A DNA stretch of 64,000 nt, from positions 1 to 64,000 of the forward strand of contig CAWAWS010000033.1 of NCBI GenBank assembly GCA_963785725.1, written 5' to 3'. The position numbers and the translations under genes are program-made. Of this stretch, positions 1 through 64,000 are shown piece by piece. The notes beneath the pieces were generated by a model that saw only the letters and a list, made by a program, of their open reading frames with translations, did not search any database and was not told the DNA's origin. This stretch comes from an uncultured delta proteobacterium (GTDB taxonomy: Bacteria > Myxococcota_A > Polyangia > Palsa-1104). Position 1 is the first letter of the stretch. Every line of letters starts with the position of its first letter.

Positions 1-1524
1 GCCGTTCTGACCGACGAAGGGATTCTGCACGGTGATCGCGCCGGCAAAGTTACGACCCTGGTTACCGGGGTTGCCGCCGAGGTAGTTCGAGTACAGGTGG
101 CGGTCGTAGGTGCCGCCGGCCGGATGCGTGCCGTAGTCGACGAACTTCCCGGCAGTCGAGTCGAGGGCGAGGACCTTGATGTCGGCCGGAGCGCCGCCGC
201 CGCCGTTCTGCGAGCCCTGGAGGAAGGACATCGCGGGCAGCGTCTTGGTGCCGTCCTGCACCATCGTGAACGCCTCGGTCAAGTGCGTCGCGTCGATACC
301 GAGCATCATGTTGGTCACGTCGGTCATCGGAACGACCCAGGTCAGGCCGGTCTTGGTCGCCTGCGCAACGCCGAGGTTCATCTGCAGATAGCGGCCGCCC
401 TTGCGGTCGTTGGTGTTGTTACCGCGGAGGTCCGAGGTCTGGATGAAGAGCGTGTTGCTGCGGCTGACGCTGCCGTCGGCGTTCTCGGTGAGGATGCGCG
501 ACGAGTTGGCGCGCACCGAGTACGTACGCACGCCCTGCACCGACTTCTGGCCGTCGATCATCTTCTTCCACAAGAGGCGCGTGTTGGCGTTTTCGCCCTT
601 GGCGCCCGTCGGCGACAGGTCGATGGCGCCCACCCACGTGCCGTCGCGCTGGGGCTGGTCGTTGCCGGCCGTCCAGGTGCAGATGGCCGTGTTCGTATCG
701 GCGTCGCTGACGGAGCAACGGCCGCGCGTGCGCTCCTCGTTCGGCTCCACGTCGACGTCGAAGTTCTTGGTGATCTGGAACGCCGCTCCGTTATTGACGG
801 ACTTGACGTTGACGCTGTTGACCCAGCCGTCGTCCTTGCCGTTGCCGTTGCAGCCGGCCCACAAGACGACGTCGGTGCTACCGTTGGCGTCGGCGTAGAC
901 TTCGCCCGGACCTTCGCCCGACTGGTGCATGTCGCAGTCGTCGTTGGTCTTGGCCATGATCTGGACTTGCGTCTGGACCTTGCCCGTCGAGTCCTGCACC
1001 GGCACCTGGTTGCAGCTGGCGTCGAGGACCTTGGCCCAACGAACGGTGTTGTTGGTGCCTTGCGGACGGTAGTTGAACATCAAGAGCATGTTCTTGCCGC
1101 CGTTGACCGGGATGATCTCGGGCTTATTGGCGTTGCGATAATCTTGGCCGGTGTTGGAGGTGACGAACTGGCCGGCGCCGGTCGACACCGCGCCGACCGA
1201 GCCATCGGCGTTCTGCGTCAGCGTGAACGGATAGCAGGCGGCGTTCTGTCGATCCTTGGGCGCGGTGCCGTTGAGCGACGCCGACTGCATCTGCACGAAG
1301 AGCCCCGTCTTGCCGTCACCGAACAGCTTGACCACGGCCTGCTCGTTCGACTCTTCGTAGCGAGTCTTTTGCAGACGACCGTTTTGGACGCGGGCGATGT
1401 CTTTGGGATCCGAGGCGGCAACCTTGAACGTCTGCGGCTGCCAGCCGGTCTCGGCGCGCGCGACCCCAGCTCCGAGGAGCGAGAGGTTTGCGGCAATCAT
1501 CATTGCTAGCGTGGTCTTCTTCAT
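1..1524 (-). CDS. Secreted hypothetical protein, >508 aa, runs off the left edge (absent from the ORF track)
   Basis: Hand translation from ATG at 1524 (MKKTTLAMMIAANLSLLGAGVARA-ETGWQPQ...) stays open to position 1. It has a signal peptide, a GAGG RBS and GC3-biased codons. The + strand ORF 97..1509 is its antisense shadow. Confidence 0.85.
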   Translation of the reverse strand, partial: MKKTTLAMMIAANLSLLGAGVARAETGWQPQTFKVAASDPKDIARVQNGRLQKTRYEESNEQAVVKLFGDGKTGLFVQMQSASLNGTAPKDRQNAACYPFTLTQNADGSVGAVSTGAGQFVTSNTGQDYRNANKPEIIPVNGGKNMLLMFNYRPQGTNNTVRWAKVLDASCNQVPVQDSTGKVQTQVQIMAKTNDDCDMHQSGEGPGEVYADANGSTDVVLWAGCNGNGKDDGWVNSVNVKSVNNGAAFQITKNFDVDVEPNEERTRGRCSVSDADTNTAICTWTAGNDQPQRDGTWVGAIDLSPTGAKGENANTRLLWKKMIDGQKSVQGVRTYSVRANSSRILTENADGSVSRSNTLFIQTSDLRGNNTNDRKGGRYLQMNLGVAQATKTGLTWVVPMTDVTNMMLGIDATHLTEAFTMVQDGTKTLPAMSFLQGSQNGGGGAPADIKVLALDSTAGKFVDYGTHPAGGTYDRHLYSNYLGGNPGNQGRNFAGAITVQNPFVGQNG

Positions 1525-1595
1525 TGGTTCCTCGTTTGTCCTTTTCGCCTCTCCCCCGCTAAGAGAGACGTCATTTTTCTTGTGTCTCGCCCTAG

Positions 1596-1611
1596 TGCAG
1601 CCGCGATGCCA
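1596..1611 (-). promoter_or_regulatory. Putative sigma54 -24/-12 promoter
   Basis: TGGCATCGCGGCTGCA (GG-N10-GC) upstream of the CDS starting at 1524. Confidence 0.5.
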
Positions 1612-1639
1612 CCAGTGGGCATACGTAGATTCGGGCAGA

Positions 1640-1896
1640 TCGGTAGGCCTACGGATCGATTTCCGGGGCCTTCACTCTCCACCTCGCCGGGGAAATCCTC
1701 AGCGAGGAGACAGTCGAGCTGCGCTGCGTAGTGGGCAAAGCCACGGTGTGATTACGGAACCTGTCAACGGCCGTTGACTGCGCACACTCCAAGAATCGAA
1801 TCGGAATGACTGTAATTGGCTTCGTGAAACCGCAATTGAATGCAGTTTTGAAGATTGGAGATTGGACGCGAAAGCGCTCCGTCACGCTACGGAGCG
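1640..1896. promoter_or_regulatory. Three TCCGTA-N4-TACGGA-like operator palindromes
   Basis: TCGGTAGGCCTACGGA at 1640-1655, ACGGTGTGATTACGGA at 1743-1758, CGCTCCGTCACGCTACGGAGCG at 1875-1896. Confidence 0.55.
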
Positions 1897-1991
1897 TCCG
1901 CCGCATTCGAGCTTGGTTTGTGATTGATTCGATCGTGCGCGAGCGATTGAAGCGGATGGCGGCAGGCTGATTGAGCGAGCTCTAATAGAGA

Positions 1992-3089
1992 TTAGTCGCG
2001 CTCCTCGGGCCGGATATGCGGCGTTTCGTCGTCGGTGAGATGGTGCGAGTGCACGGCGACCGCTTGCGCGTTGAACTTCTCGCCGCCGATCGCCACTTCA
2101 TTGACGTGTCGATCGCCCATGGCCACTGTCGCGCGCTCGAGCTCCGCGCGCGTCAGCCGGCGTTTCCACTCTTCGTCGGCGATGATGACGCCGTCGACCA
2201 GCTTCGACGTGTCGACGCCGCGGCTCTCGAGCAGCGGCAGGAGCGCGTAGCGCGCGAGCCCGTGCTCGCCAATCTCCACCGGCTTCAGCGCACGCAGCAC
2301 CACCTGTTTGACCTGCACGGCCAGATGGTCGTCAGCATAAATACGGATGCCGCCGCGGATGGGCTCGCCGAAGTAAGCGACGCCGTCCACCGGTTTGCCG
2401 TCGAGCACCAAGCCTTCGCCGGGCACGAGCTCGGGCGGCTTCTTGTCTACGTAGACCATGACCGCCGCGATCTTGTCGGGCATGTAGTGGTTGCCGAAGT
2501 TGGGCGGGACGACGGGGATCGCTTTACCGCCGATGACGCTGCCGAAGCGGAACATGAAGTTTTGCCCGTTCTTCGAGCGCAGCTCGGCGCCGGAAGCGAT
2601 GATGACCTCGCTCAGCTTCGGGCCCATCAAATGGATCTGATTGATGTGCGCGACGTCGACTCCGTAAGCGCGCAGCAGATCGATGAAGCGATAGCGACGC
2701 GATTTGACGATGACGTAACCGGGGCTGTGACTGCCGGGCTCGATCTCCGCCGAGTGCTTCTCTTCGACCCACACCGGCTCGAGTCGCGCCGGCAGCTCGC
2801 CGAAGCCGAGCACGCCGACCGGTTTGCCGTCGACGTACACGGTCGTGTCCTTCCACTTGTTGTTGCCGTTCTGATGTCGGCCGCCGCCACCCGCGTTGCT
2901 GTTGCTGCCGTCGTCGTCGTCGCCGGTGAGCGTGCGCGCGGCGGCCGCCTCGGCCGCGCGGCCGGCGCCCCATTGAGTCGACGCTTGCGCCTGACCGATG
3001 ATCTGACGGTCGCGGCGCTCGCAGCCCGTAGTCACCGCAATGCCGACGAACGGAACGAGCGCCATACAGTAGAGGAGCCGGTCACGCAT
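1992..3089 (-). CDS. Hypothetical lipoprotein
   Basis: Lipobox-like IAVTTGC after a hydrophobic stretch, globular body and typical codon usage. Start could be 3107. Confidence 0.75.
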   Translation of the reverse strand: MRDRLLYCMALVPFVGIAVTTGCERRDRQIIGQAQASTQWGAGRAAEAAAARTLTGDDDDGSNSNAGGGGRHQNGNNKWKDTTVYVDGKPVGVLGFGELPARLEPVWVEEKHSAEIEPGSHSPGYVIVKSRRYRFIDLLRAYGVDVAHINQIHLMGPKLSEVIIASGAELRSKNGQNFMFRFGSVIGGKAIPVVPPNFGNHYMPDKIAAVMVYVDKKPPELVPGEGLVLDGKPVDGVAYFGEPIRGGIRIYADDHLAVQVKQVVLRALKPVEIGEHGLARYALLPLLESRGVDTSKLVDGVIIADEEWKRRLTRAELERATVAMGDRHVNEVAIGGEKFNAQAVAVHSHHLTDDETPHIRPEERD

Positions 3090-3248
3090 GCGCGCCTGCC
3101 AGTGCATCGGCCGTTCCAGCGGGTGGAGGCCATGTCAAGCATCGTTGGCAGCGCGAAGCTGGGGGAATAGGCTCCGAACTGGGGAGCCACGACTCAGTAG
3201 GGACCGCAATGACGTCCACAAGTGTTGAAACTGTTTTGAATTCACTAC

Positions 3249-3264
3249 TGGCACGATGATCGCT
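3249..3264 (+). promoter_or_regulatory. Putative sigma54 promoter
   Basis: TGGCACGATGATCGCT (GG-N10-GC) just upstream of the ATG at 3278. Confidence 0.5.
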
Positions 3265-3277
3265 TTACACGGACGCC

Positions 3278-3886
3278 ATGAACCGAAGAATGGCTCCGTT
3301 GGTCTTGGTCCTTGGCTTGACGGTCGCCAGTGCGGGCTGTCTCGGCTCCGCTAAATCGGACGGTGGCGGCGGCGGCGGCGGCAGCGCCGGCGGCAGCGGC
3401 AAAGGTGGCGGTGGCGGCAGCGCCGGCGGCAGCGGCGGTGGCACCACCAGCGGCGGCGACGGCGGTATCACGCTCGGCGTCCAATTGTGCGACGCGACGT
3501 TGTCGATCGCCGGCACGTTCGTGCAGGGAGACCCGCCGCCGTCCGATCTCGGTGGCGGCTGCTGGCCCGACGGCATGTGGACCTTCACCGCGACCGTCAC
3601 CGACAACGGCGGCTGCCCGACGGCGCCGCCGATCCCGCCGCAGTTCCAGTACAAGGTCGTGCAAGACGACGACTTCAACGACACGATCACCTACCTGACC
3701 GATCCGACGAATATGTTCACGCCGAGCTCGATTTCGGGCGGCGACGGCGCGATCTGCGTCGGTGAGTTCATCATCTACAGCAGCGACGGCAAGTCGATCT
3801 TCAACCTGCGGCCGGCGTTGCAGGCGGACAACTCCCTCAACGGTGCGGGCGACTGGGCCTTGTACAACAGCGATCAACGGAACTGA
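3278..3886 (+). CDS. Gly-rich-linker lipoprotein
   Basis: Lipobox SAGC, poly-Gly linker and a beta-rich C-terminal domain. The stop overlaps the next start (TGATG). Confidence 0.8.
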   Translation: MNRRMAPLVLVLGLTVASAGCLGSAKSDGGGGGGGSAGGSGKGGGGGSAGGSGGGTTSGGDGGITLGVQLCDATLSIAGTFVQGDPPPSDLGGGCWPDGMWTFTATVTDNGGCPTAPPIPPQFQYKVVQDDDFNDTITYLTDPTNMFTPSSISGGDGAICVGEFIIYSSDGKSIFNLRPALQADNSLNGAGDWALYNSDQRN

Positions 3887-4458
3887 TGAAGGTCGCGATC
3901 CCGCTCTTCGTGCTCGTGCTCATCGGCGCGGGCTGGTGGTTGCGACACGAGGAGAGCGCGCTCGCACGGCCGGCGGCGACACCGGGACGCACGGCGCCAC
4001 TCGAGCGACCTACGCAGCAGCTCGCGATACCACGAATGACGGCGCAGCCAACGGTCGCTGCCGCCGCTCCAAGCGCCGCGCCGGAGAAGCTCGCGCTCGG
4101 CGACGAGGCGCTGCGCAAGCGGCTCGATGAGGTCATTCCCATCCGGCTCTCGGGCGAAGCGGCGCGCTGCTACAAAGGCGGCCTCGACCGCAATAAGCGC
4201 ATCGATCTCACCTATCGCCTGCACGTCGAGGACAGCCGCGTGATGGTGCACGACGTTCGCATCGGCGAGAGCACGCTCGGCGATCGCGCGCTCGAAGACT
4301 GCATTCGTCAGCGCGTGGCGAGCATGACCTGGCGCGATGACCAGCTGCCCGACATCGACGAAGAGGACAACCTCTACCTCAGCGTTCGCCAGTTCAAGTC
4401 GTTCACGGGCATCGACAGCGAGTCCACCGACGGCACCGAGCCCGGCATCGCCCGCTAA
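3886..4458 (+). CDS. Membrane-anchored protein with a possible TonB-C/AgmX-PglI-like C-terminal domain
   Basis: N-terminal TM helix, Pro/Ala linker, and an ARCY...STLGDRALEDCI pattern typical of myxobacterial TonB-C-like domains. Confidence 0.6.
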   Translation: MKVAIPLFVLVLIGAGWWLRHEESALARPAATPGRTAPLERPTQQLAIPRMTAQPTVAAAAPSAAPEKLALGDEALRKRLDEVIPIRLSGEAARCYKGGLDRNKRIDLTYRLHVEDSRVMVHDVRIGESTLGDRALEDCIRQRVASMTWRDDQLPDIDEEDNLYLSVRQFKSFTGIDSESTDGTEPGIAR

Positions 4459-4465
4459 AGGCAGC

Positions 4466-6409
4466 TCAGCGCCACACGCCTTCGATCGTCGCCGTCACCG
4501 TCGTCGGCAAAGCCGTCAATCCCGGCAGCAACAGATACTTTTGGTCGAACAAGTTATCGACGTGGATGGCGGCGCGAATGGTGTTGTTGATGCGCGCCCA
4601 GCCATAGAGGTCGAAGACGTCGTAACGCGGCAGCATCGCCTGCTGCACGAAGCGCTCGGACACCCAGCGAAAGCGCAACACGCCGCCCAGTCGTTTGCGC
4701 CACGTCGAGGCGACATAGGCGTCGATGCGATGGTTGGGAAAATTGGGAATCGCGTTGAACAGCAGCTGCGGCGAGGCGGAATAGGCGTCTTCGTAGATAT
4801 ACGTAAGCCCGGCGCCGATGATGCGGTCGCGCGCGATATCGAAGCCCGTCTCCAAGCCGCGCACGTTGACGGTGTCGAGGTTCTGATTCTGCCCCGCGGT
4901 CGGTCCCGTGCCGCCGAGGCGAATGAGGCCGTCGATGCGGCGCACGTAGCCCGAGAACCGCGCGGCGAACAGCGGATGCGGATGCACCTGCACCTGCACT
5001 TCGCCGTGCCACGTCTGCTCCGGCGTCAAATTCGGATTGCCGACGGTGTTGGTACAGATGCCGTTCGCCGTCATCCCCGGCTTGATGGCGTTGCACGTCG
5101 GATCGTAGAGCTCGCGCAGCGTCGGCAGTCGCCCTTTGCGCGCGCCGATGAGGTAGATGCCGATCGCTTTGTTCGGCTGTCCGCCGACGACCACCTTCGC
5201 CTCCGGCCACGAGCCGCCGACGTGCGTGAACGGCACGAGCCCGCCTACCGCGGCCTCGGCCGTGAGCCAGTGCCAGCGCAGCTTGCCGCCGATCGCGAGC
5301 TCGCCGTAGCTGGGGAACTCCCAGCGTCCGAGCGTGCCCGTCTGCCGAATCTGCATGCCCTCGCTGTCGACCGACAGGCGCGCCGAGAACGTCGCGTGCA
5401 CGTCGCCCGCAAAGACGAACGGCCGATCGACGTGCAGCGCTTCGCCCACGCGCCACGAGAGCAGCTGCTGCACGCTCGTCAGCGACTTGAGCGTGTAGTC
5501 CGTGTAGAAGTTCGTGTCGCGCGACAAGAGCTCGCCGTACGCGCCCAACGCGATGCGAAAGCCGCGCGACTGAAATTCGCCGCCGATGACCAGGCGCGCC
5601 CCGTCCTCGGACGTGATGTCTTGCAGCGCGTTGCCGGTGTTGTCCGACGGCGGAATGAAGAACGAGCGGTGGCCGTACCACGCGTCGGCGGTGAAGCGAC
5701 TGTCACCTTTCTGGTATTCGAGCCGCAAGGCCGTCGTCACTTGTGACTCGCGGTCATTGAAGTTGCCCGGCATCGTGTTGTTCGACGCGACGACCGGATA
5801 CGTCGGGTCGTCGAAGCGCGCGCCGGCCGACGCGCGAATGCCGAAGTTGCCCGGCAAAGGCGTGCGCCCACTGACCGCTGCTTCGCCGCCCGGTGTCGAG
5901 CTGCCGACGACGCGACCATCGATCATGCGGCTGCCGATGGCGCGCACCGTGGTCACTTCGATGATGCCACCGTCGCCGCCCGGCCCCTCCAGCGGCGACG
6001 CCGGCGCCAGCTGCACGCGGATCTCGACGATGTCGGTGATGGGAATGGCGCCCACGTCGAAGATGCCGTAGTAGGGCTCGTCGATGGGCACGCCATCGAT
6101 GAGGATGAGGATCGAGAACTGCTTGGCGCCGCGCACGTCGACGCGCGTGCCCATGCCGCCCTGGCGCACCTGCACTTCGGGGATGAGCTCCAGCGCGTCG
6201 GCCAACGACTGCGCGCCGCGCTCTTTGATCTCCTTGGCCGTCAACACGATCTGCGGCGTGTCGTCGTCGCGCCTGGGTCGCGCGTGCACGGTGCTCTGAT
6301 ATTCGCGTGGTGGCGGCGTCGTGCTGGCGCTGTCGGGCGTCTGCGCGCGCGCCACGCCGGCGCAGCTGAGGAGGCCGAGAACGATGAAGTGAGCAGCCGA
6401 GCCGCGCAT
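4466..6409 (-). CDS. TonB-dependent receptor
   Basis: Signal peptide, plug motif (LADALELIPEV...VRG...ILIDGVP), GNPNLTPEQ, and NLFDQKY near the C-terminus. Confidence 0.9.
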   Translation of the reverse strand: MRGSAAHFIVLGLLSCAGVARAQTPDSASTTPPPREYQSTVHARPRRDDDTPQIVLTAKEIKERGAQSLADALELIPEVQVRQGGMGTRVDVRGAKQFSILILIDGVPIDEPYYGIFDVGAIPITDIVEIRVQLAPASPLEGPGGDGGIIEVTTVRAIGSRMIDGRVVGSSTPGGEAAVSGRTPLPGNFGIRASAGARFDDPTYPVVASNNTMPGNFNDRESQVTTALRLEYQKGDSRFTADAWYGHRSFFIPPSDNTGNALQDITSEDGARLVIGGEFQSRGFRIALGAYGELLSRDTNFYTDYTLKSLTSVQQLLSWRVGEALHVDRPFVFAGDVHATFSARLSVDSEGMQIRQTGTLGRWEFPSYGELAIGGKLRWHWLTAEAAVGGLVPFTHVGGSWPEAKVVVGGQPNKAIGIYLIGARKGRLPTLRELYDPTCNAIKPGMTANGICTNTVGNPNLTPEQTWHGEVQVQVHPHPLFAARFSGYVRRIDGLIRLGGTGPTAGQNQNLDTVNVRGLETGFDIARDRIIGAGLTYIYEDAYSASPQLLFNAIPNFPNHRIDAYVASTWRKRLGGVLRFRWVSERFVQQAMLPRYDVFDLYGWARINNTIRAAIHVDNLFDQKYLLLPGLTALPTTVTATIEGVWR

Positions 6410-6630
6410 TGAACGACGAGCAGATGCAATGAAGTTGCCACTCGACGGCCGGCGAGCGCTCTCGACTCCGCTCGACATCGGCGACATCCGGCCCGCCTTC
6501 TCGACTGCGCGGTCAGCGGCCCGGTGGCAGCGCGGCGATAGTCGAGATTCGCCCACGCCGCATCATATACCGCCGCCCGAAAACGCAGGCCGACAATGGC
6601 CGGCTTACCCAACGATCAGCCGCCAATCGC

Positions 6631-6780
6631 TACGTGTTTCTGCGGAGCGAGCGGCTGCGTCATTCTACGCAGACGTTGCCAGCGTGGCGACCTGACACCC
6701 CAAAGCGGTGGGTACGGACCCCGCGTTCGCTCCGTAGATCTGCGGTTTGCCGGGCGTTTTGTAGTGGCGACGCGCTTGCA
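6631..6780. promoter_or_regulatory. Divergent control region: three TCCGTA-N4-TACGGA-like sites and a sigma54-like promoter
   Basis: TACGTGTTTCTGCGGA at 6631, TGCGTCATTCTACGCA at 6656, TCCGTAGATCTGCGGT at 6731. TGGCGACGCGCTTGCA (GG-N10-GC) at 6765-6780. Confidence 0.5.
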
Positions 6781-6793
6781 CTAGCGAGCCGCC

Positions 6794-7171
6794 ATGGAAA
6801 CGAGGGGCTTTCTCAGCAGCTTTGGGGTGGGATTGGCGATGTCGGTGTTGCTCGCAGCTGTCGCCGGCTGTGGCGGCACGCTCGATCCGGAGCCGGCGAT
6901 CGGCGCCGACATGGCCAAGGTCAGCAGCAACAGCAGCAGCGACGACATGGCGCAGTCGAGCAGCGCGAGCGGCGGCGATATGTCGCTCTTGCCGCTCTTC
7001 GCCGCGTGCACCGAGAACGCGCAGTGCGCCAGCATGCTGTGCTCGCAAGCGAGCTACGATCGCTCGCCGACGCCGCTGTGCACGTACGCGTGCGATCCGA
7101 CGACCGACACCAATCCGCTCTGTCCCGACGGCTGCAATCCCAAGTTCTTTTGCAAGATGCCGAGCAACTGA
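6794..7171 (+). CDS. Small 8-Cys lipoprotein
   Basis: Lipobox VAGC, Ser-rich linker, C-terminal 8-Cys module ending CNPKFFCK. Confidence 0.8.
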   Translation: METRGFLSSFGVGLAMSVLLAAVAGCGGTLDPEPAIGADMAKVSSNSSSDDMAQSSSASGGDMSLLPLFAACTENAQCASMLCSQASYDRSPTPLCTYACDPTTDTNPLCPDGCNPKFFCKMPSN

Positions 7172-7460
7172 GCGAGTCCGCTTTACCGCCGCGACGGGGA
7201 TCGCGGCAGCCGAGCGGGCGTCAAACCATGCGACTCCAACGCAATCGCCAGCGCCCGAATTCGCTGCTCGCCCACGATGAGCTCGCGCTCGTGCTGGTCA
7301 TGCGTCGCCAACGTCGGCTGCCCGAGCTCGCCGCCGGTCGGCTCGCGCAGACTGACGGCGGACGGCGGTCGTCACGGATTGTCACCCCGTCGACGATGAC
7401 GTATGCTCACGCCGTGCGATTCATGTCCGCGCTGGCAGGTCGCAGCCCGATGGTGAGCCA

Positions 7461-8708
7461 ATGAGCGAGAACGGGCGAACGCCAAAGACGATCGACCCGC
7501 GCTTGCGCGTGCTCTTCTTGATCGTCGTCGCCGTCGGCATCTTCCTCTTGCCCAAGATGTGGATGGTCGGCGTCGCGACGGTGGCGCTCGGCATCCTGTG
7601 GATCGCGGTCGGCTTGCCGCCACGCCGGCTCGCGCGCCAGGTCTACAAGCTGATCCCGTTCACGATCATGATCCTCGCCTCCTACGCGTTCACCAAAGAG
7701 GACTCGGCGGTCGATCGCTGGCAGCACATCGCGATCGGCTCGCACGACCTCGCCATCAACGTCGGCGGCGCGGCGATCGGTCTCCTCATGGTGCTGCGCG
7801 TTCTGTCGGTCGTCATCGCGTCGCAGGTCGCGCGCGCCGGCGATATGCGCGCCATCGCCCACGGCCTCGGCAAGCTCGGCCTACCGCGCATGGCCGCCGT
7901 CTCGATCGACGCGGTCCTCGCACTCCTCGGAGGAGGAGGAGGAGGAGGAGGCGGTGGCGGTGGTGGCGGCGGTGGCGGTGGCGGCGGTGGCGGCGGCGGC
8001 GGCGGTCATGGCCGCGGGCAGAAGTCGTTCACCGGCTTTTGGACCTCGCTCAAGCAGCTCGCGCGCGGCGACGTGCAGCCCATCGTCAATCGCTTGCAGC
8101 GACAGATTTCGCGCGCCGAGGAGCACATCGCCGGCGGCGGCTTGGCCGATGAGCGCGGTCGCCAGGTCGCGCGCGACGTCGCCGTCATCACCGGCGTGGC
8201 GCTGACGATGCTCGGCATCAAGGCGCTCAAGGTGCTGCCCGGCATCCCGTTCGCGCCCGGCTACAAAGTAGTTCTACTGACGCCGCTCTACATCGTCGCG
8301 GCGCTGCTGACGCGCACGCGCTTCGGCGCGACCATCACCGGCTTCGCCATGGGCACCGTCGCGTTCCTGCTCGGCGACGGCAAATACGGCGTCTTCGAGA
8401 TCGCCAAGCACGTCGCGCCCGGCCTCATCGCCGACTTGATCGTGCCCATCGTGACACGCGGCGAGCGCATGCCCGGCGGCATCGGCTGGTCCTTGATCGG
8501 CGCCGTCATTGCGATCGGCCGCTTTGCGACCATCCTTGTCATCACCGCCGTCGTCGCCGCCCCGCGCGTCGCCTACGCCATTCTGATTCCCGGCCTCGTC
8601 GTCCACGTGACGTTCGGCGCCGCTTCCGGCTACGTCAGCTATCACCTCGTCAAGGCAGTCGCTCGTCTGCGCGAGGAATACAAAATGAGCGATGAGGAGC
8701 TCGCATGA
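7461..8708 (+). CDS. ECF transporter T-component (CbiQ/EcfT-like) with a poly-Gly insert, fused to an S-component-like membrane domain
   Basis: N-terminal IDPRLR and TM helices like EcfT, an ARG motif (QLARGD), and a C-terminal multi-TM domain (TRFGATITGF...PGLIADL). The stop overlaps the mosA start (ATGA). Confidence 0.65.
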   Translation: MSENGRTPKTIDPRLRVLFLIVVAVGIFLLPKMWMVGVATVALGILWIAVGLPPRRLARQVYKLIPFTIMILASYAFTKEDSAVDRWQHIAIGSHDLAINVGGAAIGLLMVLRVLSVVIASQVARAGDMRAIAHGLGKLGLPRMAAVSIDAVLALLGGGGGGGGGGGGGGGGGGGGGGGGGGHGRGQKSFTGFWTSLKQLARGDVQPIVNRLQRQISRAEEHIAGGGLADERGRQVARDVAVITGVALTMLGIKALKVLPGIPFAPGYKVVLLTPLYIVAALLTRTRFGATITGFAMGTVAFLLGDGKYGVFEIAKHVAPGLIADLIVPIVTRGERMPGGIGWSLIGAVIAIGRFATILVITAVVAAPRVAYAILIPGLVVHVTFGAASGYVSYHLVKAVARLREEYKMSDEELA

Positions 8709-9544
8709 GCAAGTTGATGCAGGGGGACGGGCGAACGCACATCGATTCGCCGTTGATGCGCGAGTCGCTCGTCGATCGCCGCGTGATCGCCAAGACGCAC
8801 TCGGAGCGCGAGTTCGAGGTGCTGCCGGACGTCATGCTGGTCAGCATCGGCGGCCAGTCGATCTTCGATCGCGGCAGGGAGGCCATTCTTCCCGTCGCTG
8901 ACGAGCTGGCGGCGGCGCGTGGCAAGGTCAAGATGATCGTCGGCGTCGGCGGCGGCACGCGCGTACGTCACACGATCTCGATCGCGCTCGACCTCGGCTT
9001 GCCGACGGGCGGCGTCGCGCAGCTGGTGGGCGCGATGGAAGAGGCGAACGCCGTGCTGCTCAACGCGCTGCTCGCCAAGAAGCGCTCGATGGTCATGCAG
9101 CGCGAGCACTTCTGGGAGCTGCCGCTCTATCTCGAGAACGGCATGCTGCCGATCGTCATCTCGGTGCCGCCCTATCACTTTTGGGAGCCGCCGTCGGAGC
9201 TCGGACCGCTGCCGACCCACGGCTCGGACTTCGGCCTCTTCATCCTCGCCGAAGTGTTGGGCATGAAGAAGGTCATCTTCGTCAAAGACGTCGACGGCCT
9301 TTACGAGAGCGATCCCAAGCTGCATCCGGACGCGAAGATCATCAAGAAGACGACGCTGGCGGCGCTCTATCCGCACTTGCCGGCGGAGCTGCCCATCGAT
9401 CGTCAGCTGTTCGACGCGTGGCGGACGGCGCGGCACGTCGAGCGCATTCAGATCGTCAACGGCCTCATTCCGGGCGAGCTGACGCGCGCGTTGGCCGGCG
9501 AAGAAGTCGGAACCGTCATCGATCGAGGTGAGACCCATGCATGA
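8705..9544 (+). CDS. mosA: Molybdenum storage protein alpha-like subunit (amino-acid kinase/UMP kinase fold)
   Basis: HIDSPLMRESL, IGGQSIFDRG, PPYH, KDVDGLY, ARHVERIQIVNGLIPG and GEEVGTVI resemble Azotobacter MosA as I recall it. Confidence 0.8.
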   Translation: MSKLMQGDGRTHIDSPLMRESLVDRRVIAKTHSEREFEVLPDVMLVSIGGQSIFDRGREAILPVADELAAARGKVKMIVGVGGGTRVRHTISIALDLGLPTGGVAQLVGAMEEANAVLLNALLAKKRSMVMQREHFWELPLYLENGMLPIVISVPPYHFWEPPSELGPLPTHGSDFGLFILAEVLGMKKVIFVKDVDGLYESDPKLHPDAKIIKKTTLAALYPHLPAELPIDRQLFDAWRTARHVERIQIVNGLIPGELTRALAGEEVGTVIDRGETHA

Positions 9545-10355
9545 TGAAACGCAGATTCCGCAGCGCCGTGACATCGCCGGGCCGCTCGTCGGCGCGACGC
9601 TGACCTCGGGCGTCGCCAACCTCGAATACAGCCCCGTCGCGCTGATGCCCGACACCAAGGTCATCAAGATCGGCGGGCAGTCGATGATCGATCGCGGTCG
9701 CGCCGCCATCTTCCCGCTGCTCGACGAGCTCGTCGCGGTCAAAGACAAGTACAAGCTCTTGTTGTGCTGCGGCGGCGGCAGTCGCGCGCGCCACATCTAC
9801 TCGGTGGCGAGCGAGCTGGAGATGCCGACGGGCGTCTTGGCGGCGCTCGGCGGCTACGTGCCGCGGCAGAACGCGCGCATGCTGCAGATGCTGCTCGCCA
9901 AGCACGGCGGCGTGTTCATGCTGCACGACGACTTCGAGAAGCTGCCGCTCTACTTCAAGATGGGCTGCATCCCGATCATGACCGGCATGCCGCCGTTCGG
10001 ATATTGGGAGAAGCCGAGCGAGGAAGGTCGCATTCCGGCCAACCGCACCGACGCCGGCGTGTTCCTGTCGGCCGAAGTGTTGGGTGTCAAGCGCGCGCTG
10101 TTCATCAAGGACGAGGACGGGCTCTACAGCGACGATCCGAAGAAGAACTCGAGCGCGAAGTTCATCGCCAAGATCGGCGCGCACGAGCTCTTGAAGATGG
10201 ACCTCGACGATCTGATCCTCGAGCGCGTGGTGTTCGAATATTTGACGCGCGCGCGGTTCTGCCACGAGCTGCAGATCGTGAACGGCCTGAAGCCGGGGCT
10301 GGTCACGCGCGCGCTCGCCGGCGAAGACGTCGGCACGATCATCTACAAGGACTAG
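9537..10355 (+). CDS. mosB: Molybdenum storage protein beta-like subunit
   Basis: VIKIGGQSMIDRGRAAIFPLLDE, GMPPF, EGRIPANRTDAG, FIKDEDGLY and TRALAGEDVGTII resemble Azotobacter MosB. Overlaps the mosA stop. Confidence 0.85.
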   Translation: MHDETQIPQRRDIAGPLVGATLTSGVANLEYSPVALMPDTKVIKIGGQSMIDRGRAAIFPLLDELVAVKDKYKLLLCCGGGSRARHIYSVASELEMPTGVLAALGGYVPRQNARMLQMLLAKHGGVFMLHDDFEKLPLYFKMGCIPIMTGMPPFGYWEKPSEEGRIPANRTDAGVFLSAEVLGVKRALFIKDEDGLYSDDPKKNSSAKFIAKIGAHELLKMDLDDLILERVVFEYLTRARFCHELQIVNGLKPGLVTRALAGEDVGTIIYKD

Positions 10356-10587
10356 CCGGTCAGCTCGATGACTCTCGAGACCTGAGAGATTCAAGCACAG
10401 CCCGCGCAAAGAGGTTCCGCACGCGCTCGGGGCTTTGACCGCGCAGGGACGCTGTTTCCTGGGACTTTCGGCGACGAGCGTCAAGCCCCGCCCGAACGCG
10501 CATTTGGGCGGCGAAACGCGTGTGGCAAGCCCCGAGGAATCTTCGCCGGCCAGCGGCCTCGGCCTCCGATATGCAATAGCCAAGGAC

Positions 10588-10854
10588 ATGCGCAATCTAC
10601 TTGCCATCGTCGCGCTGGTCGCCCCACTCGTCGCATCAGCCGCCGATCGGCCGACCGGAGAAGTCCTCGGCAGGGCGGAGCTTCCGCCAAAGGTAGAGGC
10701 AACATTCGAGCGGCAGGCGGGCGCCCAGGGGCTCGAACACATCCGCCGAGCCAGGGATTCGCACGGCCACGTGATCTACACTGCTGAAATCGCCGGCTCC
10801 GGCCGCGTTGTCGCGGTGACGCCCGACGGCAGCGTCCGGGCAGCCGCACGATAG
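10588..10854 (+). CDS. Small secreted PepSY-like protein
   Basis: Signal peptide, LPPKVEATF...YTAEI...VAVTPDG pattern, AGGA RBS. A sigma54-like CGGCCTCCGATATGCA lies at 10560-10575. Confidence 0.65.
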   Translation: MRNLLAIVALVAPLVASAADRPTGEVLGRAELPPKVEATFERQAGAQGLEHIRRARDSHGHVIYTAEIAGSGRVVAVTPDGSVRAAAR

Positions 10855-11172
10855 CCGGACAACCGGAGGGTCAATCGGTAAGCGCTCGCCGAACAGCATC
10901 GGCCGAGCGCCGTAGGATCTCGAACCGGCGCGACGCTGGCACGAGCACATCCTCTCGATTCACAGCGCTCACGACGTCCTCGCCGAACGGATACGAAGAA
11001 TCAGCGTGATGTCCGCGCTCGGTATTCAGACAGCGCTATCGCTGCACGTAAAAGCGTGCCGCGAGTCGTTCGGATGAATCTCCGCGGAGATGAATGGCGC
11101 GACGGGTGATCGACTTGGATCAAGGCGTACTTGGTCACCTGCGCGTTCCGGTCGAAGCACGATAGATACGAA

Positions 11173-11380
11173 TCATGTTGGACCGTCGCCGGCTTTCGGG
11201 TCGACGTACGCGCGGATCTTGGTCACGTGGTTGACGCGCGGCAGCGGATCGCCTGGCCGGCTCATGCGTCGCCCTTGGCCGTGATACGGCGGGAACGCAC
11301 TGGCCGGATCGACCACCGCGGCGGCGATCGTGCCGCGGCGGTCTCGGTCAACACGAGAATCGGATCGCCGTCGCCCTTCG
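11173..11380 (-). pseudogene. Duplicated 3' fragment of the lipoprotein gene at 14031-14555
   Basis: 11201-11379 aligns with 14041-14220 (about 20 mismatches and one 1-nt gap in 180 nt by hand). It encodes RRGTIAAAVVDPASAFPPYHGQGRRMSRPGDPLPRV. Confidence 0.85.
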
Positions 11381-11518
11381 CCGCAGCCCTCGTGTTCGTC
11401 CTCGTCGCCGCCGACAGATTCGGGCGCAGGAGCGCATTCGTCGGACGCTCGTGTGATCGTGACCCCTCGCCCTCCTCGCACTCTCGGCCGATAACCAACG
11501 AGAGGCGAACAAACGCAA

Positions 11519-12719
11519 ATGCCAGGCGCATCGAGGCTCGGAGACAAAGCTCAGGTTCAGCAAGACGCGCACGGTTGTCCGGGGTGCCCTCATCCCGGTG
11601 TGGGTCCTGCGATCGCGGGATCTACAAACGTCATCATCAACGGACGACCGGCTGTGCGGCTCGACGACGTGGGCATCCACGCCGTCTGCTGTGGCCCCAA
11701 CATGTGGTCGGCCGCTCAGGGTTCGACGACGGTTTTCATCAACGACAAGCCCGCCGTTCGCAATAACGATCAGACCCGTCACTGCGGCGGCACGGGCAAG
11801 ATGGTCGAGGGCTCTCCCGACGTCATCATTGGCGGAGCGGCCGGCACGGCGAGCGGATCCAGCGGTGGTGGCGGCGGAGATAATGGTGGCGCAAGCGGAA
11901 GCGCGGGGTGGCGGAGCAAGCGCGGGTGGCGGAGCAAACAGCGGAAGCGGAGGCAGTGGCGCAAAAAGCAGCGGCGCTGGCGCCGCGCCTGCCAATACAG
12001 CGAAGGCCCCACCGTCGCCCGTGAAGCTGCCCGCAGTCACGGTTACAGCTCGCCCCGATGCACCTGGTGCCACTGACTCACCGCCGCTGTCGGCAGACAA
12101 GCTGACGCCGGAGAAGACCGACGACGAAACCGACTTCAAGAAAAAGGTCTACAAGAAGCACTGCGAGAACGCCGCCAAGCGCCGCAAACGGTCCGATGGC
12201 GTTCCTCCGTCGGAACTAGCGGACGTCGAGAACGGACATAAGATGCGGCGAGACGCTGCCGCCGCTTGTAATAAGCTGTTCGTCGAAATGCGCGCCGACC
12301 TAGCGAAGCAGAAGGCCGCCGGCGACGCGCACGCTGCGAAGGTCAGTGTCATCACGCTGACCTCCGGTTACCGCGATCCCGAATACGATCAACAACTGTG
12401 GGACCGCTACTACGACAAGTATTACAAGGAGACCGCTAAGAAGCGGGCAGCGACGGGGGATATACACGGCGCCGAATCCGTCGATATTCTAGCGACGCAA
12501 ATAGCGCATTACAAAGCAGCGCCCGGGTTCAGCAACCATACCGACGGTGACGCCTTCGACGCGACGACGACGGAATCGGGCGTCCATTATACGAGTGACC
12601 ACAATCAGAATGAGGCATGGGAAAAAACATGGTTGCGTCAGTGGCTGAAGAACAACGCATCCCGCTTTGGCTTCGTGCCGCTCGGGACAGAAGCGTGGCA
12701 TTGGGACTATCGCGGCTGA
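11519..12719 (+). CDS. PAAR-domain protein fused to an M15 (VanY/D,D-peptidase-like) domain; one frameshift at ~11905-11908
   Basis: PAAR N-terminus (ASRLGD...GSTNVIINGRPAVRLDD...GSPDVIIGG). C-terminal SGYR, APGFSNH-x6-D and EAWHWDY. Removing one G from GGGG joins the two frames. Confidence 0.8.
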
Positions 12720-13192
12720 TGTTTGCGTTGCTGCTCTTGGGAAGCACCAGCGCTATTGCGCAGACCCAAACAGCCGATCGGCCGACACGGATCGCTCTCG
12801 ACTGGCTGCAGACGCTCCGCAGTAACGACATGGGCAAGCTCGCGGCCGCCAGTCAGCTGCCTTTCGTCCAAGAGGGATTCAGCGGCTGCAACGCGAAGCG
12901 AGCGGACTCAGCCGCTGACCTGACGCTGTTGCTCGGGTGTGTGGCACATAGCGACAAATTTTTCGTCGCGAGTATCCCGGCCCAATCGGATGCATTGGCT
13001 GATTGGCATTCACTCAAGCTCAACGATGTTCCGCGAGGCCTCAGGAAGAAGGCATCGTCGCTCGCAAAGGCGAATGTGCTCATCGGCGGAGCGCTCGATG
13101 GTGATGGCGTCTCATATCGTGTCGTGATTGTCGTCTCGAAGAGCAGCGCGAGCGTGACCGGCGTTTTGCTGGAGCCAAACCTGGCGGAATAG
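12719..13192 (+). CDS. Secreted/periplasmic protein, putative immunity protein
   Basis: TGATG overlap with the effector stop and a signal peptide (MFALLLLGSTSAIA). The immunity role is inferred from position. Confidence 0.6.
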   Translation: MFALLLLGSTSAIAQTQTADRPTRIALDWLQTLRSNDMGKLAAASQLPFVQEGFSGCNAKRADSAADLTLLLGCVAHSDKFFVASIPAQSDALADWHSLKLNDVPRGLRKKASSLAKANVLIGGALDGDGVSYRVVIVVSKSSASVTGVLLEPNLAE

Positions 13193-13261
13193 CGTCGGAG
13201 GCTATGGCGCCTGGCCCGCCGGCAACACTCCCCACATAACGCCCGCGCTTCTGGCACGAGC

Positions 13262-13930
13262 TCAGCTCGTGAAGCGCTTGAAGCCGGGAAAGCAAATTCC
13301 GGTATCGCTCTGAATGAACCACGGAAGCCCAGGCATTGCTCCGAACTGCAGATCGATGATGGAGCTCAGGAGCATCAGCGCACTGAGCGCTTGAGCTCGT
13401 ACTTCCTTCTCGGTTTCCTCGTTGAAGTGCAATGACTCGTTTCTCAGTTGTTCGAGTTTCACGAAGGCATCCGATGTCTCGCCGCGGAGTACCTGCCACT
13501 CACTGAGGATACGGATGACGTTGGTCCAGTTGTCGAATGAGTCCTTCCGATAGACATGTTTGTAATCTGGCGTCGATCTAAACCGATCACGCAGGTTCAA
13601 AATCAGATGATTGAGGATTCGCTCGCCGAGTGCGCACGCGCCTGTGAGCGCGGGATAGTAGCTTCCAAGAACAAATGCGTTGCGAGCCTGGGCAAGAAAA
13701 CGTTTATGAAAGGCGATGACAGAGCATGGTTCAGCGCCGATGGCCAAGAAGTCCTGAAACTTTCGTTCTGCGTCGATCTCCCCAAATTCTGCGATGAGAC
13801 CGCGTCGGATTTGGGCGCGATTCTGCTCGTGCAGTTGCTTGACCTCAGGGGCCCAGTTGCTCCCGATCTCGAACTTGAACATGTTGGCTCGAAAGTCGAA
13901 CGCAATCTTCAGCACTCGGTAGCGCTTCAT
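13262..13930 (-). CDS. HEPN/DUF4145-like protein
   Basis: Lower GC, helix YYPALTGACALGERIL and an R-x4-H motif (RNESLH). Confidence 0.6.
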   Translation of the reverse strand: MKRYRVLKIAFDFRANMFKFEIGSNWAPEVKQLHEQNRAQIRRGLIAEFGEIDAERKFQDFLAIGAEPCSVIAFHKRFLAQARNAFVLGSYYPALTGACALGERILNHLILNLRDRFRSTPDYKHVYRKDSFDNWTNVIRILSEWQVLRGETSDAFVKLEQLRNESLHFNEETEKEVRAQALSALMLLSSIIDLQFGAMPGLPWFIQSDTGICFPGFKRFTS

Positions 13931-14030
13931 CGGCTCTCCATCGCGTCTGTTTCGTCAGTGCTTCCTTGGTCAGCCAGGACCGACTGGTCTCGTCGGCGTT
14001 CCTTTATCGAACGGGATGCGGTGGAGGTCG

Positions 14031-14555
14031 CTATTTAGGCTCGACGTACGCGCGGATCTTGGTCACTCCGTTGACGCGCGGCAGCGGGTCGCCCGGACGA
14101 CTCATACGCCGGCCTTGGCCGTGATACGGCGGGAACGCGTTGGCCGGATCGACCACGGCGGCGGCGATCGTGCCGCGGCGGGTCTCGGTCAGGACGAGGA
14201 TGGGATCGCCATCGGCCTTGGGTGCGCGAAAGACGATGCCGACTCCCTTGTCGCCGCTCACTTCGGCGACGGCGCCGGGACGATCGGCCGCCGGCCCGAT
14301 CAGCGTCGTCAGCCGCCACGCGCGATGCTCGGCGTCCTCGAAGTCGGCCTTGGTCGCGCGCAGCTTGTCGGCGTCGATCGCCGGCGCGGGCTTGCCGTCG
14401 ACTTCCACTTCGATGCGCAGCGGCGCGATGGCGACCGTCGGCGGCGGCGTCAGCTTCGGCATCTCGCGCGTCGCGTTGGCGTCAGTCGACCGACGGCAGC
14501 CGACGGTGGCGACGAGGCTGCCGGCCAAGATCCAGCGCGTCCAATTCGTCGGCAT
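14031..14555 (-). CDS. Hypothetical lipoprotein
   Basis: MPTNWTRWILAGSLVATVGC lipobox. Its 3' end is duplicated at ~11.2-11.4 kb. Confidence 0.75.
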   Translation of the reverse strand: MPTNWTRWILAGSLVATVGCRRSTDANATREMPKLTPPPTVAIAPLRIEVEVDGKPAPAIDADKLRATKADFEDAEHRAWRLTTLIGPAADRPGAVAEVSGDKGVGIVFRAPKADGDPILVLTETRRGTIAAAVVDPANAFPPYHGQGRRMSRPGDPLPRVNGVTKIRAYVEPK

Positions 14556-14595
14556 CCGTTCATGCTGGCACTCGCGACGACAGGGCGCAATGACG

Positions 14596-14640
14596 ACGAT
14601 AGGCCTACGGATTGACACCCGTCGACGACGCTCCTAAACT
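14596..14640 (+). promoter_or_regulatory. sigma70-type promoter with an abutting operator
   Basis: ACGATAGGCCTACGGA (14596-14611) is directly followed by TTGACA-17 nt-TAAACT. Confidence 0.65.
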
Positions 14641-14662
14641 GAAAGTCCCGAGGAGGGCTGTC

Positions 14663-15151
14663 ATGCGTAGATTGTTGGGCGTCGCGGCAATGGGTCTCAT
14701 GCTAGGTGCACCGAACGCGTTCGCCAACGTCGAGCCTCCGACCGTCGGTGGCGGCCACATGAAGCACTGCCCGACGGCGGTGCCCGGTGCCAAGACGCAG
14801 ATTACCGACGGCAAAGACGCGATCGAGATCGTCGTCACCGGCAGCGACGCGGCGAAGACCGCGGAGATTCGCACGCGTGCTCAGCATGTCGTCGAGTCCT
14901 CGAAGGCCGACCCAACGAGCGTCGCGCACGACGGCAGCGGTCACGGCGGTGGCGGCCTCGGCATGTGCGAGATCGTCCTGAAAGACACCACGGTCACCGC
15001 CACCGACGTCGACGGCGGCTCGAAGTTCGTCGTCAAGCCGATCAAGCCGGTCGATCTCGAGTGGCTGAAGAAGGAGACGCATACGCGTCACCTCGCGAAT
15101 ACGAGCTCGAGTGGCAAGAAGAAGCCGACCAAGTCGGCCTCCGCTCAGTAA
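14663..15151 (+). CDS. Secreted His/Cys-containing hypothetical protein
   Basis: GGAGG RBS, signal peptide, and motifs HMKHCP and HDGSGHGGGGLGMC. Confidence 0.8.
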   Translation: MRRLLGVAAMGLMLGAPNAFANVEPPTVGGGHMKHCPTAVPGAKTQITDGKDAIEIVVTGSDAAKTAEIRTRAQHVVESSKADPTSVAHDGSGHGGGGLGMCEIVLKDTTVTATDVDGGSKFVVKPIKPVDLEWLKKETHTRHLANTSSSGKKKPTKSASAQ

Positions 15152-15176
15152 CTCGTCAATCTGCGCAACCGTCGCC

Positions 15177-15455
15177 TCACAGCTTCTTACAGTATCCGTG
15201 CTTGTTGCAGACGCCGCTCGTCAGCGGCTTCGGGCAATCGGTCGCCGCCGTCTCCTGCTTGCACACCATCGAGCAGTACGCGTTCGAGCCGCCGATGAAG
15301 CAGGCTTTGCTCTGACACTCGCTGTCTTTGCCGCAAGTGGCACCGAACGCTCCAGGGGCGCTCGGTGCCGCGGTGCTGTCGCTTGCAGACGTCGCCATGC
15401 GACGACAGGCCGGCGCGAGAAGTAGCAGCGAAGCCAACACCAGTGTCGCGCGCAT
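15177..15455 (-). CDS. Small 8-Cys lipoprotein
   Basis: LAPAC lipobox and an 8-Cys module ending CNKHGYCK. Lies downstream of modC. Confidence 0.8.
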   Translation of the reverse strand: MRATLVLASLLLLAPACRRMATSASDSTAAPSAPGAFGATCGKDSECQSKACFIGGSNAYCSMVCKQETAATDCPKPLTSGVCNKHGYCKKL

Positions 15456-15515
15456 GAATCGATCTTACGCGACCGCCGGCAGCGCGCGATAGGAAAGCGC
15501 CGACACGCTCGCGGC

Positions 15516-16229
15516 CTACACGAAGTCGTCGAAGACGTCGCGACTGTCGGGCAAGAGCTCGTCGATGCCGCCGACGGCTTTGACGCGGCCCGCCTCCATC
15601 AGCGCCACGCGGTCGCCGAGCGCGCGCGCCTCGTTGCGATGGTGCGTGACATGGATGACCGGCACGCGCGCTTCGGCGACCCACGCGCGCAGGTCGGCCA
15701 CGAACTCGCGGCGCAGCGCCCGATCCATCGCCGAGAAGGGCTCATCGAGCAGCACCAAGCGCGGCGCCGGCGCGAACGCGCGAGCGAGCGCGACCCGCTG
15801 TGCCTCGCCGCCGGAAAACGTCGCCGGGCGACGTGTCGCCAGATGCGCCACCTTCATGCGCGCCAGCATCGCCGTCGCTCGCTGCAGCCGCTCGGCCTTG
15901 GGCATGGCGCGCGGCAGTCCATATTCGACGTTCGCGACGGCCGTCATATGCGGAAACAGCGCCAGCGACTGAAACACGAACGAGATGCCGCGCTTCTCCA
16001 CGCGCCGATCGATATGTCGTGCGGCGTCGAACCACACTTCGCCGCCGAGCGCCACGCGACCCGAGGTCGGCTTCACGAGCCCCGCGATCGCCGCCAGCGT
16101 CGTCGATTTGCCGGCGCCCGACGGACCAAACAGGATGGTCACGCCCGGCGTCACGGTCAGATGCACGTCGAGCTGAAAGCCGCCGCGACGCTCGATGCGC
16201 AAGTCGACGTCGAGCGTCGTCTCAGCCAT
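15516..16229 (-). CDS. modC: Molybdate ABC transporter ATPase
   Basis: Walker A GPSGAGKS, FQSLALFPH, signature FSGGEAQR and LLDEPF. Confidence 0.9.
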   Translation of the reverse strand: MAETTLDVDLRIERRGGFQLDVHLTVTPGVTILFGPSGAGKSTTLAAIAGLVKPTSGRVALGGEVWFDAARHIDRRVEKRGISFVFQSLALFPHMTAVANVEYGLPRAMPKAERLQRATAMLARMKVAHLATRRPATFSGGEAQRVALARAFAPAPRLVLLDEPFSAMDRALRREFVADLRAWVAEARVPVIHVTHHRNEARALGDRVALMEAGRVKAVGGIDELLPDSRDVFDDFV

Positions 16230-16887
16230 GTTTGCGCTTTCCCGTCAGCTTGTTGACCGCGTACAGCGCGAAGATGGCAGTGCTCGTGAGGATCGCGACC
16301 ATCCCGGCCGCGGCGTGCTCTTCGTGCGACTGAATGAGATCGTATATCGCCAGCGACGCCGTCTGCGTCTGTCCCGGGATATCGCCGGCGACCATCAATG
16401 TGACGCCGAAGTCGCCGAGCGAGCGCGCGAACGCCAGCATGACGCCGGCGATGAGCCCGCGCGACGCCAGCGGGAGATGCACCGTCAAGAACACGCGCAG
16501 TCGACCGGCGCCCAGCGTATGCGCGGCCTCGAGCAGCTTGTCGTCGACGCCCTCGAGCGCGGCGCGCGCCGCTTTGATGACGAGCGGCAGCGCGCCCAAC
16601 GTCGCCGCGATGACCGCGCCCGTGCGCGAAAAGACGATGGTGCCGCCGGTCAGCGATTGCCAGGCGCGCCCGACCAAGCTGTGCCGCCCGAGCGAGACCA
16701 AGACGTAGTAGCCGAGCACCGTCGGCGGCATGACCAACGGCGCCGACGTCACCGCGTCGATGAAGTCGCGCCCGAACATGCGCTTCTGGCTGAGCAAGAG
16801 ACCGATCGCGACGCCGATGATCGTCGCCAGCACCGTCGCGATGAGCGCCACGCGGAACGAGAGCGCGAGCGGTTCCCAGTCGGTCAC
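16222..16887 (-). CDS. modB: Molybdate ABC transporter permease
   Basis: PLVMPPTVLGYY, FARSLGDFGVT and GDIPGQTQT. Confidence 0.93.
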   Translation of the reverse strand: MTDWEPLALSFRVALIATVLATIIGVAIGLLLSQKRMFGRDFIDAVTSAPLVMPPTVLGYYVLVSLGRHSLVGRAWQSLTGGTIVFSRTGAVIAATLGALPLVIKAARAALEGVDDKLLEAAHTLGAGRLRVFLTVHLPLASRGLIAGVMLAFARSLGDFGVTLMVAGDIPGQTQTASLAIYDLIQSHEEHAAAGMVAILTSTAIFALYAVNKLTGKRKHG

Positions 16888-16896
16888 GCCTCGATG

Positions 16897-17676
16897 TTAC
16901 TTCGCCGAGGCGGTCCGCGTCTCGCCCGGCAAAAGAAAGCCATAGTGACGCATGATGGCGCGGCCCGCCGGCGAGCTGACGTAAGCCGTGAACGCGCGCG
17001 CTCGGGCTATTCGCTCGCGATCTTCGCCGCACACGACCAGCGCTTGATCGATCGGCGCATGATCGAGCTCGGAGATTGGCAGCCAATCGCCGTCGGTCGC
17101 CGTCGTCGCCAGCGACATCGCGACCACCGCGACTTCGGCGTTTCCCGACTGCGCGAACTGCAGCGTCTGCTGCACGTTCTCACCGAAGACGACGCGCGAC
17201 TTCAGCTGATTCCAGATGCCCGCTTTCGTCAGCGCCTCGGCGGCGGCTTTGCCGTACGGCGCGTGGGCCGGATTCGCGATCGCGACCTTGACGAAGCGCG
17301 CGTCGGCCAGCTCCGCCAGCGTCTTCGGCGGCTTCACGGTCGAGCTCTTCGGCCACCAAAGCACGATGCGACCGCGTGCATAAGATGTCTTCGAGTCGGC
17401 GAGACAGACGCCGGCATGAACCGCGTCATCGACGAACGACACGTTGGCCGCCGCGAAGACGTCGAACGGCGCGCCCTCGGCCAGCTGCTTCTCCAATAGA
17501 CCGGTCGAGCCGAACGTGAAGACCACCTTGTCGCCGTGGTCACGCTCGAAGGCGGCGCCGAGCTCCTTGAACGCGACCGCCAAATCGGCTGCGGCCGCTA
17601 CGCGCAGCGGCGCCGCGAACGCCGGTGTCGACAGCAACGAAAGGACGACGACTCCCAGGCTCCGTATGACGCGCAC
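16897..17676 (-). CDS. modA: Molybdate-binding periplasmic protein
   Basis: VAAAADL, FGSTG, GAPFDVF, AIANPAHAPYG and GENVQQ. Start uncertain (17676-17712). Confidence 0.92.
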   Translation of the reverse strand: MRVIRSLGVVVLSLLSTPAFAAPLRVAAAADLAVAFKELGAAFERDHGDKVVFTFGSTGLLEKQLAEGAPFDVFAAANVSFVDDAVHAGVCLADSKTSYARGRIVLWWPKSSTVKPPKTLAELADARFVKVAIANPAHAPYGKAAAEALTKAGIWNQLKSRVVFGENVQQTLQFAQSGNAEVAVVAMSLATTATDGDWLPISELDHAPIDQALVVCGEDRERIARARAFTAYVSSPAGRAIMRHYGFLLPGETRTASAK

Positions 17677-17860
17677 GCACAACGCAGTCAGCAATAGTCG
17701 ATCCACGAGCAAAGCCGCGCGGCGGTTGCGTGCGGCGACGCCGAGCCTGGGGAGTCGTCTCCCCGATCTACGTAGATTCCGCAGTTTTCCCCCACCCAGA
17801 CAAGGTCGGTTGACTCGCGGCGATACCCGAGTTTTCGATGTTTAGCGGCCGCTACGGAGC

Positions 17861-17876
17861 CGGCATATGCGTTGCA
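17861..17876 (+). promoter_or_regulatory. Putative sigma54 promoter
   Basis: CGGCATATGCGTTGCA (GG-N10-GC) with an adjacent TACGGA half-site at 17853-17858. Confidence 0.5.
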
Positions 17877-17888
17877 CAGCGCGGTCGC

Positions 17889-18329
17889 ATGAAAATTTAT
17901 CTGTTGGCGTTCGCATTCGCCGTCGCTGGTGTGGGCTGTGGTGGGTCTTCGTCGTCGAACAACGAGCCGGACATGACGGCGTCGGGCGGCGGTGGCGGTT
18001 CTGCGGGTGGTGGCGGCACCGCGGGCGGCGGCGGCACTGCAGGTGGCGGCGGCATCGCTGGCGGCGGCGGCTCGGCCGGCGGTGGCGGCAGCGAAAAGGA
18101 CGGCGGCACGGAAAAGGGCGAAGACGGCGGCACCAAAGGTGCGTACGGAGCGCTCTGCACGGACACCGTCAACGGCAGCGATTGCCAGAGCGGCATGTGC
18201 GACCCGTTCGAGCAGGGCGCAGTCAAGCGCTGCACGATCGCTTGCACGACGGCCGCCGAATGCCCTGCACCTGCGGTCGGCTGCACCGCCACCAACGGCC
18301 AGTCCGGTCACTGCAAGTTCGCCAACTGA
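17889..18329 (+). CDS. Gly-rich 8-Cys lipoprotein
   Basis: AGVGC lipobox, GGGG(S/T)A repeats and an 8-Cys module ending GHCK. Confidence 0.8.
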   Translation: MKIYLLAFAFAVAGVGCGGSSSSNNEPDMTASGGGGGSAGGGGTAGGGGTAGGGGIAGGGGSAGGGGSEKDGGTEKGEDGGTKGAYGALCTDTVNGSDCQSGMCDPFEQGAVKRCTIACTTAAECPAPAVGCTATNGQSGHCKFAN

Positions 18330-18395
18330 AGCTCGCGCGGCCTGGTCATCACGACGGGCTTTAGCGACGAGGCTAGGAAGGCGTAAAGTAACAAC

Positions 18396-19826
18396 ATGGC
18401 GTCACTGCCACGACTGACCGCGCAGTTCCGTTCTGCCGCACGCGTGTGCGGCATCGTGGTCAGCCTCGTCGGCGCGCTGGTTCTCGTGGCCGGGGCCATC
18501 AACAACGCGACGCTCAATCGCATCCTCGCCGGCCGCTTCATCATGCAGCTCAACACCGGCGTCGCCTTCGTGCTCGCCGGCGCGACGCTGTGGATTCGCT
18601 CGCGCACCGTCGCCAACATCTTCGCCGCGGTCGTTCTCGGCAGCGGCCTCTTCATCCTCGTCGAGCATTTCATAGCCGGTAGCATCGTCGCCGGCCGCAT
18701 GGAGCCCGACACGGCCGCCGGCTTCATCCTCATCGGCGCGGCGCTGCTCTTGCGCCGACTGGGCCGGCCGACGACGACACGCTTGGCCGATTGGATGATC
18801 ATCGGCTGTCTGCTCATCGCCATGGTCGGCCTCTTCGGCTTCACCTACAGCGTCAAATTCTTCTTCGGCGTGAGCCAATACTCACGCATGACGCTGGGCA
18901 CGGCGCTCGCCTTCGTCGCGCTCGGTCTGGGCGCGCTGTTCGCGGAGCCCGAGCGCGGCGTCATGCTGACCATCGTCTCCGACTCGGCCGGCGGCGTGAT
19001 GGCGCGCCGACTCTATCCGGCCGCGATCTCCATCCCCATCACGCTCGGCTGGCTGACGCTCTTCGGCGAAGGCATGCGCCTCTACAACGGCAAGTTCGGC
19101 CTCTCCCTATTCCTACTGATGAGCATCGTCGTCTTCTTGCTGCTCGTGTCGCTGACCTATCGCGCGCTCGATCGCACCGACGCGCAGCGCATGCGCCTCG
19201 CGACCGTGCTGCTGGAAGAGGCGGAGCGGCGCCATCTCGCCAAGGAGCTGCACGACGAGATCGGCCAGTCGCTGACGGCGCTCAAGCTGCGGCTGTCGGT
19301 CGCGCTGTCGAGCGAGCCGGTGATGCAGGCGCGCACGCTCGTCGACGAGCTGACGGAGCGCGTCTCCAGCCTGTCGCTCGATCTGCGACCGGCGATGCTC
19401 GACGATCTCGGGCTCTTGCCGGCGCTGGTGTGGCTCTTCGAGCGCTACTCGGCGCAGACCGGCGTCCGCGTCGACTTCGCGCATAACGGCATCGAGGTGC
19501 GCGTTTCGCCCGCGGTCGAGACGGCGGCCTTCCGCATCATTCAAGAGGCGCTGACCAACGTCGCGCGCCACGCCGCCGTCGACACCGTAAAGGTACGGGC
19601 CTGGCGCGACGGTCAGTCGCTCTCCGTGCAGGTGGTCGACAGCGGCCACGGCTTCGACTTCAAGCGCGCCGTCGGCAGCGGTAAATCGACGGGCCTCTCC
19701 GGCATGCGCGAGCGCGCCGGAGCGCTGGGCGGCGCGCTCACCGTCGAGTCGTCGGCGGCGGGCACCCATTTGCAGGCCGAGCTGCCGCTGGCAGTAGACG
19801 CAGTCAGACATCCGAGGGAAGCATGA
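18396..19826 (+). CDS. Membrane sensor histidine kinase (HisKA_3 type)
   Basis: Multiple TMs, ERRHLAKELHDEIGQ, QEALTNVARHA, DSGHGF and GLSGMRER. Confidence 0.93.
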   Translation: MASLPRLTAQFRSAARVCGIVVSLVGALVLVAGAINNATLNRILAGRFIMQLNTGVAFVLAGATLWIRSRTVANIFAAVVLGSGLFILVEHFIAGSIVAGRMEPDTAAGFILIGAALLLRRLGRPTTTRLADWMIIGCLLIAMVGLFGFTYSVKFFFGVSQYSRMTLGTALAFVALGLGALFAEPERGVMLTIVSDSAGGVMARRLYPAAISIPITLGWLTLFGEGMRLYNGKFGLSLFLLMSIVVFLLLVSLTYRALDRTDAQRMRLATVLLEEAERRHLAKELHDEIGQSLTALKLRLSVALSSEPVMQARTLVDELTERVSSLSLDLRPAMLDDLGLLPALVWLFERYSAQTGVRVDFAHNGIEVRVSPAVETAAFRIIQEALTNVARHAAVDTVKVRAWRDGQSLSVQVVDSGHGFDFKRAVGSGKSTGLSGMRERAGALGGALTVESSAAGTHLQAELPLAVDAVRHPREA

Positions 19827-20479
19827 CCATGATTCAGACCAGCATCTTGCTCGCCGACGATCATCAGGTCGTCATCGATGGATTGAGGTCGCTGCTCGCC
19901 AATGAGCAGGACATGAGCGTCATCGGTCAGGCGAGCGACGGCATGCAGGTTCTTCCGACGGTCTTGGCGCTCCATCCCGACGTGCTCGTGCTCGACCTCA
20001 TGATGCCGGGCATGAACGGCCTCGAAGTGTCGCGACAGATGCGCGAGAAGGCGCCGGACACGAAGGTGATCATCCTGTCGATGCACTCGAACGACGCCTA
20101 CGTCCTCGAGGCGCTGCGCAACGGCGTCGCCGGCTACGTGCTCAAGCAGGCCGACGCGCGCACGCTGCTCGACGCCGTGCGCGCCGTCAGAACCGGTGTT
20201 CGCTATCTCTCGCCGCCGCTGTCGATGGAGAAGGTCGAGCGTTGGGAGGTCGAGACGCGCACCAATACGCTCGATCTGTTCGACACGCTGTCGTCGCGTG
20301 AGCGCGAGGTCTTCCAGCTGGCGGCCGAAGGGCTGACGTCGGCCGTCATCGGGGCGCGCCTCGACATCGGCCGGCGGACGGTGGAGACGCATCGCGCGAA
20401 CATCCTGCGCAAGCTCGGCATCAAGACGCACGGCGAGCTCGTACGGCTCGCCATCAAGCGCGGCCTCATCATCGACTGA
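19823..20479 (+). CDS. NarL/LuxR-family response regulator
   Basis: LADDH, DLMMPGMNG and a LuxR HTH (LSSREREV...TVETHRANILRKL). Confidence 0.95.
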   Translation: MTMIQTSILLADDHQVVIDGLRSLLANEQDMSVIGQASDGMQVLPTVLALHPDVLVLDLMMPGMNGLEVSRQMREKAPDTKVIILSMHSNDAYVLEALRNGVAGYVLKQADARTLLDAVRAVRTGVRYLSPPLSMEKVERWEVETRTNTLDLFDTLSSREREVFQLAAEGLTSAVIGARLDIGRRTVETHRANILRKLGIKTHGELVRLAIKRGLIID

Positions 20480-20525
20480 CCGCCGACGACCGAGGTGTGC
20501 GCGCCCCGATCGGCGCCTCCAGTCT

Positions 20526-20584
20526 TCAGTAGGCCGACGGATATCCGCGGGTTCCGGGCGGTTCAGATTGGCGTATGATCTGCA
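20526..20584 (+). promoter_or_regulatory. Operator palindrome plus sigma54-like promoter
   Basis: TCAGTAGGCCGACGGA at 20526-20541 and TGGCGTATGATCTGCA at 20569-20584. Confidence 0.5.
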
Positions 20585-20599
20585 AACTAGGCTGCTCCG

Positions 20600-21874
20600 G
20601 TGATCCAAGCCGTCGCATATTCGACGCTCGCGCTGACGGTCACGCTGGCCGTTTCGCGGCCTCGGCTCGGGCTCAGGCTGCGCTTTTCGCCGGGCTCGGC
20701 GGCGCTGCTCGGCGTGCTCGTGCTCTTCCTGACGCACCTCTTGACGCTGAGCGACCTGCTGACGGCGGCGCGCATTCAATGGCGGCCACTCCTGTCGCTG
20801 ACCTGCATCATGGTCATGACCGGCGTCGTGCAAGAGGTCGGCGCGTTCGATCGGCTGGCGATGCGGGTCGAATCGTACGCGCGGGCGACCTCGACGACGC
20901 GGGCGTTCACGCTCGTCTTCTTCGTCAGCCTCATCACGCCGTCGCTGCTCAACAACGACTCGGCGATTCTCTTGCTGACGCCGCTCGTGGTCGCGCTGAC
21001 GCGGCGCCTCTATCCGGGCCGACCGGGCGTGACCGAAGCGTTCGTGTTCGCCGTGTTCCTCGCGCCTGGCGTCGCGCCGCTCGTCGTCTCCAACCCGATG
21101 AACATGATCGTGGCCGAGTACGCCGGCATCGGTTTCAACTCCTACGCCGCCGTGATGTTGCCGATCTCGATCGGCGGCGCCATGGTCACGTTCCTCATCC
21201 TGCGGCTCTCGTTCCGCCGCGCGCTGGCGACGACGTCGGCGACGCCGCTCGAGGTCGTCGTGCCGCCGGCGCATCCGGCCGAGAAGGCGACGCTGGCGCT
21301 CCTCATCATCGTCTTCGCCGCCTATCCGATCACGGCGGCGTTCGGCGGACAGATCTGGATGGTCACGCTCGCCGGCGCCGTCTTGTCGCTGGCGTTGGCG
21401 AGCCGCTATCGCGTGGCGTCGCTGCCGAAGCTGCTCGGCCACGTCTCGCCCGACATCCTCGTGTTCCTATGGGGCGTGTTCTTGGTCGTCGTCGGCTTGC
21501 GCCACGTCGGCGTCATCGATCGGTTGGCGACCCTGTATCGCGCGGTGCCCGACGGCAGCGGCCTGCAGATCGGCGTCATCGGCGTCGGCTCCGCGCTCGG
21601 CTCGGCCATCGTCGACAACCACCCGATGTCGATCTTGAACATGCTGGCGCTCGGGGCGCACGGCGACAGCCGCCAGCTGCTGGCCGCGCTCGTCGGCGGC
21701 GACATCGGCCCGCGTCTGTTGCCCGTCGGCTCGCTGGCCGGCCTGTTGTGGATGGATCTGTTGCGTCGCGCCGACGTCCGTATCTCTGTCTGGCGCTTCA
21801 TCCGCTTGGGCACGATCGTGCTCGTTCCGACGCTCGCGCTGTCGCTGGTTCTACTGGCGCACTCGGGCCGCTGA
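20600..21874 (+). CDS. ArsB/NhaD-family anion permease
   Basis: About 12 TMs with LNNDSAILLLTP, PLVVSNPMN, DNHP and GGDIGPRLLPVGSLAGLLW. Confidence 0.85.
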   Translation: MIQAVAYSTLALTVTLAVSRPRLGLRLRFSPGSAALLGVLVLFLTHLLTLSDLLTAARIQWRPLLSLTCIMVMTGVVQEVGAFDRLAMRVESYARATSTTRAFTLVFFVSLITPSLLNNDSAILLLTPLVVALTRRLYPGRPGVTEAFVFAVFLAPGVAPLVVSNPMNMIVAEYAGIGFNSYAAVMLPISIGGAMVTFLILRLSFRRALATTSATPLEVVVPPAHPAEKATLALLIIVFAAYPITAAFGGQIWMVTLAGAVLSLALASRYRVASLPKLLGHVSPDILVFLWGVFLVVVGLRHVGVIDRLATLYRAVPDGSGLQIGVIGVGSALGSAIVDNHPMSILNMLALGAHGDSRQLLAALVGGDIGPRLLPVGSLAGLLWMDLLRRADVRISVWRFIRLGTIVLVPTLALSLVLLAHSGR

Positions 21875-21894
21875 CCTCGGGCTAAATGGCTCGA

Positions 21895-21940
21895 TCCGTA
21901 TGCCTACGGATTGCGCCGGGGTCCAGGAGGTCCTTACTGT
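21895..21940 (+). promoter_or_regulatory. Perfect TCCGTA-N4-TACGGA operator abutting a possible -35/-10 promoter
   Basis: TCCGTATGCCTACGGA followed by TTGCGC-18 nt-TACTGT. Confidence 0.6.
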
Positions 21941-21981
21941 GCAGCGACCGCGACCCGTGCGTCGCTCGAATGGGGTGCTCG

Positions 21982-22938
21982 ATGCGCAAGCTCGCCGTAC
22001 TCGTTCTACTCGCCGCCGGTTGCGGTGACGATACGACCTCCGCGTCGCTCGATCTGGCGATGACGACACCAGGCGCGGATCTGTCGGTGCCCGACATGGC
22101 CGTCGCGCGCACCGCCACCGTGCCGCTTGGCTTTCAGCCGGCCGGACTCTTTTGGGACTCGGCCACGCAAGCGCTCTATCTCGCCAACGACGGCGGCGAT
22201 CAGATCGTAAAATGGGAGGAGCAAAGCGGTGCGTTCGCCGTCGCCGCGCGGCTGCCGACGATCGCGCCGACGTCGGGCGGGCTCGGCCAGCTCATCAAGA
22301 CCAGCGACGGCAGCTGGCTGGTCACGCGCAACGGCTGCGGCACGGGCGGCGCGGTCATCGACGTGCCGTCGGCGGCCGGCGGCACGATCGCGGCGGTGCC
22401 CGGTCTCGCCACCAACCGTCGCCGCGTCGGCTTGACCGCCGCCAGCGACGGCACGATCTACGACAGCTGGTACACGATGACCGGCACGGCCTGTAGCGGC
22501 GGCGGCGGCGGCGCCATGAACGGCACCGTCTCGTCGCTGACGCTCGACGGCACCGAGACCGCGATCATCACCGGCATCGGCAAGCCCATCGGTGTCCTGG
22601 CCATCGGCACGACGATCTACGTCAGCGATCAGATGAACAACGTCGTCTTGCAGGCGCCGTTGCCGGCCGGCGGAACGCCGACGACGTTCGCGACAGTCGC
22701 CGGCGCCGACGCGCTCGCCGCCGGTCCCGCGGGCACGATCTTCGTCGTCAGCAACAAGGGCACCGTCACGCAGCTCGCCACCGACGGCACACCGACCGAG
22801 ATCGGCTCCGGCTACAAGCCGCTGCGCGGCGTCGCTTACGACGCCGACCACAAGCGCCTCTTCATCGGCGAGCCCGACGCCGGCTCGGCTGACGGCGGCG
22901 CCGGCATGCCGGCGCTGCACATCCTGCCCATCGACTAG
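21982..22938 (+). CDS. Beta-propeller (NHL/SMP-30-like) lipoprotein
   Basis: LAAGC lipobox and repeated P-x-G-[LV] blades. Confidence 0.75.
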   Translation: MRKLAVLVLLAAGCGDDTTSASLDLAMTTPGADLSVPDMAVARTATVPLGFQPAGLFWDSATQALYLANDGGDQIVKWEEQSGAFAVAARLPTIAPTSGGLGQLIKTSDGSWLVTRNGCGTGGAVIDVPSAAGGTIAAVPGLATNRRRVGLTAASDGTIYDSWYTMTGTACSGGGGGAMNGTVSSLTLDGTETAIITGIGKPIGVLAIGTTIYVSDQMNNVVLQAPLPAGGTPTTFATVAGADALAAGPAGTIFVVSNKGTVTQLATDGTPTEIGSGYKPLRGVAYDADHKRLFIGEPDAGSADGGAGMPALHILPID

Positions 22939-23045
22939 GGCGCGCGCTTTTGGAGCGGGCTCGGTGCGCGCGTGCGCCGGGATCGCTCCTCGCTTCGCTT
23001 CTTGGATTCTTGCTTCGCGCGCAACGGTTACGACGTGGAGGCTGC

Positions 23046-24317
23046 ATGACACACTCGACGCTCGCCAGGACCCTCGGTAGCTGGGTTTTCCTGCTCGTGC
23101 TGACTGCCGCCGGCAGCGCACGCGCGCAAACGGTCTGCGATGACACCATCGGCACGCATCGCGTCTTCATCCTCGCCGCCGACACGCAGGTGCCGGCGCT
23201 GAAGACGCTGGGCGCGATCTTGAAGGCGCAGACGCCGTCGATCACGCTCGTCTACACACCGGCCGGCTCCTGCGCCAACATCGCCGACCTGTACACGAAC
23301 ACCTGGGTGTCGAACGCGGCCGGCGGCGGCACGTTCTACATCCCCGACAACTACGATGGCGTCTCGGTCACGCCCAATTGCACCGCGCCGGCGGGGACCG
23401 TGCCCGATCTGGCGATCTCCATCGTCTTCCCCGACAACACCGACTGCCCGACGGCGCCGGTCAAGCCGAGCAACATCACGGCGACGCAGGGCCCGGTGCA
23501 GGCGATGCTCTTCGCGGTGCCGGGCGGCGTCGGACAGTCCACGACCGGCTCGACGCAGCAGACGATCACCGCCGAGGAGGCCTACCTGATCATGGGTCTC
23601 GGCGCGATGGTCTCGCAGACGCCACCGTGGAACGATCCGCAGTACATCTACGGCCGTACGGCGACCAAGGGCACGCAGGTCTCGATCGGCGCCAACATCG
23701 GCGTCGCCGCGGCCAAGTGGAAGCTGCTCGCCGACCCGCAGCATGAGATCGATCAATCGAACGGCGTGGCGACGGCGCTGGCGGCGCTGTTGTCGTCGAG
23801 CAACGCCGGGCAGGGCCTGGGCATCCTCGGCGCCGAGATCTACGACTCGGGCACGTACCGCTCGCAGATGCACTCGCTGGCGTTCCGCGCGTTCGGCCAA
23901 TATCACTCGTACTGGCCCGACTCGACACCGACCGCGTTCGACAAGCAGAACGTGCGCGACGGCCACTATCCGCTCTGGTCCTACGTGCAGTATTTGGCGC
24001 CGCAGGCGGCAGCGCCGATGACGGGCGCGCTCAACCCCGACGCGCAGACGGTGATCGACTACTTCACCGACAACGTCACGGTGGCGCCGGCGGCCGATCC
24101 GCTCGACGTCGTCATCTCCAACGGACTCGTCCCCGAGTGCGCCATGAAGGTCTCGCGCACCGTCGAGGGCGGCCCCGAATCGGCCTACGCTTCGAGCGCC
24201 CCCTGCGATTGCTACTTCGACTTCAAGGTCACCGGCGCCACGACCTGCACGGCGTGCAGCGCGACCGCGGCCTGTGCCACCGGAACCTGCCGTCACGGCT
24301 ACTGCGAGGCCAAGTAA
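23046..24317 (+). CDS. Secreted PstS/PBP-like substrate-binding protein with a Cys-rich tail
   Basis: Signal peptide. NVRDGHYPLW resembles the C-terminal motif of PstS-like PBPs. Tail ends CRHGYC. Confidence 0.55.
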   Translation: MTHSTLARTLGSWVFLLVLTAAGSARAQTVCDDTIGTHRVFILAADTQVPALKTLGAILKAQTPSITLVYTPAGSCANIADLYTNTWVSNAAGGGTFYIPDNYDGVSVTPNCTAPAGTVPDLAISIVFPDNTDCPTAPVKPSNITATQGPVQAMLFAVPGGVGQSTTGSTQQTITAEEAYLIMGLGAMVSQTPPWNDPQYIYGRTATKGTQVSIGANIGVAAAKWKLLADPQHEIDQSNGVATALAALLSSSNAGQGLGILGAEIYDSGTYRSQMHSLAFRAFGQYHSYWPDSTPTAFDKQNVRDGHYPLWSYVQYLAPQAAAPMTGALNPDAQTVIDYFTDNVTVAPAADPLDVVISNGLVPECAMKVSRTVEGGPESAYASSAPCDCYFDFKVTGATTCTACSATAACATGTCRHGYCEAK

Positions 24318-24611
24318 ATGAGCGCCAAGATGATGCTGCGCGCCGGCTTGATGGCGCTCGCGATGTGCTCGGCCGCGGCTTGCGGCGGTAGCAGCCACAA
24401 GAGCGGCACCGACGGCGGCTCGCCCGGCGCCGACATGGCCGGCACGACGACGAGCCCGCCCGATCTGTCGCCGCCGCCCTGCGTGATGGATCCGACGACC
24501 GGCAACGACTTCTTGAACGCGTGCACGACGGCGCAGACCGGCGACCCCGCGAAGAACTACCCGTATTTCCCGAAGCTGGCGCCGAACGGCAACCTGCCGC
24601 CGATCAACTGA
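24318..24611 (+). CDS. Small lipoprotein
   Basis: AAAC lipobox. Starts immediately after the previous stop. Confidence 0.75.
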   Translation: MSAKMMLRAGLMALAMCSAAACGGSSHKSGTDGGSPGADMAGTTTSPPDLSPPPCVMDPTTGNDFLNACTTAQTGDPAKNYPYFPKLAPNGNLPPIN

Positions 24612-24612
24612 T

Positions 24613-26022
24613 TTGCGAGTCGCGGCGTTGGCGTGGGTGCTGGCGCTGGCGGGCGTGGCCGCCGCGGACGAGCCGCCCGATGCGGGCGTCGCGCCCGTCG
24701 CGGCGGCGCCGTCCCCGTCGGTGTCCGTCGATCCGGCGCTGGCGGCGCGCGTCGACGCCCTGGCGCGCGAGCTGGCCGAGACGCGCGCCGAAGTCGCCGC
24801 GCTCCGTCAGGAGGCCGCCGCCGCGACGAGCGCGAGCGGCAGCGTCTTCCGTCTCGGCGGCGCGCGCGCCCAGCTCTTCGGTTTCATCCAAGCCGACGCC
24901 GTCGCCTACGACCAAGCGAGCAGCGATCAGCTGAACAACACGACCGGCGCGCCGCTCAACCAGACGCGCTTTCTCATTCGCCGCGCACGGCTGCGTGTCG
25001 ACGTCGACTACGGCTGGGTCGCGGGCGCGCTCGAATTCGACGGCAATACCATCAACGGGCCGGTCGCGCGCATCATCGACGTCGAAGCCTCGGCCTGTTG
25101 GCCGCGCTGCGGGACGGAGCCGCTGGTGATGGCGACGATCGGGCTCATGCGCATTCCCTTCGGCTTCGAGGTGCAGCAAAAAGATTACGTGCGCCTGTTC
25201 CTCGAGCGCAGCAACGTCATGCGCGCGCTCTTTCCCGGCGAGTTCGACCTGGGCGCGCGGCTGCAAGGCGGTTGGCGCTGGCTGCGCTGGCAGGTGGCGG
25301 CGATGAACGGCCATCCGTCGGGCGACACGCAGTTCGCGCTCGTGTCGCCGACGCAGTCCAAGGACTTCCTCGGTCGCGTCGGCGCCGACACGACACCGCA
25401 TCCGCGCTTACGAATCGTCAGCGGCTTCTCGGCACTTTGGGGAACCGGCTTCCACTCGGGCACGCCCGACACGAAGGATCAGCTCGTCTGGCGCGACATC
25501 AACGGCGACGGCCAAGTCGACGTCACCGAGCTGATCGGCATCGACGGCCAGCCGGGTCTGCCGTCGCGCACGTTCTCGCGTTACGCCGTCGGCGGCGATC
25601 TGCGCGTCGTGAGCGAGCTGCCGCGGCTCGGTCAGCTCGAGGTCTACGGCGAGATCGTATGGGCGACCAACCTCGACCGCGGGTTGATGCCGGCCGATCC
25701 CATCGCCGCCGGCCGGCCGCTGCGCGAGCTCGGCTGGTACGTGGCGGCGACGCAGGAGCTGGGTCGCTTCGCGTCCGTCGGCGTGCGCTACGATCGCTAC
25801 GATCCCGACGCCGACGCGCGCGCCACCGTCGGTGCGTCGATTGTGCCGCGCGATCTGACGTTCGCGACGCTGGCCGCGGTCGCCGCCGTCGAGTGGCGGC
25901 CGCGGGCGCGGCTGTCGCTCGAGTACGATCGCAACGCCAACGCGCTCGGCCGCACGGCCTCGGGCGCGCCGGCCACGCTCGGCTCCGACGTCGTCACCGT
26001 GCGCGGCCAGGTGGTCTTCTGA
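24613..26022 (+). CDS. OprO/OprP-like anion-selective porin
   Basis: Signal peptide, short coiled coil, FLIRRARL, IPFGFE, FLERS and a C-terminal Phe. Confidence 0.7.
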   Translation: MRVAALAWVLALAGVAAADEPPDAGVAPVAAAPSPSVSVDPALAARVDALARELAETRAEVAALRQEAAAATSASGSVFRLGGARAQLFGFIQADAVAYDQASSDQLNNTTGAPLNQTRFLIRRARLRVDVDYGWVAGALEFDGNTINGPVARIIDVEASACWPRCGTEPLVMATIGLMRIPFGFEVQQKDYVRLFLERSNVMRALFPGEFDLGARLQGGWRWLRWQVAAMNGHPSGDTQFALVSPTQSKDFLGRVGADTTPHPRLRIVSGFSALWGTGFHSGTPDTKDQLVWRDINGDGQVDVTELIGIDGQPGLPSRTFSRYAVGGDLRVVSELPRLGQLEVYGEIVWATNLDRGLMPADPIAAGRPLRELGWYVAATQELGRFASVGVRYDRYDPDADARATVGASIVPRDLTFATLAAVAAVEWRPRARLSLEYDRNANALGRTASGAPATLGSDVVTVRGQVVF

Positions 26023-26909
26023 TGCGCGCGTGCGCGCTTGTGCTCGTCGTCGCCGTCGGCTGTGGCCCGGTGGCGTCGCCCGATCCCGGCCTCGACGCGG
26101 CACTGCAAGTGGCCGGCGCGCAGTTCGTCCCCGGCGCGCCGCCGGCCGCGAACGCCACCGCGCCGGCGGTGCAGGCGCTGCAGTTCGCCGACGCATCGGA
26201 GCTGGCCGGCGCCTCGAATCGCCCGCTTCTCGGCGCGCTCGATCCGACGGCGACGGCGGTCGCGCTCGACCTGGAGGGCGATCGCGGCTACTGGCTGGTG
26301 CCAGCCGGCACGCCTTCGGCCGACGCGCCGACGCTGCCGACGTTCGACGTGCTCGTGGCGTTTGCGCCGACATTGCCGACGGGCACGCAGACGCTCGCGG
26401 CGCGCGCCATCGACGGCGCCGGGCAGTTCGGCGCGCCGCGGACGCAGCCTGTCGCCATCAACGGCGCGACCACCCCGACGGGCGCCATGGTCATCCACCT
26501 CGCGTGGAGCGGACGCGCCGACCTCGATCTGCACGTCGTCGACCCCGATGGCGTCGAGATTTGGGCGCGCCATCCGAGCGGCTACCAGCCGCCGCCGCCG
26601 CCGGCGCTGCCCGATCCGGTGGCGCAAGCGGCCGCCCCGCAGCTCGACGCCGACTCCAACGCCGGCTGCGTCTTCGACGGACGCGATCAGGAGAACGTCA
26701 TCTACACGAGCGCGCCGGCGAGCGGGCAATACATCGTGCGCGTCGACGCGGCCTCGCTGTGCGGCGCGTCGTTTGCCGATTGGCAAGTCGCGGTCATCGT
26801 CGCCGGCGCCACGCGCTACAGCGCCGCCGGCGAAGCGGTCGACGCCGACACGCAGGGCAGCCACGCCGCCGGCGCCGGGCGCACCGCCGTCACGTTCACG
26901 CTGCCGTAG
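26022..26909 (+). CDS. YfaP/DUF2135-like lipoprotein
   Basis: AVGC lipobox, LAWSGRADLDLHVVDPDG and DQENVIY. TGATG coupling to the porin gene. Confidence 0.75.
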   Translation: MRACALVLVVAVGCGPVASPDPGLDAALQVAGAQFVPGAPPAANATAPAVQALQFADASELAGASNRPLLGALDPTATAVALDLEGDRGYWLVPAGTPSADAPTLPTFDVLVAFAPTLPTGTQTLAARAIDGAGQFGAPRTQPVAINGATTPTGAMVIHLAWSGRADLDLHVVDPDGVEIWARHPSGYQPPPPPALPDPVAQAAAPQLDADSNAGCVFDGRDQENVIYTSAPASGQYIVRVDAASLCGASFADWQVAVIVAGATRYSAAGEAVDADTQGSHAAGAGRTAVTFTLP

Positions 26910-29131
26910 TGCGCGCGTCGCTCGTCATGGCCGCGCTCGCGTGGGCCGCCGCCGCGCGCGCCGACGAGCCGGTGGCCGCGCCGCCGGCGGCCGCGACGCC
27001 CAACGCAACAGCGACGACGACGGCTGCGCCGACCGAAACCCCAGCCGCGACAACGCCGGCTGCGACAACGCCGGCCGCGACGACGCCGGCCGCGACGACG
27101 CCGGCCGCGACAACGCCGGCCGCGACAACGCCGGCCGCAACGACGCCGCCGACGCGCACTTACCAGTCGAGCGTGCGGGCGGCGCGCATCGAGCGTGCCG
27201 GTGTCGTCGAGACCGCCGTCGGCGGCGACGAGGCGCGCCACGTTGCCGGGACCGGCGACGATCCCCTCAAGGTGATCGAGGATCTGCCGGGCGTCGCCCG
27301 CGCCACCGTCGGCACGGGCGCGATCATCGTTTGGGGCGCCGCGCCCAGCGACACGCGCGTGCTCATCGACGGCATCGAGGTGCCGGCGCTGTATCACGTC
27401 GGCGGCTGGCGCTCGATCGTCAACGGCGACCTCGTCGGCCGCGTGGCGCTGGCGCCGGGCGGCTGGGGCGCCGACTGGGGCCGCGGGTTGGGCGGCCTCG
27501 TGCGCGTCGAGACCGCCGCCGCGCCGCCCGCCGGCGTGCACGGTGACGTCGGCGCCGATCTGCTGGACGGCTCGGCGGTCTTGTCGTACGCCGCCGGCCG
27601 CATCAGCGTCACCGTCGCCGGCCGCTACGGCTGGCTCGACCATCTCGCCGGCGCTGTCATCTCGCCCGACGTGCAGGCCTTCGTGCCGCTGCCACGCTAC
27701 GACGACTATCAGCTCAAAGCGACGCTGCGCCTGCGCCCGCGCGAGACGCTGTCGCTGCTCTTTCTCGGCGCCGACGACGGGCTGCGCCGCAGCGTGTTCG
27801 CGGGCGATCCGTCGCAAGCGCGCTCCGACTCGCTCGACCGCTCGATGTGGCGCGTCGGGCTGCATTACGTCGCCGACGTCGATGGCGCGCACGTCGAGGT
27901 CACGCCGTTTGTCGGCTTCGATCGCAACCACACCGCCGAGCAGTTCGGCGCGACGCCGGCCAACCTCGGCGTCGACAGCTGGAACATCGGCCTGCGCGCG
28001 TCCTATCGCCGCCCGGTCGTGCGCCGCTTGACGCTCGTCTTCGGCATCGATCTCCTCGACACGCACTCGACCATCTCGCGCTTCGGCTCGCTGACGATTC
28101 CACCGCGCGAGGGCGACCCCTACGTCTTCGGCCAACCGCCCGGCACCGACGTCGCCAGCGATCACTTCGGCGTCCATCAGCTCGACGCCGCGCCTTACAT
28201 CGCCGGCGAGCTGCGTCTCGGTCCGCTGACGGTGACGCCCGGCCTGCGCTTGGACGCGCTGCTGCAGCAAGGCGACCATCTGACGCCGCCTGTCGCTGCC
28301 GCGCCGCCGCTCGGCTTTACGCACTTTGCGGCGTCGCTCGATCCGCGGCTGGCGCTGCGCTGGCGGGCGCAGTCGCGGCTGGCGCTCACGGCTGCCGTTG
28401 GGCTCTACCATCAGCCGCCCGATCCGGTGGACCTCGGCGCGCGCTTTGGCGATCCCAACCTCGGCGCCGCGCGCGCATTGCACGTGACCGCCGGCGGCGA
28501 GCTGCACATCGCCGCCGGGCTGTCCGCCGAGGTCGACGGCTTCTACCGTCAGCTCGACGGCCTGGCCACGCGCAACCTGTCGCCGGCGCCGCCCGTCGGA
28601 CAGTCGCTCGTGCAAGAGGGCATCGGCCGCAGCTACGGCGGCCAATTGTTCGTGCGCCAAGCGCCTTGGCGCGGCTTGAGCGGCTGGATCAGCTACACGC
28701 TCAGCCGCAGCGAACGCCGCGACCATCCGTCGACGGCATGGCGCCTCTTCGACGGCGATCAGACGCACGTCCTCACCGTCGTCGGCGGCTATCGCTTTCG
28801 TCGCTGGGACTTTGGCGTGCGCTTCCGCTATTCGACCGGCTTTCCGCGCACGCCCGTGGTCGGCGCCTACTGGGACGCGAGCAACAACCGCTACGATCCG
28901 CTGTTCGGCGCCATCAACTCCACGCGCATCCCCGATTTCATCCAGCTCGACTTGCGCGCGGAATACGCGTTCGTGTGGACGCGCTGGACCTTGCGGCTCT
29001 ACCTCGACGCGCAAAACGTCACGTGGCAGCGCAACCCGGAGGAGATCGTCTACAACGAGAGCTACACGCAGCGCGGCTACATCACGGGCTTGCCGACGCT
29101 GGCGGTGCTCGGCGCCCGGGTGCAGTTTTGA
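26909..29131 (+). CDS. TonB-dependent receptor (myxobacterial type)
   Basis: DPLKVIEDLPGVAR, IDGIEVPALYH, FIQLDLRAE and C-terminal GARVQF. Confidence 0.88.
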   Translation: MRASLVMAALAWAAAARADEPVAAPPAAATPNATATTTAAPTETPAATTPAATTPAATTPAATTPAATTPAATTPAATTPPTRTYQSSVRAARIERAGVVETAVGGDEARHVAGTGDDPLKVIEDLPGVARATVGTGAIIVWGAAPSDTRVLIDGIEVPALYHVGGWRSIVNGDLVGRVALAPGGWGADWGRGLGGLVRVETAAAPPAGVHGDVGADLLDGSAVLSYAAGRISVTVAGRYGWLDHLAGAVISPDVQAFVPLPRYDDYQLKATLRLRPRETLSLLFLGADDGLRRSVFAGDPSQARSDSLDRSMWRVGLHYVADVDGAHVEVTPFVGFDRNHTAEQFGATPANLGVDSWNIGLRASYRRPVVRRLTLVFGIDLLDTHSTISRFGSLTIPPREGDPYVFGQPPGTDVASDHFGVHQLDAAPYIAGELRLGPLTVTPGLRLDALLQQGDHLTPPVAAAPPLGFTHFAASLDPRLALRWRAQSRLALTAAVGLYHQPPDPVDLGARFGDPNLGAARALHVTAGGELHIAAGLSAEVDGFYRQLDGLATRNLSPAPPVGQSLVQEGIGRSYGGQLFVRQAPWRGLSGWISYTLSRSERRDHPSTAWRLFDGDQTHVLTVVGGYRFRRWDFGVRFRYSTGFPRTPVVGAYWDASNNRYDPLFGAINSTRIPDFIQLDLRAEYAFVWTRWTLRLYLDAQNVTWQRNPEEIVYNESYTQRGYITGLPTLAVLGARVQF
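27041..27150 (+). repeat. 15-bp coding tandem repeat (PAATT, about 7 copies)
   Basis: CCGGCCGCGACRACG units in the N-terminal linker of the receptor. Confidence 0.9.
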
Positions 29132-30033
29132 GGCGTCTCTCGCTGCTGCTGCTGCTCGCGGTCGGCTGCAAGCCCGACTTCGGCGCGCCGCTGTCGCTCA
29201 TCACCGCGCCGCGGCTGGTTGCCGTGCGCTCCGAACCGGCCGAAGCTCCGCCGGGCGCGATGGTGACGATGTCGGCGCTGGCCGCTTCGCCCGACGGCGC
29301 GGTCACGCCGGCGCCGGCGATCGACTGGTCGGTGTGCACGACGCCCAAGCCGATCGCGGAGAACGGCGCCGTCGCCGCGTCTTGCCTCGCGGCCGGCGGA
29401 ACGACTCCGGTGGGCGACACGGCGGCGCCGCTGCCCGTCGTTCTGCCGGCGGCCGGCTGCAGCCTGTTCGGCCCGGAGTTGCCGCCGGAAACCGCGGGCG
29501 AGCTGTTGCAGCCGCGCGCGCCCGACGTCACCGGCGGCTACTTCCAGCCGCTGCGCGCCGACTTCGACGGCGCGACGATCGCCCTCGTGCGCATCCGCTG
29601 TGCGCTGCCCGGCGCTTCCTTGGCCGCCGCCACCGCGTTCGCCGCGCAATACACGAACAACGTCAACCCAACGCTGACGACCATCAGCGCAACCGTCGAT
29701 GGTGCCGCAGTGGCGCTCGATGCGCTGCCGGCCGGCCGTGCCGTCGTCTTCACCGCCGGCTGGACCGCGGCGTCGCCCGAGTCGTATCCGGTGTTCGATG
29801 CCGACACGCAGACGCTCACGACCCATCGCGAGGCCATGACGGTCGCTTGGTACGCCAACGCCGGCGCCTTCGCCACCGAGCGCAGCGGTCGCGCCGAGAA
29901 CGACCCGGCGCTCTTCGCGAGCGACACGTGGACGGCGCCCGCGACCGCCGGCGGAGTCCACCTGTGGGTCGTGCTCAGCGACGACCGCGGCGGCGTCGAC
30001 TTCAGCGACGTCGCGCTCACGGTCGTGAATTGA
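29128..30033 (+). CDS. Lipoprotein associated with the TonB receptor
   Basis: TTG start overlapping the receptor stop, LAVGC lipobox, PRLVAVRSEP and VHLWVVLSDDRGG. Confidence 0.8.
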   Translation: MRRLSLLLLLAVGCKPDFGAPLSLITAPRLVAVRSEPAEAPPGAMVTMSALAASPDGAVTPAPAIDWSVCTTPKPIAENGAVAASCLAAGGTTPVGDTAAPLPVVLPAAGCSLFGPELPPETAGELLQPRAPDVTGGYFQPLRADFDGATIALVRIRCALPGASLAAATAFAAQYTNNVNPTLTTISATVDGAAVALDALPAGRAVVFTAGWTAASPESYPVFDADTQTLTTHREAMTVAWYANAGAFATERSGRAENDPALFASDTWTAPATAGGVHLWVVLSDDRGGVDFSDVALTVVN

Positions 30034-30217
30034 CGCAGCCGTTCCAAGCGGCGCGCCAAGAACGCGACGCAGTCCACGAGCCGGGTCTGCCCGTTGGGAT
30101 CCGGGGGCAGCTGGCCCTTCCACTCGAACCGCTCGTCCTCGTGACAATGTGCGTTGAGAGCTCTTTGACTACATCGGACGTCCATGCGTCCGGCGTCGCC
30201 GGCACCCTCGGCATGAT

Positions 30218-30697
30218 TTGGCGTGTATCAGCCCACTCTTGTGTCAGACTTGGTGGGTGGTGGCGAAGTGGCTCATCGCGGTTCCTGCTTTCGCGAGCGC
30301 GCTGCTTTGGAATTACTGCGGGCTGATCTGCTCGAAGCCCGAGCTCGGCGAGCCGAGTACCTGGGCACATCTTGCGAGCGTCTTGGCGTTCTTCGCGGTG
30401 CTGCTTTCGGGATTCGTGGGCGTTTGGATCGCCAGCCGGAAAGAGCCGCCCTGGTCGATCGCGTTCGCCGCCGCCGCCACGATCGCATTCGTGGTTGGCC
30501 CCGTGCTGACGCTCGTACATGGTCCCGCGGTCATCGTCAGCTTCGAGCATGGCGTCGTCGAGGGTGTAGTCGCGTCGATGGTTGGGCTGTCCCTCATGGT
30601 GCGGGCGCTATTGCACGTGTCCCTGATCGGCGCGCCGGTCGAAGCAAATTCCAATGTCGCGGGTGCGTCCAGCCACGGTGGCGACGACGAACGCTGA
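30218..30697 (+). CDS. Possible small membrane protein
   Basis: About four hydrophobic segments and atypical codon usage. Start unclear. Confidence 0.4.
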   Translation: MACISPLLCQTWWVVAKWLIAVPAFASALLWNYCGLICSKPELGEPSTWAHLASVLAFFAVLLSGFVGVWIASRKEPPWSIAFAAAATIAFVVGPVLTLVHGPAVIVSFEHGVVEGVVASMVGLSLMVRALLHVSLIGAPVEANSNVAGASSHGGDDER

Positions 30698-31026
30698 TTG
30701 CCGATCGCCTTCAGTCCTGGCGACGGCCCCGAAAAATAATTTCGTAGCTCGGGCGAACGTCGACGACGGCCGACGGAAGGGCTGACACAGGCTGCGCCCA
30801 GAGCTGCCCGCTGTCGCCGACTGAGGCGAATGCCCGTCACCCCGCCACTGCCAATCGCGCGACGAGCCTCGCAAGTGCAGCGAAATCAATATCCTAGGAT
30901 CAGTGCCGACGATCCACGGAACCCCCAACAGCCACGCTGAAATGGGCAACGCACGCTCGAAATAGGCAACGCACGGGCCTGCCGGCGCGGGGACGCCGGG
31001 ATTACGCGCGAATTATGGCCGGCGAG

Positions 31027-31551
31027 CTAGCGGCGACCGCGGGGCGAATCGGACGTGCCGACGACGGGCGCGGCCTCGTCGGGCCGGGGCGGACGCTCGA
31101 GCTTGAGCGGCGGCGCGCCGCCGCGGTCGTGCAGCAGGATCTTCTTGCTCTCGCGGAAGGAGATCTCGACCTTTTGCACGCCCGGGATCGCGGTCACGAC
31201 GCCGACGTCGAACGTCGGGTGGCGAACGACGTCACCGACGGCATATTTGTCGCCCGGCGCGTACGTGCGCGCCTCGGCGTCACGGCCGGCGAGCAGCTCG
31301 TCGAAGTTGACCGCGGGCGCGGACGGCGCCGACGCCTTCGTGGCGCGCGGCTTCTTGACGGCCTTGGTGGTGCCGTCTGCCGTCGGTGTGCCCGGCGGCG
31401 CGGCGCGGAATTGATGCTGCTTGTGGCAGCCCTGGCACTCTACTTTGGCGGGCTTGTTCCCGACGAGAGCGACGATCGTGTGCCACTTCATGAGGCGACA
31501 ACTGGTGCACCACGCGTCCAGCTCGCCTCCTACTTTAAGCTGCTCGGCCAT
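31027..31551 (-). CDS. Zinc-ribbon protein with a Tudor-like (UvrD/PcrA C-terminal-like) domain
   Basis: CTSC...CQGC and GDVVRHPTFDVGVV. Confidence 0.8.
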   Translation of the reverse strand: MAEQLKVGGELDAWCTSCRLMKWHTIVALVGNKPAKVECQGCHKQHQFRAAPPGTPTADGTTKAVKKPRATKASAPSAPAVNFDELLAGRDAEARTYAPGDKYAVGDVVRHPTFDVGVVTAIPGVQKVEISFRESKKILLHDRGGAPPLKLERPPRPDEAAPVVGTSDSPRGRR

Positions 31552-31588
31552 CGCGACAAGCTAGCACATCGAGTACACTCCGCGCCGC

Positions 31589-32419
31589 ATGGACGACACG
31601 CAAAACCAACAGCTCGAGCAACTGAACCAGGACATCGCGTCCGCCGTCAACGAAGTGGACCAGGCGCTGGAGTCGCAGGAGGAGCCGCGCCAGATCGCCG
31701 CCGGGCAGCTGGTCGAGGGTTTGGCCGCACGCTGGCGGCAGATCTCGGCCACGCTTGCGCCGGCCGATCTAATGATGGCCGAGCGTGGCGTCGGTCGCCG
31801 TTTGACCGACCTGCGCCGCGCCGCCGCCGCGCTCAGCCGTCGTGACTCCGGTCGCGAAGTGGCGCTCGCCACCGATGCCGGCTTCGTGCCGTTCATCGAG
31901 CGTCGCGCGCCGCCCAAGTCGATCGTGCCGCAGCGCGGAGCCCCGGCGTCGAAGCTCAGCGTCGGCGCCGAGGTCGATTCGTGGTGCGGCAAGTGCAAAG
32001 AGATGACGACGCACAACATCGTGGCGATGATCGGCGACAAGGCCAAGCAGGTCATCTGCGCCGTCTGCAACTCGCGGCACGACTTCCGCGACGAGCCGCC
32101 GGCGCGCCATCGCACCGCCGTGCGCAACGCCGCCGCCGCTGCCGCCGCCGCTGCCGCCGCCACCAACGGCGCCGGCTACGATGCCGGCGGCCGGCGCGTC
32201 GAAGATCGTGAGCTGCTCAAGCGCCAAGAGGCGAAGAAGGCGCTGCAGCTGGAGCTCGCCAACGCGCCCGAGCCGCGGCCGTTCGATCCCAAGGGGCGCT
32301 ATAAATCGGGCGAAATCATCGTCCATCCCGAGCACGGGCGCGGCAAGATCGAGAACGTGCTGCGTGGATCGCTGCTGGTGCGCTTCGTCGAGGGGCTCCG
32401 TCCGCTCGATCTAGCCTGA
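31589..32419 (+). CDS. Paralogous zinc-ribbon/Tudor-like protein with an N-terminal helical extension
   Basis: CGKC...CAVC and GEIIVHPEHGRGKI. Confidence 0.8.
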   Translation: MDDTQNQQLEQLNQDIASAVNEVDQALESQEEPRQIAAGQLVEGLAARWRQISATLAPADLMMAERGVGRRLTDLRRAAAALSRRDSGREVALATDAGFVPFIERRAPPKSIVPQRGAPASKLSVGAEVDSWCGKCKEMTTHNIVAMIGDKAKQVICAVCNSRHDFRDEPPARHRTAVRNAAAAAAAAAAATNGAGYDAGGRRVEDRELLKRQEAKKALQLELANAPEPRPFDPKGRYKSGEIIVHPEHGRGKIENVLRGSLLVRFVEGLRPLDLA

Positions 32420-32441
32420 AGCGAAGAACGGCTCGCCGCTC

Positions 32442-34382
32442 GTGGGTGCCATCTTAACCGTCCAGAACGTCGCCAAGTCGTTCGGCTCGCGCTCCGTCTT
32501 GGAGGGCGTGTCGTTCGCCGTGTCGGATCGCGATCGCATCGGCATCGTCGGGCTCAACGGCGCCGGCAAGTCGACGCTCTTGAAGATCGTCGTCGCCGCC
32601 GACACGGCCGACTCGGGCCTCGTCACGCGCCAGCGCGATCTGACGCTCGAATACGTCTCGCAGGAGCCGATCCTCGACGGCAAGAGCACGGTCGGCGCCG
32701 TCGTGCGCGAAGGGCTGCGCGTGCACGCGCGGCTGTTGGCCGAGCTGGAGACGCTGGAAGCGACCATCGGCGAGCTCGGCGGCGACAAGCTGGACGCGGC
32801 GCTGGCGCTGCAGGCCAAGCTGCACGCGGCCGTCGACGCCGCCGGCGGTTGGGAGCGCGAGCACGAGGTGCGCACGCTGGCCGCCGCGCTCGAGCTGCCG
32901 CCGTTGGAAGCCATCGTCGGCAACCTCTCGGGCGGCGAGCGGCGGCGCGTCGCCTTGGCGCGCGCGATCCTGGCGCGCCCGTCGCTGCTCGCGCTCGACG
33001 AGCCGACGAACCATCTCGACGCCGAGACCGTCTCGTGGCTCGAAGAGCGGCTGCGTGACTGGCAAGGCGCGCTCCTCTTGGTGACGCACGATCGCTACTT
33101 CTTGGATCGCGTGGTCAACCGCATCCTCGAGATCGATCGCGGCAAGATCTACAGCTACGACGGCGGCTACACGCGCTTCTTGGAGCAGCAGTCGGAGCGG
33201 CTCGCCGGCGAGAGCGCCAAAGAGCAGGCGCGGCAGTCGTTCGTGCGCCGCGAGCTCGACTGGATTCGCCGTGGCCCGGCGGCGCGCTCGACGAAGCAGC
33301 AGGCGCGCATCGATCGCTTCGACGCGGTCGTGGCCGCGGCGCCGACCATCGACGACAAGCGCTCGGGCCCGATGGCGCTGCGACTGCCGACCGGCGGCCG
33401 CATGGGCAAGACGATCCTGGAGATGCAGGATCTCGGCAAGCGCATCCCCGGCCAAGTCGACGGCCGCTGGCTCTTCCGCGAGCTCAGCCTCATCATCAAG
33501 CCCGGCGATCGCATCGGCATCGTGGGACCGAACGGCGCCGGCAAGACGACGCTGGTGCGCACGCTGCTCGGTCAGATCGCGCCCGACGAAGGCAAAGTCG
33601 TCGTCGGCCAGAACACGCGCTTCTCGTATTTCGATCAGACGCGCGCCGATCTGCGCGCCGACAAGACCGTCATCGACGAGGTCTCCGACGGCAACGAGCA
33701 CGTCTATCTCGACGACGGCCCGGTGCACGTGCGGACGTTCTTGCGCATGCTGCTGTTCGACGACCGCTTCGCCGACACGCCGATCGGGACGCTCTCGGGC
33801 GGCGAGCGCAACCGCGTGCAGCTGGCGCGCCTCTTGCGCCGCGGCGGCAACTTGCTGGTGCTCGACGAGCCGACCAACGATCTCGACCTGATGACGCTGG
33901 GCGTGCTCGAAGAGGCGCTGCAGGAGTTCCCCGGCTGCGCGCTCATCGTGTCGCACGATCGCTGGTTCCTCGACAAAGTGGCGACGGCGATCCTGGCGTT
34001 CGAAGGCGATGGTCGTATCGGCTTTTACGAGGGCGATTATTCGTCATGGTCGAAGCGCGCCAAGGCCGCGGCCGACGCGGCAGCGGCGGCAGCCAAGCCG
34101 GCGCCGAAAGCCGCGCCGGTCGTCGTCGCCAAGCCGGCGGTCGCGGCCACGCCGGCGAAGAAGCTCAGCTTCAAAGAGCGGCACGAGCTCGACGGCATCG
34201 AAGCGGCGATCGCGACGGCGGAGGCGCGCGTCAACGAGCTGCAGGCGACGCTGAACGACCCGACGATCTACAAGTCGCGCGCCGCGGAGGTGCCGGCCAT
34301 CGTCGCGCAGCTCGACGCCGCGAAGCTCGAGGTCGATCGGCTGTACGCCCGCTGGCAAACGCTCGAAGCCTTGAAGTCGTAA
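32442..34382 (+). CDS. uup: ABC-F family ATPase (Uup-like)
   Basis: Two ABC cassettes (GLNGAGKS, GPNGAGKT, LSGGE, LDEPTN), no TMs, and a C-terminal KLSFKE...LYARW domain. Confidence 0.88.
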   Translation: MGAILTVQNVAKSFGSRSVLEGVSFAVSDRDRIGIVGLNGAGKSTLLKIVVAADTADSGLVTRQRDLTLEYVSQEPILDGKSTVGAVVREGLRVHARLLAELETLEATIGELGGDKLDAALALQAKLHAAVDAAGGWEREHEVRTLAAALELPPLEAIVGNLSGGERRRVALARAILARPSLLALDEPTNHLDAETVSWLEERLRDWQGALLLVTHDRYFLDRVVNRILEIDRGKIYSYDGGYTRFLEQQSERLAGESAKEQARQSFVRRELDWIRRGPAARSTKQQARIDRFDAVVAAAPTIDDKRSGPMALRLPTGGRMGKTILEMQDLGKRIPGQVDGRWLFRELSLIIKPGDRIGIVGPNGAGKTTLVRTLLGQIAPDEGKVVVGQNTRFSYFDQTRADLRADKTVIDEVSDGNEHVYLDDGPVHVRTFLRMLLFDDRFADTPIGTLSGGERNRVQLARLLRRGGNLLVLDEPTNDLDLMTLGVLEEALQEFPGCALIVSHDRWFLDKVATAILAFEGDGRIGFYEGDYSSWSKRAKAAADAAAAAAKPAPKAAPVVVAKPAVAATPAKKLSFKERHELDGIEAAIATAEARVNELQATLNDPTIYKSRAAEVPAIVAQLDAAKLEVDRLYARWQTLEALKS

Positions 34383-34554
34383 GCATTCCGGCCGCCGCAT
34401 CGTCGCCGTCAGCGCTCCCGCGTCGTCGCTCGCGCATCGCCGTCGGGTGCTCGCGTCGCGCCGGTTCGCCGTCACGCTTGGCTTTCCCGCGGCATCGCCG
34501 GCGGCGCTCGCCGGGCCATGGCACGAAGTCGGCGGCTTGCGTTACCATGGCAGC

Positions 34555-35421
34555 GTGCGCGACACCGCCGTGCTGCTCATCGACTGCCCCGACTCGCGCG
34601 GCATCGTCGCCGCCGTCAGCGAGTTCCTCTATCGCTACAACGCCAACATCTTGCATGCCGACCAGCATCAAGACGGCGAATTGCGGCTGTTCTTCATGCG
34701 CGTCGAGTTCGAGCTCGACGGCTTTCAGCTGCCGCTCGACGGCTTCGCCGCCGCCTTCGACGAGATCGCCGCCCGCTTCGCGATGAAGTGGCGCCTCGAG
34801 CGATCGACGGTGCGGCCGCGCTTGGCGCTGTTCGTGAGCCGCTACGATCACTGCCTGGCCGATCTCTTGTATCGCTGGCACGCGGGCGAGCTGCGCTGCG
34901 ACGTCGCCGCCGTCATCGGCAATCACGCCGATGCCGAGCCGCTGGCGCGCTTCTACCAAGTGCCGTTCCACCACATTCCCGTCGACAAAGCGGACGGCCC
35001 GCGCGGCAAGGCCGAGGCCGAGACGACCGAGCTCGGCATCTTGCGGCGCGAGCGCGTCAGCCTGGTGGTGCTCGCGCGTTACATGCAGGTCTTGTCGCCG
35101 CGCTTCGTGAACGAGTATCCGCAGCGCATCATCAACGTGCACCACTCGTTCTTGCCGGCGTTCGTCGGCGCCAAGCCGTACCATCAGGCGTTCGAGCGCG
35201 GCGTGAAGCTGATCGGCGCGTCGAGCCACTACGTGACGGCGGAGCTCGACGACGGCCCCATCATCGAGCAGTCGACGACGCGGATCTCGCACCGCGATCA
35301 GCTCGACGATCTGGTGCAAAAGGGGCGCGATTTGGAGAAGGAAGTGTTGTCGCGCGCGGTCCGCTGGCACGTCGAGCACCGCATCCTCGTGTACGGCAAG
35401 AAGACCGTCATCTTCGATTGA
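34555..35421 (+). CDS. purU: Formyltetrahydrofolate deformylase
   Basis: ACT domain CPDSRGIV, LARYMQVLS, INVHHSFLP and LDDGPIIEQ. Confidence 0.95.
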   Translation: MRDTAVLLIDCPDSRGIVAAVSEFLYRYNANILHADQHQDGELRLFFMRVEFELDGFQLPLDGFAAAFDEIAARFAMKWRLERSTVRPRLALFVSRYDHCLADLLYRWHAGELRCDVAAVIGNHADAEPLARFYQVPFHHIPVDKADGPRGKAEAETTELGILRRERVSLVVLARYMQVLSPRFVNEYPQRIINVHHSFLPAFVGAKPYHQAFERGVKLIGASSHYVTAELDDGPIIEQSTTRISHRDQLDDLVQKGRDLEKEVLSRAVRWHVEHRILVYGKKTVIFD

Positions 35422-35678
35422 ATCCCGAACGTCCGTCGCCGCTCGCGCGCGCGGGTTGACGGCTGAGCGACTGGCGGAGACGCGCGGACGGGCTGGGCCC
35501 GCGTCGGCTATCGTCGGCGGCCCGGTCCAGCGAGGAATCGGCCGCGCGTCGGAGCCCCGTCGTGCCGGCCAGCGGTGGATCGCGCACGGCGATCGCATGG
35601 TTTATCGCGGGCTCGGTCTCGCAGCGCCGACGTTCGCCCCCAAACGCAACGCCAGCGACGCGCACAGCTTCGCGAAGT

Positions 35679-38600
35679 CTAGAAGCCGGGGAGGATCATG
35701 CGGGCGAAGCGATCGGGGTTGCTGACGTTCTGCCGGCGCATCCAGCCGTCCATGGTGGCGACGAGCGCCGCGCCTTCGTCGCCGCCGACGAGGCGGCCGC
35801 GACGGCCGCGGGCGACGGCGGCGTGCATCGCCATGTCGGCCTCGTCGAACGCCAGCGCGGCGCGCGCGAGCAGCGTCTGCGCCGTCGCGTCGTCGCCGTC
35901 GAGGTGCGCGGCGGCGGCGCGCAGGGCGGCGGCGGCGGCGGCGGCGTAGCTGATCGTCTCTTTGTCCATGCGTTTGGCGGCGGCGCGCGCTTCGGCCAGC
36001 AGCGGCTTCTTGCGCTCGGCCGGCGCCGACGCGGCCGCCGCCAGCGCCGCGCGGCCGCGCAGCTCGAGGAGCCCGGCGCGCAAGAGCGGCAGCTCGAGCA
36101 GAAACGAGCGCTCGACGAGCGGCCACAACGCCTGCGCCCGCTCCCACGCGCCCGCGCCGTCGCCGCTGTAGAGCTCGATCTGGCCCATCGAGAACGCGTG
36201 GAAGACGTGCTGCGCATGAAAGCCCGAGCGCGACCAGTGGCCGATGGCGTCTTCACATTCGCCGCGCGCTTCGTCGGGCAGATCTTGCACCAGCCAGATG
36301 ATGTTGGGCTCGCCGAGACGCAGGACCGTCGCCGCGTAGCGATCGCCGCGCTGCTCGGCCTCTTGCAGCGACGCGGTGACGTTCTTCGCCAGCTCCGACA
36401 GCTCGCCCATGCGCGCCAAGCTGACGGCGCGCATGAGATTCGTCGTCGACAGCTCCCAGGCGACGCCGCTGCAGCGCTCGCGCAGGAGTCGTTCGACGGC
36501 GTCGAGCTGCGGCAAGCAGGCGCGCCAACGACCTTGCGAGTTGGCGAGGATGGCGCGCGACGCCAGCGCCAACGCTTCGGCGTGCGCATCGCCCAGCTCC
36601 TCGGCGAGACGGCGCGCGTCACCGGCGAGCGCGTCGACGCGGGCGGCGCGCGCGTCGCCTTGCATGGCGTCGATGCAGGCGGCGAACGCGAACGCGCGCG
36701 CGACGCGGGAAGGCTCGCCGAGCTGCAGCGCCAGCCGCAAATGCAGCGCGCCGAAGCCGGCGCCGCGCACGGGATCGATGTTCGCCAGGCCGACGGCGAG
36801 CGACCACGCGGTGTCGACGCGCGCCAGCTGCGCCGGCGGCAGCTCGGCCGCGCGCCGTCGCGTGAAGCGCAGGCCGCGCATCGCCAGCTGCGCCCGTTGC
36901 CACGCCAGCGCGGCGAAGGCGCCGCGCGACGTCGCCGGGACGCTCAGCTTGACCGCCGCCAACACCGGCTGCAGCGCCGCCAGGCCGTCGTCGACGAAGC
37001 CGGAGCGCAAGAGCTGCTCGGACGCCTGCCGGCGCAGCTCGAGCGCGTCGGCGGGCGCCGCGTCGCCGGCCGCGGCCAAGTATGCGCGCGCCGCTTCCGA
37101 GCCGCGACCGGTGCGCGCCAGCGCGTCGCCGAGCCGCACCTGCAGCGCGTGCACGTCGGGGCTGCCCGGCGGTCGCAAGAGGAGCGTCTGCCGATAGAGC
37201 TGCGCCGCGCGCTCGAACGCCAGCGCCTTCGAGGCGCGCTCGGCCGCTTGCGCGGCATAACCCGCCGCTTTGTCGTTGTCGCCGGCGCCTTGCCAATGCG
37301 CGGCCAGCGCCTCGGGATCGGCGCGACCGGTCGACTCGAGGCCGAGCGCCACGCGTTCGTGCGCGCGGCGCAGCTCGGCCGGCGAGCGACCGGCCTGCAC
37401 CGCGGCGCGTACCCGATCGTGATAGGGCTCGATGAGGTCCGACGGTCGCGGCCCCGACGAGCGCACCAGGTTGGCCGCGCGCAGCGTCGCCGCCTGCTGG
37501 GCGAACTCCTCGAAGCCGAGGTCGGCGGCGCGGGCGGCGGCGTGCTGGGCGAGCGGCCCGCCGGCGACGGACACGAGCTCGAGCACGTGCTGCGCATCGG
37601 CGGGCAGGCGGCGCACGCGCTCGCGCAGGGCTTCGTCGAGGTGCAGCGGCCCTTCGCGTTCGGCGCCCGTCGCCGCGGCGTGACGAACGAGCTCGTCGAT
37701 GAACAGCGGATGGCCGCCGGCCTCGTCGGCGATGGCCGCGCCGGCGGTCGACGCCGTGGACGACGACGCGCCCTGCTCGGCGAGCAGCGCCGCGGCCAGC
37801 TGGCGCGCCTCGTCGGGCGGCAAGCGCGCGAGGAATATCGTCTGCGTCGTCGAGCTGGCGAGCGGCGTGCGCAGGTCGTGGCGGGCGTCGGCGGCGGCGT
37901 CGGCGGGCGCGGCGTCGGGGAAGATGGGCACGCCGCGCGGCGCCGTCGGCGCGTGGCTATGCGCGCCCGGCGCGCCGCTCGCCGCGGCCGGCTCGGAAGC
38001 GGCGACCGCGTTCTGCGCGACGGTGGCGTTGGTCGCGCTCGCCGAATTCGTCGCGCCTGCCGAATTCGCTGCTGCCGCTGCATTCGCTGCGGTCGCTGCA
38101 TTCGCTGCTGCTGCTGCTGAATTCGCGGCAACCGCCGAATTAGCGGCGCTCGCTGAATTCGATGCTGCCGCTGCATTCGCTGCTGCCGCTGCATTCGCTG
38201 CGCGCGCCACACGCGAAGCCGTCGACGTTGGGCTTCCGCTCGCCCCTGCGGCGGCGCTCGTCGATGACGTGCGCGCGACGCTGGCGGCGCTCGCCGTCGA
38301 CGTGCGCTCCGAAGCCGTCTCGACCACGAGCGCCGTCGAGGTATCGCGCCCGACAGCCGGCTGTGCCGCGGCCGACGCCTGTCCGGCGGGCGAAGCCAAC
38401 CGCGCCGACGCTTCGCCGCGCCGCGCTTCCGCCGATGACGCGACTGCGCTCGCCGCCGCGTCGGTCGGCTCGCCCAGGCCACGTGGCGCGCGGCTCGTCG
38501 GCGCAGTCGTCGTCGCCGCGGCAGCGTCAGCGGTTGGCACGCCGGAGGTCGCAGCGCCGGCGACCGCCGGAGCTTCCGCGCCGACCGCCCCCACCGTGGC

Positions 38601-40451
38601 CACGTGCGCGGGCGCATGCGGCACGGGCGTCAACGCCACCGGCGTGGGCGCGGTCGTCGTGTACGCGACATCGGAGTGCGTCAGGTCGCGGCGCGCGCCG
38701 TCGGCTTGCACGCGCGCCACCGGCCCGTCGACGCGGGCGCCGCCGCCGGTCGCGTCCTTCGCCTCGGTCGCCGCAGCGGCGCTGGCGCCGCGTGCCGCCG
38801 CATCGTCGGTGCGCCCACCGAGCGACGCCGCGACGACTTCGGCGGTCGCGCCGTCGCCGAGCGCCGCGCGTGCCAGCCGACCGCCACCGTCGTGCGCATC
38901 CTCGGCCGCGCGCACCGTCGCCAACAGCAGCATCGGCGGCGCGTCGGGCGCGCGCGTGACGGCCTCGAGCAGCGCCAGCGAATCGGCGTCCGCCCACTGC
39001 AAATCGTCGACGACCAGGACCAGCGGGCGCGACTGACCGAGCTGCGTCAACAGCTCCCGCAGCGCGCCGAACAGCCGTTGCCGCAGCTGCTGCGGATCGA
39101 CGTCGTGCGACGGACGCGGCGCCTGCGCCATCGCCTCCACGCGCCGCAAGACCGGAAAGACCTCGGCCAACAGGCCCGCGCGCTGCGGCAACAGCGCCGC
39201 CGCTTCGCGCTTGGGCAGCTTCGAGAGCCAGCGCGCCAACGCGTCGACGACGCCATCGACCGCTTTGTACGGCACGCTCTCGCGCTCGTAGCAGCGACCT
39301 TGCAAGACGACGGCTTCGGGCACGGCGGCGCGCAGCCGGCGCACGAAGTGGCGCACGAGCGCGCTCTTGCCGACGCCCGATTCGCCGCACACGTGCAGCG
39401 TCGTCGCCACGCCGGTGCGCACCTGCTCGAAGGCCGCCTCCAGCGCCGCCAGCTCGTCGCGGCGACCGACGAACGGCCGTTCGCGCGCGCGATCGCGCAG
39501 GTCGGGCGTGGCGCCCACGTTGCCGCGCGACAGCCGATCGTACAGCTCGCGCGCGCCATGGCGTTGCCGCGGATCCTTGCGCAACAGGCCCGCGCACAGC
39601 GCGTCGAGATCGGCCGGCACTTCGGGCGCCAGCGAGCGCGGCGGCGGCGGCTCGTGCGCCTGTTTTTGCAGCAGCACCTCGAGCGGCGCGCCCGAAAACG
39701 GCACGCCGCCCGTCAACGCTTCGTAGAGGATGACGCCGACCGAATACCAGTCGGCCTCGGGACCGACCTTGCGCGCCGAGGCTTGCTCGGGCGCCATGTA
39801 ATCGGCGGTGCCGACGACGCGAATGTCGCTCTGATCGGGTCGCGCCGCCGACGTGGCCAGACCAAAGTCGAGCAGCACGGCGCGCCCGCTCGGCTCGACG
39901 AGAATGTTGGACGGCTTGATGTCGCGGTGGACGACGCCGGCCGCGTGCAGCGCGGTCACGCCGTGCGCGAGCGACAACAGCGAGGCGCGCAGGCGGGCGA
40001 CGTCGAGCGGAAACGTCGGTCGCAAGAGACGGCCGCTCGGCGGCGGCAAAGTCGCCGCGCGGCGCAGCGGGTCGGCGCTCGGCGTCGGGTCCAGGCGCGG
40101 CTCGGAGACGGCGTGGTCAGACCAATGGTCGCGCGCCGGCCGCACCCAATCGAGCAGATCGACGCCGTCGACGAGCTCCATCGTGAAGAACCACTGCCCC
40201 GCGTCGCAGATGAGCTCGCCGAGCGTGCACAAGTTGGGGTGCGACAGATCTTGGAGCGCGCGAAACTCGTTCTTGAAGCGCAGGATTCCTTCGGCCGACA
40301 ACGTGCGCAGCGTCTTGATGGCGACGCGCGCGCGCCGCTCGCGATCCCAGGCTTCGTAGACGACGCCCATGCCGCCTTCGCCGAGCCGCCGACGCACGTC
40401 GAACCGCCCGGTGCTGCGGAAGTCCGACTCAGCCAAGGGCGCCACGCGCAT
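35679..40451 (-). CDS. Ser/Thr protein kinase with AAA ATPase and TPR-like domains and a long low-complexity insert
   Basis: LGEGGMGVVY, HRDIKPSN, DFG, YMAPE, then GESGVGKS, DDLQWAD and GGHPLF. Confidence 0.92.
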   Translation of the reverse strand: MRVAPLAESDFRSTGRFDVRRRLGEGGMGVVYEAWDRERRARVAIKTLRTLSAEGILRFKNEFRALQDLSHPNLCTLGELICDAGQWFFTMELVDGVDLLDWVRPARDHWSDHAVSEPRLDPTPSADPLRRAATLPPPSGRLLRPTFPLDVARLRASLLSLAHGVTALHAAGVVHRDIKPSNILVEPSGRAVLLDFGLATSAARPDQSDIRVVGTADYMAPEQASARKVGPEADWYSVGVILYEALTGGVPFSGAPLEVLLQKQAHEPPPPRSLAPEVPADLDALCAGLLRKDPRQRHGARELYDRLSRGNVGATPDLRDRARERPFVGRRDELAALEAAFEQVRTGVATTLHVCGESGVGKSALVRHFVRRLRAAVPEAVVLQGRCYERESVPYKAVDGVVDALARWLSKLPKREAAALLPQRAGLLAEVFPVLRRVEAMAQAPRPSHDVDPQQLRQRLFGALRELLTQLGQSRPLVLVVDDLQWADADSLALLEAVTRAPDAPPMLLLATVRAAEDAHDGGGRLARAALGDGATAEVVAASLGGRTDDAAARGASAAAATEAKDATGGGARVDGPVARVQADGARRDLTHSDVAYTTTAPTPVALTPVPHAPAHVATVGAVGAEAPAVAGAATSGVPTADAAAATTTAPTSRAPRGLGEPTDAAASAVASSAEARRGEASARLASPAGQASAAAQPAVGRDTSTALVVETASERTSTASAASVARTSSTSAAAGASGSPTSTASRVARAANAAAAANAAAASNSASAANSAVAANSAAAAANAATAANAAAAANSAGATNSASATNATVAQNAVAASEPAAASGAPGAHSHAPTAPRGVPIFPDAAPADAAADARHDLRTPLASSTTQTIFLARLPPDEARQLAAALLAEQGASSSTASTAGAAIADEAGGHPLFIDELVRHAAATGAEREGPLHLDEALRERVRRLPADAQHVLELVSVAGGPLAQHAAARAADLGFEEFAQQAATLRAANLVRSSGPRPSDLIEPYHDRVRAAVQAGRSPAELRRAHERVALGLESTGRADPEALAAHWQGAGDNDKAAGYAAQAAERASKALAFERAAQLYRQTLLLRPPGSPDVHALQVRLGDALARTGRGSEAARAYLAAAGDAAPADALELRRQASEQLLRSGFVDDGLAALQPVLAAVKLSVPATSRGAFAALAWQRAQLAMRGLRFTRRRAAELPPAQLARVDTAWSLAVGLANIDPVRGAGFGALHLRLALQLGEPSRVARAFAFAACIDAMQGDARAARVDALAGDARRLAEELGDAHAEALALASRAILANSQGRWRACLPQLDAVERLLRERCSGVAWELSTTNLMRAVSLARMGELSELAKNVTASLQEAEQRGDRYAATVLRLGEPNIIWLVQDLPDEARGECEDAIGHWSRSGFHAQHVFHAFSMGQIELYSGDGAGAWERAQALWPLVERSFLLELPLLRAGLLELRGRAALAAAASAPAERKKPLLAEARAAAKRMDKETISYAAAAAAALRAAAAHLDGDDATAQTLLARAALAFDEADMAMHAAVARGRRGRLVGGDEGAALVATMDGWMRRQNVSNPDRFARMILPGF
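38040..38200 (-). repeat. 18-bp coding repeat (N-[AS]-AAAA) in the kinase insert
   Basis: GCATTCGCTGCTGCCGCT / GAATTCG units. Confidence 0.8.
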
Positions 40452-40525
40452 TCAGTGTAACGCGCGGCGTCGGCGTTGCGAAGAGCCGCCGAAGTAGGAG
40501 CCGCCCCCACTCCGCCGCCGAAACG

Positions 40526-40606
40526 ATTGGTTCGACCACCGTCGGAATTGGTTTAACCATTGCGGCGATTGGTTTAACCATTGCGGCGATTGGTTTAACC
40601 ATTGCG
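40526..40606. repeat. 21-bp tandem array carrying the TGGTTTAACCA palindrome (4 units)
   Basis: Motif starts at 40528 (degenerate), 40549, 40570 and 40591. Confidence 0.95.
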
Positions 40607-40654
40607 GGGCGAAGTCGCCCACGAAGCGCCTGCTGCCGCTCGGCAGTGACGGGA

Positions 40655-41443
40655 TCAGCCGCCGCAGAAGAGGACGACCGAGCCGCTGTCGCCGCGCGTC
40701 GACGACCAGCTGGCGTCGGCGCTGCCGTCGAACTTCAGCGTCAGCGTCTCGTGCGAGAGGCCGCCGGTGTGCGTGATGGTGCCGGCGGTCGGGCAGGCGC
40801 TCTTGCAGCGCGCGTAGCCGGCGACGGTCGTCGACCACACGGCGGTGCCAATCGTCGTGGACCAGGCGCCGTCGAGCGTGGCGCATTCGGTGCTGGTGTT
40901 CCAGCTGGCCGTGTAGTCGCCCTTGCGCGTGATGCCGTAGCCGCGCGCGCCGGTGCCGCTACCCTCGCTGGTGACGCTGAGCTGCTTGTTGCCGCCCGAG
41001 ACGCTGTAGACGGCCTGCGAGTCGAAGTCGAGGCTGGCGCCGTTGACGGCGAGCGCGTTGGCGGTGATGGCGGCGTGGATGCCGTCGCTCTGGACGGTGT
41101 AGGTCACGGTGGCGACGCCGCTGACATGCGCGAGGCCCCACGGGCCGCTGCAGTCGGTGAGCGTATAGGTGACGACGTTGCCGGCGGCGGCAGCGACGAC
41201 GCAGCTGGCCGGCTGATACCAGCTCTTGACGCTGGCCGACGCCACCGTCGCCGCGCCGGCGTCCGTGGCTGCGCTCTCGGTGCCGTCGGTGGTGGTGATG
41301 TAGAGCGCGCTCTCGGTCGAGGTCGCGTCGCTGGAGTCGAGGGCGGCGCTGGCGTTACCCACATCGGTGCCGCCGGCGGCGGCGCCGCCGCAGCCGAGCA
41401 AAAGCGTCGTCGAAAGCAGGCCGAGCATGAGGTCGTAGCGCAT
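40655..41443 (-). CDS. Hypothetical lipoprotein
   Basis: LLLGC lipobox and a GGAG RBS. A sigma54-like TGGTCCTCGGGTTGCA lies on the minus strand at 41484-41499. Confidence 0.8.
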   Translation of the reverse strand: MRYDLMLGLLSTTLLLGCGGAAAGGTDVGNASAALDSSDATSTESALYITTTDGTESAATDAGAATVASASVKSWYQPASCVVAAAAGNVVTYTLTDCSGPWGLAHVSGVATVTYTVQSDGIHAAITANALAVNGASLDFDSQAVYSVSGGNKQLSVTSEGSGTGARGYGITRKGDYTASWNTSTECATLDGAWSTTIGTAVWSTTVAGYARCKSACPTAGTITHTGGLSHETLTLKFDGSADASWSSTRGDSGSVVLFCGG

Positions 41444-41869
41444 CGGGAAGGCTCCTCGTCGATTGGTCGACGACCGCGGTGATTGCAACCCGAGGACCAG
41501 CCGAATCGCCCCGCAGCGTAACCGCTTCCCGCGCGCGCCGAGACGCGCCGACTCAGCGCCGAGAGACGCCCCGGCTCAGTAGGCGCACCTTCGGCGATCG
41601 GCGCCGCGCATTGGTTTGACCATTGGGCGCGACGTCGTGGCGGCACATGTCGAGTCGCCACGTACGCCGACGCGAGGCAGGTCGCCGCAAGACCTGCGGC
41701 GGAGGCACGCGTGCGCCCGGTGGGCGCGCGTGCCGGAGCTCCTGCGCGCCGGCCATCGGTGGAGCGCGCACAGGGGTGAATAGCTTATGGCGGGCTCGGT
41801 CTCGAAGCGCCGACGTTCGCCAACAGCAGCAAACGCAGGAGACGAGTAAGCCTTCGCGCGTCGGCAGAG

Positions 41870-42256
41870 TTGGCCAAACCATTCGGCCGTCGTCGCGCTC
41901 GGTCTCGCGGCTAGATCGTGCAGCAGCAGCGGCAGCAGTTAACCATTCGGCCGTCGTCGTTAGATCATGCAGCAGCAATGGTTAACCATTCGGCCGTCGT
42001 CGTTGGATCATGCAGCAGCCAGCAGCAGTTAAACCCGGCCATCGTGGCTAAATCATGCTGCGGCCAGCAGCAGCTAAGCCATTCGCCGTCGTCGTTAATT
42101 ATGCTGCAGCAATGGTTTAACCATTCGGCCGTCGTCGTTAATCATGCTGCAGCAATGGTTTAACCATTCGGTCGTCGTCGTTCATCATGCTGCAGCAATG
42201 GTTTAACCATTCGGTCGTCGTCGTTCATCATGCTGCAGCAATGGTTTAACCATTCG
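41870..42256. repeat. About 43-bp tandem array carrying TGGTTTAACCA, decaying leftwards
   Basis: Unit TGGTTTAACCATTCGGYCGTCGTCGTTMATCATGCTGCAGCAA, with exact motif starts at 42113, 42156, 42199 and 42242. Confidence 0.93.
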
Positions 42257-42277
42257 GGGGCTGACATGCTGGTTCTG

Positions 42278-43402
42278 TCAGCGGTATTTGAGGCCGGTGC
42301 CGGTGTTGAAGACGACCACGCGGTCTTCGCTGCCGATTTCGCCGCGCGCGCGCAGCTCGCCGACCGCGGCCCACGCCGCGCCGCCTTCGGGGCAGACGTC
42401 GACGCCGGTCATCGCCGCGAGCTGCGCCGCCGCCGGCTCGATCGCCGCTTCCTCGACGGCGACCGCCGTGCCGCCGGTGTCGCGAATGGCGCTCAAGCAC
42501 AAGAAGCCGCCGATCGGCGACGGCACACGCAAGCCCCAGGCGCGCGTCGTCGCGTTCGGCCACGGCTCGGTGCGCGTGGCGTTGTCGCGCAGCCCGGCGA
42601 CGACGGGCGCGCACCCCGCCGCCTGAACGCTGACGAGCCGCGGCAGCGTCGGCAAAGGCCAGCCGAGCGCGCGCATTTCGTCGAACGCCTTCCACATGCC
42701 GACGAGGCCGGTGCCGCCACCGGTCGGATAGACGATGACGTCGGGAAGCGCGCCGTCGAGCTGCTCGTAGAGCTCGTAGGCCATCGTCTTCTTGCCCTCG
42801 ACGCGATAGGGCTCCTTGAGCGTCGAAAGGTCAAACCAATCGCGCGGGCCGTGCTCACGCAGCCACTTGCCGGCGTCGGCGATGGTGCCGTCGACGAGCC
42901 GCACCTCGGCGCCGTAGTGGCGACACTCGTCGACGAACGCGCGCGGCGTATCGGACGGCATCACCACCAGCACCGGCAACTTCGCCGCCGCGCCGTAGGC
43001 CGCGAGCGCGCCGGCCGCGTTGCCCGCCGACGGCGCCATGAGCGCTTTGGCGCCTAGCGCGCGCGCCATCGACACCGCCGCTGTCATGCCGCGCGCCTTG
43101 AACGATCCCGTCGGATTGCGCGCTTCGTCCTTGATCCACGTGCGCTCGTCGACGGCAACGAGGGGCGTGAAGCCTTCGCCGAGCGTCACTTCACCGGCGA
43201 CGAGCGGCAGCACCTCGCGATAGCGCCACAGCGACGACACGCGCCCACGGAGCTCGGCCGGCTGCAGCCGCACCTTGGACCAATCGTAGTCGACGCGCAG
43301 TGGCATTCCGCAGCGTTCACAAACGGTCTGCAGCTTCTGCAGCGTGTGCGGCGTCTGGCAGGCGAAACAGGTCAAACCAATCAGAGCTGGGTTCAGATGC
43401 AT
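42278..43402 (-). CDS. thrC: Threonine synthase (PLP-dependent)
   Basis: TLGEGFTP, NPTGSFKARG, EGKKTMAYE, PTGGGTG and NTGTGLKY. Confidence 0.88.
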   Translation of the reverse strand: MHLNPALIGLTCFACQTPHTLQKLQTVCERCGMPLRVDYDWSKVRLQPAELRGRVSSLWRYREVLPLVAGEVTLGEGFTPLVAVDERTWIKDEARNPTGSFKARGMTAAVSMARALGAKALMAPSAGNAAGALAAYGAAAKLPVLVVMPSDTPRAFVDECRHYGAEVRLVDGTIADAGKWLREHGPRDWFDLSTLKEPYRVEGKKTMAYELYEQLDGALPDVIVYPTGGGTGLVGMWKAFDEMRALGWPLPTLPRLVSVQAAGCAPVVAGLRDNATRTEPWPNATTRAWGLRVPSPIGGFLCLSAIRDTGGTAVAVEEAAIEPAAAQLAAMTGVDVCPEGGAAWAAVGELRARGEIGSEDRVVVFNTGTGLKYR

Positions 43403-43687
43403 AGGCCACCGTCGAGCGTCAGGGCGCGTCGCTGGCGCGCATCATAGCTGCGGCGGCGTCGGCGATCGGCGCAAACGCCGAGGCCCGAGCGCGCATGCAG
43501 GTGGGCGGACGTGTGACGCTGTCGCGGCCGTGGCAGTCGACGGCGGCGCCGATCGTCACCAACCGTCGTCCGACGCGGCGCGCGATCCTCGTCATTTGCG
43601 TGACTTGGCCGCGATCGACGCGGCGACGGCGAAACCGGCAGACGAACGCTACACCTCGGTTGCATTTCGCAGCGCGGTTGCGTAAAT

Positions 43688-43705
43688 TGAATGAGCGCTC
43701 ATTCA
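43688..43705. promoter_or_regulatory. Perfect 18-bp palindrome, TetR-type operator
   Basis: TGAATGAGCGCTCATTCA, 17 nt upstream of the acyl-CoA dehydrogenase start. Confidence 0.7.
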
Positions 43706-43722
43706 GCAACCAGGAGGCCGTC

Positions 43723-45587
<1,865 letters not shown>

Positions 45588-45800
45588 CGGCCATGACGGC
45601 AATGGTTTAACCAATTTTACGATTGGTTGAACCATTGCCGTGGCTAGGGCAACACCCGATCCGTTCGCGCAATTCTCCCCCCGCCACTCGCATGTAGCCC
45701 GTCGACGCGGAATCCCGCGCGCGCCGCCGTCGTGCGCACGATTGAAGGCCACTCAGAAGACAATCTCGCGTCGTCGACGGAGCTTCCCGCGCTCCTCGCT

Positions 45801-45903
45801 GCTGTGTGGCACCGAGGACGAGGCCTCGGCTCATAGCCAATGGACACTGCTCGCTGCGCTGTGTGGCACCGAGGGACGACCTCGCCTCATAGCCGATGGA
45901 CCC
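45801..45903. repeat. Imperfect ~57-bp direct repeat (2 copies)
   Basis: GCTGTGTGGCACCGAGG...CTCATAGCCRATGGAC occurs twice. Confidence 0.75.
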
Positions 45904-46123
45904 CGAGCGCGTCGCCGGAGAAGCGCCATCGGCTCGAGCTCGGATCGCGTGCGATAGCGGAACGCGAATTGGTTTAGCCAATACTGAATTGGACAAACCG
46001 TCTTCGCGCGGCTACGCGGCGGGACGCATGCGTTTAGTCGTGGAATCGCGGGAGATCGAGGGCCGGCGAATGGTTTAACCAATCCTGGAATTGGTTAAAC
46101 CATTTCGCCGGACCGTCGGAGGT

Positions 46124-47724
46124 TTAGCGGTTGCCGTCGACTTCGGGAGCGGGAGCGGAGGTCTTGCGGTTGCCCGGCTCGGAGGCGGCATCGGACGTCG
46201 GACGCGCGGGCGCGGCCGGAGCCGCGTGCGAGTTGCCGACGTTCGGCGTGGCATTCACCGGCCGACCGACCGTGTCGTCGCCGCGGTGCTGCTGCGGCTG
46301 TCCGCCGCCGTGCTGATTTCCCGGCTGGCCGCCGCCGGCGTGCTGCTGCCCGGCGTGCTGATTTCCCGGCTGGCCGCCGCCACCGTGCTGACCGCTCGGC
46401 TGGTTTCCGGGCTGACCGCCGACATGCTGACCGCCCTGCTGGCCGCCCGCATCCTGACCGCCTTGCTGGCCGGCCGTGTGCTGGCCGCCCGGCTGGCCGG
46501 CCGCGTGCTGACCGCCTTGCTGGCCGGCCGCGTGCTGGCCGCCGACATGCTGGCCGCCAGCGCCCGGCGCGCCTGCCGCGCCCGGCGCGCCCATCTCGCC
46601 CGGACGGCGCCGCCCGCGCCCGCCGCGACGACGCTTCTTCCGCTCGGCATCGGCGCCCGCCGGCCCAGCCGGCCCGCCGGCCGCGCTCGCGCCGCCGCCG
46701 CCCGGCGCCTGCCCCTCGGGACGCGGCCCACGCGGCGCACCGCCCGGACCACGTCCGCCCGGTCCGCCACCGCCAGGTCCGCCACCGGGACCACGTCCAC
46801 CCGGTCCGCCGCCGCCGGGACCGCGTCCGCCCGGTCCGCCGCCGCCCGGTCCGCGTCCGCCCGGCCCGCCGCCGCCAGGTCCACGTCCGCCGCCCGGTCC
46901 GCCCGGTCCACGACGCTCGCCGCCCGGTCCGCCCGCGCGCTCGCCGCCCGGCCCGCCTGCGCCGCCCGGTCCGCCCGCGTGCTGCCCGCCCGGCCCGCGT
47001 CCGCGGCCGCCGCGATCATTCCAATCGCCGCCGCCCGGCGCGCCGCGCCCCGGCCGCTTCGGCCCGCGCTTCTTGTCGCCGAACTTGCCGCCGCCGCGCC
47101 CGTCACGCCCCGCGTTCGGATCGCGCGTCAACATCCAGCCCGAGCCCGCCGACGGCGTCGGTCCGCCGCGCTCTTCGCGCTCGTCCTTGGGCGCGCCACC
47201 GTCGCTGCGCGCCGCCTCTTTGACGAGCGAGCCGAGCCCGCGCGGCGCCTTCTGCTTGGGCGCGCCGAAGGGGCTCGGCGCTGCCGCCGTCCACCACCGC
47301 CGCCGCCGCCGCCGCGTCCTTCGCGACCGCCGCCGCCGCCGCGTCCTTCGCGACCGCCGCCACGACCGCCGCGAGCGTCACGCGCGCCGCCGCCGCCCGC
47401 TTCCGGCTGCCAATCGACGACGTAGTTGAACTCGCCGATCTTCGTCGCGCCACGCGGCTCGTGATCGTTGGCGAAGACGCGCACGAGGCGCACCTTGGCC
47501 GCGCGATCGCCGACCGCCTGCAGCGCCTCCAGCAACCGCGCCAGGCGATCGCCGGTGACCGCCAGCGCCTCGCCCAGCCGCTCGCTCATTTGCTCATCGG
47601 TCACGCCTTCGCCTTGCAGCTTGGCGCGCGTCTCCGCCGCTTTCTGCACGGACGTACCGCTGAACTCCGTGACCGTACGGTACGGTCCCTTCTTCTCAGT
47701 TTCGACCTGCTTCTCGTCGCTCAT
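46124..47724 (-). CDS. Protein with a small N-terminal domain and a long RGG/GPGG/Gln-His low-complexity tail; one frameshift at ~47290
   Basis: ORFs 47128..47724 and 46124..47134 join through the frame PSPFGAPKQKAPRGLG...GWMLTRDP. The start overlaps the S1 gene stop. Confidence 0.7.
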
Positions 47725-48933
47725 TTCGTCTTCTTCCCGCCTTTGAGCAAATCTGCGAACGTTCCCAAGCTCGACGGCGCCTTTGGCGCATCATTGGTTG
47801 AACCATTGTTGTCATCGCCGGCTTCGATCAGGCCCAGCGACAAACGGCGCTTGTCTTTGTCGACCGCGAGTACCACGACCTCGAGCTGCGCGCCTACCTG
47901 TGTTGCTTCGCGCGCGTGGCGGATCTGCTTGCCGCTTGGCCAGCTCGCTGACGTGCAAGCAGGCCCTCGACGCCGGGCGCCAGCTCGACGAACGCGCCGA
48001 AGGTCTCGAGGCGCACGACCTTGCCGCTGCGCGCGCGCGCCCTCGTAGAACTTCGTCGCCGCGTCGGCCCACGGATCGCTGGCCAGCGACTTCAGCGACA
48101 GCGAAATACGCTCGCCGCGCTTGGGATCGTCGCCCTTCTCCATCTTCAAGATCTGAACTTCGATCTCTTGCCCGACGCTGAGCACGTCTTTCGGATGCGC
48201 CGACGCGGCTGAAAGCCGAGCTCGCTCACGTGCAGCATGCCCTCGACGCCGCCGAGGTCGACGAACGCGCCGTAGTCCTTGATCGTCGTGACTTTGCCGC
48301 GCACGACCGCGCCGGGCTCGAGCGTCTTGCGCGTCTCGACGGCGAGCGTCGCCTGCTCCTCGCTCGAGCAGCGCGCGGCGCGACACGACCATGTTGAGGC
48401 GATTGCCGTTGAGCTCGTAGCGCGTGATGCGGAAGCGCAGCTTCTGGCCGACGTAGCCGACGCGTCCTCGACGTGGCGCACGTCGAGCTGCGAGATCGGG
48501 CAGAACGCGCGCACGCCGGCGACGGTGACTTCGACGCCGCCTTTGTTGACGCCGCTGACGGTGCCTTCGACGGGGACGCCGAGCTGGAACGCCTGCTCGA
48601 GCTCGGCCTTGCCCTCGGCGCCGCGGCCGAGCAGCCGCTTGAGCACGATCGAGCCCGACGGGCCGCCGACCTCGACCACGCGCGCCTCCAGCTCGTCCAT
48701 TGGTTGAACCAATAGCTTGCCGTCAGCGTCGCGCAGCTCGGTCAGATCGATCACGCCGTCGGACTTGGCGCCGATATCGATGAAGGCGGCGCTGCGACCA
48801 ATGCTGATCACTTTGCCACGCACGTGTCGCCGACCTGCGGCTCCTTGCGCTTCTTCTTCGAACGACCGTCATCCGGACCTTCGAATTCGGCCAGTAGTGT
48901 TGCGAAATCTTCTTCGTCGTGTTCGGGCGGCAT
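47721..48933 (-). CDS. S1 RNA-binding domain protein (RpsA-like, about 4 S1 domains; frameshifted)
   Basis: MPPEHDEEDFATLL...VRGKV, RAFCPISQL, DYGAFVDLGGVEGMLHVSEL and C-terminal LGTFADLL. Confidence 0.85.
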
Positions 48934-48980
48934 GGGCGGGCTAGTCTACATCGAAAGAACCGCCGTGCTATATCAGGCAA

Positions 48981-49259
48981 ATGCCGCCCAAGACTACATG
49001 TCCCATCAGCCGACCCGACTTTTTATCGAAGGCCGAGCCGCTCAAGATCGATCTCGGTAACGGTCAGGTCCTCATCGCCGAGCCGCGCCAGTTCTCCACC
49101 GGCAGCTTCGGCTGGTACGTCAACTCCAAGGCCAACATCTCCGTCGACGGCAAGCCGCTCTCGGTGCAGGTCGGTATGAACCTCATCGTCGTCGGCAGCA
49201 AGGAAGCCAAGGGCGGAGAGACGGCCGAGGCCAAGCCCGACGACAGCAGCAATGGTTGA
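48981..49259 (+). CDS. Small hypothetical protein, 92 aa
   Basis: Good codon usage and motif FSTGSFGW. Its stop TGA is supplied by a TGGTTGAACCA palindrome. Confidence 0.75.
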   Translation: MPPKTTCPISRPDFLSKAEPLKIDLGNGQVLIAEPRQFSTGSFGWYVNSKANISVDGKPLSVQVGMNLIVVGSKEAKGGETAEAKPDDSSNG

Positions 49260-49448
49260 ACCATTGGCGACGGCAGCGGCCCGCGCCGCGCGTCGCTAGC
49301 CGTCACCGGTCGGAACTCAGGTGAACCCGGGTGCGCCTGGGCGCGTCTGCCAGCATTGGCGGCGACGGCCCAGGCGCAATCGTGTGCGGAGTCGTGGGTG
49401 GGTCGGAAATTGGTTTAACCATTCCGAGAAATGGTTAAACCAATTTGC

Positions 49449-52146
49449 TCAGTACTGCTGCAGGAACTACGTGACGCTGGGCTGCTGCGCCCGACGAACG
49501 CGCCGCACAGCTGGATGCGCTCGAGCGCCTGCGCAAGGTTGCGCGGCCCGCCCGGCAGCTTAGGCAGCTGGTCGTTGAAGAAGGCCTCGACGGCGCGCGC
49601 GTGCTCGTCGTCGCAGAAGCTGCCCGTGATCTCGGCGACCCGCCCATCAGCTCCGGCGACAGTCGCCTAAGCAGCTGGTCGAAATGGCTCTGCAGGAACT
49701 TCCACGCCAGCTCGCGCGACTCGGGCTCGCGATCGAGATCGCCGAGCAGCCGATACGTCTCGCGCGCGTCGAAGTCGTCGCTGGCGATGACATCGAGCGT
49801 CGCCTGGTTGAGCGCCGCGCCCGGGAACGCCGGCAGCGTCGCCAGAATGCGACGGCGATCGCTGCGTTCGGTCGCGTGCTTGGCCTCGGCCACGTAGCGG
49901 TCGAAGAGCGCGCGATCGCCGGCCCGCGCCGCCACTTCCAGCACCGACGCCGGCGACGTCGGGATCGACGGCCTTGCGATCGCTCAGCCAGCGCAACGCC
50001 AGACGCCTTGGCCTGCGCGCGCAGCGTCGCGTCCTCGCCCTCGTCGGCGACGAGCCCGACCAATTCCGGGCGCAACAGCCGCGTGTCCTCGTCGTCGCTC
50101 TTGCGCGCCGTCCAGCCGAGCGCGCGCGCCCGCTCGCCGAACACCTTCTGAATGTAACGCGCATATTGCGGCCGCAGCGACGGCGGAACGAGGTGTCTCG
50201 CGCAGCCGCCCCGCCCAATGAATCGACTCCTCGGCCACTTCGCGCCGCGGATCCTTCACCATCCACGGCGTCAGCGCGAGCGCGTCGGCGAGCGGCATGC
50301 GGCCCGCTTGCGTCAGCGCGCTGACGTCGTCGAGGAGCCCGATCATCTCCGGCAGCTCGAGCAGCTTACGACCGTTCTCGCCCAGCAGCTTCGCCAGCAG
50401 ATCGCTGCCGTAGACGGCGCGGAAGTAGCCGGCCTCGCCGTCGTTGGCGAGCAGCCACGTCGGGCAGCTCTTGGCGTCGCTGAGCGGCAGCGTCGCCTTG
50501 ACGTCGCTGACGATGCCGCAGGTGCGACCGGTCTTGCCGCCGGCGACCCAGCGCGCGCACAGCGGAATCTGCCAATGCTGATTGGTTGAACCTTTGCTGC
50601 CGACGGGCAAGAAGCGCTGCTGCGCCAACGCCAGCGACGGCGTCTGCCCGGCGTCGCACTGCAGCTTGACGTCGACGAGCGGCGCGCCCGGCTGATCGAG
50701 GAAGCTCTTGAACGCCGGCGCCAAGTCGCGACCGACGGCGCTCGAGATGGCGCCCACGAAGTCGTCGACGGTGGCGTTGCCGTTGGCGTGCGCCTGCAAG
50801 TAGGCGCGGACGCCGCGCTGGAAGGTCTCGGCGCCGACGAAGCGCTCGAACATCGCCAACACGACGCTGCCTTTGGCGTAGGTGATGCCGCTGTCGAACG
50901 AGTTGTAGATGTCGTCCATGCTGGCGACGGGCTGACGAATGCGGCGCGCGCTGACGAGCGCGTCCGAGCGCAGCGCCTGCGCGCGATAGCCGACGACGCC
51001 GGTATGGTTCAACCATTCCGGCTTCCATTGGTCGATGATCTTCGTCTCCATCCAGGTCGCGAACGATTCGTTGAGCCAGATGTCGTCCCACCACGCGGTC
51101 GTCACGAGATCGCCGAACCACTGGTGCGCGTACTCGTGGGCGGCGACCTCGGCGTATTGCCTCTGGAAACGCAGCCCTTCGTCGGCGTGCTTGGCGACGA
51201 GCAAGCTGTTGGCGTAGGTGACCATGCCGACGTTCTCCATGGCGCCGAACGTCGACGTGATCGGGATGGAGACGTTGTCGAGCTTGTCGAACGGAAACGG
51301 AATGCCGAAGTATTTCTCGAGCAGACCGAGCAGATCGCCCGAGACTTTGACGGCCCAGCGCGCGTCGCCGCCGCGGCCGAACGGCACCGCGACGCGAATC
51401 GGCGTCTGCTTCTGCCCGGCGCGACCGGCTTCGACGATGTCGTAGGGGCCGACGGCGAACGCGACGAGGTAGCTCGGCAGCGGCGCCGTCTCGGCGAACG
51501 TCACCGTCTTCATGCCCGGATGCTCGGCTTTCGTGGCCGTGATGCGCGTATTCGACAGCGTCGCCAGCTTCTCGGGCACTTCCAGCGTCAGCTGCCACGG
51601 CGTCTTCATATCCGGCTGATCGAAGCAGGGAAAGGCGCGGCGCGCGAAGATCGACTCGAACTGCGTGATCGCGTACCAGCGATCGCCCTCTTTCTGCGCG
51701 AAGATGCCGCGATCGTCGCGGCGCGAGATGGGCCCCGTGTAATCGATGTGCAGCGTCGCCTTGCCGGCGGCGATTGGTTTGACCACTTGGAAGCCGACGA
51801 ACTCTTCGTTGCCGGGCACGACGCGCGCCGGGATCTTCTCGCTGCCAACCGTAAAGACGGCCTGCGTGATCTTGAGCTCCGTCGAGTTGAGCCACAAGAG
51901 GTCGGTCGCGCGCTTGAAGTCGATGTCGATGTCGATGGCGCCGCTGAACGTCGGCTGATCCGGCTGCACGTTGACGCGCGCGCGATAGCGGACGGGGCGG
52001 GCGCGATCGTCGACGCGCAGCGCCGGCGGTTGCGCGCCGGCGGGTGAAGCGGTGCCGGCGGCGGCGACGGCGCCCACGGGCGCGGCGGCGGCCGAGGCGC
52101 CGACGAGCGCGAGCGGGATGAAGGCGACCCATGAACGTACGAACAT
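49449..52146 (-). CDS. Secreted M1 family aminopeptidase (ERAP1-like C-terminus; 3' frameshifts)
   Basis: Signal peptide, ARRAFPCFD, GAMEN and HEYAH-x18-E (WLNESFA). Confidence 0.9.
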
Positions 52147-52369
52147 TCTCGATCTCCAGGAGTTGAGGACTACGACTGAGGTGCAACACCGAATGGTGCG
52201 GATGGTTCAACCATTTGCGCAGCTCGTCGCTGAAGGTCGCGCGGGCAGATGTGGGCGACAGTGCGGCGCGGCGCCGCGCAACGGCAGGCGGCCGACGGGG
52301 GAAGACAGACGACTGACGAGCGGCGGCGGTGACGACGTGACGGGCGCGACCCGCTGCACCGAGCCGCAC

Positions 52370-52848
52370 ATTGGTTAAACCAATTCCACGCGCAGCGCGG
52401 CAGGCGAACCGCAGGGCTCACACCGGCAATCGCACGACGCGCGCAGCCGAGAAACGTTACACCGCTCCGCCGAATTGCGGTCGAGGAGGGTTAACCAACT
52501 GCCGGCGCGGCCATGCGACGACTGGAACGGGGATGGTCAAACCAATTGCCGACGCCGTCCCCGGCAGCTTCGAGCGGAAATGGTTTAACCAATTGCAGAC
52601 GTGCCAAGGCTCGAACGGGAATGGTTAAACCGATGGCCGGCGCGGCCACCGCTCGAACGGAACGCTGAACCGATGGCCGGCGCGGCCACTGGCACGACTC
52701 GAACGGGAATGCTTGAACCAACTGCCGGCGCGGCCACTGGCACGACTCGAACCAGCCGCCGCGGCCACTGTCACGACTCGAACGGAATGGTTAAACCACT
52801 GCCGGCGCGGCCACTGTCACGACTCGAACGCGAATGGTTAAACCAATT
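52370..52848. repeat. Degenerate tandem array with TGGTTAAACCA and GCCGGCGCGGCCACTGKCACGACTCGAAC units
   Basis: Motif or near-match at 52372, 52534, 52581, 52622, 52788 and 52835. Confidence 0.85.
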
Positions 52849-53323
52849 GCGGGCGCTGCCAGAGCTCGAACCGATGGGGGAGCTCGTCGTCGCGATGGAG
52901 CTCGGTTTCGGCGAGCGTCCAGGTGTCGTCGAGCGCGGGGAACTGGGTGTCGCCGTCGAAGTGGCGCTCGATGACGGTCAAATGCACGCGACGCGCGAGC
53001 GGCAGCACGTGACGATAGAGCTCAGCGCCACCGATCACGAACGGCTCGTCGTCGGTCTGGCACGCGGCCAGCGCGTCCGCGGGTGAATGCGCGACGATGA
53101 CGCCGTCGGGCGCGCGAAAATCGAGCTGCCGCGTGACGACGACGCTGGTGCGCCCGGGCAGCGCGCGACCGATCGAATCCCACGTGTGACGGCCCATGAC
53201 GATGTGATGCCCCATCGTCAGGCGCTTGAACCGCTGCAGATCGGCCGGCAGACGCCACGGCAATCGATTGTCGACGCCAATGACACGATTCTCCGACATG
53301 GCAACGATGAGCGACAGATTCAC
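52838..53323 (-). CDS. folA: Dihydrofolate reductase
   Basis: LIVAMSENRVIG, LPWRLPADL, MGRHTWDSIGRALPGR, VIGGAELY and GDTQFP. Confidence 0.96.
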   Translation of the reverse strand: MNLSLIVAMSENRVIGVDNRLPWRLPADLQRFKRLTMGHHIVMGRHTWDSIGRALPGRTSVVVTRQLDFRAPDGVIVAHSPADALAACQTDDEPFVIGGAELYRHVLPLARRVHLTVIERHFDGDTQFPALDDTWTLAETELHRDDELPHRFELWQRPQLV

Positions 53324-53410
53324 GCAGCCAACCTCGCATGATTCGACCGCGCCGCAACAGCATTTCTTGTCGCGCGAGTCGTGACAGGACTCGGTCGTTC
53401 GTAAGGAGCG

Positions 53411-53700
53411 CGCTCACTCGAATCGCCGCTCCTCTCAGTCGACCGCACATTGAATCAACCGCTGCTCGAATCGCCGCTTACTTGAAAAGCCGCTTAGTCG
53501 AGTCGCCAGTCACTTGAACAGTCCGCTCGCTTGAACGGCCGCTTGATTGAACAGCCGCTTGATTGAACAGCCGCTTACTCGGATCGACCGTTGCTCGAAT
53601 CGACCATTGCTCGGATCGACGTTACTCGAATCGACCGTTGCTCGAATCGACCGCTCACTTGAATCCACTGGTCAGTTGAATCGGCTCACCGAAATCGGCT
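53411..53700. repeat. Degenerate ~16-17-bp tandem repeat between thyA and folA
   Basis: CTCGAATCGACCGTTG / CTTGAACAGCCGCTT-like units, roughly 15-18 copies. Confidence 0.75.
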
Positions 53701-53834
53701 GGCACTCGAATAGCGCCGCATTCGTCCGGAAGTCGGCGGAGAATGGCGCGCCATTTCCGCCAAGCGTTCGTGCGCTCGACGATTGGCGTTCACTGGAATT
53801 GTTCGCGCGCCACTTCGATGGTTCGTGCGGCGAG

Positions 53835-54629
53835 CTATACGGCGATGGGCGCCTTGATCGTCGGATGCGGGTCGTAGCCGTCGAGCCGGAAGTCTTCGTA
53901 CTGGAATTCGAAGATCGATTGCACTGCGGGATTGAGGTGCATGGTCGGCAATGCGCGCGGCGCGCGCGACAATTGCAGCTGCGCCTGCTCGACGTGGTTC
54001 AAATACAAATGCGCGTCACCGAGCGTATGCACGAACTCGCCGGGCTGAAGATTGCAGACTTGCGCCATCATCATCGTCAACAACGCATAAGACGCGATAT
54101 TGAAAGGGACGCCCAAGAAGATGTCGGCGCTCCTTTGATATAATTGGCAGCTGAGCTTTCCATTGGCGACATAGAACTGGAATAGCGAGTGACAAGGCGG
54201 AAGCTTCATCTTGTTTACTTCGGCGACATTCCAGGCACTGACGATCAAGCGCCGCGAATCGGGGTTCGTCTTGATTTGCGCGACGACGTTGCTGATTTGA
54301 TCGATCGTCGTGCCGTCGGCGGCGGGCCAGCTGCGCCATTGATGACCGTAGACGGGACCCAATTCGCCATTGGCGTCGGCCCATTCGTCCCAAATAGAGA
54401 CGCCGCGCTCCTGCAGCCAATGAACGTTGGTGCTGCCGGTCAAGAACCAGAGCAGCTCGTAGACGATCGATTTCATGTGCAGCTTCTTCGTCGTCACGGC
54501 AGGAAAGCCGGCGGCGAGGTCGAAGCGCATCTGGTAACCGAAGACACTGACCGTGCCGGTGCCGGTGCGATCCCCTTTTTTGACGCCGTTGTCGAGGACG
54601 TGGCGCACGAGGTCGAGGTATTGCTTCAT
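53835..54629 (-). CDS. thyA: Thymidylate synthase
   Basis: MKQYLDL, DRTGTGT, ELLWFL, LPPCH and [18 protein letters not shown]. Confidence 0.98.
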
Positions 54630-54669
54630 CGAGTCCAGAAGGTACCAGATCGTGATAGCTTTCGGCACC

Positions 54670-57600
54670 GTGCCATCGATCGCGTATTACGACTTCGACA
54701 AGGTCGAAAAGACGCTCAAGCTCGGCGCCGAGCCGGTTCTGATTGGCCGCGCGATCGAGTGCCAAATCCGCACCGAGGACGCCGTCGTCTCCCGGCGCCA
54801 CGCGCGCATCCTGCGTGAAGCCGACGACTATTGGATCGAGGATTTGGGCAGCCTGAGCGGCGTCTTCATCGGCACCGAGAAGGTCAAGCGCGCCAAAGTC
54901 GTCCCCGGCGAGCTCATCGTCATGGGCAGCCTCGTCGTGCGGCTCGTCGCTGACGGCTCGTCGCAGCCGGGCAGCGATCGCGTCGACGTGACGGCGACGC
55001 CGGCGATGGCGGCGCAGCTGGAGGCGGCGCAAGCGGAGATCGCCGAGCTCAAGAAGGCCAACGAGCGGCTGCGCTCGAACACGACGGCGGCGAGCGGGCT
55101 CGACACCGAGCTGAAGCGCGCGCGCGACGATGCGGCGCGCGAGCGGAAAGTGCGGCAGACCGCGGTCGAGGGCGAGCGCGAGGCAGCCAAGAAGTCGGCG
55201 GCGCTGGCGGCGGAGATCGAGCGGCTGCGCGGCGAGAGCGACAAGCTGCGCGCGGATGTCGACGCGGCCCGAGCGGCGGCGCGCGACGCGCGAGCCGACG
55301 GCGGGTCGGCGGACTCAGCCGAGACGAGCGCGGCGTTGGCGGCGTTGCGCGCCGAGATCGATCGCGCGCACGCCGACGGCGCGACGTTGCGGGCGGAGCT
55401 GGCGGCGGCGCAGGCGGCGAGCGCGACGTGGCAGTCGCAGCTGGCGCCGACGGGCCCGGCCGCCGCCGACCTGGCAGCGGCCCGTGCCAGCGAAAATGCG
55501 CTGCAGGGCGAGCTCGACCGGGCGCGCGCGGAGCTGGCGGCGCTGCACGCGAACGCTGGAAAAGCGGGCGAAGACACCGCCGCGCTGCGCGGCGACGTCG
55601 AGCGCGCGCGGGCGAGCGAGAGCAAGCTCAAAGTCGAGCTCGAGGCGCTGCGCGGCGATGCGAGCGCCACGCAGGCGCAGCTGGCCGACGCGCGGACGGA
55701 CGCCGACGCGTTGCGGACGCAGCTGGCCGCGGCGCAGGTCGATGCGGGCGCGCTCACATCGCAGGTCGAGAAGTCGCAGGGCGAGGCCGACGCGCTACGC
55801 GCCGAGCTGGACAGGACGCAGGCCAACGCCGACGCGTTGCAGACCCGGCTGAACGAGGCGCGCGCGAGCGAGAGCGACCTGCGCGCCGAGCTGGCGCGGG
55901 CGCAAGGCGACGACCGCGCGCTGCATGACGAGCTGGCGGCGGCGCGCGCCGACGCGGCGGCGTTGCAGGCGGCGGCGGAGACGGCGAGCGTCGCGGCGGC
56001 GGCCGTGCAGGCCGAGCTCGGCCAGGCGCACGGCGAGCTGACGCAAGCGCAGGCGAAGGCGAGCGCGTTGCGGGCGGAGCTCGCCGGTGTGCACGCGAGC
56101 GAAGCGGCCGCGCAGGCGGAGCTCGCGACCGCGCAGGCGACGCTGTCGCAGCTGCAAGAACAGCTGGCGCAGGCCACCGGCGAGCTCGAGAAGCGCGCGG
56201 GCGTGGCGGCGGAGAGCGAGCGTCACGCGGCCGAGCTGCAGGGCGAGCTGACCGCGCTGCGCGCCGAGCTGAGCGACGTCCACGGCGAGGAGACGGCGCG
56301 AAAACAGCAGGTCGAGCAGGCACACGCCGAGCTGGCGGCGACGCGCGCCGAGAGCGACGCGCGGTTGCAGGCGTCCGAGCAGCTGACGAGCGAGCGCGAG
56401 GGCTTGCGCGCCGAGCTGCAGGCGGCGCAGGCGGCGTTGACGAGCGCGCGGCAGGAGCTGGCGACGGCGCAGACGGCGGCGGACGAGGCGCGCGCCGATG
56501 CGGCGCGACTGCGGGCGGCGATCGAGCAGACCGACGGCAACGAAGGCACGCTGCGCGCCGAGATCGCGCGGGCGCAGGGCGACGCCGAGGGCTTGCGCGG
56601 CGAGCTGACCCAGGCGCGCGACGAGGCCACGAAGCTGCGCACGCTCGTCGAGCACGGGCAGGGCGAGCGCGACGAGCTGCAGGCGGCGATCGTCGCCAAG
56701 GACGCGGCGGCGGCGCACTTGCGCGGCGAGCTGCAGGCGGCGCAAGCGGCGCACGAGCAGGCGCAAGCGGCGAGCGCGCAGGCGCACGGCGAGCGGGACG
56801 AGCTGCGCGCGGCGCACGAGCAGGCGCAGGCGGCGAACGCGCAGGCCGAGACGGTCGTCGCGGCCGAGCTGGAGCGCGCGCGGGCGACGGTGACTGCGCT
56901 CGAGCAGGAGCGGACGTCGCTGACGACGCAGCTGGCGGAGCTGCACGCGCGGCAAGATGAGGCGGCGCAGGCCCATACGATCGAGCTGACGCAGCTGCGG
57001 ACGCAGGCGGAGGCGAGCGCGAATCAGCTGGCGGAGCTGCAGGCGCAGCAGACGACGCTGACGACCGAGGGCGAGCGGCTGCGCGGCGACGGTGAGCGGC
57101 TGACGCACGAGCTGCAGGCGGCGCGCGAGCAGGCGGCGGCGGAAGCGGCGCAGCGGGCCGAGCTGCAGGCGCGCATCGAGGCGGCGGCCGAGGACGCGCG
57201 GGCGGCCAAAGCGGCGACGGCGACGCTGGAGTCGGCACGTGAGCAGCTGGAGCGCGAGCGTGACACGTTGCATGCGCAGCTGACGCAGTCGGGCGAGCAT
57301 GCAAAGGACGCGGCGCTGCTGGCGGGGCGTGTCGCCGAGGCCGAGCAGCAGGCGAAGATGGCGCGGCAGGAGACGCTGGAGACGGCGGCGCGCGTGCAGA
57401 CGGCCGTCGACGAGGCGCACCGGCTGACGGCCGAGCTGCGCGCGCGCGACGAGCGGCTGCAGGCAATCGACGCCGAGCTGGCGAGCGCGCGGCAGGCGGC
57501 GCAGGCGGAGGTCTCGCGCGCGCATGCGGCCGACGAGCGCGCGCAAGTGGCCGAGCGCGCGCTGGCGGCGCAGGTCGCAGAGGGCGGCGTCGTCGCGCAG

Positions 57601-58795
57601 AAGCTGCAGGCGGTATCGGAGCAGCTGGCGGAGTCGGAGGCGCGGCTGAAGTCGGAGGCGGCGCGCGCGCAGGAGCTGGCGGCGCAGGCGAACGCGGGGC
57701 AGGAGCGCGTGCAGACGTTGGAGCTGCAGCTGAAGACGGCCGAGCAGCAGGCGGCGGACGCGACGACGCAGGCGGCGGACGCGGCGGAGCGGACGAACAA
57801 GCTGGCGGCCGCCGCGGGGACGAGCGGCGAGCAGGCGCGCGCCGTCGAGCAGCAGCTGGAGGCGGCGACGGCGCAGCTGCGGACGGCCGAGGCGCGCGCG
57901 GGCGAGCTCGAGCGCCAGCTGCACGCGGCGCAGGAAGAGACGCGCGCGGCGGCGACATTGGCGACGGAGCGCGAGCGAGAGGTCGCGGCGGCGACGGCGG
58001 CGGCGCGCGCGGCCGGGGCGCAGTCGGCAGACGCGACGGCGCTCGTCGAGCGGTTGGCGGCGGCGGATGCCGAGCTGCACGCGGCGCAGGCGCGGATCGT
58101 CGAGCGCGAGCAGCGGCTGAGCGATTCTCGAGCGGCAAGCAAAGGCGGCGGACGAGCGGGCGTTGGATGCCGAGGGGCGTGCGCACGAGATCTCGGCGCG
58201 GCTGGATGTGGCCGAGAAGCTGGCGAAGGACGCGACGGCACACGTCGAGGTCGAGGCGCGGCGGGCCGACGACGAGCGGGCGATGCGGCGGGCGGCGGAA
58301 GAGGAGCGCGAGCTGCTGCACGATCGCGCGGCGGGGCTGGAGCGCGAATTGGCGGCGGCGACGGCGGCGCACGGCGCCGGCGGGCAATCATCGGCGGCCG
58401 GCGGCCAATCGGCGATCGGCGGATCGGCGGCGGCGGGCCAAGCGGCAGCCAGCGGCCAGTCGGCAGCCAGCGGCCAATCGGCAGCAGGCGCTGGCGGGCA
58501 TGCGCACGGCGCGGGCGCGAACGGCGACCGTGCGGTCCACGGCGGGCCGGGGGCGCACGCGGCGGGTGCGCCGAGCGTCCCGCCCGGCACCATCGATACA
58601 GTCAGCGCCGTCACCGATGCGCTCGCCGAGCTGCGTGCCAGCCTGCGCGCCGCCAGCGACGAGACGGCAGCGATGACGGAGCCCACGACGTCGGTCCAGG
58701 TCGTCTCCGAGGCGCTCAGCCAGGCGACCGAACAGCTCGAGAACGCGCGCGCGCATCTGCGGGCCCTGTCGCAAATCGTCGGCAGCGACCCGTAG
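54670..58795 (+). CDS. FHA-domain protein with a very long coiled coil (about 1370 aa; frameshift at ~58120-58160)
   Basis: FHA motifs IGR...VSRRHA...DLGSLSG followed by >1000 aa of Ala/Glu/Arg/Gln heptads. Continues in ORF 58163..58795. Confidence 0.8.
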
Positions 58796-58991
58796 CCGTC
58801 GCGGCGAGCCAGCGCGCCCGCCGTAACAGCTCGAGACGCGCGCATCTGCGGGCCTATCGCAAATCGTCGGCAGCGACCCGTAGCCGTCGCGGCGAGCCAG
58901 CGCGCCCGCCGCAACGGCTCGAGACGCGCGCGCATCTGTCGCAAATCGTCGGCAGCGACCTGTAGTCGCGGCGAGCCAGCGCGCCCGCCGT
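58742..58991 (+). repeat. Three ~85-bp direct copies of the 3' end of the FHA gene, including its stop codon
   Basis: GCGCGCATCTG...TCGCAAATCGTCGGCAGCGACCYGTAG...GCGGCGAGCCAGCGCGCCCGCCG occurs three times. Confidence 0.9.
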
Positions 58992-59016
58992 TCGTCGCAC
59001 TCGACGGCGCCGGCGC

Positions 59017-59660
59017 AATGGTTAAACCATTTTCACGATTGGTTTAACCATTGTTTGCGCCGCCACGTCCCCGACCGCGTCATGTTTGCGACATCGCGCT
59101 CGCGCGACGAAGCCATCGTTTGCCAACGTCGGACGCTGCCCACCGAGCCATGTCGCGAGCGTCGGCGCCGCGAGACTACGCCACTGTTTGCGGACGCCGG
59201 CGCTCCGAAACCGAGCGATAGCGCCCCCATATTGCCGCTCCGAAACCGGGCCATTGTTTGCGACATCGTGCTCCGATACCGATCCATTGTTTGCGAGCGT
59301 CGGCGCTCCGAGACAAGGTTCGCGATAAACCTTCCGTAACTTTGCCGGTTCAGCCGATGTCCGGCGCGAAGGAGCCGCGGCGCGCGCGGGCACAGCCCGC
59401 CCGCGCGCCGCGGCCAAGCAGCCCGAGCCACTCCGCGGCCGACCAGCCGACCCGTCGCGTCCACACTCCCCGCCGACCAGTCGACACGTCGCTTCCGCAC
59501 TCCCCGCCAACCAGTCGACACGTCGCTTCACGCGCGGCGGATCGATCAGCCGACCAGCCGAGCCGCGGCTTCCGCACTCCGCACCCGACTGAGCCTAGCC
59601 GTGGATTCCACACGCCGCACCGAGCGGCCCAGCCGCGGCCTCCGCACTCCGCACCCGCGC
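59017..59660. repeat. Repeat-rich intergenic region
   Basis: Palindrome doublet at 59019/59040, CCATTGTTTGCGA...GCTCCGA units (~59050-59320) and CTTCCGCACTCC units (~59400-59660). Confidence 0.65.
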
Positions 59661-59676
59661 GTATCCGCGCTGCGCG

Positions 59677-61731
59677 CTATGATCGGCGCCGCAGCGACAG
59701 CGGATTGACGTCTTGCGTCGCGATCCCCAGCTCGCGCAGCAGACGATCGAGCTGTTGCCGCGCGACGGGATGGTAGCCGTCGCGAAAGCGTCGCCACCAG
59801 CCGCCGACACGAGCGCGCGTCGCCGGATTGCGCGCCAAGGCCAAATACAGCGGCCGCAAGAACTTGACGCGACCGCCGCCGCGCTCGCCGGCGCCGTCGA
59901 GCGCAGACTCGACGACGTCGAGTGCCGGCGCGTAGTCGCTCTCGATCGCCAACGGCAACCACGCGGCGCGCACCTCGGCGTTGTCGGTCGCGGTAAGGTT
60001 GAACCATTGATCGAGCGTCGCGCACAACGACGATGGACGCGGCAAACCGTCGAGGTACCAGCGCCATTGCCACGGGTCCCAGGTCGCCGCATCGTCGCGC
60101 GCCGGCAACCTGTCGAGCGCTGACGCCGAGCGGGACGCGCCCAGATCCGTCGTATCGCCCGCCGGAGCCGCGGTATCTGACGATTCCGCTCGCGACGACG
60201 ACGCGCCAACGCTCGCTTCGGTCGATGCAGCCGCACTCGCGTCGGTCGACGCGGTTGCGCGCCCGCCGCCCGACGCAACTGCAGCCCGGTCGCTCGATGC
60301 GTCAATTTGGTCGCCCGATGCGGTCGCACTTCGGTCGCTCGACGTGTCCGCAATTCGGTCGCTCGACGCGGCTGCGGCTCCATCCATTGCCGTCGCAGCA
60401 ACCGCGCTCATCAGTGCGCCGGCCACGCCGGACCCCGTCGCGGACGTGGCGCTGGCCGGCAGTCCCGATTGGTTCAACCATTCGTCGACCCGGAATTCTG
60501 GCGCGGCCGCCGCGACGAAGGCCGCTAGCTCCTCCGACGTGATGACGCGACCGGCGAGATCGACGATCCAAGCGCGTAGCCAACGATCGAAGCGGTCGCG
60601 GCCGAGGTGCTCCTCGAGCGCGCACAAAAAGAGGTAACCCTTTTCATAAGGGACGATCGAGAGCGCATCGTCGGGATCGAGACCTTCGAGGTGCGTCCGC
60701 AGCCGCGTCAGCTCCGGCCGCGCGCCGAACGCGACCAGCGCACGATCGAGCTCGCGACGACCGATCGCCGCTTGCAGTCGTGCCGCCGCTGCGCCCGCGA
60801 GCTGCTCGGCCAACCGACGCTCCGCATACACGGCGAAACCTTCGTTGATCCACAGATGCTCGGCCGACGCCGCGCCGACGAGGTTGCCGAACCAGGCGTG
60901 GCAGAGCTCGTGCGCAACGACGCCGAGCAGCGCGCCATCACGCGTCAGCAGCGACGGCGAGAGGAACGTCAGCTGTGGATTCTCCATGCCGCCGTAGGGA
61001 AACGAGGGCGGCGCGATCCACAGGTCGAAGCGCGGCCAGCGATAGGGACCGAGCAAGGCTTCGGCCGCGTGCAGCGTGCGGCCGATGACGGCGAGCACGC
61101 GCGCCGCCTCGTCGATCCGCGCCGGCGCCGCCCAGACGCGCATGCGCGGCGTCAGGTCGCGCGCGACGAAATCGCCGACCGCCAGCGCCAACAGATAGGG
61201 CGCGATTGGTTCAACCATTTCGTACGTCGTTGTTGCGTCGTCGGCGCTCTCGACGCGCGCGACGAACGCGCCGGCCAGGAGCGTCGTCAGCGCGCGCGGC
61301 ACCGTGACCTCGGCGCGCATCGTCAGCCGGGCCGACGGCGAGTCCGGCAGCGGCACGAGCGTACGCGCCTGAATCGGCTGGCACTGGCTGTAGACCAATT
61401 GGTTTAACCATTGCAGCGCGGTCGCAGTGGGCGAGGTGCGATAGACGATGCGCACCGTATGCGCCCGCCCGCGCTCGACGCGCAATCGGCGGCCCAGGAA
61501 CGGATGCGGCGGACTCAGCTCGAACGGCAGCGCCGCGCCCTCGCCGTCGTCGATGCTGACGATATCGAGCTCGCGCGTGTCTAGGTCGACGAAGTCGCCG
61601 GCGCCGTCGACGCGAAGGCAGGCTTCGGCGGCGAGGGTGCGGCTGGCGAAATCGACGCGCACGCGCCAGTCGAGGTGGCGGACGCGCGGCTGCGCGTCGT
61701 CGAACACGGAGTGCGGATCGGGACGCGGCAC
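59677..61731 (-). CDS. M1 aminopeptidase, leukotriene-A4-hydrolase-like, with an Ala/Ser/Asp repeat insert
   Basis: RPDPHS, SQCQ, FPYGGMENP, HELCH-x18-E (WINEGF) and PYEKG. SSDR repeats at ~60115-60440. Confidence 0.9.
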   Translation of the reverse strand: MPRPDPHSVFDDAQPRVRHLDWRVRVDFASRTLAAEACLRVDGAGDFVDLDTRELDIVSIDDGEGAALPFELSPPHPFLGRRLRVERGRAHTVRIVYRTSPTATALQWLNQLVYSQCQPIQARTLVPLPDSPSARLTMRAEVTVPRALTTLLAGAFVARVESADDATTTYEMVEPIAPYLLALAVGDFVARDLTPRMRVWAAPARIDEAARVLAVIGRTLHAAEALLGPYRWPRFDLWIAPPSFPYGGMENPQLTFLSPSLLTRDGALLGVVAHELCHAWFGNLVGAASAEHLWINEGFAVYAERRLAEQLAGAAAARLQAAIGRRELDRALVAFGARPELTRLRTHLEGLDPDDALSIVPYEKGYLFLCALEEHLGRDRFDRWLRAWIVDLAGRVITSEELAAFVAAAAPEFRVDEWLNQSGLPASATSATGSGVAGALMSAVAATAMDGAAAASSDRIADTSSDRSATASGDQIDASSDRAAVASGGGRATASTDASAAASTEASVGASSSRAESSDTAAPAGDTTDLGASRSASALDRLPARDDAATWDPWQWRWYLDGLPRPSSLCATLDQWFNLTATDNAEVRAAWLPLAIESDYAPALDVVESALDGAGERGGGRVKFLRPLYLALARNPATRARVGGWWRRFRDGYHPVARQQLDRLLRELGIATQDVNPLSLRRRS

Positions 61732-62137
61732 GCCGGCAGTGTAGCGCGCCGCGACCACGCCTGTCGCATCGCCGCGCAGCCGCGATCGTCTTCGAGTGCG
61801 TATGCCGCATCGTCGCGCATTGGCGACCGCTCTCGACCGCGGGCGCCGCATCGTCGCGCGCCGGCGATTCCGCGTGCCAGATGGACGAAACCCGCGTGAT
61901 CAGCTGCATCGAGCAATGGTTAAACCAATCGAGGGAATGGTTTAACCATTGCTCGGCGGGCGGTCGAAAAAGATGCTGACAGCGACGAATCGTCGATCGC
62001 GCGCCGCGATCTGCGACGGCCCATCGATCGCCGGTCACAGCGGGCCGGCCCTGCGGCCGCGCCACCGCCGACCGTGCTGCCGCTACCGATTGCCTGCCGG
62101 ACGAGCAGCGTCTTCCGTTACGCTTATATGTCCTGCG

Positions 62138-63268
62138 ATGGCAACGCGTCGTCAGCACATCTTGCTCGTCCCCGGCTTCTTCGGCTTCGCCAACCTCGGC
62201 GATTTCGCCTATTTCGCGCACGTCCGCGATTTCCTCGTCACGTTCATGCGCCAACGCGACCTCGAGGGCGAAGTGCGCGTCGTGCAGACGTATCCGACCG
62301 CGTCGCTGGCTCGCCGCGCGACGCGCGTCGCCGAGACGGTGGCCGAGCTGCTCGACGACGACGACGGCGACGTTCACCTCATTGGCCACTCGTCGGGCGG
62401 CCTCGACGTGCGCCTCTTCACCGCGCCCAACGTCTCTCTGCCCACGACGCTCGACGTCGACAAATATGCCTGTCGCGTCAAAACCGTCGTCTCGCTCTCG
62501 TCGCCGCACCGCGGCTCGCCGCTGGCGACGTTCCTGTCGAGCGTCCTCGGCGCGCAGCTCTTGCGCGTCATCTCGCTGGTCACGATTTACACGCTGCGCG
62601 GCGGGCGCGTGCCGATCGCCGCCGTGTTTCATCTCGTGCGCCTGTTGTCGCTACCGCGGCTGCCGATGATCGATTCCGGCACGCTGCTCAACAATATCTA
62701 TCGCGATCTCCTGTCCGACTTCTCCCACGATCGCCGCGAAGCGCTCGAGCAGTTCATGATCACCGTCGGCGAGGATCAGGAGCTGCTCGGACAGCTGACA
62801 CCGACGGGGATGGAGACGTTCAACCAATCGACGTTCGATCGTCCCGGCGTGCGTTATGGCTCGGTCGTGACGTGCGCGCGACGGCCGGGCGCGCTGACGG
62901 CGTGGGCGGTCGGCGCGTCACCGCTGCGCCAGACGACGCATTTATTGTTCAACGCGTTTCATCGTCTTACGGCCAATATGTCGTCGATTCCCGTTGGTTT
63001 GACCTATGCGCAGTCGACGGCGTTGACGCGCGCCTACGGCCGACTCCTGGCACCGCGCGACAACGACGGCATGGTCCCGACGCTGTCGCAGGTCTGGGGC
63101 GAAATCATCCACGCGACGTGGGGCGATCACCTCGATGCCATCGGCCACTTCTACTTGCCGTCGCATGTTCCGCCGCACTTCGACTGGCTCAACAGCGGCA
63201 CGCGCTTCTCGATGAGCGACTTCGAGCACATCTGGCGCGACGTCGGCGAATTCTTGGTCGCGAAGTAG
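62138..63268 (+). CDS. Alpha/beta-hydrolase, triacylglycerol lipase-like
   Basis: LVPGFFGF, GHSSGGLD nucleophile elbow, PHRGSPLA, NDGMV and DHLD. Confidence 0.88.
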   Translation: MATRRQHILLVPGFFGFANLGDFAYFAHVRDFLVTFMRQRDLEGEVRVVQTYPTASLARRATRVAETVAELLDDDDGDVHLIGHSSGGLDVRLFTAPNVSLPTTLDVDKYACRVKTVVSLSSPHRGSPLATFLSSVLGAQLLRVISLVTIYTLRGGRVPIAAVFHLVRLLSLPRLPMIDSGTLLNNIYRDLLSDFSHDRREALEQFMITVGEDQELLGQLTPTGMETFNQSTFDRPGVRYGSVVTCARRPGALTAWAVGASPLRQTTHLLFNAFHRLTANMSSIPVGLTYAQSTALTRAYGRLLAPRDNDGMVPTLSQVWGEIIHATWGDHLDAIGHFYLPSHVPPHFDWLNSGTRFSMSDFEHIWRDVGEFLVAK

Positions 63269-63274
63269 CGGGCC

Positions 63275-63760
63275 AATTGGTTAAACCAATGCGTGCACGC
63301 CAATGCGCGCGAGCCGCGACCGCGGCCACGCAGCTGCACGCCGCGTCGTAATCAGCCGAAACGGCCTAACCAATCGCGGGCGTCGTTGAGCCAGTCGCGC
63401 GTGTGGTCAAACCAATCGCTTGCGTCGCAAAACCAGTAGCAGCCTCGTACCAAGCGCGTGTCGTCGTAACCAGTCGCGTGCGTGGTCAACCGGTCGCGTG
63501 CGTGGTCAAACCGGTCGCGTGCGTGGTCAAACCGGTCGCGTGCGTGGTCAAACCGGTCGCGTGGGCGATTAAACCAATCGCGTGCGTGGTCAAACCGGTC
63601 GCGTGCGTGGTCAAACCGGTCGCGTGCGCGGTTAAACCAATCGCGTGCGTCGTAACCAGCCGCGTGGATGTCATCCAGCCGTGTGGATGTCATCCAGCCG
63701 CGTGGATGTCATCCCGCCGCGCTAATGGTTAAACCAATTCAACGAATGGTTAAACCAATC
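63275..63760. repeat. 21-bp tandem array of degenerate palindrome units plus exact copies
   Basis: GCGTGCGTGGTCAAACCGGTC units (~63360-63660). Exact TGGTTAAACCA at 63278, 63726 and 63747. Confidence 0.9.
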
Positions 63761-63796
63761 CTCGCGGCGAGTGCCCGGCGACGATCGGTTGCGGAA

Positions 63797-64000
63797 TCAG
63801 TCGCGGGCGGTGCGGTTCCAGCGTTGCCGACGACGCACGAGCGCGACGAGCGCCGACTTGATCGTCGGTAGCGCGTACAGCGGCGCGGCCAGCACGACAC
63901 GCAGCGGCACTCGGTCATGCGCAAATCGCCACCACGCGGCGACGATCGCCAGCGCGCACGTCGTCATGCCGGCCAAGGCGTACGCAAACGGACGCCAGTC
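63797..64000 (-). CDS. C-terminus of a membrane protein, possibly a GT2 glycosyltransferase (partial)
   Basis: Reads ...AAWWRF...LAAPLYAL...RWNRTARD*. W-x-R-T-x-R tails are common in GT2 enzymes. Confidence 0.55.
   Translation of the reverse strand, partial: DWRPFAYALAGMTTCALAIVAAWWRFAHDRVPLRVVLAAPLYALPTIKSALVALVRRRQRWNRTARD

Follow-up and report, generated by a model that had tools for sequence, protein, structure and literature searches.

The molybdenum storage protein MoSto is an (alpha-beta)3 cage that holds some 100 Mo atoms as polyoxomolybdate in an ATP-dependent manner, and it has been characterised in Azotobacter vinelandii. It has been described as the store of a nitrogen fixer with few relatives (PMC6448029, PMC11980592) and as 'restricted to select taxa' (PMC13144720). 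The other described systems closest to the locus treated here are the ECF transporters (EcfAA'T plus an S component; BioMNY, CbiMNQO; Trep_Strep/MptD and YkoE-type S components), whose T components carry two Arg-containing coupling signatures (PMC3246461), the ModABC importer, and the PruR pterin-binding proteins with their relation to the sulfite-oxidase Moco domain (PMC11194511).

The window analysed here, the whole stretch of 64,000 nt, belongs to a Polyangia-like (myxobacterial) genome that is 88% complete and contains moaA and Mo enzymes. A first-pass annotation had proposed a cluster of mosA/mosB-like genes, modABC, a TonB receptor, an ECF-like membrane protein and uncharacterised exported proteins between 1992 and 18329. 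All of these genes are present where it placed them, and in related loci the MoSto-like pair is conserved together with modABC and undescribed exported proteins. The reading we favour, at a probability of about 0.48, is a membrane-coupled Mo store, in which a membrane protein with fused T and S halves (T+S) would dock the Mos1-Mos2 pair, surface proteins and ModABC would supply Mo, and the cage would buffer Mo for Moco. The 80 mos loci referred to below are the best 80 of 145 by similarity to Mos1; a second set of 80 related loci was compared for some families, and paired counts give the two sets in turn. The ORFs of related loci were clustered with codon scoring, and since the carriers are related to one another, locus and genome counts are not independent.

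A divergent MoSto pair in a non-diazotrophic host

The locus is centred on two adjacent paralogous genes for subunits of the amino-acid-kinase fold:

8705..9544, plus strand: Mos1, MoSto-like subunit with an alpha-type N-terminal arm and equivalents of His156/His168; Lys45 is replaced by Ser47 and Arg169 by Gly173
9537..10355, plus strand: Mos2, MoSto-like subunit that keeps the equivalents of beta Lys42, Arg83/85, His86, Met149, Arg168 and Lys189

In phmmer comparisons the two match A. vinelandii MoSto with E values of 1e-62 and 1e-70, respectively, as against 1e-7 for UMP kinases, and a separate true pyrH is found elsewhere in the genome (contig C19); a UMP kinase identity was therefore rejected. 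The arrangement is that of A. vinelandii MoSto (MosA/MosB; PDB 2OGX, 4F6T, 6GU5) and its Azospirillum orthologues, with whose alpha and beta subunits Mos1 and Mos2 share 36-46% identity. The beta-type ATP/molybdate site of Mos2 is intact, K42, R83, R85, H86, M149, R168 and K189 all being present in 56/56 sequences (alignment A5), positions that we take to have these roles in MoSto beta. In Mos1 the arm HIDSPLMRESL aligns with that of MoSto alpha, with S21 and L22 conserved in 56/56 and H12 in 48/56, where the eight gaps are shorter start calls. The shared features thus comprise the beta ATP-site residues, the alpha-type arm and His156. Unlike MoSto, the pair resides in a non-diazotroph, the alpha-like Mos1 has lost both Lys45 (0/89 Mos1-type proteins) and Arg169 (Gly in 88/89), and the cage ligands have changed.

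His156 is retained in 88/89 Mos1-type proteins, while Glu129 has become Gln in 85/89 and His140, presumably the threefold ligand of MoSto, is Tyr in 88/89. The ligands of the covalent Mo8 cluster include His156 and Glu129 (PMC4504029). MoSto residues Glu129, His130, His140, His114 and Glu108 are all replaced, and RE/DH and EE make up a new invariant set. Because Glu129 is not kept and the presumed threefold ligand His140 is Tyr, bulk storage may have been lost. The earlier view of a plain MosAB pair does not hold, as two of the three cluster ligands named in the literature are replaced and the trees disagree on orthology to alpha and beta: a quick C20 tree groups Mos1 with alpha (SH-aLRT 85), and in LG+G4 trees Mos1 and Mos2 cluster with each other, separate from the two canonical subunits (UFBoot 72 and 92). 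Both genes score better against MoSto beta than against alpha. Judged by sequence, Mos1-Mos2 is a distinct MoSto subfamily. It would serve organisms that use Moco, in Myxococcota and sporadically in other phyla, and it offers a natural variant set for testing the ATP pump, given one subunit without an ATP site and a different set of cage ligands.

That the locus lies outside a nitrogen-fixation context was borne out. There is no nif gene in the window, PF00148 has 0 matches in the genome, and PF00142 gives five weak partial matches (best 33 bits) in an assembly that is 88% complete. Among the 68 other carriers six exceed a NifD/K-family cut-off, but the best match is BchB in four and falls below all nitrogenase cut-offs in two; a link to nitrogenase was rejected, there being no NifD/K in the host and no carrier in which nitrogenase is the best NifD/K-family match. 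Few Mo enzymes were identified in the host genome, where neither XDH nor AOR had a match, which puts the need for a large Mo store in doubt.

An ECF-like membrane protein tied to the Mos genes

7461..8708, plus strand: ECF-like T+S membrane protein, with an EcfT-like N-terminal half, a Gly-rich linker and an S-component-like C-terminal half with invariant basic residues

The most conserved partner of the storage genes is not the outer-membrane receptor but this inner-membrane protein, whose gene occurs in 79/80 mos loci (best 80 of 145) and overlaps the Mos1 gene by 4 nt. In a reverse search from the T+S protein, mos follows in 58 of the 64 loci with room for it and is not adjacent in the other 6. 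The S half occurs in 12 of 301 Myxococcota genomes, every one of them among the 19 mos carriers; in three genomes of one genus the Mos1/Mos2 type is the same and there is no S-half match. The T+S protein is fused to Mos1 in loci L040, L064, L181, L182 and L209 and, in another clade, in P0132, and fusion is thus seen in at least two lineages. The two Azospirillum loci examined, in contrast, have no such neighbour.

The T half exceeds the PF02361 (CbiQ) cut-off, as do 38/56 members of the family, and the family profile matches the EcfT structure 4hzu_T (E 4e-4, profile positions 5-155). The C-terminal half is weakly assigned as a putative S component: Trep_Strep is matched in 5/56 members (best E 4.5e-4), and the Atlas links it at 0.92 with a cluster in which 20% of members carry PF09819. 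Within this half K269, R287, K316, H317 and R354 are invariant (56/56). A single ARG-like signature stands at 201-203, its Arg less than 85% conserved, and R218 (55/56) lies in a non-canonical second motif. The EcfT/CbiQ-type N half is shared with ECF transporters, which the protein also resembles in its S-like C half and its one ARG-like signature; unlike these, T and S are fused through a poly-Gly linker, the neighbours are Mo genes, invariant basic residues line the S half, and the search for an ECF ATPase gave none. None of five genomes exceeded the TIGR04520 cut-off for EcfA/EcfA' (best 176 of 315) or the TIGR01166 cut-off for CbiO (best 143 of 212), thresholds that controls passed in only 3/14 and 2/14 cases, so that divergent ATPases could be missed; the host genome is 88% complete. 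The T+S protein is the sole CbiQ-family match in 4/5 genomes tested. In the parts of the literature available to our search, no paper on a Mo-linked ECF transporter was found. A complex prediction for Mos1, Mos2 and T+S (score 0.00, mark 0.32) gave no answer and is counted neither way.

Molybdate import and proposed coupling at the membrane

15516..16229, minus strand: modC, short form; score 220, cut-off 285; 45/80 loci
16222..16887, minus strand: modB; TIGR02141 211, cut-off 182.6; 48/80 loci
16897..17712, minus strand: modA; TIGR01256 192, cut-off 62.5; 52/80 loci

ModA and ModB pass the equivalog cut-offs of the ModABC importer, whereas ModC stays below its own because it is short, without a TOBE domain, and is still the best family. 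Neither ModE nor Mop was found in the genome, where the one TOBE match is a sugar ABC ATPase, and an Rfam search of the window and four loci gave no riboswitch or other family.

The Mos pair is tied to a transporter-like protein that lacks the ATP motor customary for its kind, and uptake of Mo by the storage machine therefore probably happens at the membrane and not free in the cell. For such membrane-coupled storage we infer that exported PruR-fold, propeller and cytochrome proteins would collect or mobilise Mo at the surface, that ModABC would import molybdate, and that the T+S protein would dock Mos1-Mos2 at the inner membrane, its invariant Lys/Arg/His residues binding the oxyanion. Mos2 would load the oxyanion with ATP and Mos1, its own ATP site dead, would give only a lid arm and wall; the subunit roles in MoSto were reportedly described by Bruenle et al. 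in 2019. The cage with its changed ligand set would then buffer Mo for Moco synthesis. Points that speak against membrane-coupled storage are the non-obligatory linkage, the weak S-component assignment (5/56), the changed cage ligands and the few Mo enzymes.

It is possible, if unlikely, that T+S and Mos1-Mos2 together make up a molybdate importer in its own right, in which MoSto-type ATP chemistry replaces the two ECF ABC ATPases and drives the S domain or traps the released anion. A related scheme, an ECF-type transporter whose ABC ATPases have given way to a docked Mos1-Mos2 molybdate kinase fed by an undescribed surface system (pterin-fold proteins, propeller, cytochromes), is equally doubtful. 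The lack of EcfA/CbiO matches and the fusions in at least two lineages argue for import, as do the fusion-carrying genomes G327 and G341: the only 2/69 without a ModB match at E 1e-35, and without TupB as well, they yet contain moaA and 4-5 PF00384 matches each, and neither a permease nor an ATPase gene adjoins their ModA-like gene. In this one lineage of Vulcanimicrobiota (Eremiobacterota) molybdate import may depend on the fused form alone. However, both genomes represent a single lineage, G327 is fragmented, and sulfate-type, WtpB-like or secondary carriers could serve there; elsewhere a ModB match in 67/69 carriers (60 over cut-off) makes a second importer redundant. Moreover, solitary S components can transport without a motor (PMC11109136), and ModC could moonlight on the ARG-like motif. 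A T+S protein lacking an ABC ATPase and repeatedly fused to a storage subunit would allow a direct test of import coupled to metal condensation.

Less probable again is an arrangement without physical coupling, with Mos1-Mos2 as an ordinary cytoplasmic Mo buffer and T+S as a solitary carrier or sensor that shares its regulation within a Mo-starvation regulon. Each part does occur without the other in some loci, four Myxococcota genomes with a more canonical beta-then-alpha pair have no T+S match, and receptors, too, make use of the S fold (PMC11109136). The 4-nt overlap, the near-constant adjacency and the repeated fusion speak against it, as does the fact that Mos1 has lost its ATP site in a coordinated way throughout the clade.

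Exported proteins and a possible surface module

1..1524, minus strand: exported beta-propeller protein, truncated at the contig end and conserved as part of the surface module
1992..3107, minus strand: exported protein, likely lipoprotein, with tandem sulfite-oxidase Moco-domain/PruR-like folds in a predicted model
3278..3886, plus strand: small Cys-containing lipoprotein, with the surface module in some lineages
3886..4458, plus strand: membrane-anchored accessory protein, weak AgmX/PglI C-terminal-like domain (NF033768 25.5 bits, cut-off 40)
4466..6556, minus strand: TonB-dependent receptor, Pfam plug and barrel; likely start near 6409
6794..7171, plus strand: small Cys-rich lipoprotein, accessory; 3/80 loci
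14031..14555, minus strand: lipoprotein, single-domain homologue of the 1992-3107 family (profile-profile 89.5% probability, E 2e-6)
14663..15151, plus strand: exported protein in which Cys-Pro and Gly/His/Cys motifs are invariant; 22/80 loci
15177..15455, minus strand: small Cys-rich lipoprotein; 11/80 loci

The 1992-3107 protein, the propeller and a diheme cytochrome make up a surface module seen only in mos carriers (10/301 genomes). Full-length propeller relatives, some 610 aa long, terminate with a MYXO-CTERM-like anchor, and the family occupies 44 loci including the window and 10/301 genomes, all mos carriers. The propeller model (pLDDT 72) has only generic propeller matches (Z about 22), so no function was drawn from it. 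The 1992-3107 family is present in 43/80 mos loci (best 80 of 145) and likewise in 10/301 genomes, all mos carriers. Its model (pLDDT 89.5) yields VIA Z scores of 10.1 to SoxC (rmsd 4.3, 118 aa), 9.8 to SorT, 9.3 to SorA and 7.3 to PruR 7kp2 (rmsd 3.6, 114 aa), the top 10 rows all being of the SUOX-like family; the best Foldseek E was only 0.011, not below 0.001. No Cys is conserved in 40 sequences, so that the domains are without the Mo-ligating Cys of SUOX enzymes. Exported location, SUOX-like fold and the missing Cys are shared with PruR, whose pterin residues are a PW motif, N102, Y104 and W160, and to which no sequence-level match was found; unlike PruR, the protein has two tandem domains, and its neighbours are a propeller, cytochromes and genes for Mo storage and transport, not a DcpA-type signalling protein. 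Gene 14031, whose family is present in 17/80 mos loci (best 80 of 145), is not significant against the 1992 profile as a single sequence, but is so profile to profile. Profiles of these two families and of the 14663 family found nothing in PDB or Pfam; 14663-15151, which has a TusA-like match, weak and under cut-off, is a candidate metal or sulfur carrier. The PruR-fold and propeller proteins are candidates for little-known Mo capture steps outside the inner membrane.

The 3278-3886 family, which adjoins the propeller in L224 and L225, is found in 2/80 and 6/80 loci and the 3886-4458 family in 0/80 and 2/80. The TonB receptor (1/80 and 2/80) is weakly linked to the module and was rejected as a core part; another, FecA-like receptor occurs in 22/80 mos loci (best 80 of 145).

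These proteins bring into play the salvage of Mo in bound form (as molybdopterin, Moco or a chelate, e.g. from prey), to which we assign a low probability: PruR-fold proteins would carry the pterin, propeller and TonB receptor capture it, T+S import it and Mos store the freed metal. Two exported families with the predicted fold of a pterin-binding protein (PMC11194511), the organic cofactors taken by ECF S components, the FecA-like receptor and the confinement of the module to mos carriers are consistent with salvage. Yet moaA is present in 68/69 carriers, 5/12 sampled T+S genomes are without the surface module, and the diheme cytochrome is left unexplained.

Choice of metal

The first-pass annotation had left the metal as Mo or W; Mo is favoured and W is not, ModA scoring 192 bits on TIGR01256 against 18 on WtpA, and TupB and AOR having no match in the host genome. 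A link to tungsten enzymes was rejected. Tungstate, for storage or detoxification, or another oxyanion is a very improbable target: MoSto serves both as a store of W and as a protection from it (PMC6448029), either metal can bind to ModA and the cage ligands of Mos1 differ, but the ModA scores, the absence of AOR and TupB, and a NarG gene directly upstream in L040 all speak against it.

Bounds of the locus

Although the genes of the proposed cluster are real, its left bound was too short, as the conserved propeller gene sits outside it at the contig end. That the sequence continues from window position 1 into the end of contig C13 was rejected as unproven, since C4 and C27 likewise have paralogous cytochrome genes at their ends. 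Within the cluster, neither the TonB receptor nor 17838-18329 is a conserved member, and 11.2-14.0 kb is a foreign PAAR cassette. Sequencing runs contained at most 0.21 of the words, and the single RNA run a share of 0.05 in short pieces, which gives no evidence of expression.

11194..14033, no strand: unrelated insertion of low GC, with PAAR and VanY-like ORFs and two ORFans

The genes of this insertion were found in 0/80 and 0/80 related loci. Contigs that join 11385 to 14228 fall, on their short side, inside a direct repeat and so do not prove an empty allele; this repeat, of 186 nt (88%), flanks the insertion and corresponds to the 3' end of gene 14031.

The Mos pair

The first-pass annotation had placed mosA/mosB-like genes, modABC, a TonB receptor, an ECF-like membrane protein and exported proteins together, and all of these genes are indeed present. 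The features discussed are:

1-1524 (-), beta-propeller protein, beyond the bounds first drawn
1992-3107 (-), exported tandem PruR/sulfite-oxidase-fold protein
7461-8708 (+), T+S protein (EcfT-like N half, S-component-like C half)
8705-9544 (+), Mos1
9537-10355 (+), Mos2
11194-14033, foreign DNA (GC as low as 0.57) holding two ORFans besides the PAAR and VanY-like ORFs
11194-11378 and 14034-14219, direct repeat of the 3' end of gene 14031
14031-14555 (-), single-domain homologue of the 1992-3107 protein

Relationship to the storage protein rather than to UMP kinases was confirmed: E-values against A. vinelandii MoSto are 1e-62 for Mos1 and 1e-70 for Mos2, but only about 1e-7 against UMP kinases, and a true pyrH lies elsewhere in the host genome. 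Both score higher on MoSto beta than alpha, and Mos1 has an alpha-type N-terminal arm. Work attributed to Bruenle and colleagues in 2019 reportedly places ATP-driven MoSto loading at the beta site, closed by the alpha arm and gated by Met149. When A. vinelandii residue numbers are carried over via Azospirillum orthologues, the equivalents of beta Lys42, Arg83, Arg85, His86, Met149, Arg168 and Lys189 occur in Mos2 in 56/56 alignment rows, while among 89 Mos1-type proteins Lys45 is found in none and Arg169 is glycine in 88. Given these subunit roles, the pattern fits a pump that is still intact although its second site is dead. Metal-binding residues are retained in part. His156 is kept in 88/89 Mos1-type proteins, as is His168; of the two covalent Mo8 ligands of MoSto, His156 and Glu129, named in PMC4504029, His156 alone survives, and the cage residues His140, His130, His114 and Glu108 are substituted. 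New residues, Arg133, His135, Glu112 and Glu113, are invariant.

In a quick tree of 86 rows under C20, Mos1 falls to the alpha side (SH-aLRT 85), whereas LG+G4 trees built from 34 of the 86 unite Mos1 with Mos2 and set both apart from the canonical subunits (UFBoot 72, or 92 when the arm is left out). As the trees conflict and the cage is altered, the pair, which would work like MoSto, is called MoSto-like rather than MosA plus MosB. JGI annotates these proteins as 'molybdenum storage protein', so their existence was already known to annotation. P0011 is a 467-aa single chain joining Mos1 and Mos2, possibly with a miscalled N end. Further deep MoSto-like clades (P0123, P0127, P0129, P0130, P0131, P0133, P0141) have kept the ATP-site Lys together with an alpha-type arm, and single-subunit forms may be among them.

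No description of the Mos subfamily, the T+S partner or the surface module was found in the literature searched, which takes in few subscription papers and not the structure papers of Ermler. MosAB is reported from select taxa in PMC13144720, whose figures and supplements may list non-diazotroph carriers.

A membrane partner and the proposed mechanism

The T+S gene shares 4 nt with mos1. The N half of the protein resembles EcfT/CbiQ in 38/56 members and matches EcfT structures at E 4e-4; a poly-Gly linker joins it to a C half with weak resemblance to S components (Trep_Strep in 5/56 members), which in Atlas matches, at 0.92, a cluster where 20% of members have PF09819. In the C half, invariant Lys269, Arg287, Lys316, His317 and Arg354, with Asp306, Glu313 and Asp325, would suit an anion. 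The expected neighbourhood conservation is borne out for this gene, which occurs in 79/80 mos loci (best 80 of 145 found). In the reverse search with the profile of T+S itself, covering the best 80 of 252 metagenome loci, mos lay downstream in 58 of the 64 with at least 300 nt of downstream sequence; of the other six, four lay after cytochrome or propeller genes, one ran on into modABC and one was uninformative. Among 301 Myxococcota genomes the mos pair is present in 19 and the S half in 12, all within the 19. Four sampled Myxococcota genomes carry a more canonical beta-then-alpha pair, none with a membrane partner (three loci read).

The most likely reading, with a probability of roughly 0.48, is membrane-tethered molybdenum uptake and storage serving Moco enzymes: ModABC would import Mo, the T+S protein would dock and feed the Mos cage, and Mos2 would do the ATP work. 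That T+S and Mos form a stand-alone importer without an ABC motor is unlikely, though it is the most probable of the alternatives. EcfA and CbiO gave no match over cut-off in the five genomes tested for each, and T+S was the sole CbiQ-family match in 4/5. A ModB match is missing from only 2/69 carrier genomes, G327 and G341, both carrying T+S-Mos1 fusions; TupB was not found in either, Mo enzymes are present, and a weak ModA-like gene has no adjoining permease or ATPase. Since the two are related (G341 assembles as one 3.27-Mb contig, G327 in fragments), this counts as one suggestive case. At L220 (G341:C1:2152067-2158765) the orphan ModA-like gene accompanies an oxalate/formate antiporter and a formate dehydrogenase-like gene whose in-frame TGA is likely selenocysteine.

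Somewhat less probable is that the parts are uncoupled but co-regulated. Three genomes of one genus among the 301 have the same Mos type and no S half, as this would allow; against it, fusions of T+S to Mos1 occur in L040, L064, L181, L182 and L209, which probably make up one lineage, and also in P0132, placed in another clade. In L040, NarG lies directly upstream. Tethered uptake and storage remains our preferred reading.

The surface module

The usual order in relatives is the 1992-like gene, propeller, diheme cytochrome c lipoprotein, an optional monoheme cytochrome, T+S, mos1, mos2 and modABC. The predicted model of the 1992-3107 protein (pLDDT 89.5) has two sulfite-oxidase Moco-binding-fold domains, with Z 10.1 to SoxC and 7.3 to pterin-binding PruR; the top ten rows all belong to this fold family, and the best Foldseek E is 0.011. 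The family shares with PruR both the sulfite-oxidase-type fold and the absence of a conserved Cys, reported for PruR in PMC11194511; the protein is therefore predicted to bind a ligand and not to act as an enzyme. Profile-profile comparison makes the 14031 family its homologue (probability 89.5%). Relatives of the propeller have MYXO-CTERM-like ends, and 43/49 diheme cytochrome family members have two CxxCH motifs.

The 1992 and propeller families each occur in the same 10/301 genomes, every one of which carries mos, even if the genes sit on other contigs; since mos neighbours served to build the profiles and the carriers are related, this co-occurrence overstates independence. Five T+S genomes are without the surface module, which is thus an add-on. 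Salvage of pterin-bound Mo, for which the PruR-like fold speaks and against which this absence counts, is improbable. The TonB receptor drops out of the conserved cluster: the window's family is rare beside mos, in 1/80 and 2/80 related loci, and a different FecA-like family occurs in 22 mos loci.

A diheme cytochrome homologue ends contig C13, where G000:C13:97036-99198 (L115) holds a 14031-like lipoprotein gene and the truncated diheme-family gene. This segment possibly, but not provenly, continues window position 1; contigs C4 and C27 likewise stop at related cytochrome genes.

Host genome and molybdoenzymes

The window starts contig C33 of a genome of 8.9 Mb that is 88% complete; the closest relatives of its Mos1 carry the label Polyangia. 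As claimed, the window has no nif gene; in the whole genome NifD/K gave no match and NifH five weak, partial matches. The genome search for Mo/W enzymes gave a mixed result: moaA, a 711-aa Mo-bisPGD enzyme gene 8 kb beyond the window end and three PF00174 matches are present, and XDH and AOR models gave no match in the 88% complete genome. Tungsten as the target is very improbable. An FdhF/YdeP-like molybdoenzyme gene (G000:C7:78546-81069) reads as two ORFs in different frames.

The 68 other carrier genomes comprise 50 from the 80 loci and 18 from the phylum sample; moaA matches 68/69 carriers, over cut-off in 55. Six of the 68 passed the NifD/K family cut-off; typing the best match per genome gave four BchB (bacteriochlorophyll synthesis) and two under every nitrogenase cut-off. 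The BchB carriers are the Polyangia-type genomes G314, G328, G333 and G338 (loci L116-L119); nitrogenase-like genes with no type assigned occur in G334 and G169. A nitrogen-fixation role was rejected, the 88% complete host genome giving no NifD/K match and no nitrogenase appearing among the typed best matches of the six carriers over the cut-off.

Insertion and rearrangement

Gene 14031 has its 3' end duplicated (186 nt, 88%), with one copy on either side of the foreign DNA at 11194-14033; none of the genes in this DNA occurs in 160 related loci. Joints 11488-12565 and 13213-11200 in relatives' contigs hint at a variable cassette array at this site. At 11519-12719 (+) a PAAR ORF is overlapped by a VanY-like peptidase ORF in another frame; together they look like a single gene for an antibacterial PAAR effector, broken by a frame change, with a possible immunity gene at 12617-13192. 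C30:58912-59307 holds a paralogue of the PAAR gene.

Compared with the usual order, modABC is inverted in the window. Another modA, 71% identical and without adjoining modB/modC, lies at G000:C2:207682-208695 (L214); the genes around it match those around the mos locus of L005 and L006, which suggests that the module moved between two sites. Just right of the locus, 18396-21874 (+) encodes a NarX/NarL-type two-component pair and an ArsB-family membrane protein; the kinase family recurs 3' of mos2 in L009 only.

Follow-up and report, generated by a model that had tools for sequence, protein, structure and literature searches.

Several bacterial systems rely on short palindromes restricted to one chromosomal region; matS/MatP, ram/RacA, Noc and SlmA use palindromes numbering a few dozen, spread across hundreds of kb of terminus, origin or non-terminus DNA. 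In 2022, work by Dugar and co-workers reportedly dealt with Rok clusters of Bacillus subtilis as chromosomal loop anchors. Rok is described as an H-NS-like xenogeneic silencer with a preference for AT-rich DNA, for which bridging and Hi-C loops have been shown (PMC11841835, PMC13404874, bioRxiv 10.64898/2026.07.20.739713). Myxococcus xanthus has 22 parS copies (TGTTCCACGTGGAACG) in 3 kb, origin-proximal and ParB-bound (PMC3899335), and in Pasteurellaceae and Neisseria the DNA uptake sequences are distributed genome-wide in hundreds to thousands of copies (PMC2817400). Regulators of the FadR subfamily of GntR proteins, such as FadR and PdhR of Escherichia coli, recognize an AT-rich palindrome with TKGT and ACMA boxes separated by 3 nt, and double sites occur (Suvorova et al. 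2015, PMC4494728). A literature search, with most subscription papers and bioRxiv supplements outside its coverage, returned nothing on fields of GntR operators.

The window analyzed here is a stretch of 64,000 nucleotides from an uncultured delta proteobacterium of the class Polyangia (genome G000). All 32 start coordinates listed in the initial annotation were confirmed as exact copies of the palindrome TGGTTNAACCA, and their occurrence is real and beyond chance, as had been claimed (mean 0.01 and maximum 1 copy in 100 shuffles). With one mismatch allowed there are 44 matches, confined to positions 40528-63757; the 12 additional one-mismatch copies bear out the earlier report of such sites, apart from one coordinate, 59997, which is really 59996. 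The first 40 kb contain no match even with one mismatch, again as annotated. The full consensus is the 15-mer AWTGGTTNAACCAWT, with the layout AW-TGGT-TNA-ACCA-WT, often doubled at 21 bp. The field, termed F3, ends approximately where the window does: the final one-mismatch 15-mer lies at C33:64004, and from there to 79 kb no 15-mer was found at up to 2 mismatches. A reading of the sites as terminators or structured RNAs was rejected (10 terminator-like matches vs 12.3 expected, and no promoter-like ones), and Rfam gave no structured-RNA match in the window. The source assembly contains single-base frameshift errors. Contigs of four DNA runs matching 44000-63900 are short and derived from relatives.

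Field F3 (40528..63757) opens with four sites at a 21-bp period, the first with one mismatch (40528..40607), located between a lipoprotein-like ORF and a site-free Ser/Thr kinase-AAA gene (35679-40451). A 43-bp tandem array of 7.3 copies (41939..42257), in which four sites are perfect and other copies have decayed, lies 3′ of a gene for a PLP-dependent (PALP) enzyme. The convergent gap following an acyl-CoA dehydrogenase gene contains two 21-bp doublets (45603/45624 and 46071/46092) and a near site at 45970 (45601..46104). Sites are also found inside the minus-strand gene of an S1-domain protein (47795..48711), where the orthologues of relatives G002 and G003 lack site 48701 without any indel. 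The next convergent gap (49251..49444) holds a single site at a stop codon and a 21-bp doublet. Within the adjacent M1 aminopeptidase gene (49435..52146, minus strand), which also has near sites at 50583 and 51775, the site at 51005 encodes EWLNH in a position occupied by EWTHH or EWSHN in relatives. A cluster in which five sites are exact and three are near, some of them within 46-48-bp tandem repeats, follows 3′ of folA (52201..52847). The segment 52846..59018, with folA, thyA and a 1431-aa FHA/coiled-coil gene, is free of sites, and thyA and folA are likewise site-free in G002. Beyond a doublet at 21 bp in a convergent gap (59017..59052), a second M1 aminopeptidase gene (59677..61767, minus strand) carries sites at 60470, 61207 and 61400; these are partly common to G002-G004, and the G012 stretch with this gene has none. 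A divergent gap contains another 21-bp doublet (61915..61950). The right edge, in a convergent gap (63276..63759), consists of a single site, a decayed 21-bp-period array (63368-63653) and a final doublet.

The initial annotation described a single regional field, which proved too narrow: 136 of the 137 exact copies in the genome fall in four sharply bounded fields of 12-33 kb, F3 among them. Together these occupy 0.9% of the genome, contrary to the uniform distribution that had been named as an argument against the annotation, and all but one of the 151 strong sites belong to a field. Exact sites outside the fields are at chance level (1 observed vs 1.3 expected); depletion there was rejected on this count and on that of one-mismatch copies (49 vs 47.5 expected). 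Partial sites with 2-3 mismatches are enriched 20-190-fold inside the fields. The fields form mid-arm patches with a site cluster every 0.7-1 kb, and the gaps between clusters have a coefficient of variation of 0.51-1.25 across the four fields, taken without a null model. Their GC content (64-75%) is like that of the genome, and they are syntenic with relatives. In an attempt to place F3 on the G000 chromosome, C33:76-96k gave only scattered matches in G002. Compared with matS/MatP, ram/RacA, Noc and SlmA, the fields share region-restricted palindromes whose number and region outweigh gene-relative position, but they involve a different protein family, a much closer stated spacing of clusters and a mid-arm location.

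Dense palindromes in bounded regions might also mark a centromere- or terminus-like segregation locus of the parS or matS type, and in G002 the distance from dnaA to the fields is indeed approximately 1.0-1.2 Mb, with both arms apparently involved. However, none of the four fields is at oriC/parS or dif. Canonical parS-like sites are found at C19:123.7k, 9 kb from dnaA (C19:114k), no ParB-like or ParA gene occurs in the fields, and the single ParB match is on C6, a contig other than those of the fields. A dif-like site, located by what we take to be the dif motif, was placed at C26:217120 in G000 and at C4:469612 in G002, on contigs without exact sites and megabases from the fields. Field F4, private to G000, lies at another distance. 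Like M. xanthus parS, these are many palindrome copies clustered regionally; unlike it, they have a different sequence and coexist with separate parS-like sites near dnaA, and the statement in the initial annotation that they are not parS was correct. Since parS-like sites, ParB and SMC are located elsewhere and a long distance separates the fields from dnaA and dif, the segregating role that it proposed is unsupported, and we regard a segregation locus as highly improbable.

The initial annotation assigned the sites to an unidentified DNA-binding protein, for which a candidate can now be named, and it rightly saw no cognate gene in the window. The candidate, a FadR-subfamily GntR gene (G000:C7:367773-368570, minus strand; locus L002:1776-2570), is situated on another contig, in F1, the largest field. 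Its product has an N-terminal GntR winged helix (Pfam, 1.5e-21) and a C-terminal FCD/FadR helical domain (8.2e-6), both above cut-off; the structure model has a pLDDT of 89.7, and the top Foldseek matches are FadR (TM approximately 0.67). It appears to be an ordinary two-domain FadR-type protein with no extra bridging domain seen. A site doublet overlies the ATG of the gene and encodes its MVKP start; retained in many homologues, it was found at the start codon in G000, G001-G004, G010 and G012. The comparison of the palindrome with FadR/PdhR-type operators in the initial annotation was the right lead. Distant homologues in the class have the exact 11-mer upstream in 6/6 cases, one site each, and the five distant-homologue genomes examined contain 2-4 motif copies each. 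At least four motif copies occur in 8 of 401 class genomes, and seven of these eight encode a GntR orthologue at ≥50% identity; profiling GntR genes against motif presence, a check that had been suggested earlier, showed co-occurrence of the gene and the multi-copy motif across the 401 genomes, with two exceptions. One genome, G011, has the gene and no site was found, the gene being cut by a contig end so that an upstream site is not visible. Half of the family has neither gene nor sites. On these sequence comparisons, AWTGGTTNAACCAWT is very probably the operator of the GntR protein encoded in F1. The basic C-terminal tail was rejected as an indication of nucleoid function, as the final 22 residues of field-less homologues likewise include 4-7 K/R. 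In an alignment-based scan of metagenomes, most matches were remote GntRs encoded by short contigs. A single doublet occurs on one viral contig in the collection.

The sites do not behave as an ordinary promoter-positioned regulon. With up to one mismatch, 150 sites are distributed among coding sequences (42, or 28%), convergent gaps (51), tandem gaps (47) and divergent gaps (just 10), in agreement with the earlier description of them as regional and blind to gene orientation and function, and 79 of the 108 intergenic sites are closer to a stop than to a start. An excess in convergent gaps was seen in G000 (14/15 vs 6/14, p=0.005). As a general rule this preference was rejected, because pooled junctions of five relatives were occupied equally (convergent 11/33, divergent 11/27, tandem 25/76). 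The protein thus resembles the FadR subfamily in its GntR winged helix and FCD domain, best fold matches, TKGT/ACMA palindrome, own-gene site and doubled sites, and departs from it in the number of sites, 113-151, and in their arrangement: they fill four contiguous fields that are lineage-specific and span unrelated genes, 28% are intragenic and promoters are not preferred.

A regional silencing or roadblock regulon, in which GntR would block promoters, gene bodies and gene ends until an acyl-CoA-like ligand dislodged it and any structure would be a by-product, would suit the FadR-type fold, the autoregulatory doublet and the acyl-CoA dehydrogenases, enoyl-CoA hydratases, CoA ligase and fatty-acid-synthesis-type cluster found in F1-F3. 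The site-free thyA, folA and FHA genes also look as though they were required free. We nevertheless consider such a regulon rather unlikely: the fields equally span genes unrelated to this metabolism (S1-domain protein, aminopeptidases, pseudouridine synthase, TatA, lytic transglycosylase, YggX and permease; in G012, uvrD and pilus-assembly-type genes), most intergenic sites are nearer to gene ends, and the expansion of a regulon ought to draw in promoters here and there, which a single off-field site does not reflect. Numerous near-perfect sites remote from promoters could alternatively act as decoys, buffering the repressor or keeping it in store to shape its dose response. Decoys, however, require neither contiguity nor new distant fields, and codon rewriting would be needless while intergenic space is free genome-wide, which renders a titration sink very unlikely.

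Comparison with orthologues lacking a site showed that in-gene sites replaced codons through approximately 7-11 substitutions and no indels. The change is limited to the 15-mer, with amino-acid identity of 0.43 at site codons vs 0.75 in the flanks. Similarly to uptake sequences, a short motif within coding sequence shapes peptides largely regardless of gene function; here, unlike there, it is palindromic, repressor-linked and confined to a small part of the genome. Orthologous 15-mers (n=94) are bimodal: 33 have 0-2 mismatches, none has 3, seven have 4-6 and 54 have 7-11, a pattern that makes a stepwise origin hard to envisage. Together with tandem arrays indicating local amplification and a more than 10-fold difference in copy number among congeners, it would fit sites that spread to adjacent DNA on their own, through template switching or gene conversion over short patches, helped by a protein that keeps site-containing DNA in proximity and with little or no benefit, as a local molecular drive. 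We judge this improbable. The changes go no further than the recognition sequence, whose surroundings are unrelated (27 distinct linkers among 30 doublets; 10 of 19,909 flank pairs similar), the enrichment of partial sites in the fields is as stepwise gain and decay predict, known conversion machinery was not found in the fields, and the relatives are too distant for intermediates to be caught.

Separate genomes, both of the genus and of the family, have fields of the same kind, contrary to the absence from relatives that had been considered earlier, and an assembly artefact is excluded on this ground. The frameshift errors and the location of some sites in tandem repeats might have favoured an artefact or a mobile REP/MITE repeat. 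Both are refuted by the comparisons and hardly credible: seven other genomes have sites at orthologous positions, where those inside genes keep the reading frame and neither indels nor common flanking sequence is seen, a scan of 90 proteins from the fields and their flanks detected no transposase, and in-gene sites are substitutions rather than REP/MITE ends, another objection anticipated in the initial annotation. Its suggested search for a conserved single cluster in relatives revealed instead that entire fields over unrelated genes are lineage-specific. F4 has 31 sites in G000, but the 108 kb surrounding its orthologues in five relatives contain none, and a 31-kb stretch of G012 holds 17 sites where the G000 counterpart has none in 24 kb. 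The number of sites per genome ranges from 5 to 113, G011 has the gene without a found site and half of the family has neither, so the function would be dispensable or young. The genomes form a graded series, with one operator (2-4 motif copies in each genome) at one end, 5-31 strict sites in between and 113, arranged in four fields, at the other. Compensation by the fields for a loss of SMC was rejected, as an SMC hinge is present in 14 of 15 family genomes.

The overall pattern in this group of soil myxobacteria suggests a regulator repurposed to coat or fold patches of the chromosome rather than to switch single genes, and from the sequence we infer, with the initial annotation, that the sites organize their region. 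There is, in our estimate, about an even chance that a local repressor has been co-opted as a protein that coats domains, or forms bridges, in a sequence-specific manner, working much as the Rok clusters of B. subtilis do. In distant relatives GntR would be a local autorepressor with one operator, which in one Polyangia family has multiplied into dense, sharply bounded 12-33-kb fields. A GntR dimer most likely binds each palindrome, and pairs of dimers would bind cooperatively to doublets, whose spacing is exactly 21 bp in 37 neighbour pairs of G000 and 20 bp in 18 of 21 pairs of G012. The bound protein may coat a field at each cluster and compact it, or bridge fields as a cluster or loop anchor. 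If site number and neighbourhood outweigh position, new sites would pay only next to existing ones, which would account for contiguous fields, sharp edges and codon rewriting. A regulatory role probably persists, because the autoregulatory doublet is kept, F1 starts in a tryptophan/CoA catabolic cluster and acyl-CoA enzymes occur in F1-F3; the FadR-like ligand domain might, speculatively, even render the structure metabolite-switchable.

The likeness to Rok lies in a transcription factor concentrated at few loci (eight for Rok; four here, located by their sites) and in a dual regulatory and possibly architectural role. It does not extend to homology: Pfam and fold give GntR/FadR, not a Rok/H-NS-like protein, the fields are not AT-rich, the strict 15-bp site lies in native GC-rich genes and bridging is putative. 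The lack of an extra bridging domain and the presence of ParB, canonical parS-like sites and SMC were counted against an architectural reading. More tentatively, a FadR-type repressor could be turning into a sequence-programmed architecture protein, its operator spreading as bounded, heterochromatin-like, codon-overwriting fields that are anchored together, possibly under metabolite control and perhaps through short-patch copying of sites.

If bridging holds true, engineers of bacterial chromosomes would gain a loop anchor that is compact, programmable and perhaps switched by a ligand. The rewriting of conserved codons for a regional DNA signal would imply a strength of selection or drive otherwise documented for genome-wide uptake sequences. 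With its natural series of genomes, defined 15-bp site and named protein, this Polyangia family may provide a testable route from a transcription factor to a nucleoid-organizing protein.

The palindromic core TGGTTNAACCA had been read in the initial annotation as forming one regional field of 32 exact copies. All 32 were confirmed in the window (mean in shuffled sequence, 0.01), and with one mismatch allowed there are 44 matches, every one within 40528-63757. Across the source genome (G000; 8.9 Mb in 47 contigs, the window being C33:1-64000) the regional clustering held but the single field did not: 136 of the 137 exact sites lie in four fields, i.e. F1 (C7:356.8-389.5 kb; 55 sites), F2 (C7:421.1-434.7 kb; 23), F3 in the window (C33; 32) and F4 (C39:304.4-315.9 kb; 26). 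The remaining perfect site (C20:273119; L009:10119) lies immediately downstream of a MATE transporter gene. Of the 151 copies with at most one mismatch, 149 are packed into 83 kb, or 0.94% of the genome; the other two are the C20 stray and a copy at the edge of F3. Each 15-kb field flank contains at most one site at up to two mismatches, and outside the fields the motif occurs at chance level. The site consensus is the 15-mer AWTGGTTNAACCAWT; 37 neighbouring pairs (doublets) are spaced exactly 21 bp apart, and some intergenic sites were amplified as tandem arrays. Among spaced palindromes with at least 15 copies, the most clustered is this motif with its sub-patterns. Clustering is also seen, more weakly, for another palindrome, GTGAT-N6-ATCAC / TGATA-N4-TATCA, of which 18 copies are present, including seven in C33:180-210 kb and four in C39:660-690 kb, both outside the window.

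Four GntR-domain matches were found in this genome, one of them within F1 (C7:367773-368570). The start codon of this gene lies inside the second site of a doublet, and this second site encodes MVKP. Its product has GntR and FCD domains, and the best structural matches of the predicted model (pLDDT 89.7) are FadR structures. The motif conforms to the FadR-subfamily operator consensus TKGT-3-ACMA (PMC4494728). Among 401 genomes of the class, strict 15-mers occur at least four times in eight (G000-G004, G007, G010, G012), once in 14 and in none of 379, while GntR orthologues (at least 50% identity) are encoded in G000-G004 and G010-G012. There are two exceptions: G007 (51% complete) has sites and no GntR gene was found in it, and in G011 (86% complete) the gene is truncated by a contig end and no site was found. 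One exact 11-mer stands upstream of each of six distant homologues in the class (38-46%); the five of their genomes that were counted have just 2-4 copies, the extras within ORFs. In 12 examined of 80 metagenomic GntR loci, the upstream motif was exact in six, variant in one and absent in five. A draw of 400 other genomes of the phylum, without other family members, gave a single doublet in six and more in none. The pairing of the motif with the F1 GntR protein, as its predicted operator, is well supported. One IMG/VR contig (L254) also carries a 21-bp doublet.

In a scan of 90 field and flank proteins, the field genes included some for the catabolism of tryptophan and CoA and a cluster of fatty-acid-synthesis type, alongside those for aminopeptidases, an S1 protein, kinases, TatA, YggX, a permease and glycosyltransferases. 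By our own gene calls, aided by relatives, the 150 sites with at most one mismatch are divided among coding sequences (42) and convergent (51), tandem (47) and divergent (10) gaps; they occupy 14/15 convergent, 6/14 divergent, 13/25 tandem and 1/7 abutting junctions. The convergent-gap excess is confined to G000. Pooled G001, G003, G004, G007 and G012 show even occupancy (11/33 convergent, 11/27 divergent, 25/76 tandem), with 52 of 126 sites in coding sequences, so that indifference to promoters is the feature in common. Such a distribution is unlike that of an ordinary regulon.

The 1431-aa product of a site-free gene divergent from thyA (window 54670-58965) combines an FHA domain at its N terminus with a long coiled coil and a tail of repetitive sequence. 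A long low-complexity frame rich in Gly, Pro, Arg and Gln, with nested 15-, 27- and 45-bp repeats (46124-47400), lies downstream of the S1-domain gene and is possibly the disordered tail of the S1 protein. The acyl-CoA dehydrogenase (43699-45587) and S1-domain (47404-48826) genes are each broken by single-base frameshift(s), probably assembly errors because they are absent from contigs of independent runs. In F1, a conserved 293-aa protein with no Pfam match (L002:7276-8154; G000:C7:373276) was found in every examined F1 spanning its position.

Of the 136 exact sites, 34 are within called genes and over 30 nt from the gene ends. Site-orthologue pairs (n = 102) comprised 61 without the site, 29 with it, four partial and eight gapped (set aside); for example, REAMVKPFDAI is aligned with REAARAPFDAI, and EPKLVKPFRVP with EPALPRPFRVP. 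Sites contain codons that the genome seldom uses, among them TTA (0.8% of Leu) and CCA (2.4% of Pro). Amino-acid identity in site-absent pairs is 147/338 at site codons and 2484/3331 in flanks, a drop that is partly circular, the pairs having been selected for site absence. The informative signs of codon overwriting are the absence of indels, the return of identity to background 8-9 nt from the site centre, and the bimodal mismatches (0-2 in 33 pairs, 4-6 in seven and 7-11 in 54, with no pair at 3). A mobile element was ruled out because linkers and flanks of the sites are unrelated. Self-propagation of the sites is improbable, and the motif is distinct from uptake sequences (PMC2817400).

F1 is common to G000-G004, G007 and G012; in G010 the autoregulatory doublet stands alone within the 20 kb examined. 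Congeners also have F2 and F3, with fewer sites. F4 contains 31 sites at up to two mismatches in G000, and its orthologues in G001-G004 and G012 have no site across the surrounding 108 kb. Since G000 groups as the sister of G001-G004 in a tree of five proteins, in which G010 and G012 branch outside, a single acquisition of F4, in G000, is the more parsimonious interpretation. G012 carries 17 sites across 31 kb where the G000 counterpart (C7:436-460 kb) has none, and its stretch holding three F3 genes has no sites. Among its 21 doublet pairs, 18 have a spacing of 20 bp; spacing in the other genomes examined is 21 bp throughout, with a single 36-bp exception. These comparisons point to a fixed dimer-dimer geometry and rapid site turnover, and on the genomic evidence fields are acquired as blocks. 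Two G012 doublets amid pilus-assembly-type (T2SSE/T2SSF/FHA) genes (L080; C462:19-23 kb) may mark a field in its early stages, confined to G012.

With the parS and dif motifs as search patterns, three parS-like sites were located on C19 of G000, 9 kb from dnaA, and a conserved dif-like site on G000 C26 and G002 C4. SMC is encoded on C26 and ParB on C6; this sole ParB-domain gene (G000:C6:333 kb; G002:C3 ~200 kb) is distant from dnaA and the three canonical parS-like sites, an unusual location for parAB. In G002 (nine contigs) dnaA is at C2:650 kb, F1 at 1.62-1.65 Mb, F3 at 1.71-1.72 Mb and the F4 genes 0.39 Mb from dnaA; F2 is ~1.2 Mb from dnaA on the opposite arm, by a contig order inferred from synteny with G000 over sampled stretches, with one weak junction. 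The fields are mid-arm, at neither centromere nor terminus, and a segregation locus is a very improbable explanation; the motif is distinct from M. xanthus parS (PMC3899335). A reciprocal exchange separates G000 from G002, G003 and G007 (breakpoints G000:C7 ~391 kb, at the distal edge of F1, and C36 ~10-19 kb), and G007 has a site close to the equivalent junction.

The genomes themselves give the site sequence, its distribution, its gain by substitution and its association with one FadR-type gene. We hypothesize that dimers would occupy the palindromes, that dimer pairs would bind doublets cooperatively and that each field, coated every 0.7-1 kb as site spacing suggests, would be compacted or bridged, a reading we hold with evenly balanced confidence; new sites would be useful solely near old ones. 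Against coating and bridging stand a FadR-type protein without a special bridging module, its non-specific basic tail, the more than tenfold variation in site number among genomes and the frequency of CoA-related genes in F1-F3. Regional silencing by GntR is a rather unlikely alternative to it, and a decoy sink for the repressor a very improbable one.

Domain, fold, motif and autoregulation place the protein in the FadR subfamily, from which the fields depart in not being positioned at promoters. The parts are known; no description of their arrangement as GntR operator fields was found in a literature search covering few subscription papers. B. subtilis Rok assembles into eight clusters, which contact one another and serve as loop anchors (PMC11841835, PMC13404874 and bioRxiv 10.64898/2026.07.20.739713). 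The site fields are a real, conserved and evolving feature, and although the GntR protein is not a Rok homologue, they may work in the manner of Rok, through putative bridging.

Follow-up and report, generated by a model that had tools for sequence, protein, structure and literature searches.

The window, that is the whole stretch analysed here, comprises positions 1 to 64,000 of contig CAWAWS010000033.1 (GCA_963785725.1) from an uncultured delta proteobacterium of the Palsa-1104 lineage, designated G000. It carries a 15-bp palindrome, AWTGGTTNAACCAWT, as single boxes, as doublets of the form 15+6+15 bp and in tandem arrays. The following features, none of which is assigned to a strand, were located:

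40526..64000, motif island C: about 40 sites, roughly one per 550 bp, with sharp edges; it extends just beyond the window end
about 40526..40607, tandem array with a period of 21 bp: three exact boxes and one degenerate
41939..42257, tandem array with a period of 43 bp: four exact boxes, upstream copies decayed
45601..45636, doublet 1 (15+6+15 bp): convergent gap, 14 bp past the stop of an acyl-CoA dehydrogenase gene
46069..46104, doublet 2: same convergent gap as doublet 1, 20 bp past the stop of an S1-domain gene
47793..47807, single box: inside the S1-domain gene; missing from the orthologous DNA of G002 and G003
48699..48713, single box: in the S1-domain gene; of the six residues that it overlaps, five or six are not those of the site-less orthologues
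49409..49444, doublet 3: 3' end of an M1 aminopeptidase gene, convergent gap; the probable stop codon lies within the second box
51003..51017, single box: in the aminopeptidase gene; arose by in-register substitution
52532..52861, arrays with periods of 46-48 bp: out of helical phase, boxes damaged in several copies
52850..59016, site-free gap of 6,184 bp between boxes: the largest of any island, with single-copy folA and thyA and an FHA gene
59017..59052, doublet 4: convergent gap between an FHA/coiled-coil gene and a second M1 peptidase gene
60468..61412, three single boxes: in the second M1 peptidase gene, each also present in one or more congeners
61915..61950, doublet 5: divergent (promoter) gap between the M1 peptidase gene and a lipase-like gene; the only such position among the six doublets
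about 63404..63650, decayed array with a 21-bp period (21/42/63): partial boxes
63724..63759, doublet 6: convergent gap, 38 bp from the stop of a glycosyltransferase gene

The six pairs of palindromes with a start-to-start distance of 21 bp, from which the original prediction had set out, are all present where it had placed them, as are its tandem arrays with periods of 21 bp (40.5 kb and 63.5 kb, the latter decayed) and 43 bp (42.1 kb). Its variable ten-base spacers exist as well but need redefinition. Among 109 exact cores with W at the centre, A occupies position -2 in 97% and T position +2 in 99%, so that the two outermost bases of each spacer are part of the site, leaving a 15-bp site and a free linker of 6 bp. 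The centre base is variable and is G in the box at 45624. The site is an A/T-rich palindrome in which 3 nt separate TKGT from ACMA, and it fits the FadR consensus TKGT-N3-ACMA (PMC4494728). The doublet pattern occurs eight times in the window (the six pairs and two matches in the 40.5 kb array) and not once in any of 100 dinucleotide-shuffled versions of it.

A distance of 21 bp separates 36 of the 158 adjacent pairs in the genome, against a null mean of 0.27 and a maximum of 4 in 20,000 placements. The anticipated excess at 21 bp thus holds, although the pattern is restricted to four islands and not spread over the genome. The peak expected at 42-43 bp does not exist independently, since such distances stem from tandem arrays or triplets. 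In six relatives 21 bp was found in 22 of 23 close pairs, and in G012, which belongs to a related genus, 20 bp in 18 of 21. Metagenome loci with orthologues of island genes, several of which represent one organism, had 20 or 21 bp in 22 of 23 cases when spacing was left unconstrained. At gntR promoters elsewhere pairs are spaced by 15, 19, 23, 29, 30 or 35 bp. "Two helical turns" is therefore not a universal rule. Probably, the spacing results from contact between dimers and is characteristic of each protein lineage. Over 25-250 bp, distances between neighbours showed phasing at 10.7 bp (n=37, p=0.006), which fades past 250 bp; after pairs with similar flanks had been dropped the result was p=0.39 (n=25), the relatives showed no phasing (n=18, p=0.31), and two arrays (46 and 48 bp) are out of helical phase.

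The doublets arose independently of each other. In 24 two-site clusters the mean best flank identity was 0.324 compared with 0.323 for random flanks and 23 of the 24 linkers are distinct, as expected if the doublets share no homologous flanks. Resemblance between linkers and flanks in two-site doublets is at chance level (p=0.45), and the variable bases within doublets agree more often in inverted (42/72) than in direct orientation (26/72); on these grounds simple slippage is not supported as their origin. The longer arrays (units of 21, 31, 43, 46-48, 96 and 117 bp), on the other hand, did arise through duplication. Cooperative binding itself is something that we infer.

A mobile or REP-like repeat is not supported either, given the random-level flanks, the distinct linkers and the origin of coding sites by substitution. 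It is extremely unlikely that the doublets are such a repeat or that they act as RNA or single-strand hairpins, in which box 1 would pair with box 2, giving a 15-bp stem and a 6-base loop, and so terminate or shield transcripts. The window doublets and their flanks do fold at -24 to -42 kcal/mol and lie at 3' ends, but any two palindromes fold in this way, hairpin formation would not require a fixed loop size, and the majority of sites stand alone. Complementarity between flanks did not reach significance (best p=0.06, for G000 with ungapped flanks), none of the six window doublets was called as a terminator, the copies have no flanks in common and viral contigs yielded no site match. This explanation is largely refuted.

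Genome-wide, 136 of 137 exact cores fall within four sharp-edged islands of 12-34 kb that consist of ordinary genes and together hold about 150-160 strong sites. Within the islands site density is flat and not promoter-peaked. Their GC content (0.66-0.70) is normal and their genes are syntenic across genera. Outside the islands active site avoidance was not seen, one core being observed where 1.1-1.5 are expected. Immediately upstream of an aconitase-like gene there is a solitary box without a surrounding island. Contigs of four DNA runs aligned to positions 44001-63900 were short and mixed and contributed nothing on the boxes. Searches of the open-access literature found no account of such islands.

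The sites are found preferentially at gene ends and also within genes. In a curated census 11 of 15 convergent junctions had 21-bp pairs, compared with 6 of 30 tandem and 2 of 15 divergent ones (p=1.5e-4); five of the six window doublets lie in convergent gaps, and 43 of 124 site clusters lie inside genes according to uncurated gene calls. Residues under sites are identical to those of site-less orthologues at only 245 of 654 positions, compared with 2800 of 4244 in the flanks. The coding sites were created by several separate, often non-synonymous substitutions without indels, and some have been retained across genera. The preference for convergent gaps and variable codons may simply reflect tolerance to change. 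The location of single-copy thyA and folA in the largest site-free gap suggests that bound sites affect transcription.

Islands A to C carry acyl-CoA genes, including 3 of the 15 enoyl-CoA hydratases (p=4e-4). This is what a real regulon would show and it counts against the reading that we prefer, a protein coat on the islands. The sites are not confined to the promoters of a coherent regulon, as is evident from the junction census, the intragenic clusters and island D, which is devoid of lipid genes. Island D contains 26 exact cores, and the orthologous DNA of five relatives is site-less. Sites also occur in or next to single-copy birA, lolA and yggX.

The placement of doublets close to 3' ends, the sparing of thyA and folA and the acyl-CoA genes in islands A to C would all be compatible with roadblock silencing or insulation. 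Dimer pairs at gene ends and within genes would stop or slow RNA polymerase until the ligand releases them, and each island would be damped or insulated as a block, making long-range architecture unnecessary. Precedents are the stoperators (PMC9283540) and the finding that a repressor roadblock is stronger when looped (PMC7797058). We nevertheless consider this unlikely, because stoperators are asymmetric and used in one orientation only while the present sites are symmetric, because sites are present in or beside birA, lolA and yggX and because the gene contents of island D and of the extra site-bearing regions of G012 are unrelated.

The oldest sites are those at the gntR promoter and those in islands A and B near acyl-CoA genes. 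Together with the double sites known from the promoters of the family's own genes (PMC4494728) this would agree with a role as antenna or sink, auxiliary operators either raising the local repressor concentration at a few true fatty-acid promoters or soaking repressor up; the doublets would then be just the strongest auxiliary operators. Such a role appears quite unlikely in view of the flat site density, of island D, which is new to its lineage and has no obvious target gene, and of the aconitase-linked box that lacks an island.

Finally, the islands might be a self-feeding by-product without function: bound arrays would stall replication forks, slippage and template switching would make copies, and bound copies would be kept through weak selection or mutation bias. 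In tandem-repeat content (7.5-12% versus a median of 1.0%) all four islands rank among the highest 3%, 54 of 67 arrays are free of any site, and gap length exceeds that of the relatives at 17 of 37 island junctions compared with 4 of 25 outside. Fork blocking by repressor-operator arrays is on record (PMC1636447), and inverted symmetry is weakly apparent in the G000 doublets (p=0.016). The latter is absent in the relatives, however (p=0.90 and 0.94), and the multiple indel-free substitutions behind the coding sites as well as the retention of some of them across genera make a by-product very unlikely.

With regard to chromosomal position, the islands are situated 0.4-1.2 Mb from oriC, island D at about 0.39 Mb (G002 coordinates). 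A common band of oriC distance was rejected: it holds for islands A, B and C and fails for D, which likewise breaks the mirror-position pattern of the other three. A function as terminus marker was discarded since the G002 map places the islands a long way from the position opposite oriC; GC skew was too weak to be used, and a search with a loose dif pattern revealed no clear dif site. A parS or origin marker was dismissed as well. Canonical parS sites lie near dnaA on contig C19, a separate parB is present, and the islands are located on other contigs at the distances from oriC given above.

A candidate for the binding protein is encoded on another contig of G000 (C7, 367.8-368.6 kb). It combines a GntR domain (Pfam E 1.7e-21) with an FCD domain (E 6.5e-6), its predicted fold is nearest to E. 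coli FadR (Foldseek top hits, TM 0.72-0.78) and its model has seven C-terminal helices. In all seven orthologues of the family with an intact 5' end, a doublet overlies the gntR promoter and start codon, each time with a different linker; as the doublet covers the start codon, the protein begins MVKPI. Outside the family 13 of the 15 doublet loci examined directly precede a FadR-type gntR gene, and the same doublet is present upstream of gntR genes in Desulfosarcina. Among 14 family genomes motif and orthologue occur together in six and are both missing in six. G010 has kept the protein with only eight sites, and G011 has the protein, its gene truncated by the contig end, while no exact site was found, which makes the islands dispensable. 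The GntR protein on C7 is very probably the binder and the ancestral unit an ordinary, self-repressing double operator.

As the best explanation for the islands we propose, with even confidence, that the doublets are putative double operators at which two GntR/FadR dimers bind cooperatively, thus nucleating a looped or bridged coat. The two dimers would sit side by side on each doublet, and the bound pairs would seed a protein coat over the island instead of switching one promoter each. It is a similarly balanced question whether what is under selection is how many sites an island holds, with in-phase neighbours joined in short loops and the islands perhaps in one focus. Doublets would be added in free DNA, i.e. 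in convergent gaps, and single boxes where codons permit, neighbouring sites in helical phase would be linked by the loops, and the islands would possibly gather. If E. coli FadR is a guide, the coat would be loosened by an acyl-CoA-like ligand.

A more far-reaching and rather doubtful extension is that a FadR-type repressor which senses a metabolite now organises the chromosome in a sequence-specific manner: it would loop the islands, gather them in one focus and be able to found new ones at unrelated loci, with acyl-CoA levels switching the structure. The protein would dictate the pitch at which copies of its ancestral double operator arise de novo to paint islands of 12-34 kb, and mirror positions of both chromosome arms, some 1.0-1.2 Mb away from the origin, may be joined. 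If the islands are looped or bridged, chromosome structure would be switchable by a metabolite. An ordinary ligand-gated repressor with its double operator has apparently been scaled up to whole islands, and this scaling-up was apparently strong enough that protein sequences were altered and that within one genus a new island arose. Between them, the 20-bp and 21-bp lineages lend themselves to comparing how contact between GntR dimers determines operator pitch; both the protein and the sites are small, so they can be handled in E. coli.

To our knowledge, the established bacterial domain markers rely on dedicated proteins. Like the sites described here, parS, bound by ParB, and matS are clustered palindromes that mark a chromosomal region and are in part intragenic. 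The double operator of GntR type is of a known kind; its multiplication into islands is not. For the FadR subfamily (E. coli FadR, PdhR, LldR) single and double operators, including double sites at constant distance, have been described (PMC4494728). Our system resembles it in the A/T-rich TKGT-N3-ACMA palindrome, in the self-regulating site at the regulator gene and in the FadR-like fold, and one enterobacterial FadR site has an identical 11-bp core (PMC4494728 supplement). It differs in having about 150-160 strong sites in four islands as opposed to a few promoters, in the enrichment at convergent ends and within genes, in proteins altered for sites and in island gains by single lineages. 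The FadR of PMC5397183 is a TetR-family protein and not relevant here.

In Atu1419 from Agrobacterium fabrum, a tetrameric GntR/FCD protein, the dimers occupy a pair of palindromes separated by 109-190 bp, of which one is intragenic, and loop the DNA (PMC7797058). This protein belongs to the VanR group and has six C-terminal helices, zinc and a handful of sites, whereas we find seven modelled C-terminal helices, adjacent 21-bp pairs and island-wide arrays. In cluster A mycobacteriophages, stoperators are likewise many copies of one repressor site spread over tens of kb, often in short intergenic gaps (PMC9283540); they are asymmetric, oriented with transcription, bound by monomers and phage-borne, in contrast to the symmetric, paired, chromosomal sites of G000. 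The closest model for how the islands might act is Rok of Bacillus subtilis, a repressor concentrated in a few discrete chromosomal clusters that engage in long-distance interactions (PMC11841835). Rok, an H-NS-like protein with a preference for AT-rich foreign DNA, is unrelated, while the islands comprise core genes of normal GC content, an exact palindrome and a candidate binder with a ligand pocket.

The six palindrome pairs spaced 21 bp start to start that the original prediction had listed for the window are all in place, with the spacers it gave, as are the tandem arrays at 40.5, 42.1 and 63.5 kb. The doublet pattern matches eight times in the window and not once in each of 100 shuffles; the paired-site observation is real. 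Comparison of the flanks of 109 exact copies of the inner 11-bp core defines a site of 15 bp, AWTGGTTNAACCAWT, so that a doublet comprises 15+6+15 bp. Across the genome assembly of the uncultured myxobacterium (G000), 136 of the 137 exact cores fall into four islands:

Island A, contig C7, 356-390 kb
Island B, contig C7, 421-435 kb
Island C, contig C33, 40-64 kb, the island of the window (the window being C33:1-64000)
Island D, contig C39, 304-316 kb

With one mismatch allowed in the 15-mer, 150 sites lie in the islands and a single one elsewhere, and the core frequency outside the islands is that of chance (1 observed, 1.1-1.5 expected). The lone outside site is located directly upstream of a gene which we take to encode aconitase, and no island surrounds it. 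Within the islands the density of strong sites is flat: most 5-kb bins hold 7-15, the one at 55-60 kb of the window 2. At the sharp island edges it falls to zero inside one 5-kb bin. Island genes are core genes whose order matches that of the relatives. Acyl-CoA and fatty-acid genes occur in islands A-C and not in island D, and three of 15 enoyl-CoA hydratases are encoded in islands A-C (p=4e-4). Island B holds a cluster kept throughout the family (L009, C7:422-435 kb) with genes for LolA, ACP, a FabG-like reductase, two ketosynthases, an acyltransferase, a deacetylase and a sulfatase.

The tandem-repeat content of the islands is in the 97th-99th percentile, and junction gaps are longer than in relatives in 17 of 37 cases inside the islands versus four of 25 outside. 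Both features fit fork stalling at bound arrays, as described in the available part of PMC1636447, or selection for room. That the sites are a self-feeding by-product is improbable. Degenerate tandem repeats without sites lie at 53450-53680, 58748-58991 and 59429-59657 of the window (units of 16/31, 88 and 34-36 bp); the gaps they fill are short in the congeners. Unrelated to the motif, a dispersed repeat some 130 bp long (window ~41695-41860 and 59290-59430) has about 35 genomic copies, and a second such family is present at C39:304.6 kb. Directly left of the island C edge, a gene for a 1590-aa Ser/Thr kinase with a long low-complexity insert occupies 35679-40451. Elsewhere in G000, 20 tRNA genes are found on one strand within 4.4 kb (C3:124966-129345). 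At window 43700-52150, frameshifts at several positions interrupt the genes for the acyl-CoA dehydrogenase, the S1-domain protein and the aminopeptidase. Assembly indels are the probable cause, since short-read contigs have gaps there relative to the assembly and the site-free rpoD (C7:413-415 kb) is likewise broken.

The predicted excess of the 21-bp distance holds genome-wide: 36 of 158 neighbour distances are exactly 21 bp, compared with a mean of 0.27 and a maximum of 4 in 20,000 trials of random placement. The spacers are indeed unrelated, with 23 distinct linkers among 24 two-site clusters, and doublets share no homologous flanks beyond chance level (likeness 0.324 versus 0.323 for random). 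A trace of direct duplication was not found in the 24 clusters (p=0.45), in line with the proposal that doublets are not plain slippage duplicates; a hairpin or mobile repeat is a highly improbable explanation. At the variable bases of G000 doublets, inverted orientation gives agreement at 42 of 72 positions and direct orientation at 26 of 72 (p=0.016), a signal not found in relatives. G012 doublets carry a weak duplication signal (p=0.027). Five of 17 G012 doublets (L016-L019, L033) have one common 5-base linker, identical to that at the G012 gntR promoter, which reflects either a linker preference or copies of a master doublet.

The pitch itself is lineage-specific. Counted on fetched stretches, not complete genomes, a 21-bp spacing accounts for 22 of 23 pairs less than 60 bp apart in G001-G004, G007 and G010, and a 20-bp spacing for 18 of 21 in G012. 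Of 111 stretches returned by a metagenome scan with the spacing left free between 15 and 45 bp, 79 were read. Those with orthologues of island genes, 23 in number and several of them overlapping pieces from one organism, gave 14 doublets at 21 bp, eight at 20 bp and one at 32 bp. One of the 23 stems from a relative of 97-99% identity that shares both doublet and linker, and the doublet is therefore not an assembly artefact. At the corresponding G002 junctions, no doublet was found in fetched DNA spanning the entire island, and an origin of the window's six within the G000 lineage is thus probable.

In G000, neighbouring sites 25-250 bp apart exhibit a 10.7-bp phasing as well (n=37, arrays collapsed, scan of 9.5-12 bp, p=0.006). 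Phasing is not significant with flank-similar pairs removed (n=25, p=0.39), nor is it significant for the relatives (n=18, p=0.31) or at distances above 250 bp. Multiples of 21 bp aside, site-bearing repeat units of 31, 43, 96 and 117 bp are in phase, and those of 46 and 48 bp are out of phase with damaged copies; no phasing was seen in 54 site-free arrays. Independent metagenome contigs provided further spacings of 31, 31, 32, 106 and 107 bp. Taken as suggestive and not as proof, the spacing data point to short loops.

The GntR protein encoded in island A is very probably the binder of the 15-mer. Its gene, encoding a GntR and an FCD domain, has a doublet at its 5' end, and in all seven family orthologues with intact 5' end the second box covers the start codon, whence the protein starts MVKPI. 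The linkers of these promoter doublets differ in every one of the seven, and a TTGAC hexamer lies upstream of the first box. The predicted structure (pLDDT 92) is nearest in fold to E. coli FadR, the helix-turn-helix to PdhR. The site fits the FadR-subfamily consensus in the available part of PMC4494728, where Asn at position 39 is associated with A/T at the central bases; we read the Asn following the invariant Arg in G000 GntR as this residue. The three remaining GntR genes of G000 have no box at their starts. Motif and orthologue occur together in six of 14 family genomes and are both missing from six; G007 (51% complete) has the motif only and G011 the gene only, truncated by a contig end. 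The GntR orthologues (G000 gene L043 at C7:367.8-368.6 kb; proteins P0001-P0119) possess a basic arm at the N terminus, and their C-terminal tail is rich in Arg and Lys. As a single case, G010 GntR lacks the arm, and G010 has just eight sites.

Outside the family, 36 doublet loci were collected from genomes. Among the 15 examined, 11 are of Desulfosarcina type with a 21-bp doublet ahead of a FadR-type gntR, two are myxobacterial with a 20-bp doublet ahead of a gntR, and two are without gntR. Other gntR promoters have spacings of 15, 19, 23, 29, 30 or 35 bp. On an Erysipelotrichaceae contig (L109) with no gntR nearby, a presumably Rex-like gene is preceded by a 20-bp doublet together with several partial boxes. 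Doublets before gntR in other lineages, with varied spacings, indicate that the double operator is an ordinary, lineage-tuned unit; constant-distance double sites are known for the FadR subfamily (PMC4494728, available part).

What departs from an ordinary operator system is site number and placement. Relaxed 15-mer counts are 131 in G000, 49 in G012, 31 in G004, 28 in G001, 22 in G003 and 8 in G010, and no more than six were counted in any of 288 genomes sampled from the other families of the class. An antenna or sink for the repressor is an unlikely reading. According to gene calls made in the present analysis, 21-bp pairs occupy 11 of 15 convergent, six of 30 tandem and two of 15 divergent junctions (p=1.5e-4), and five of the six window doublets lie in convergent gaps. 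Doublets shun promoters. Stoperator-like roadblock silencing (PMC9283540, available part) is rather unlikely, marginally less so than the antenna or sink, and both are compatible with looped islands. About a third of the site clusters (43/124) are intragenic, and alignments show that these sites arose by in-register substitution; residues beneath them are identical to site-less orthologues at 37%, versus 66% in flanks, with gaps scored as mismatches and sites possibly favouring variable positions. Against the 26 exact cores of island D in G000, the orthologous DNA of G002, G003, G004, G010 and G012 has zero sites even with one mismatch allowed. G012 also has sites in regions site-free in G000.

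The dnaA and parB genes and canonical parS sites are on contigs other than those of the islands; an SMC gene was found. With G002 contigs ordered by synteny (one join by exclusion), islands A and C map at +0.97-1.00 and +1.06-1.07 Mb from dnaA and B at about -1.23 Mb, that is near mirror positions, and an apparent inversion about the origin in G000 brought A beside B. DNA orthologous to island D, at +0.39 Mb, is outside this pattern.

We propose that a FadR-type dimer would occupy the 15-mer and that dimer pairs would bind cooperatively at a pitch dictated by the protein; cooperativity is the probable cause of the 21-bp pitch. In the G000 family, selection would have favoured high site number per island, doublets being added in free stretches of DNA and single boxes in codons that tolerate them, and bound pairs would loop and bridge. 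The whole chain, from binder to looped and bridged islands, we consider the likeliest of the readings, at about even odds.

Both the operator and its doubled arrangement belong to an already known kind. A term search of two PMC4494728 supplements retrieved the 11-bp core in one enterobacterial FadR site only and no Sorangium, Myxococcus or Desulf- entries, and no description of operator islands of such type was found in the open-access literature. New are the doublet statistics and lineage-specific pitch, the doublets found at gntR genes in another phylum, the convergent-end bias, island D as a lineage-new island, the phasing, still tentative, and the mirror positions of islands. As far as the available parts of the respective papers go, the tetrameric GntR protein Atu1419, which loops and bridges at small scale (PMC7797058), may serve as a model for the proposed looping, and Rok, which bridges between clusters (PMC11841835), for the proposed contacts between islands.
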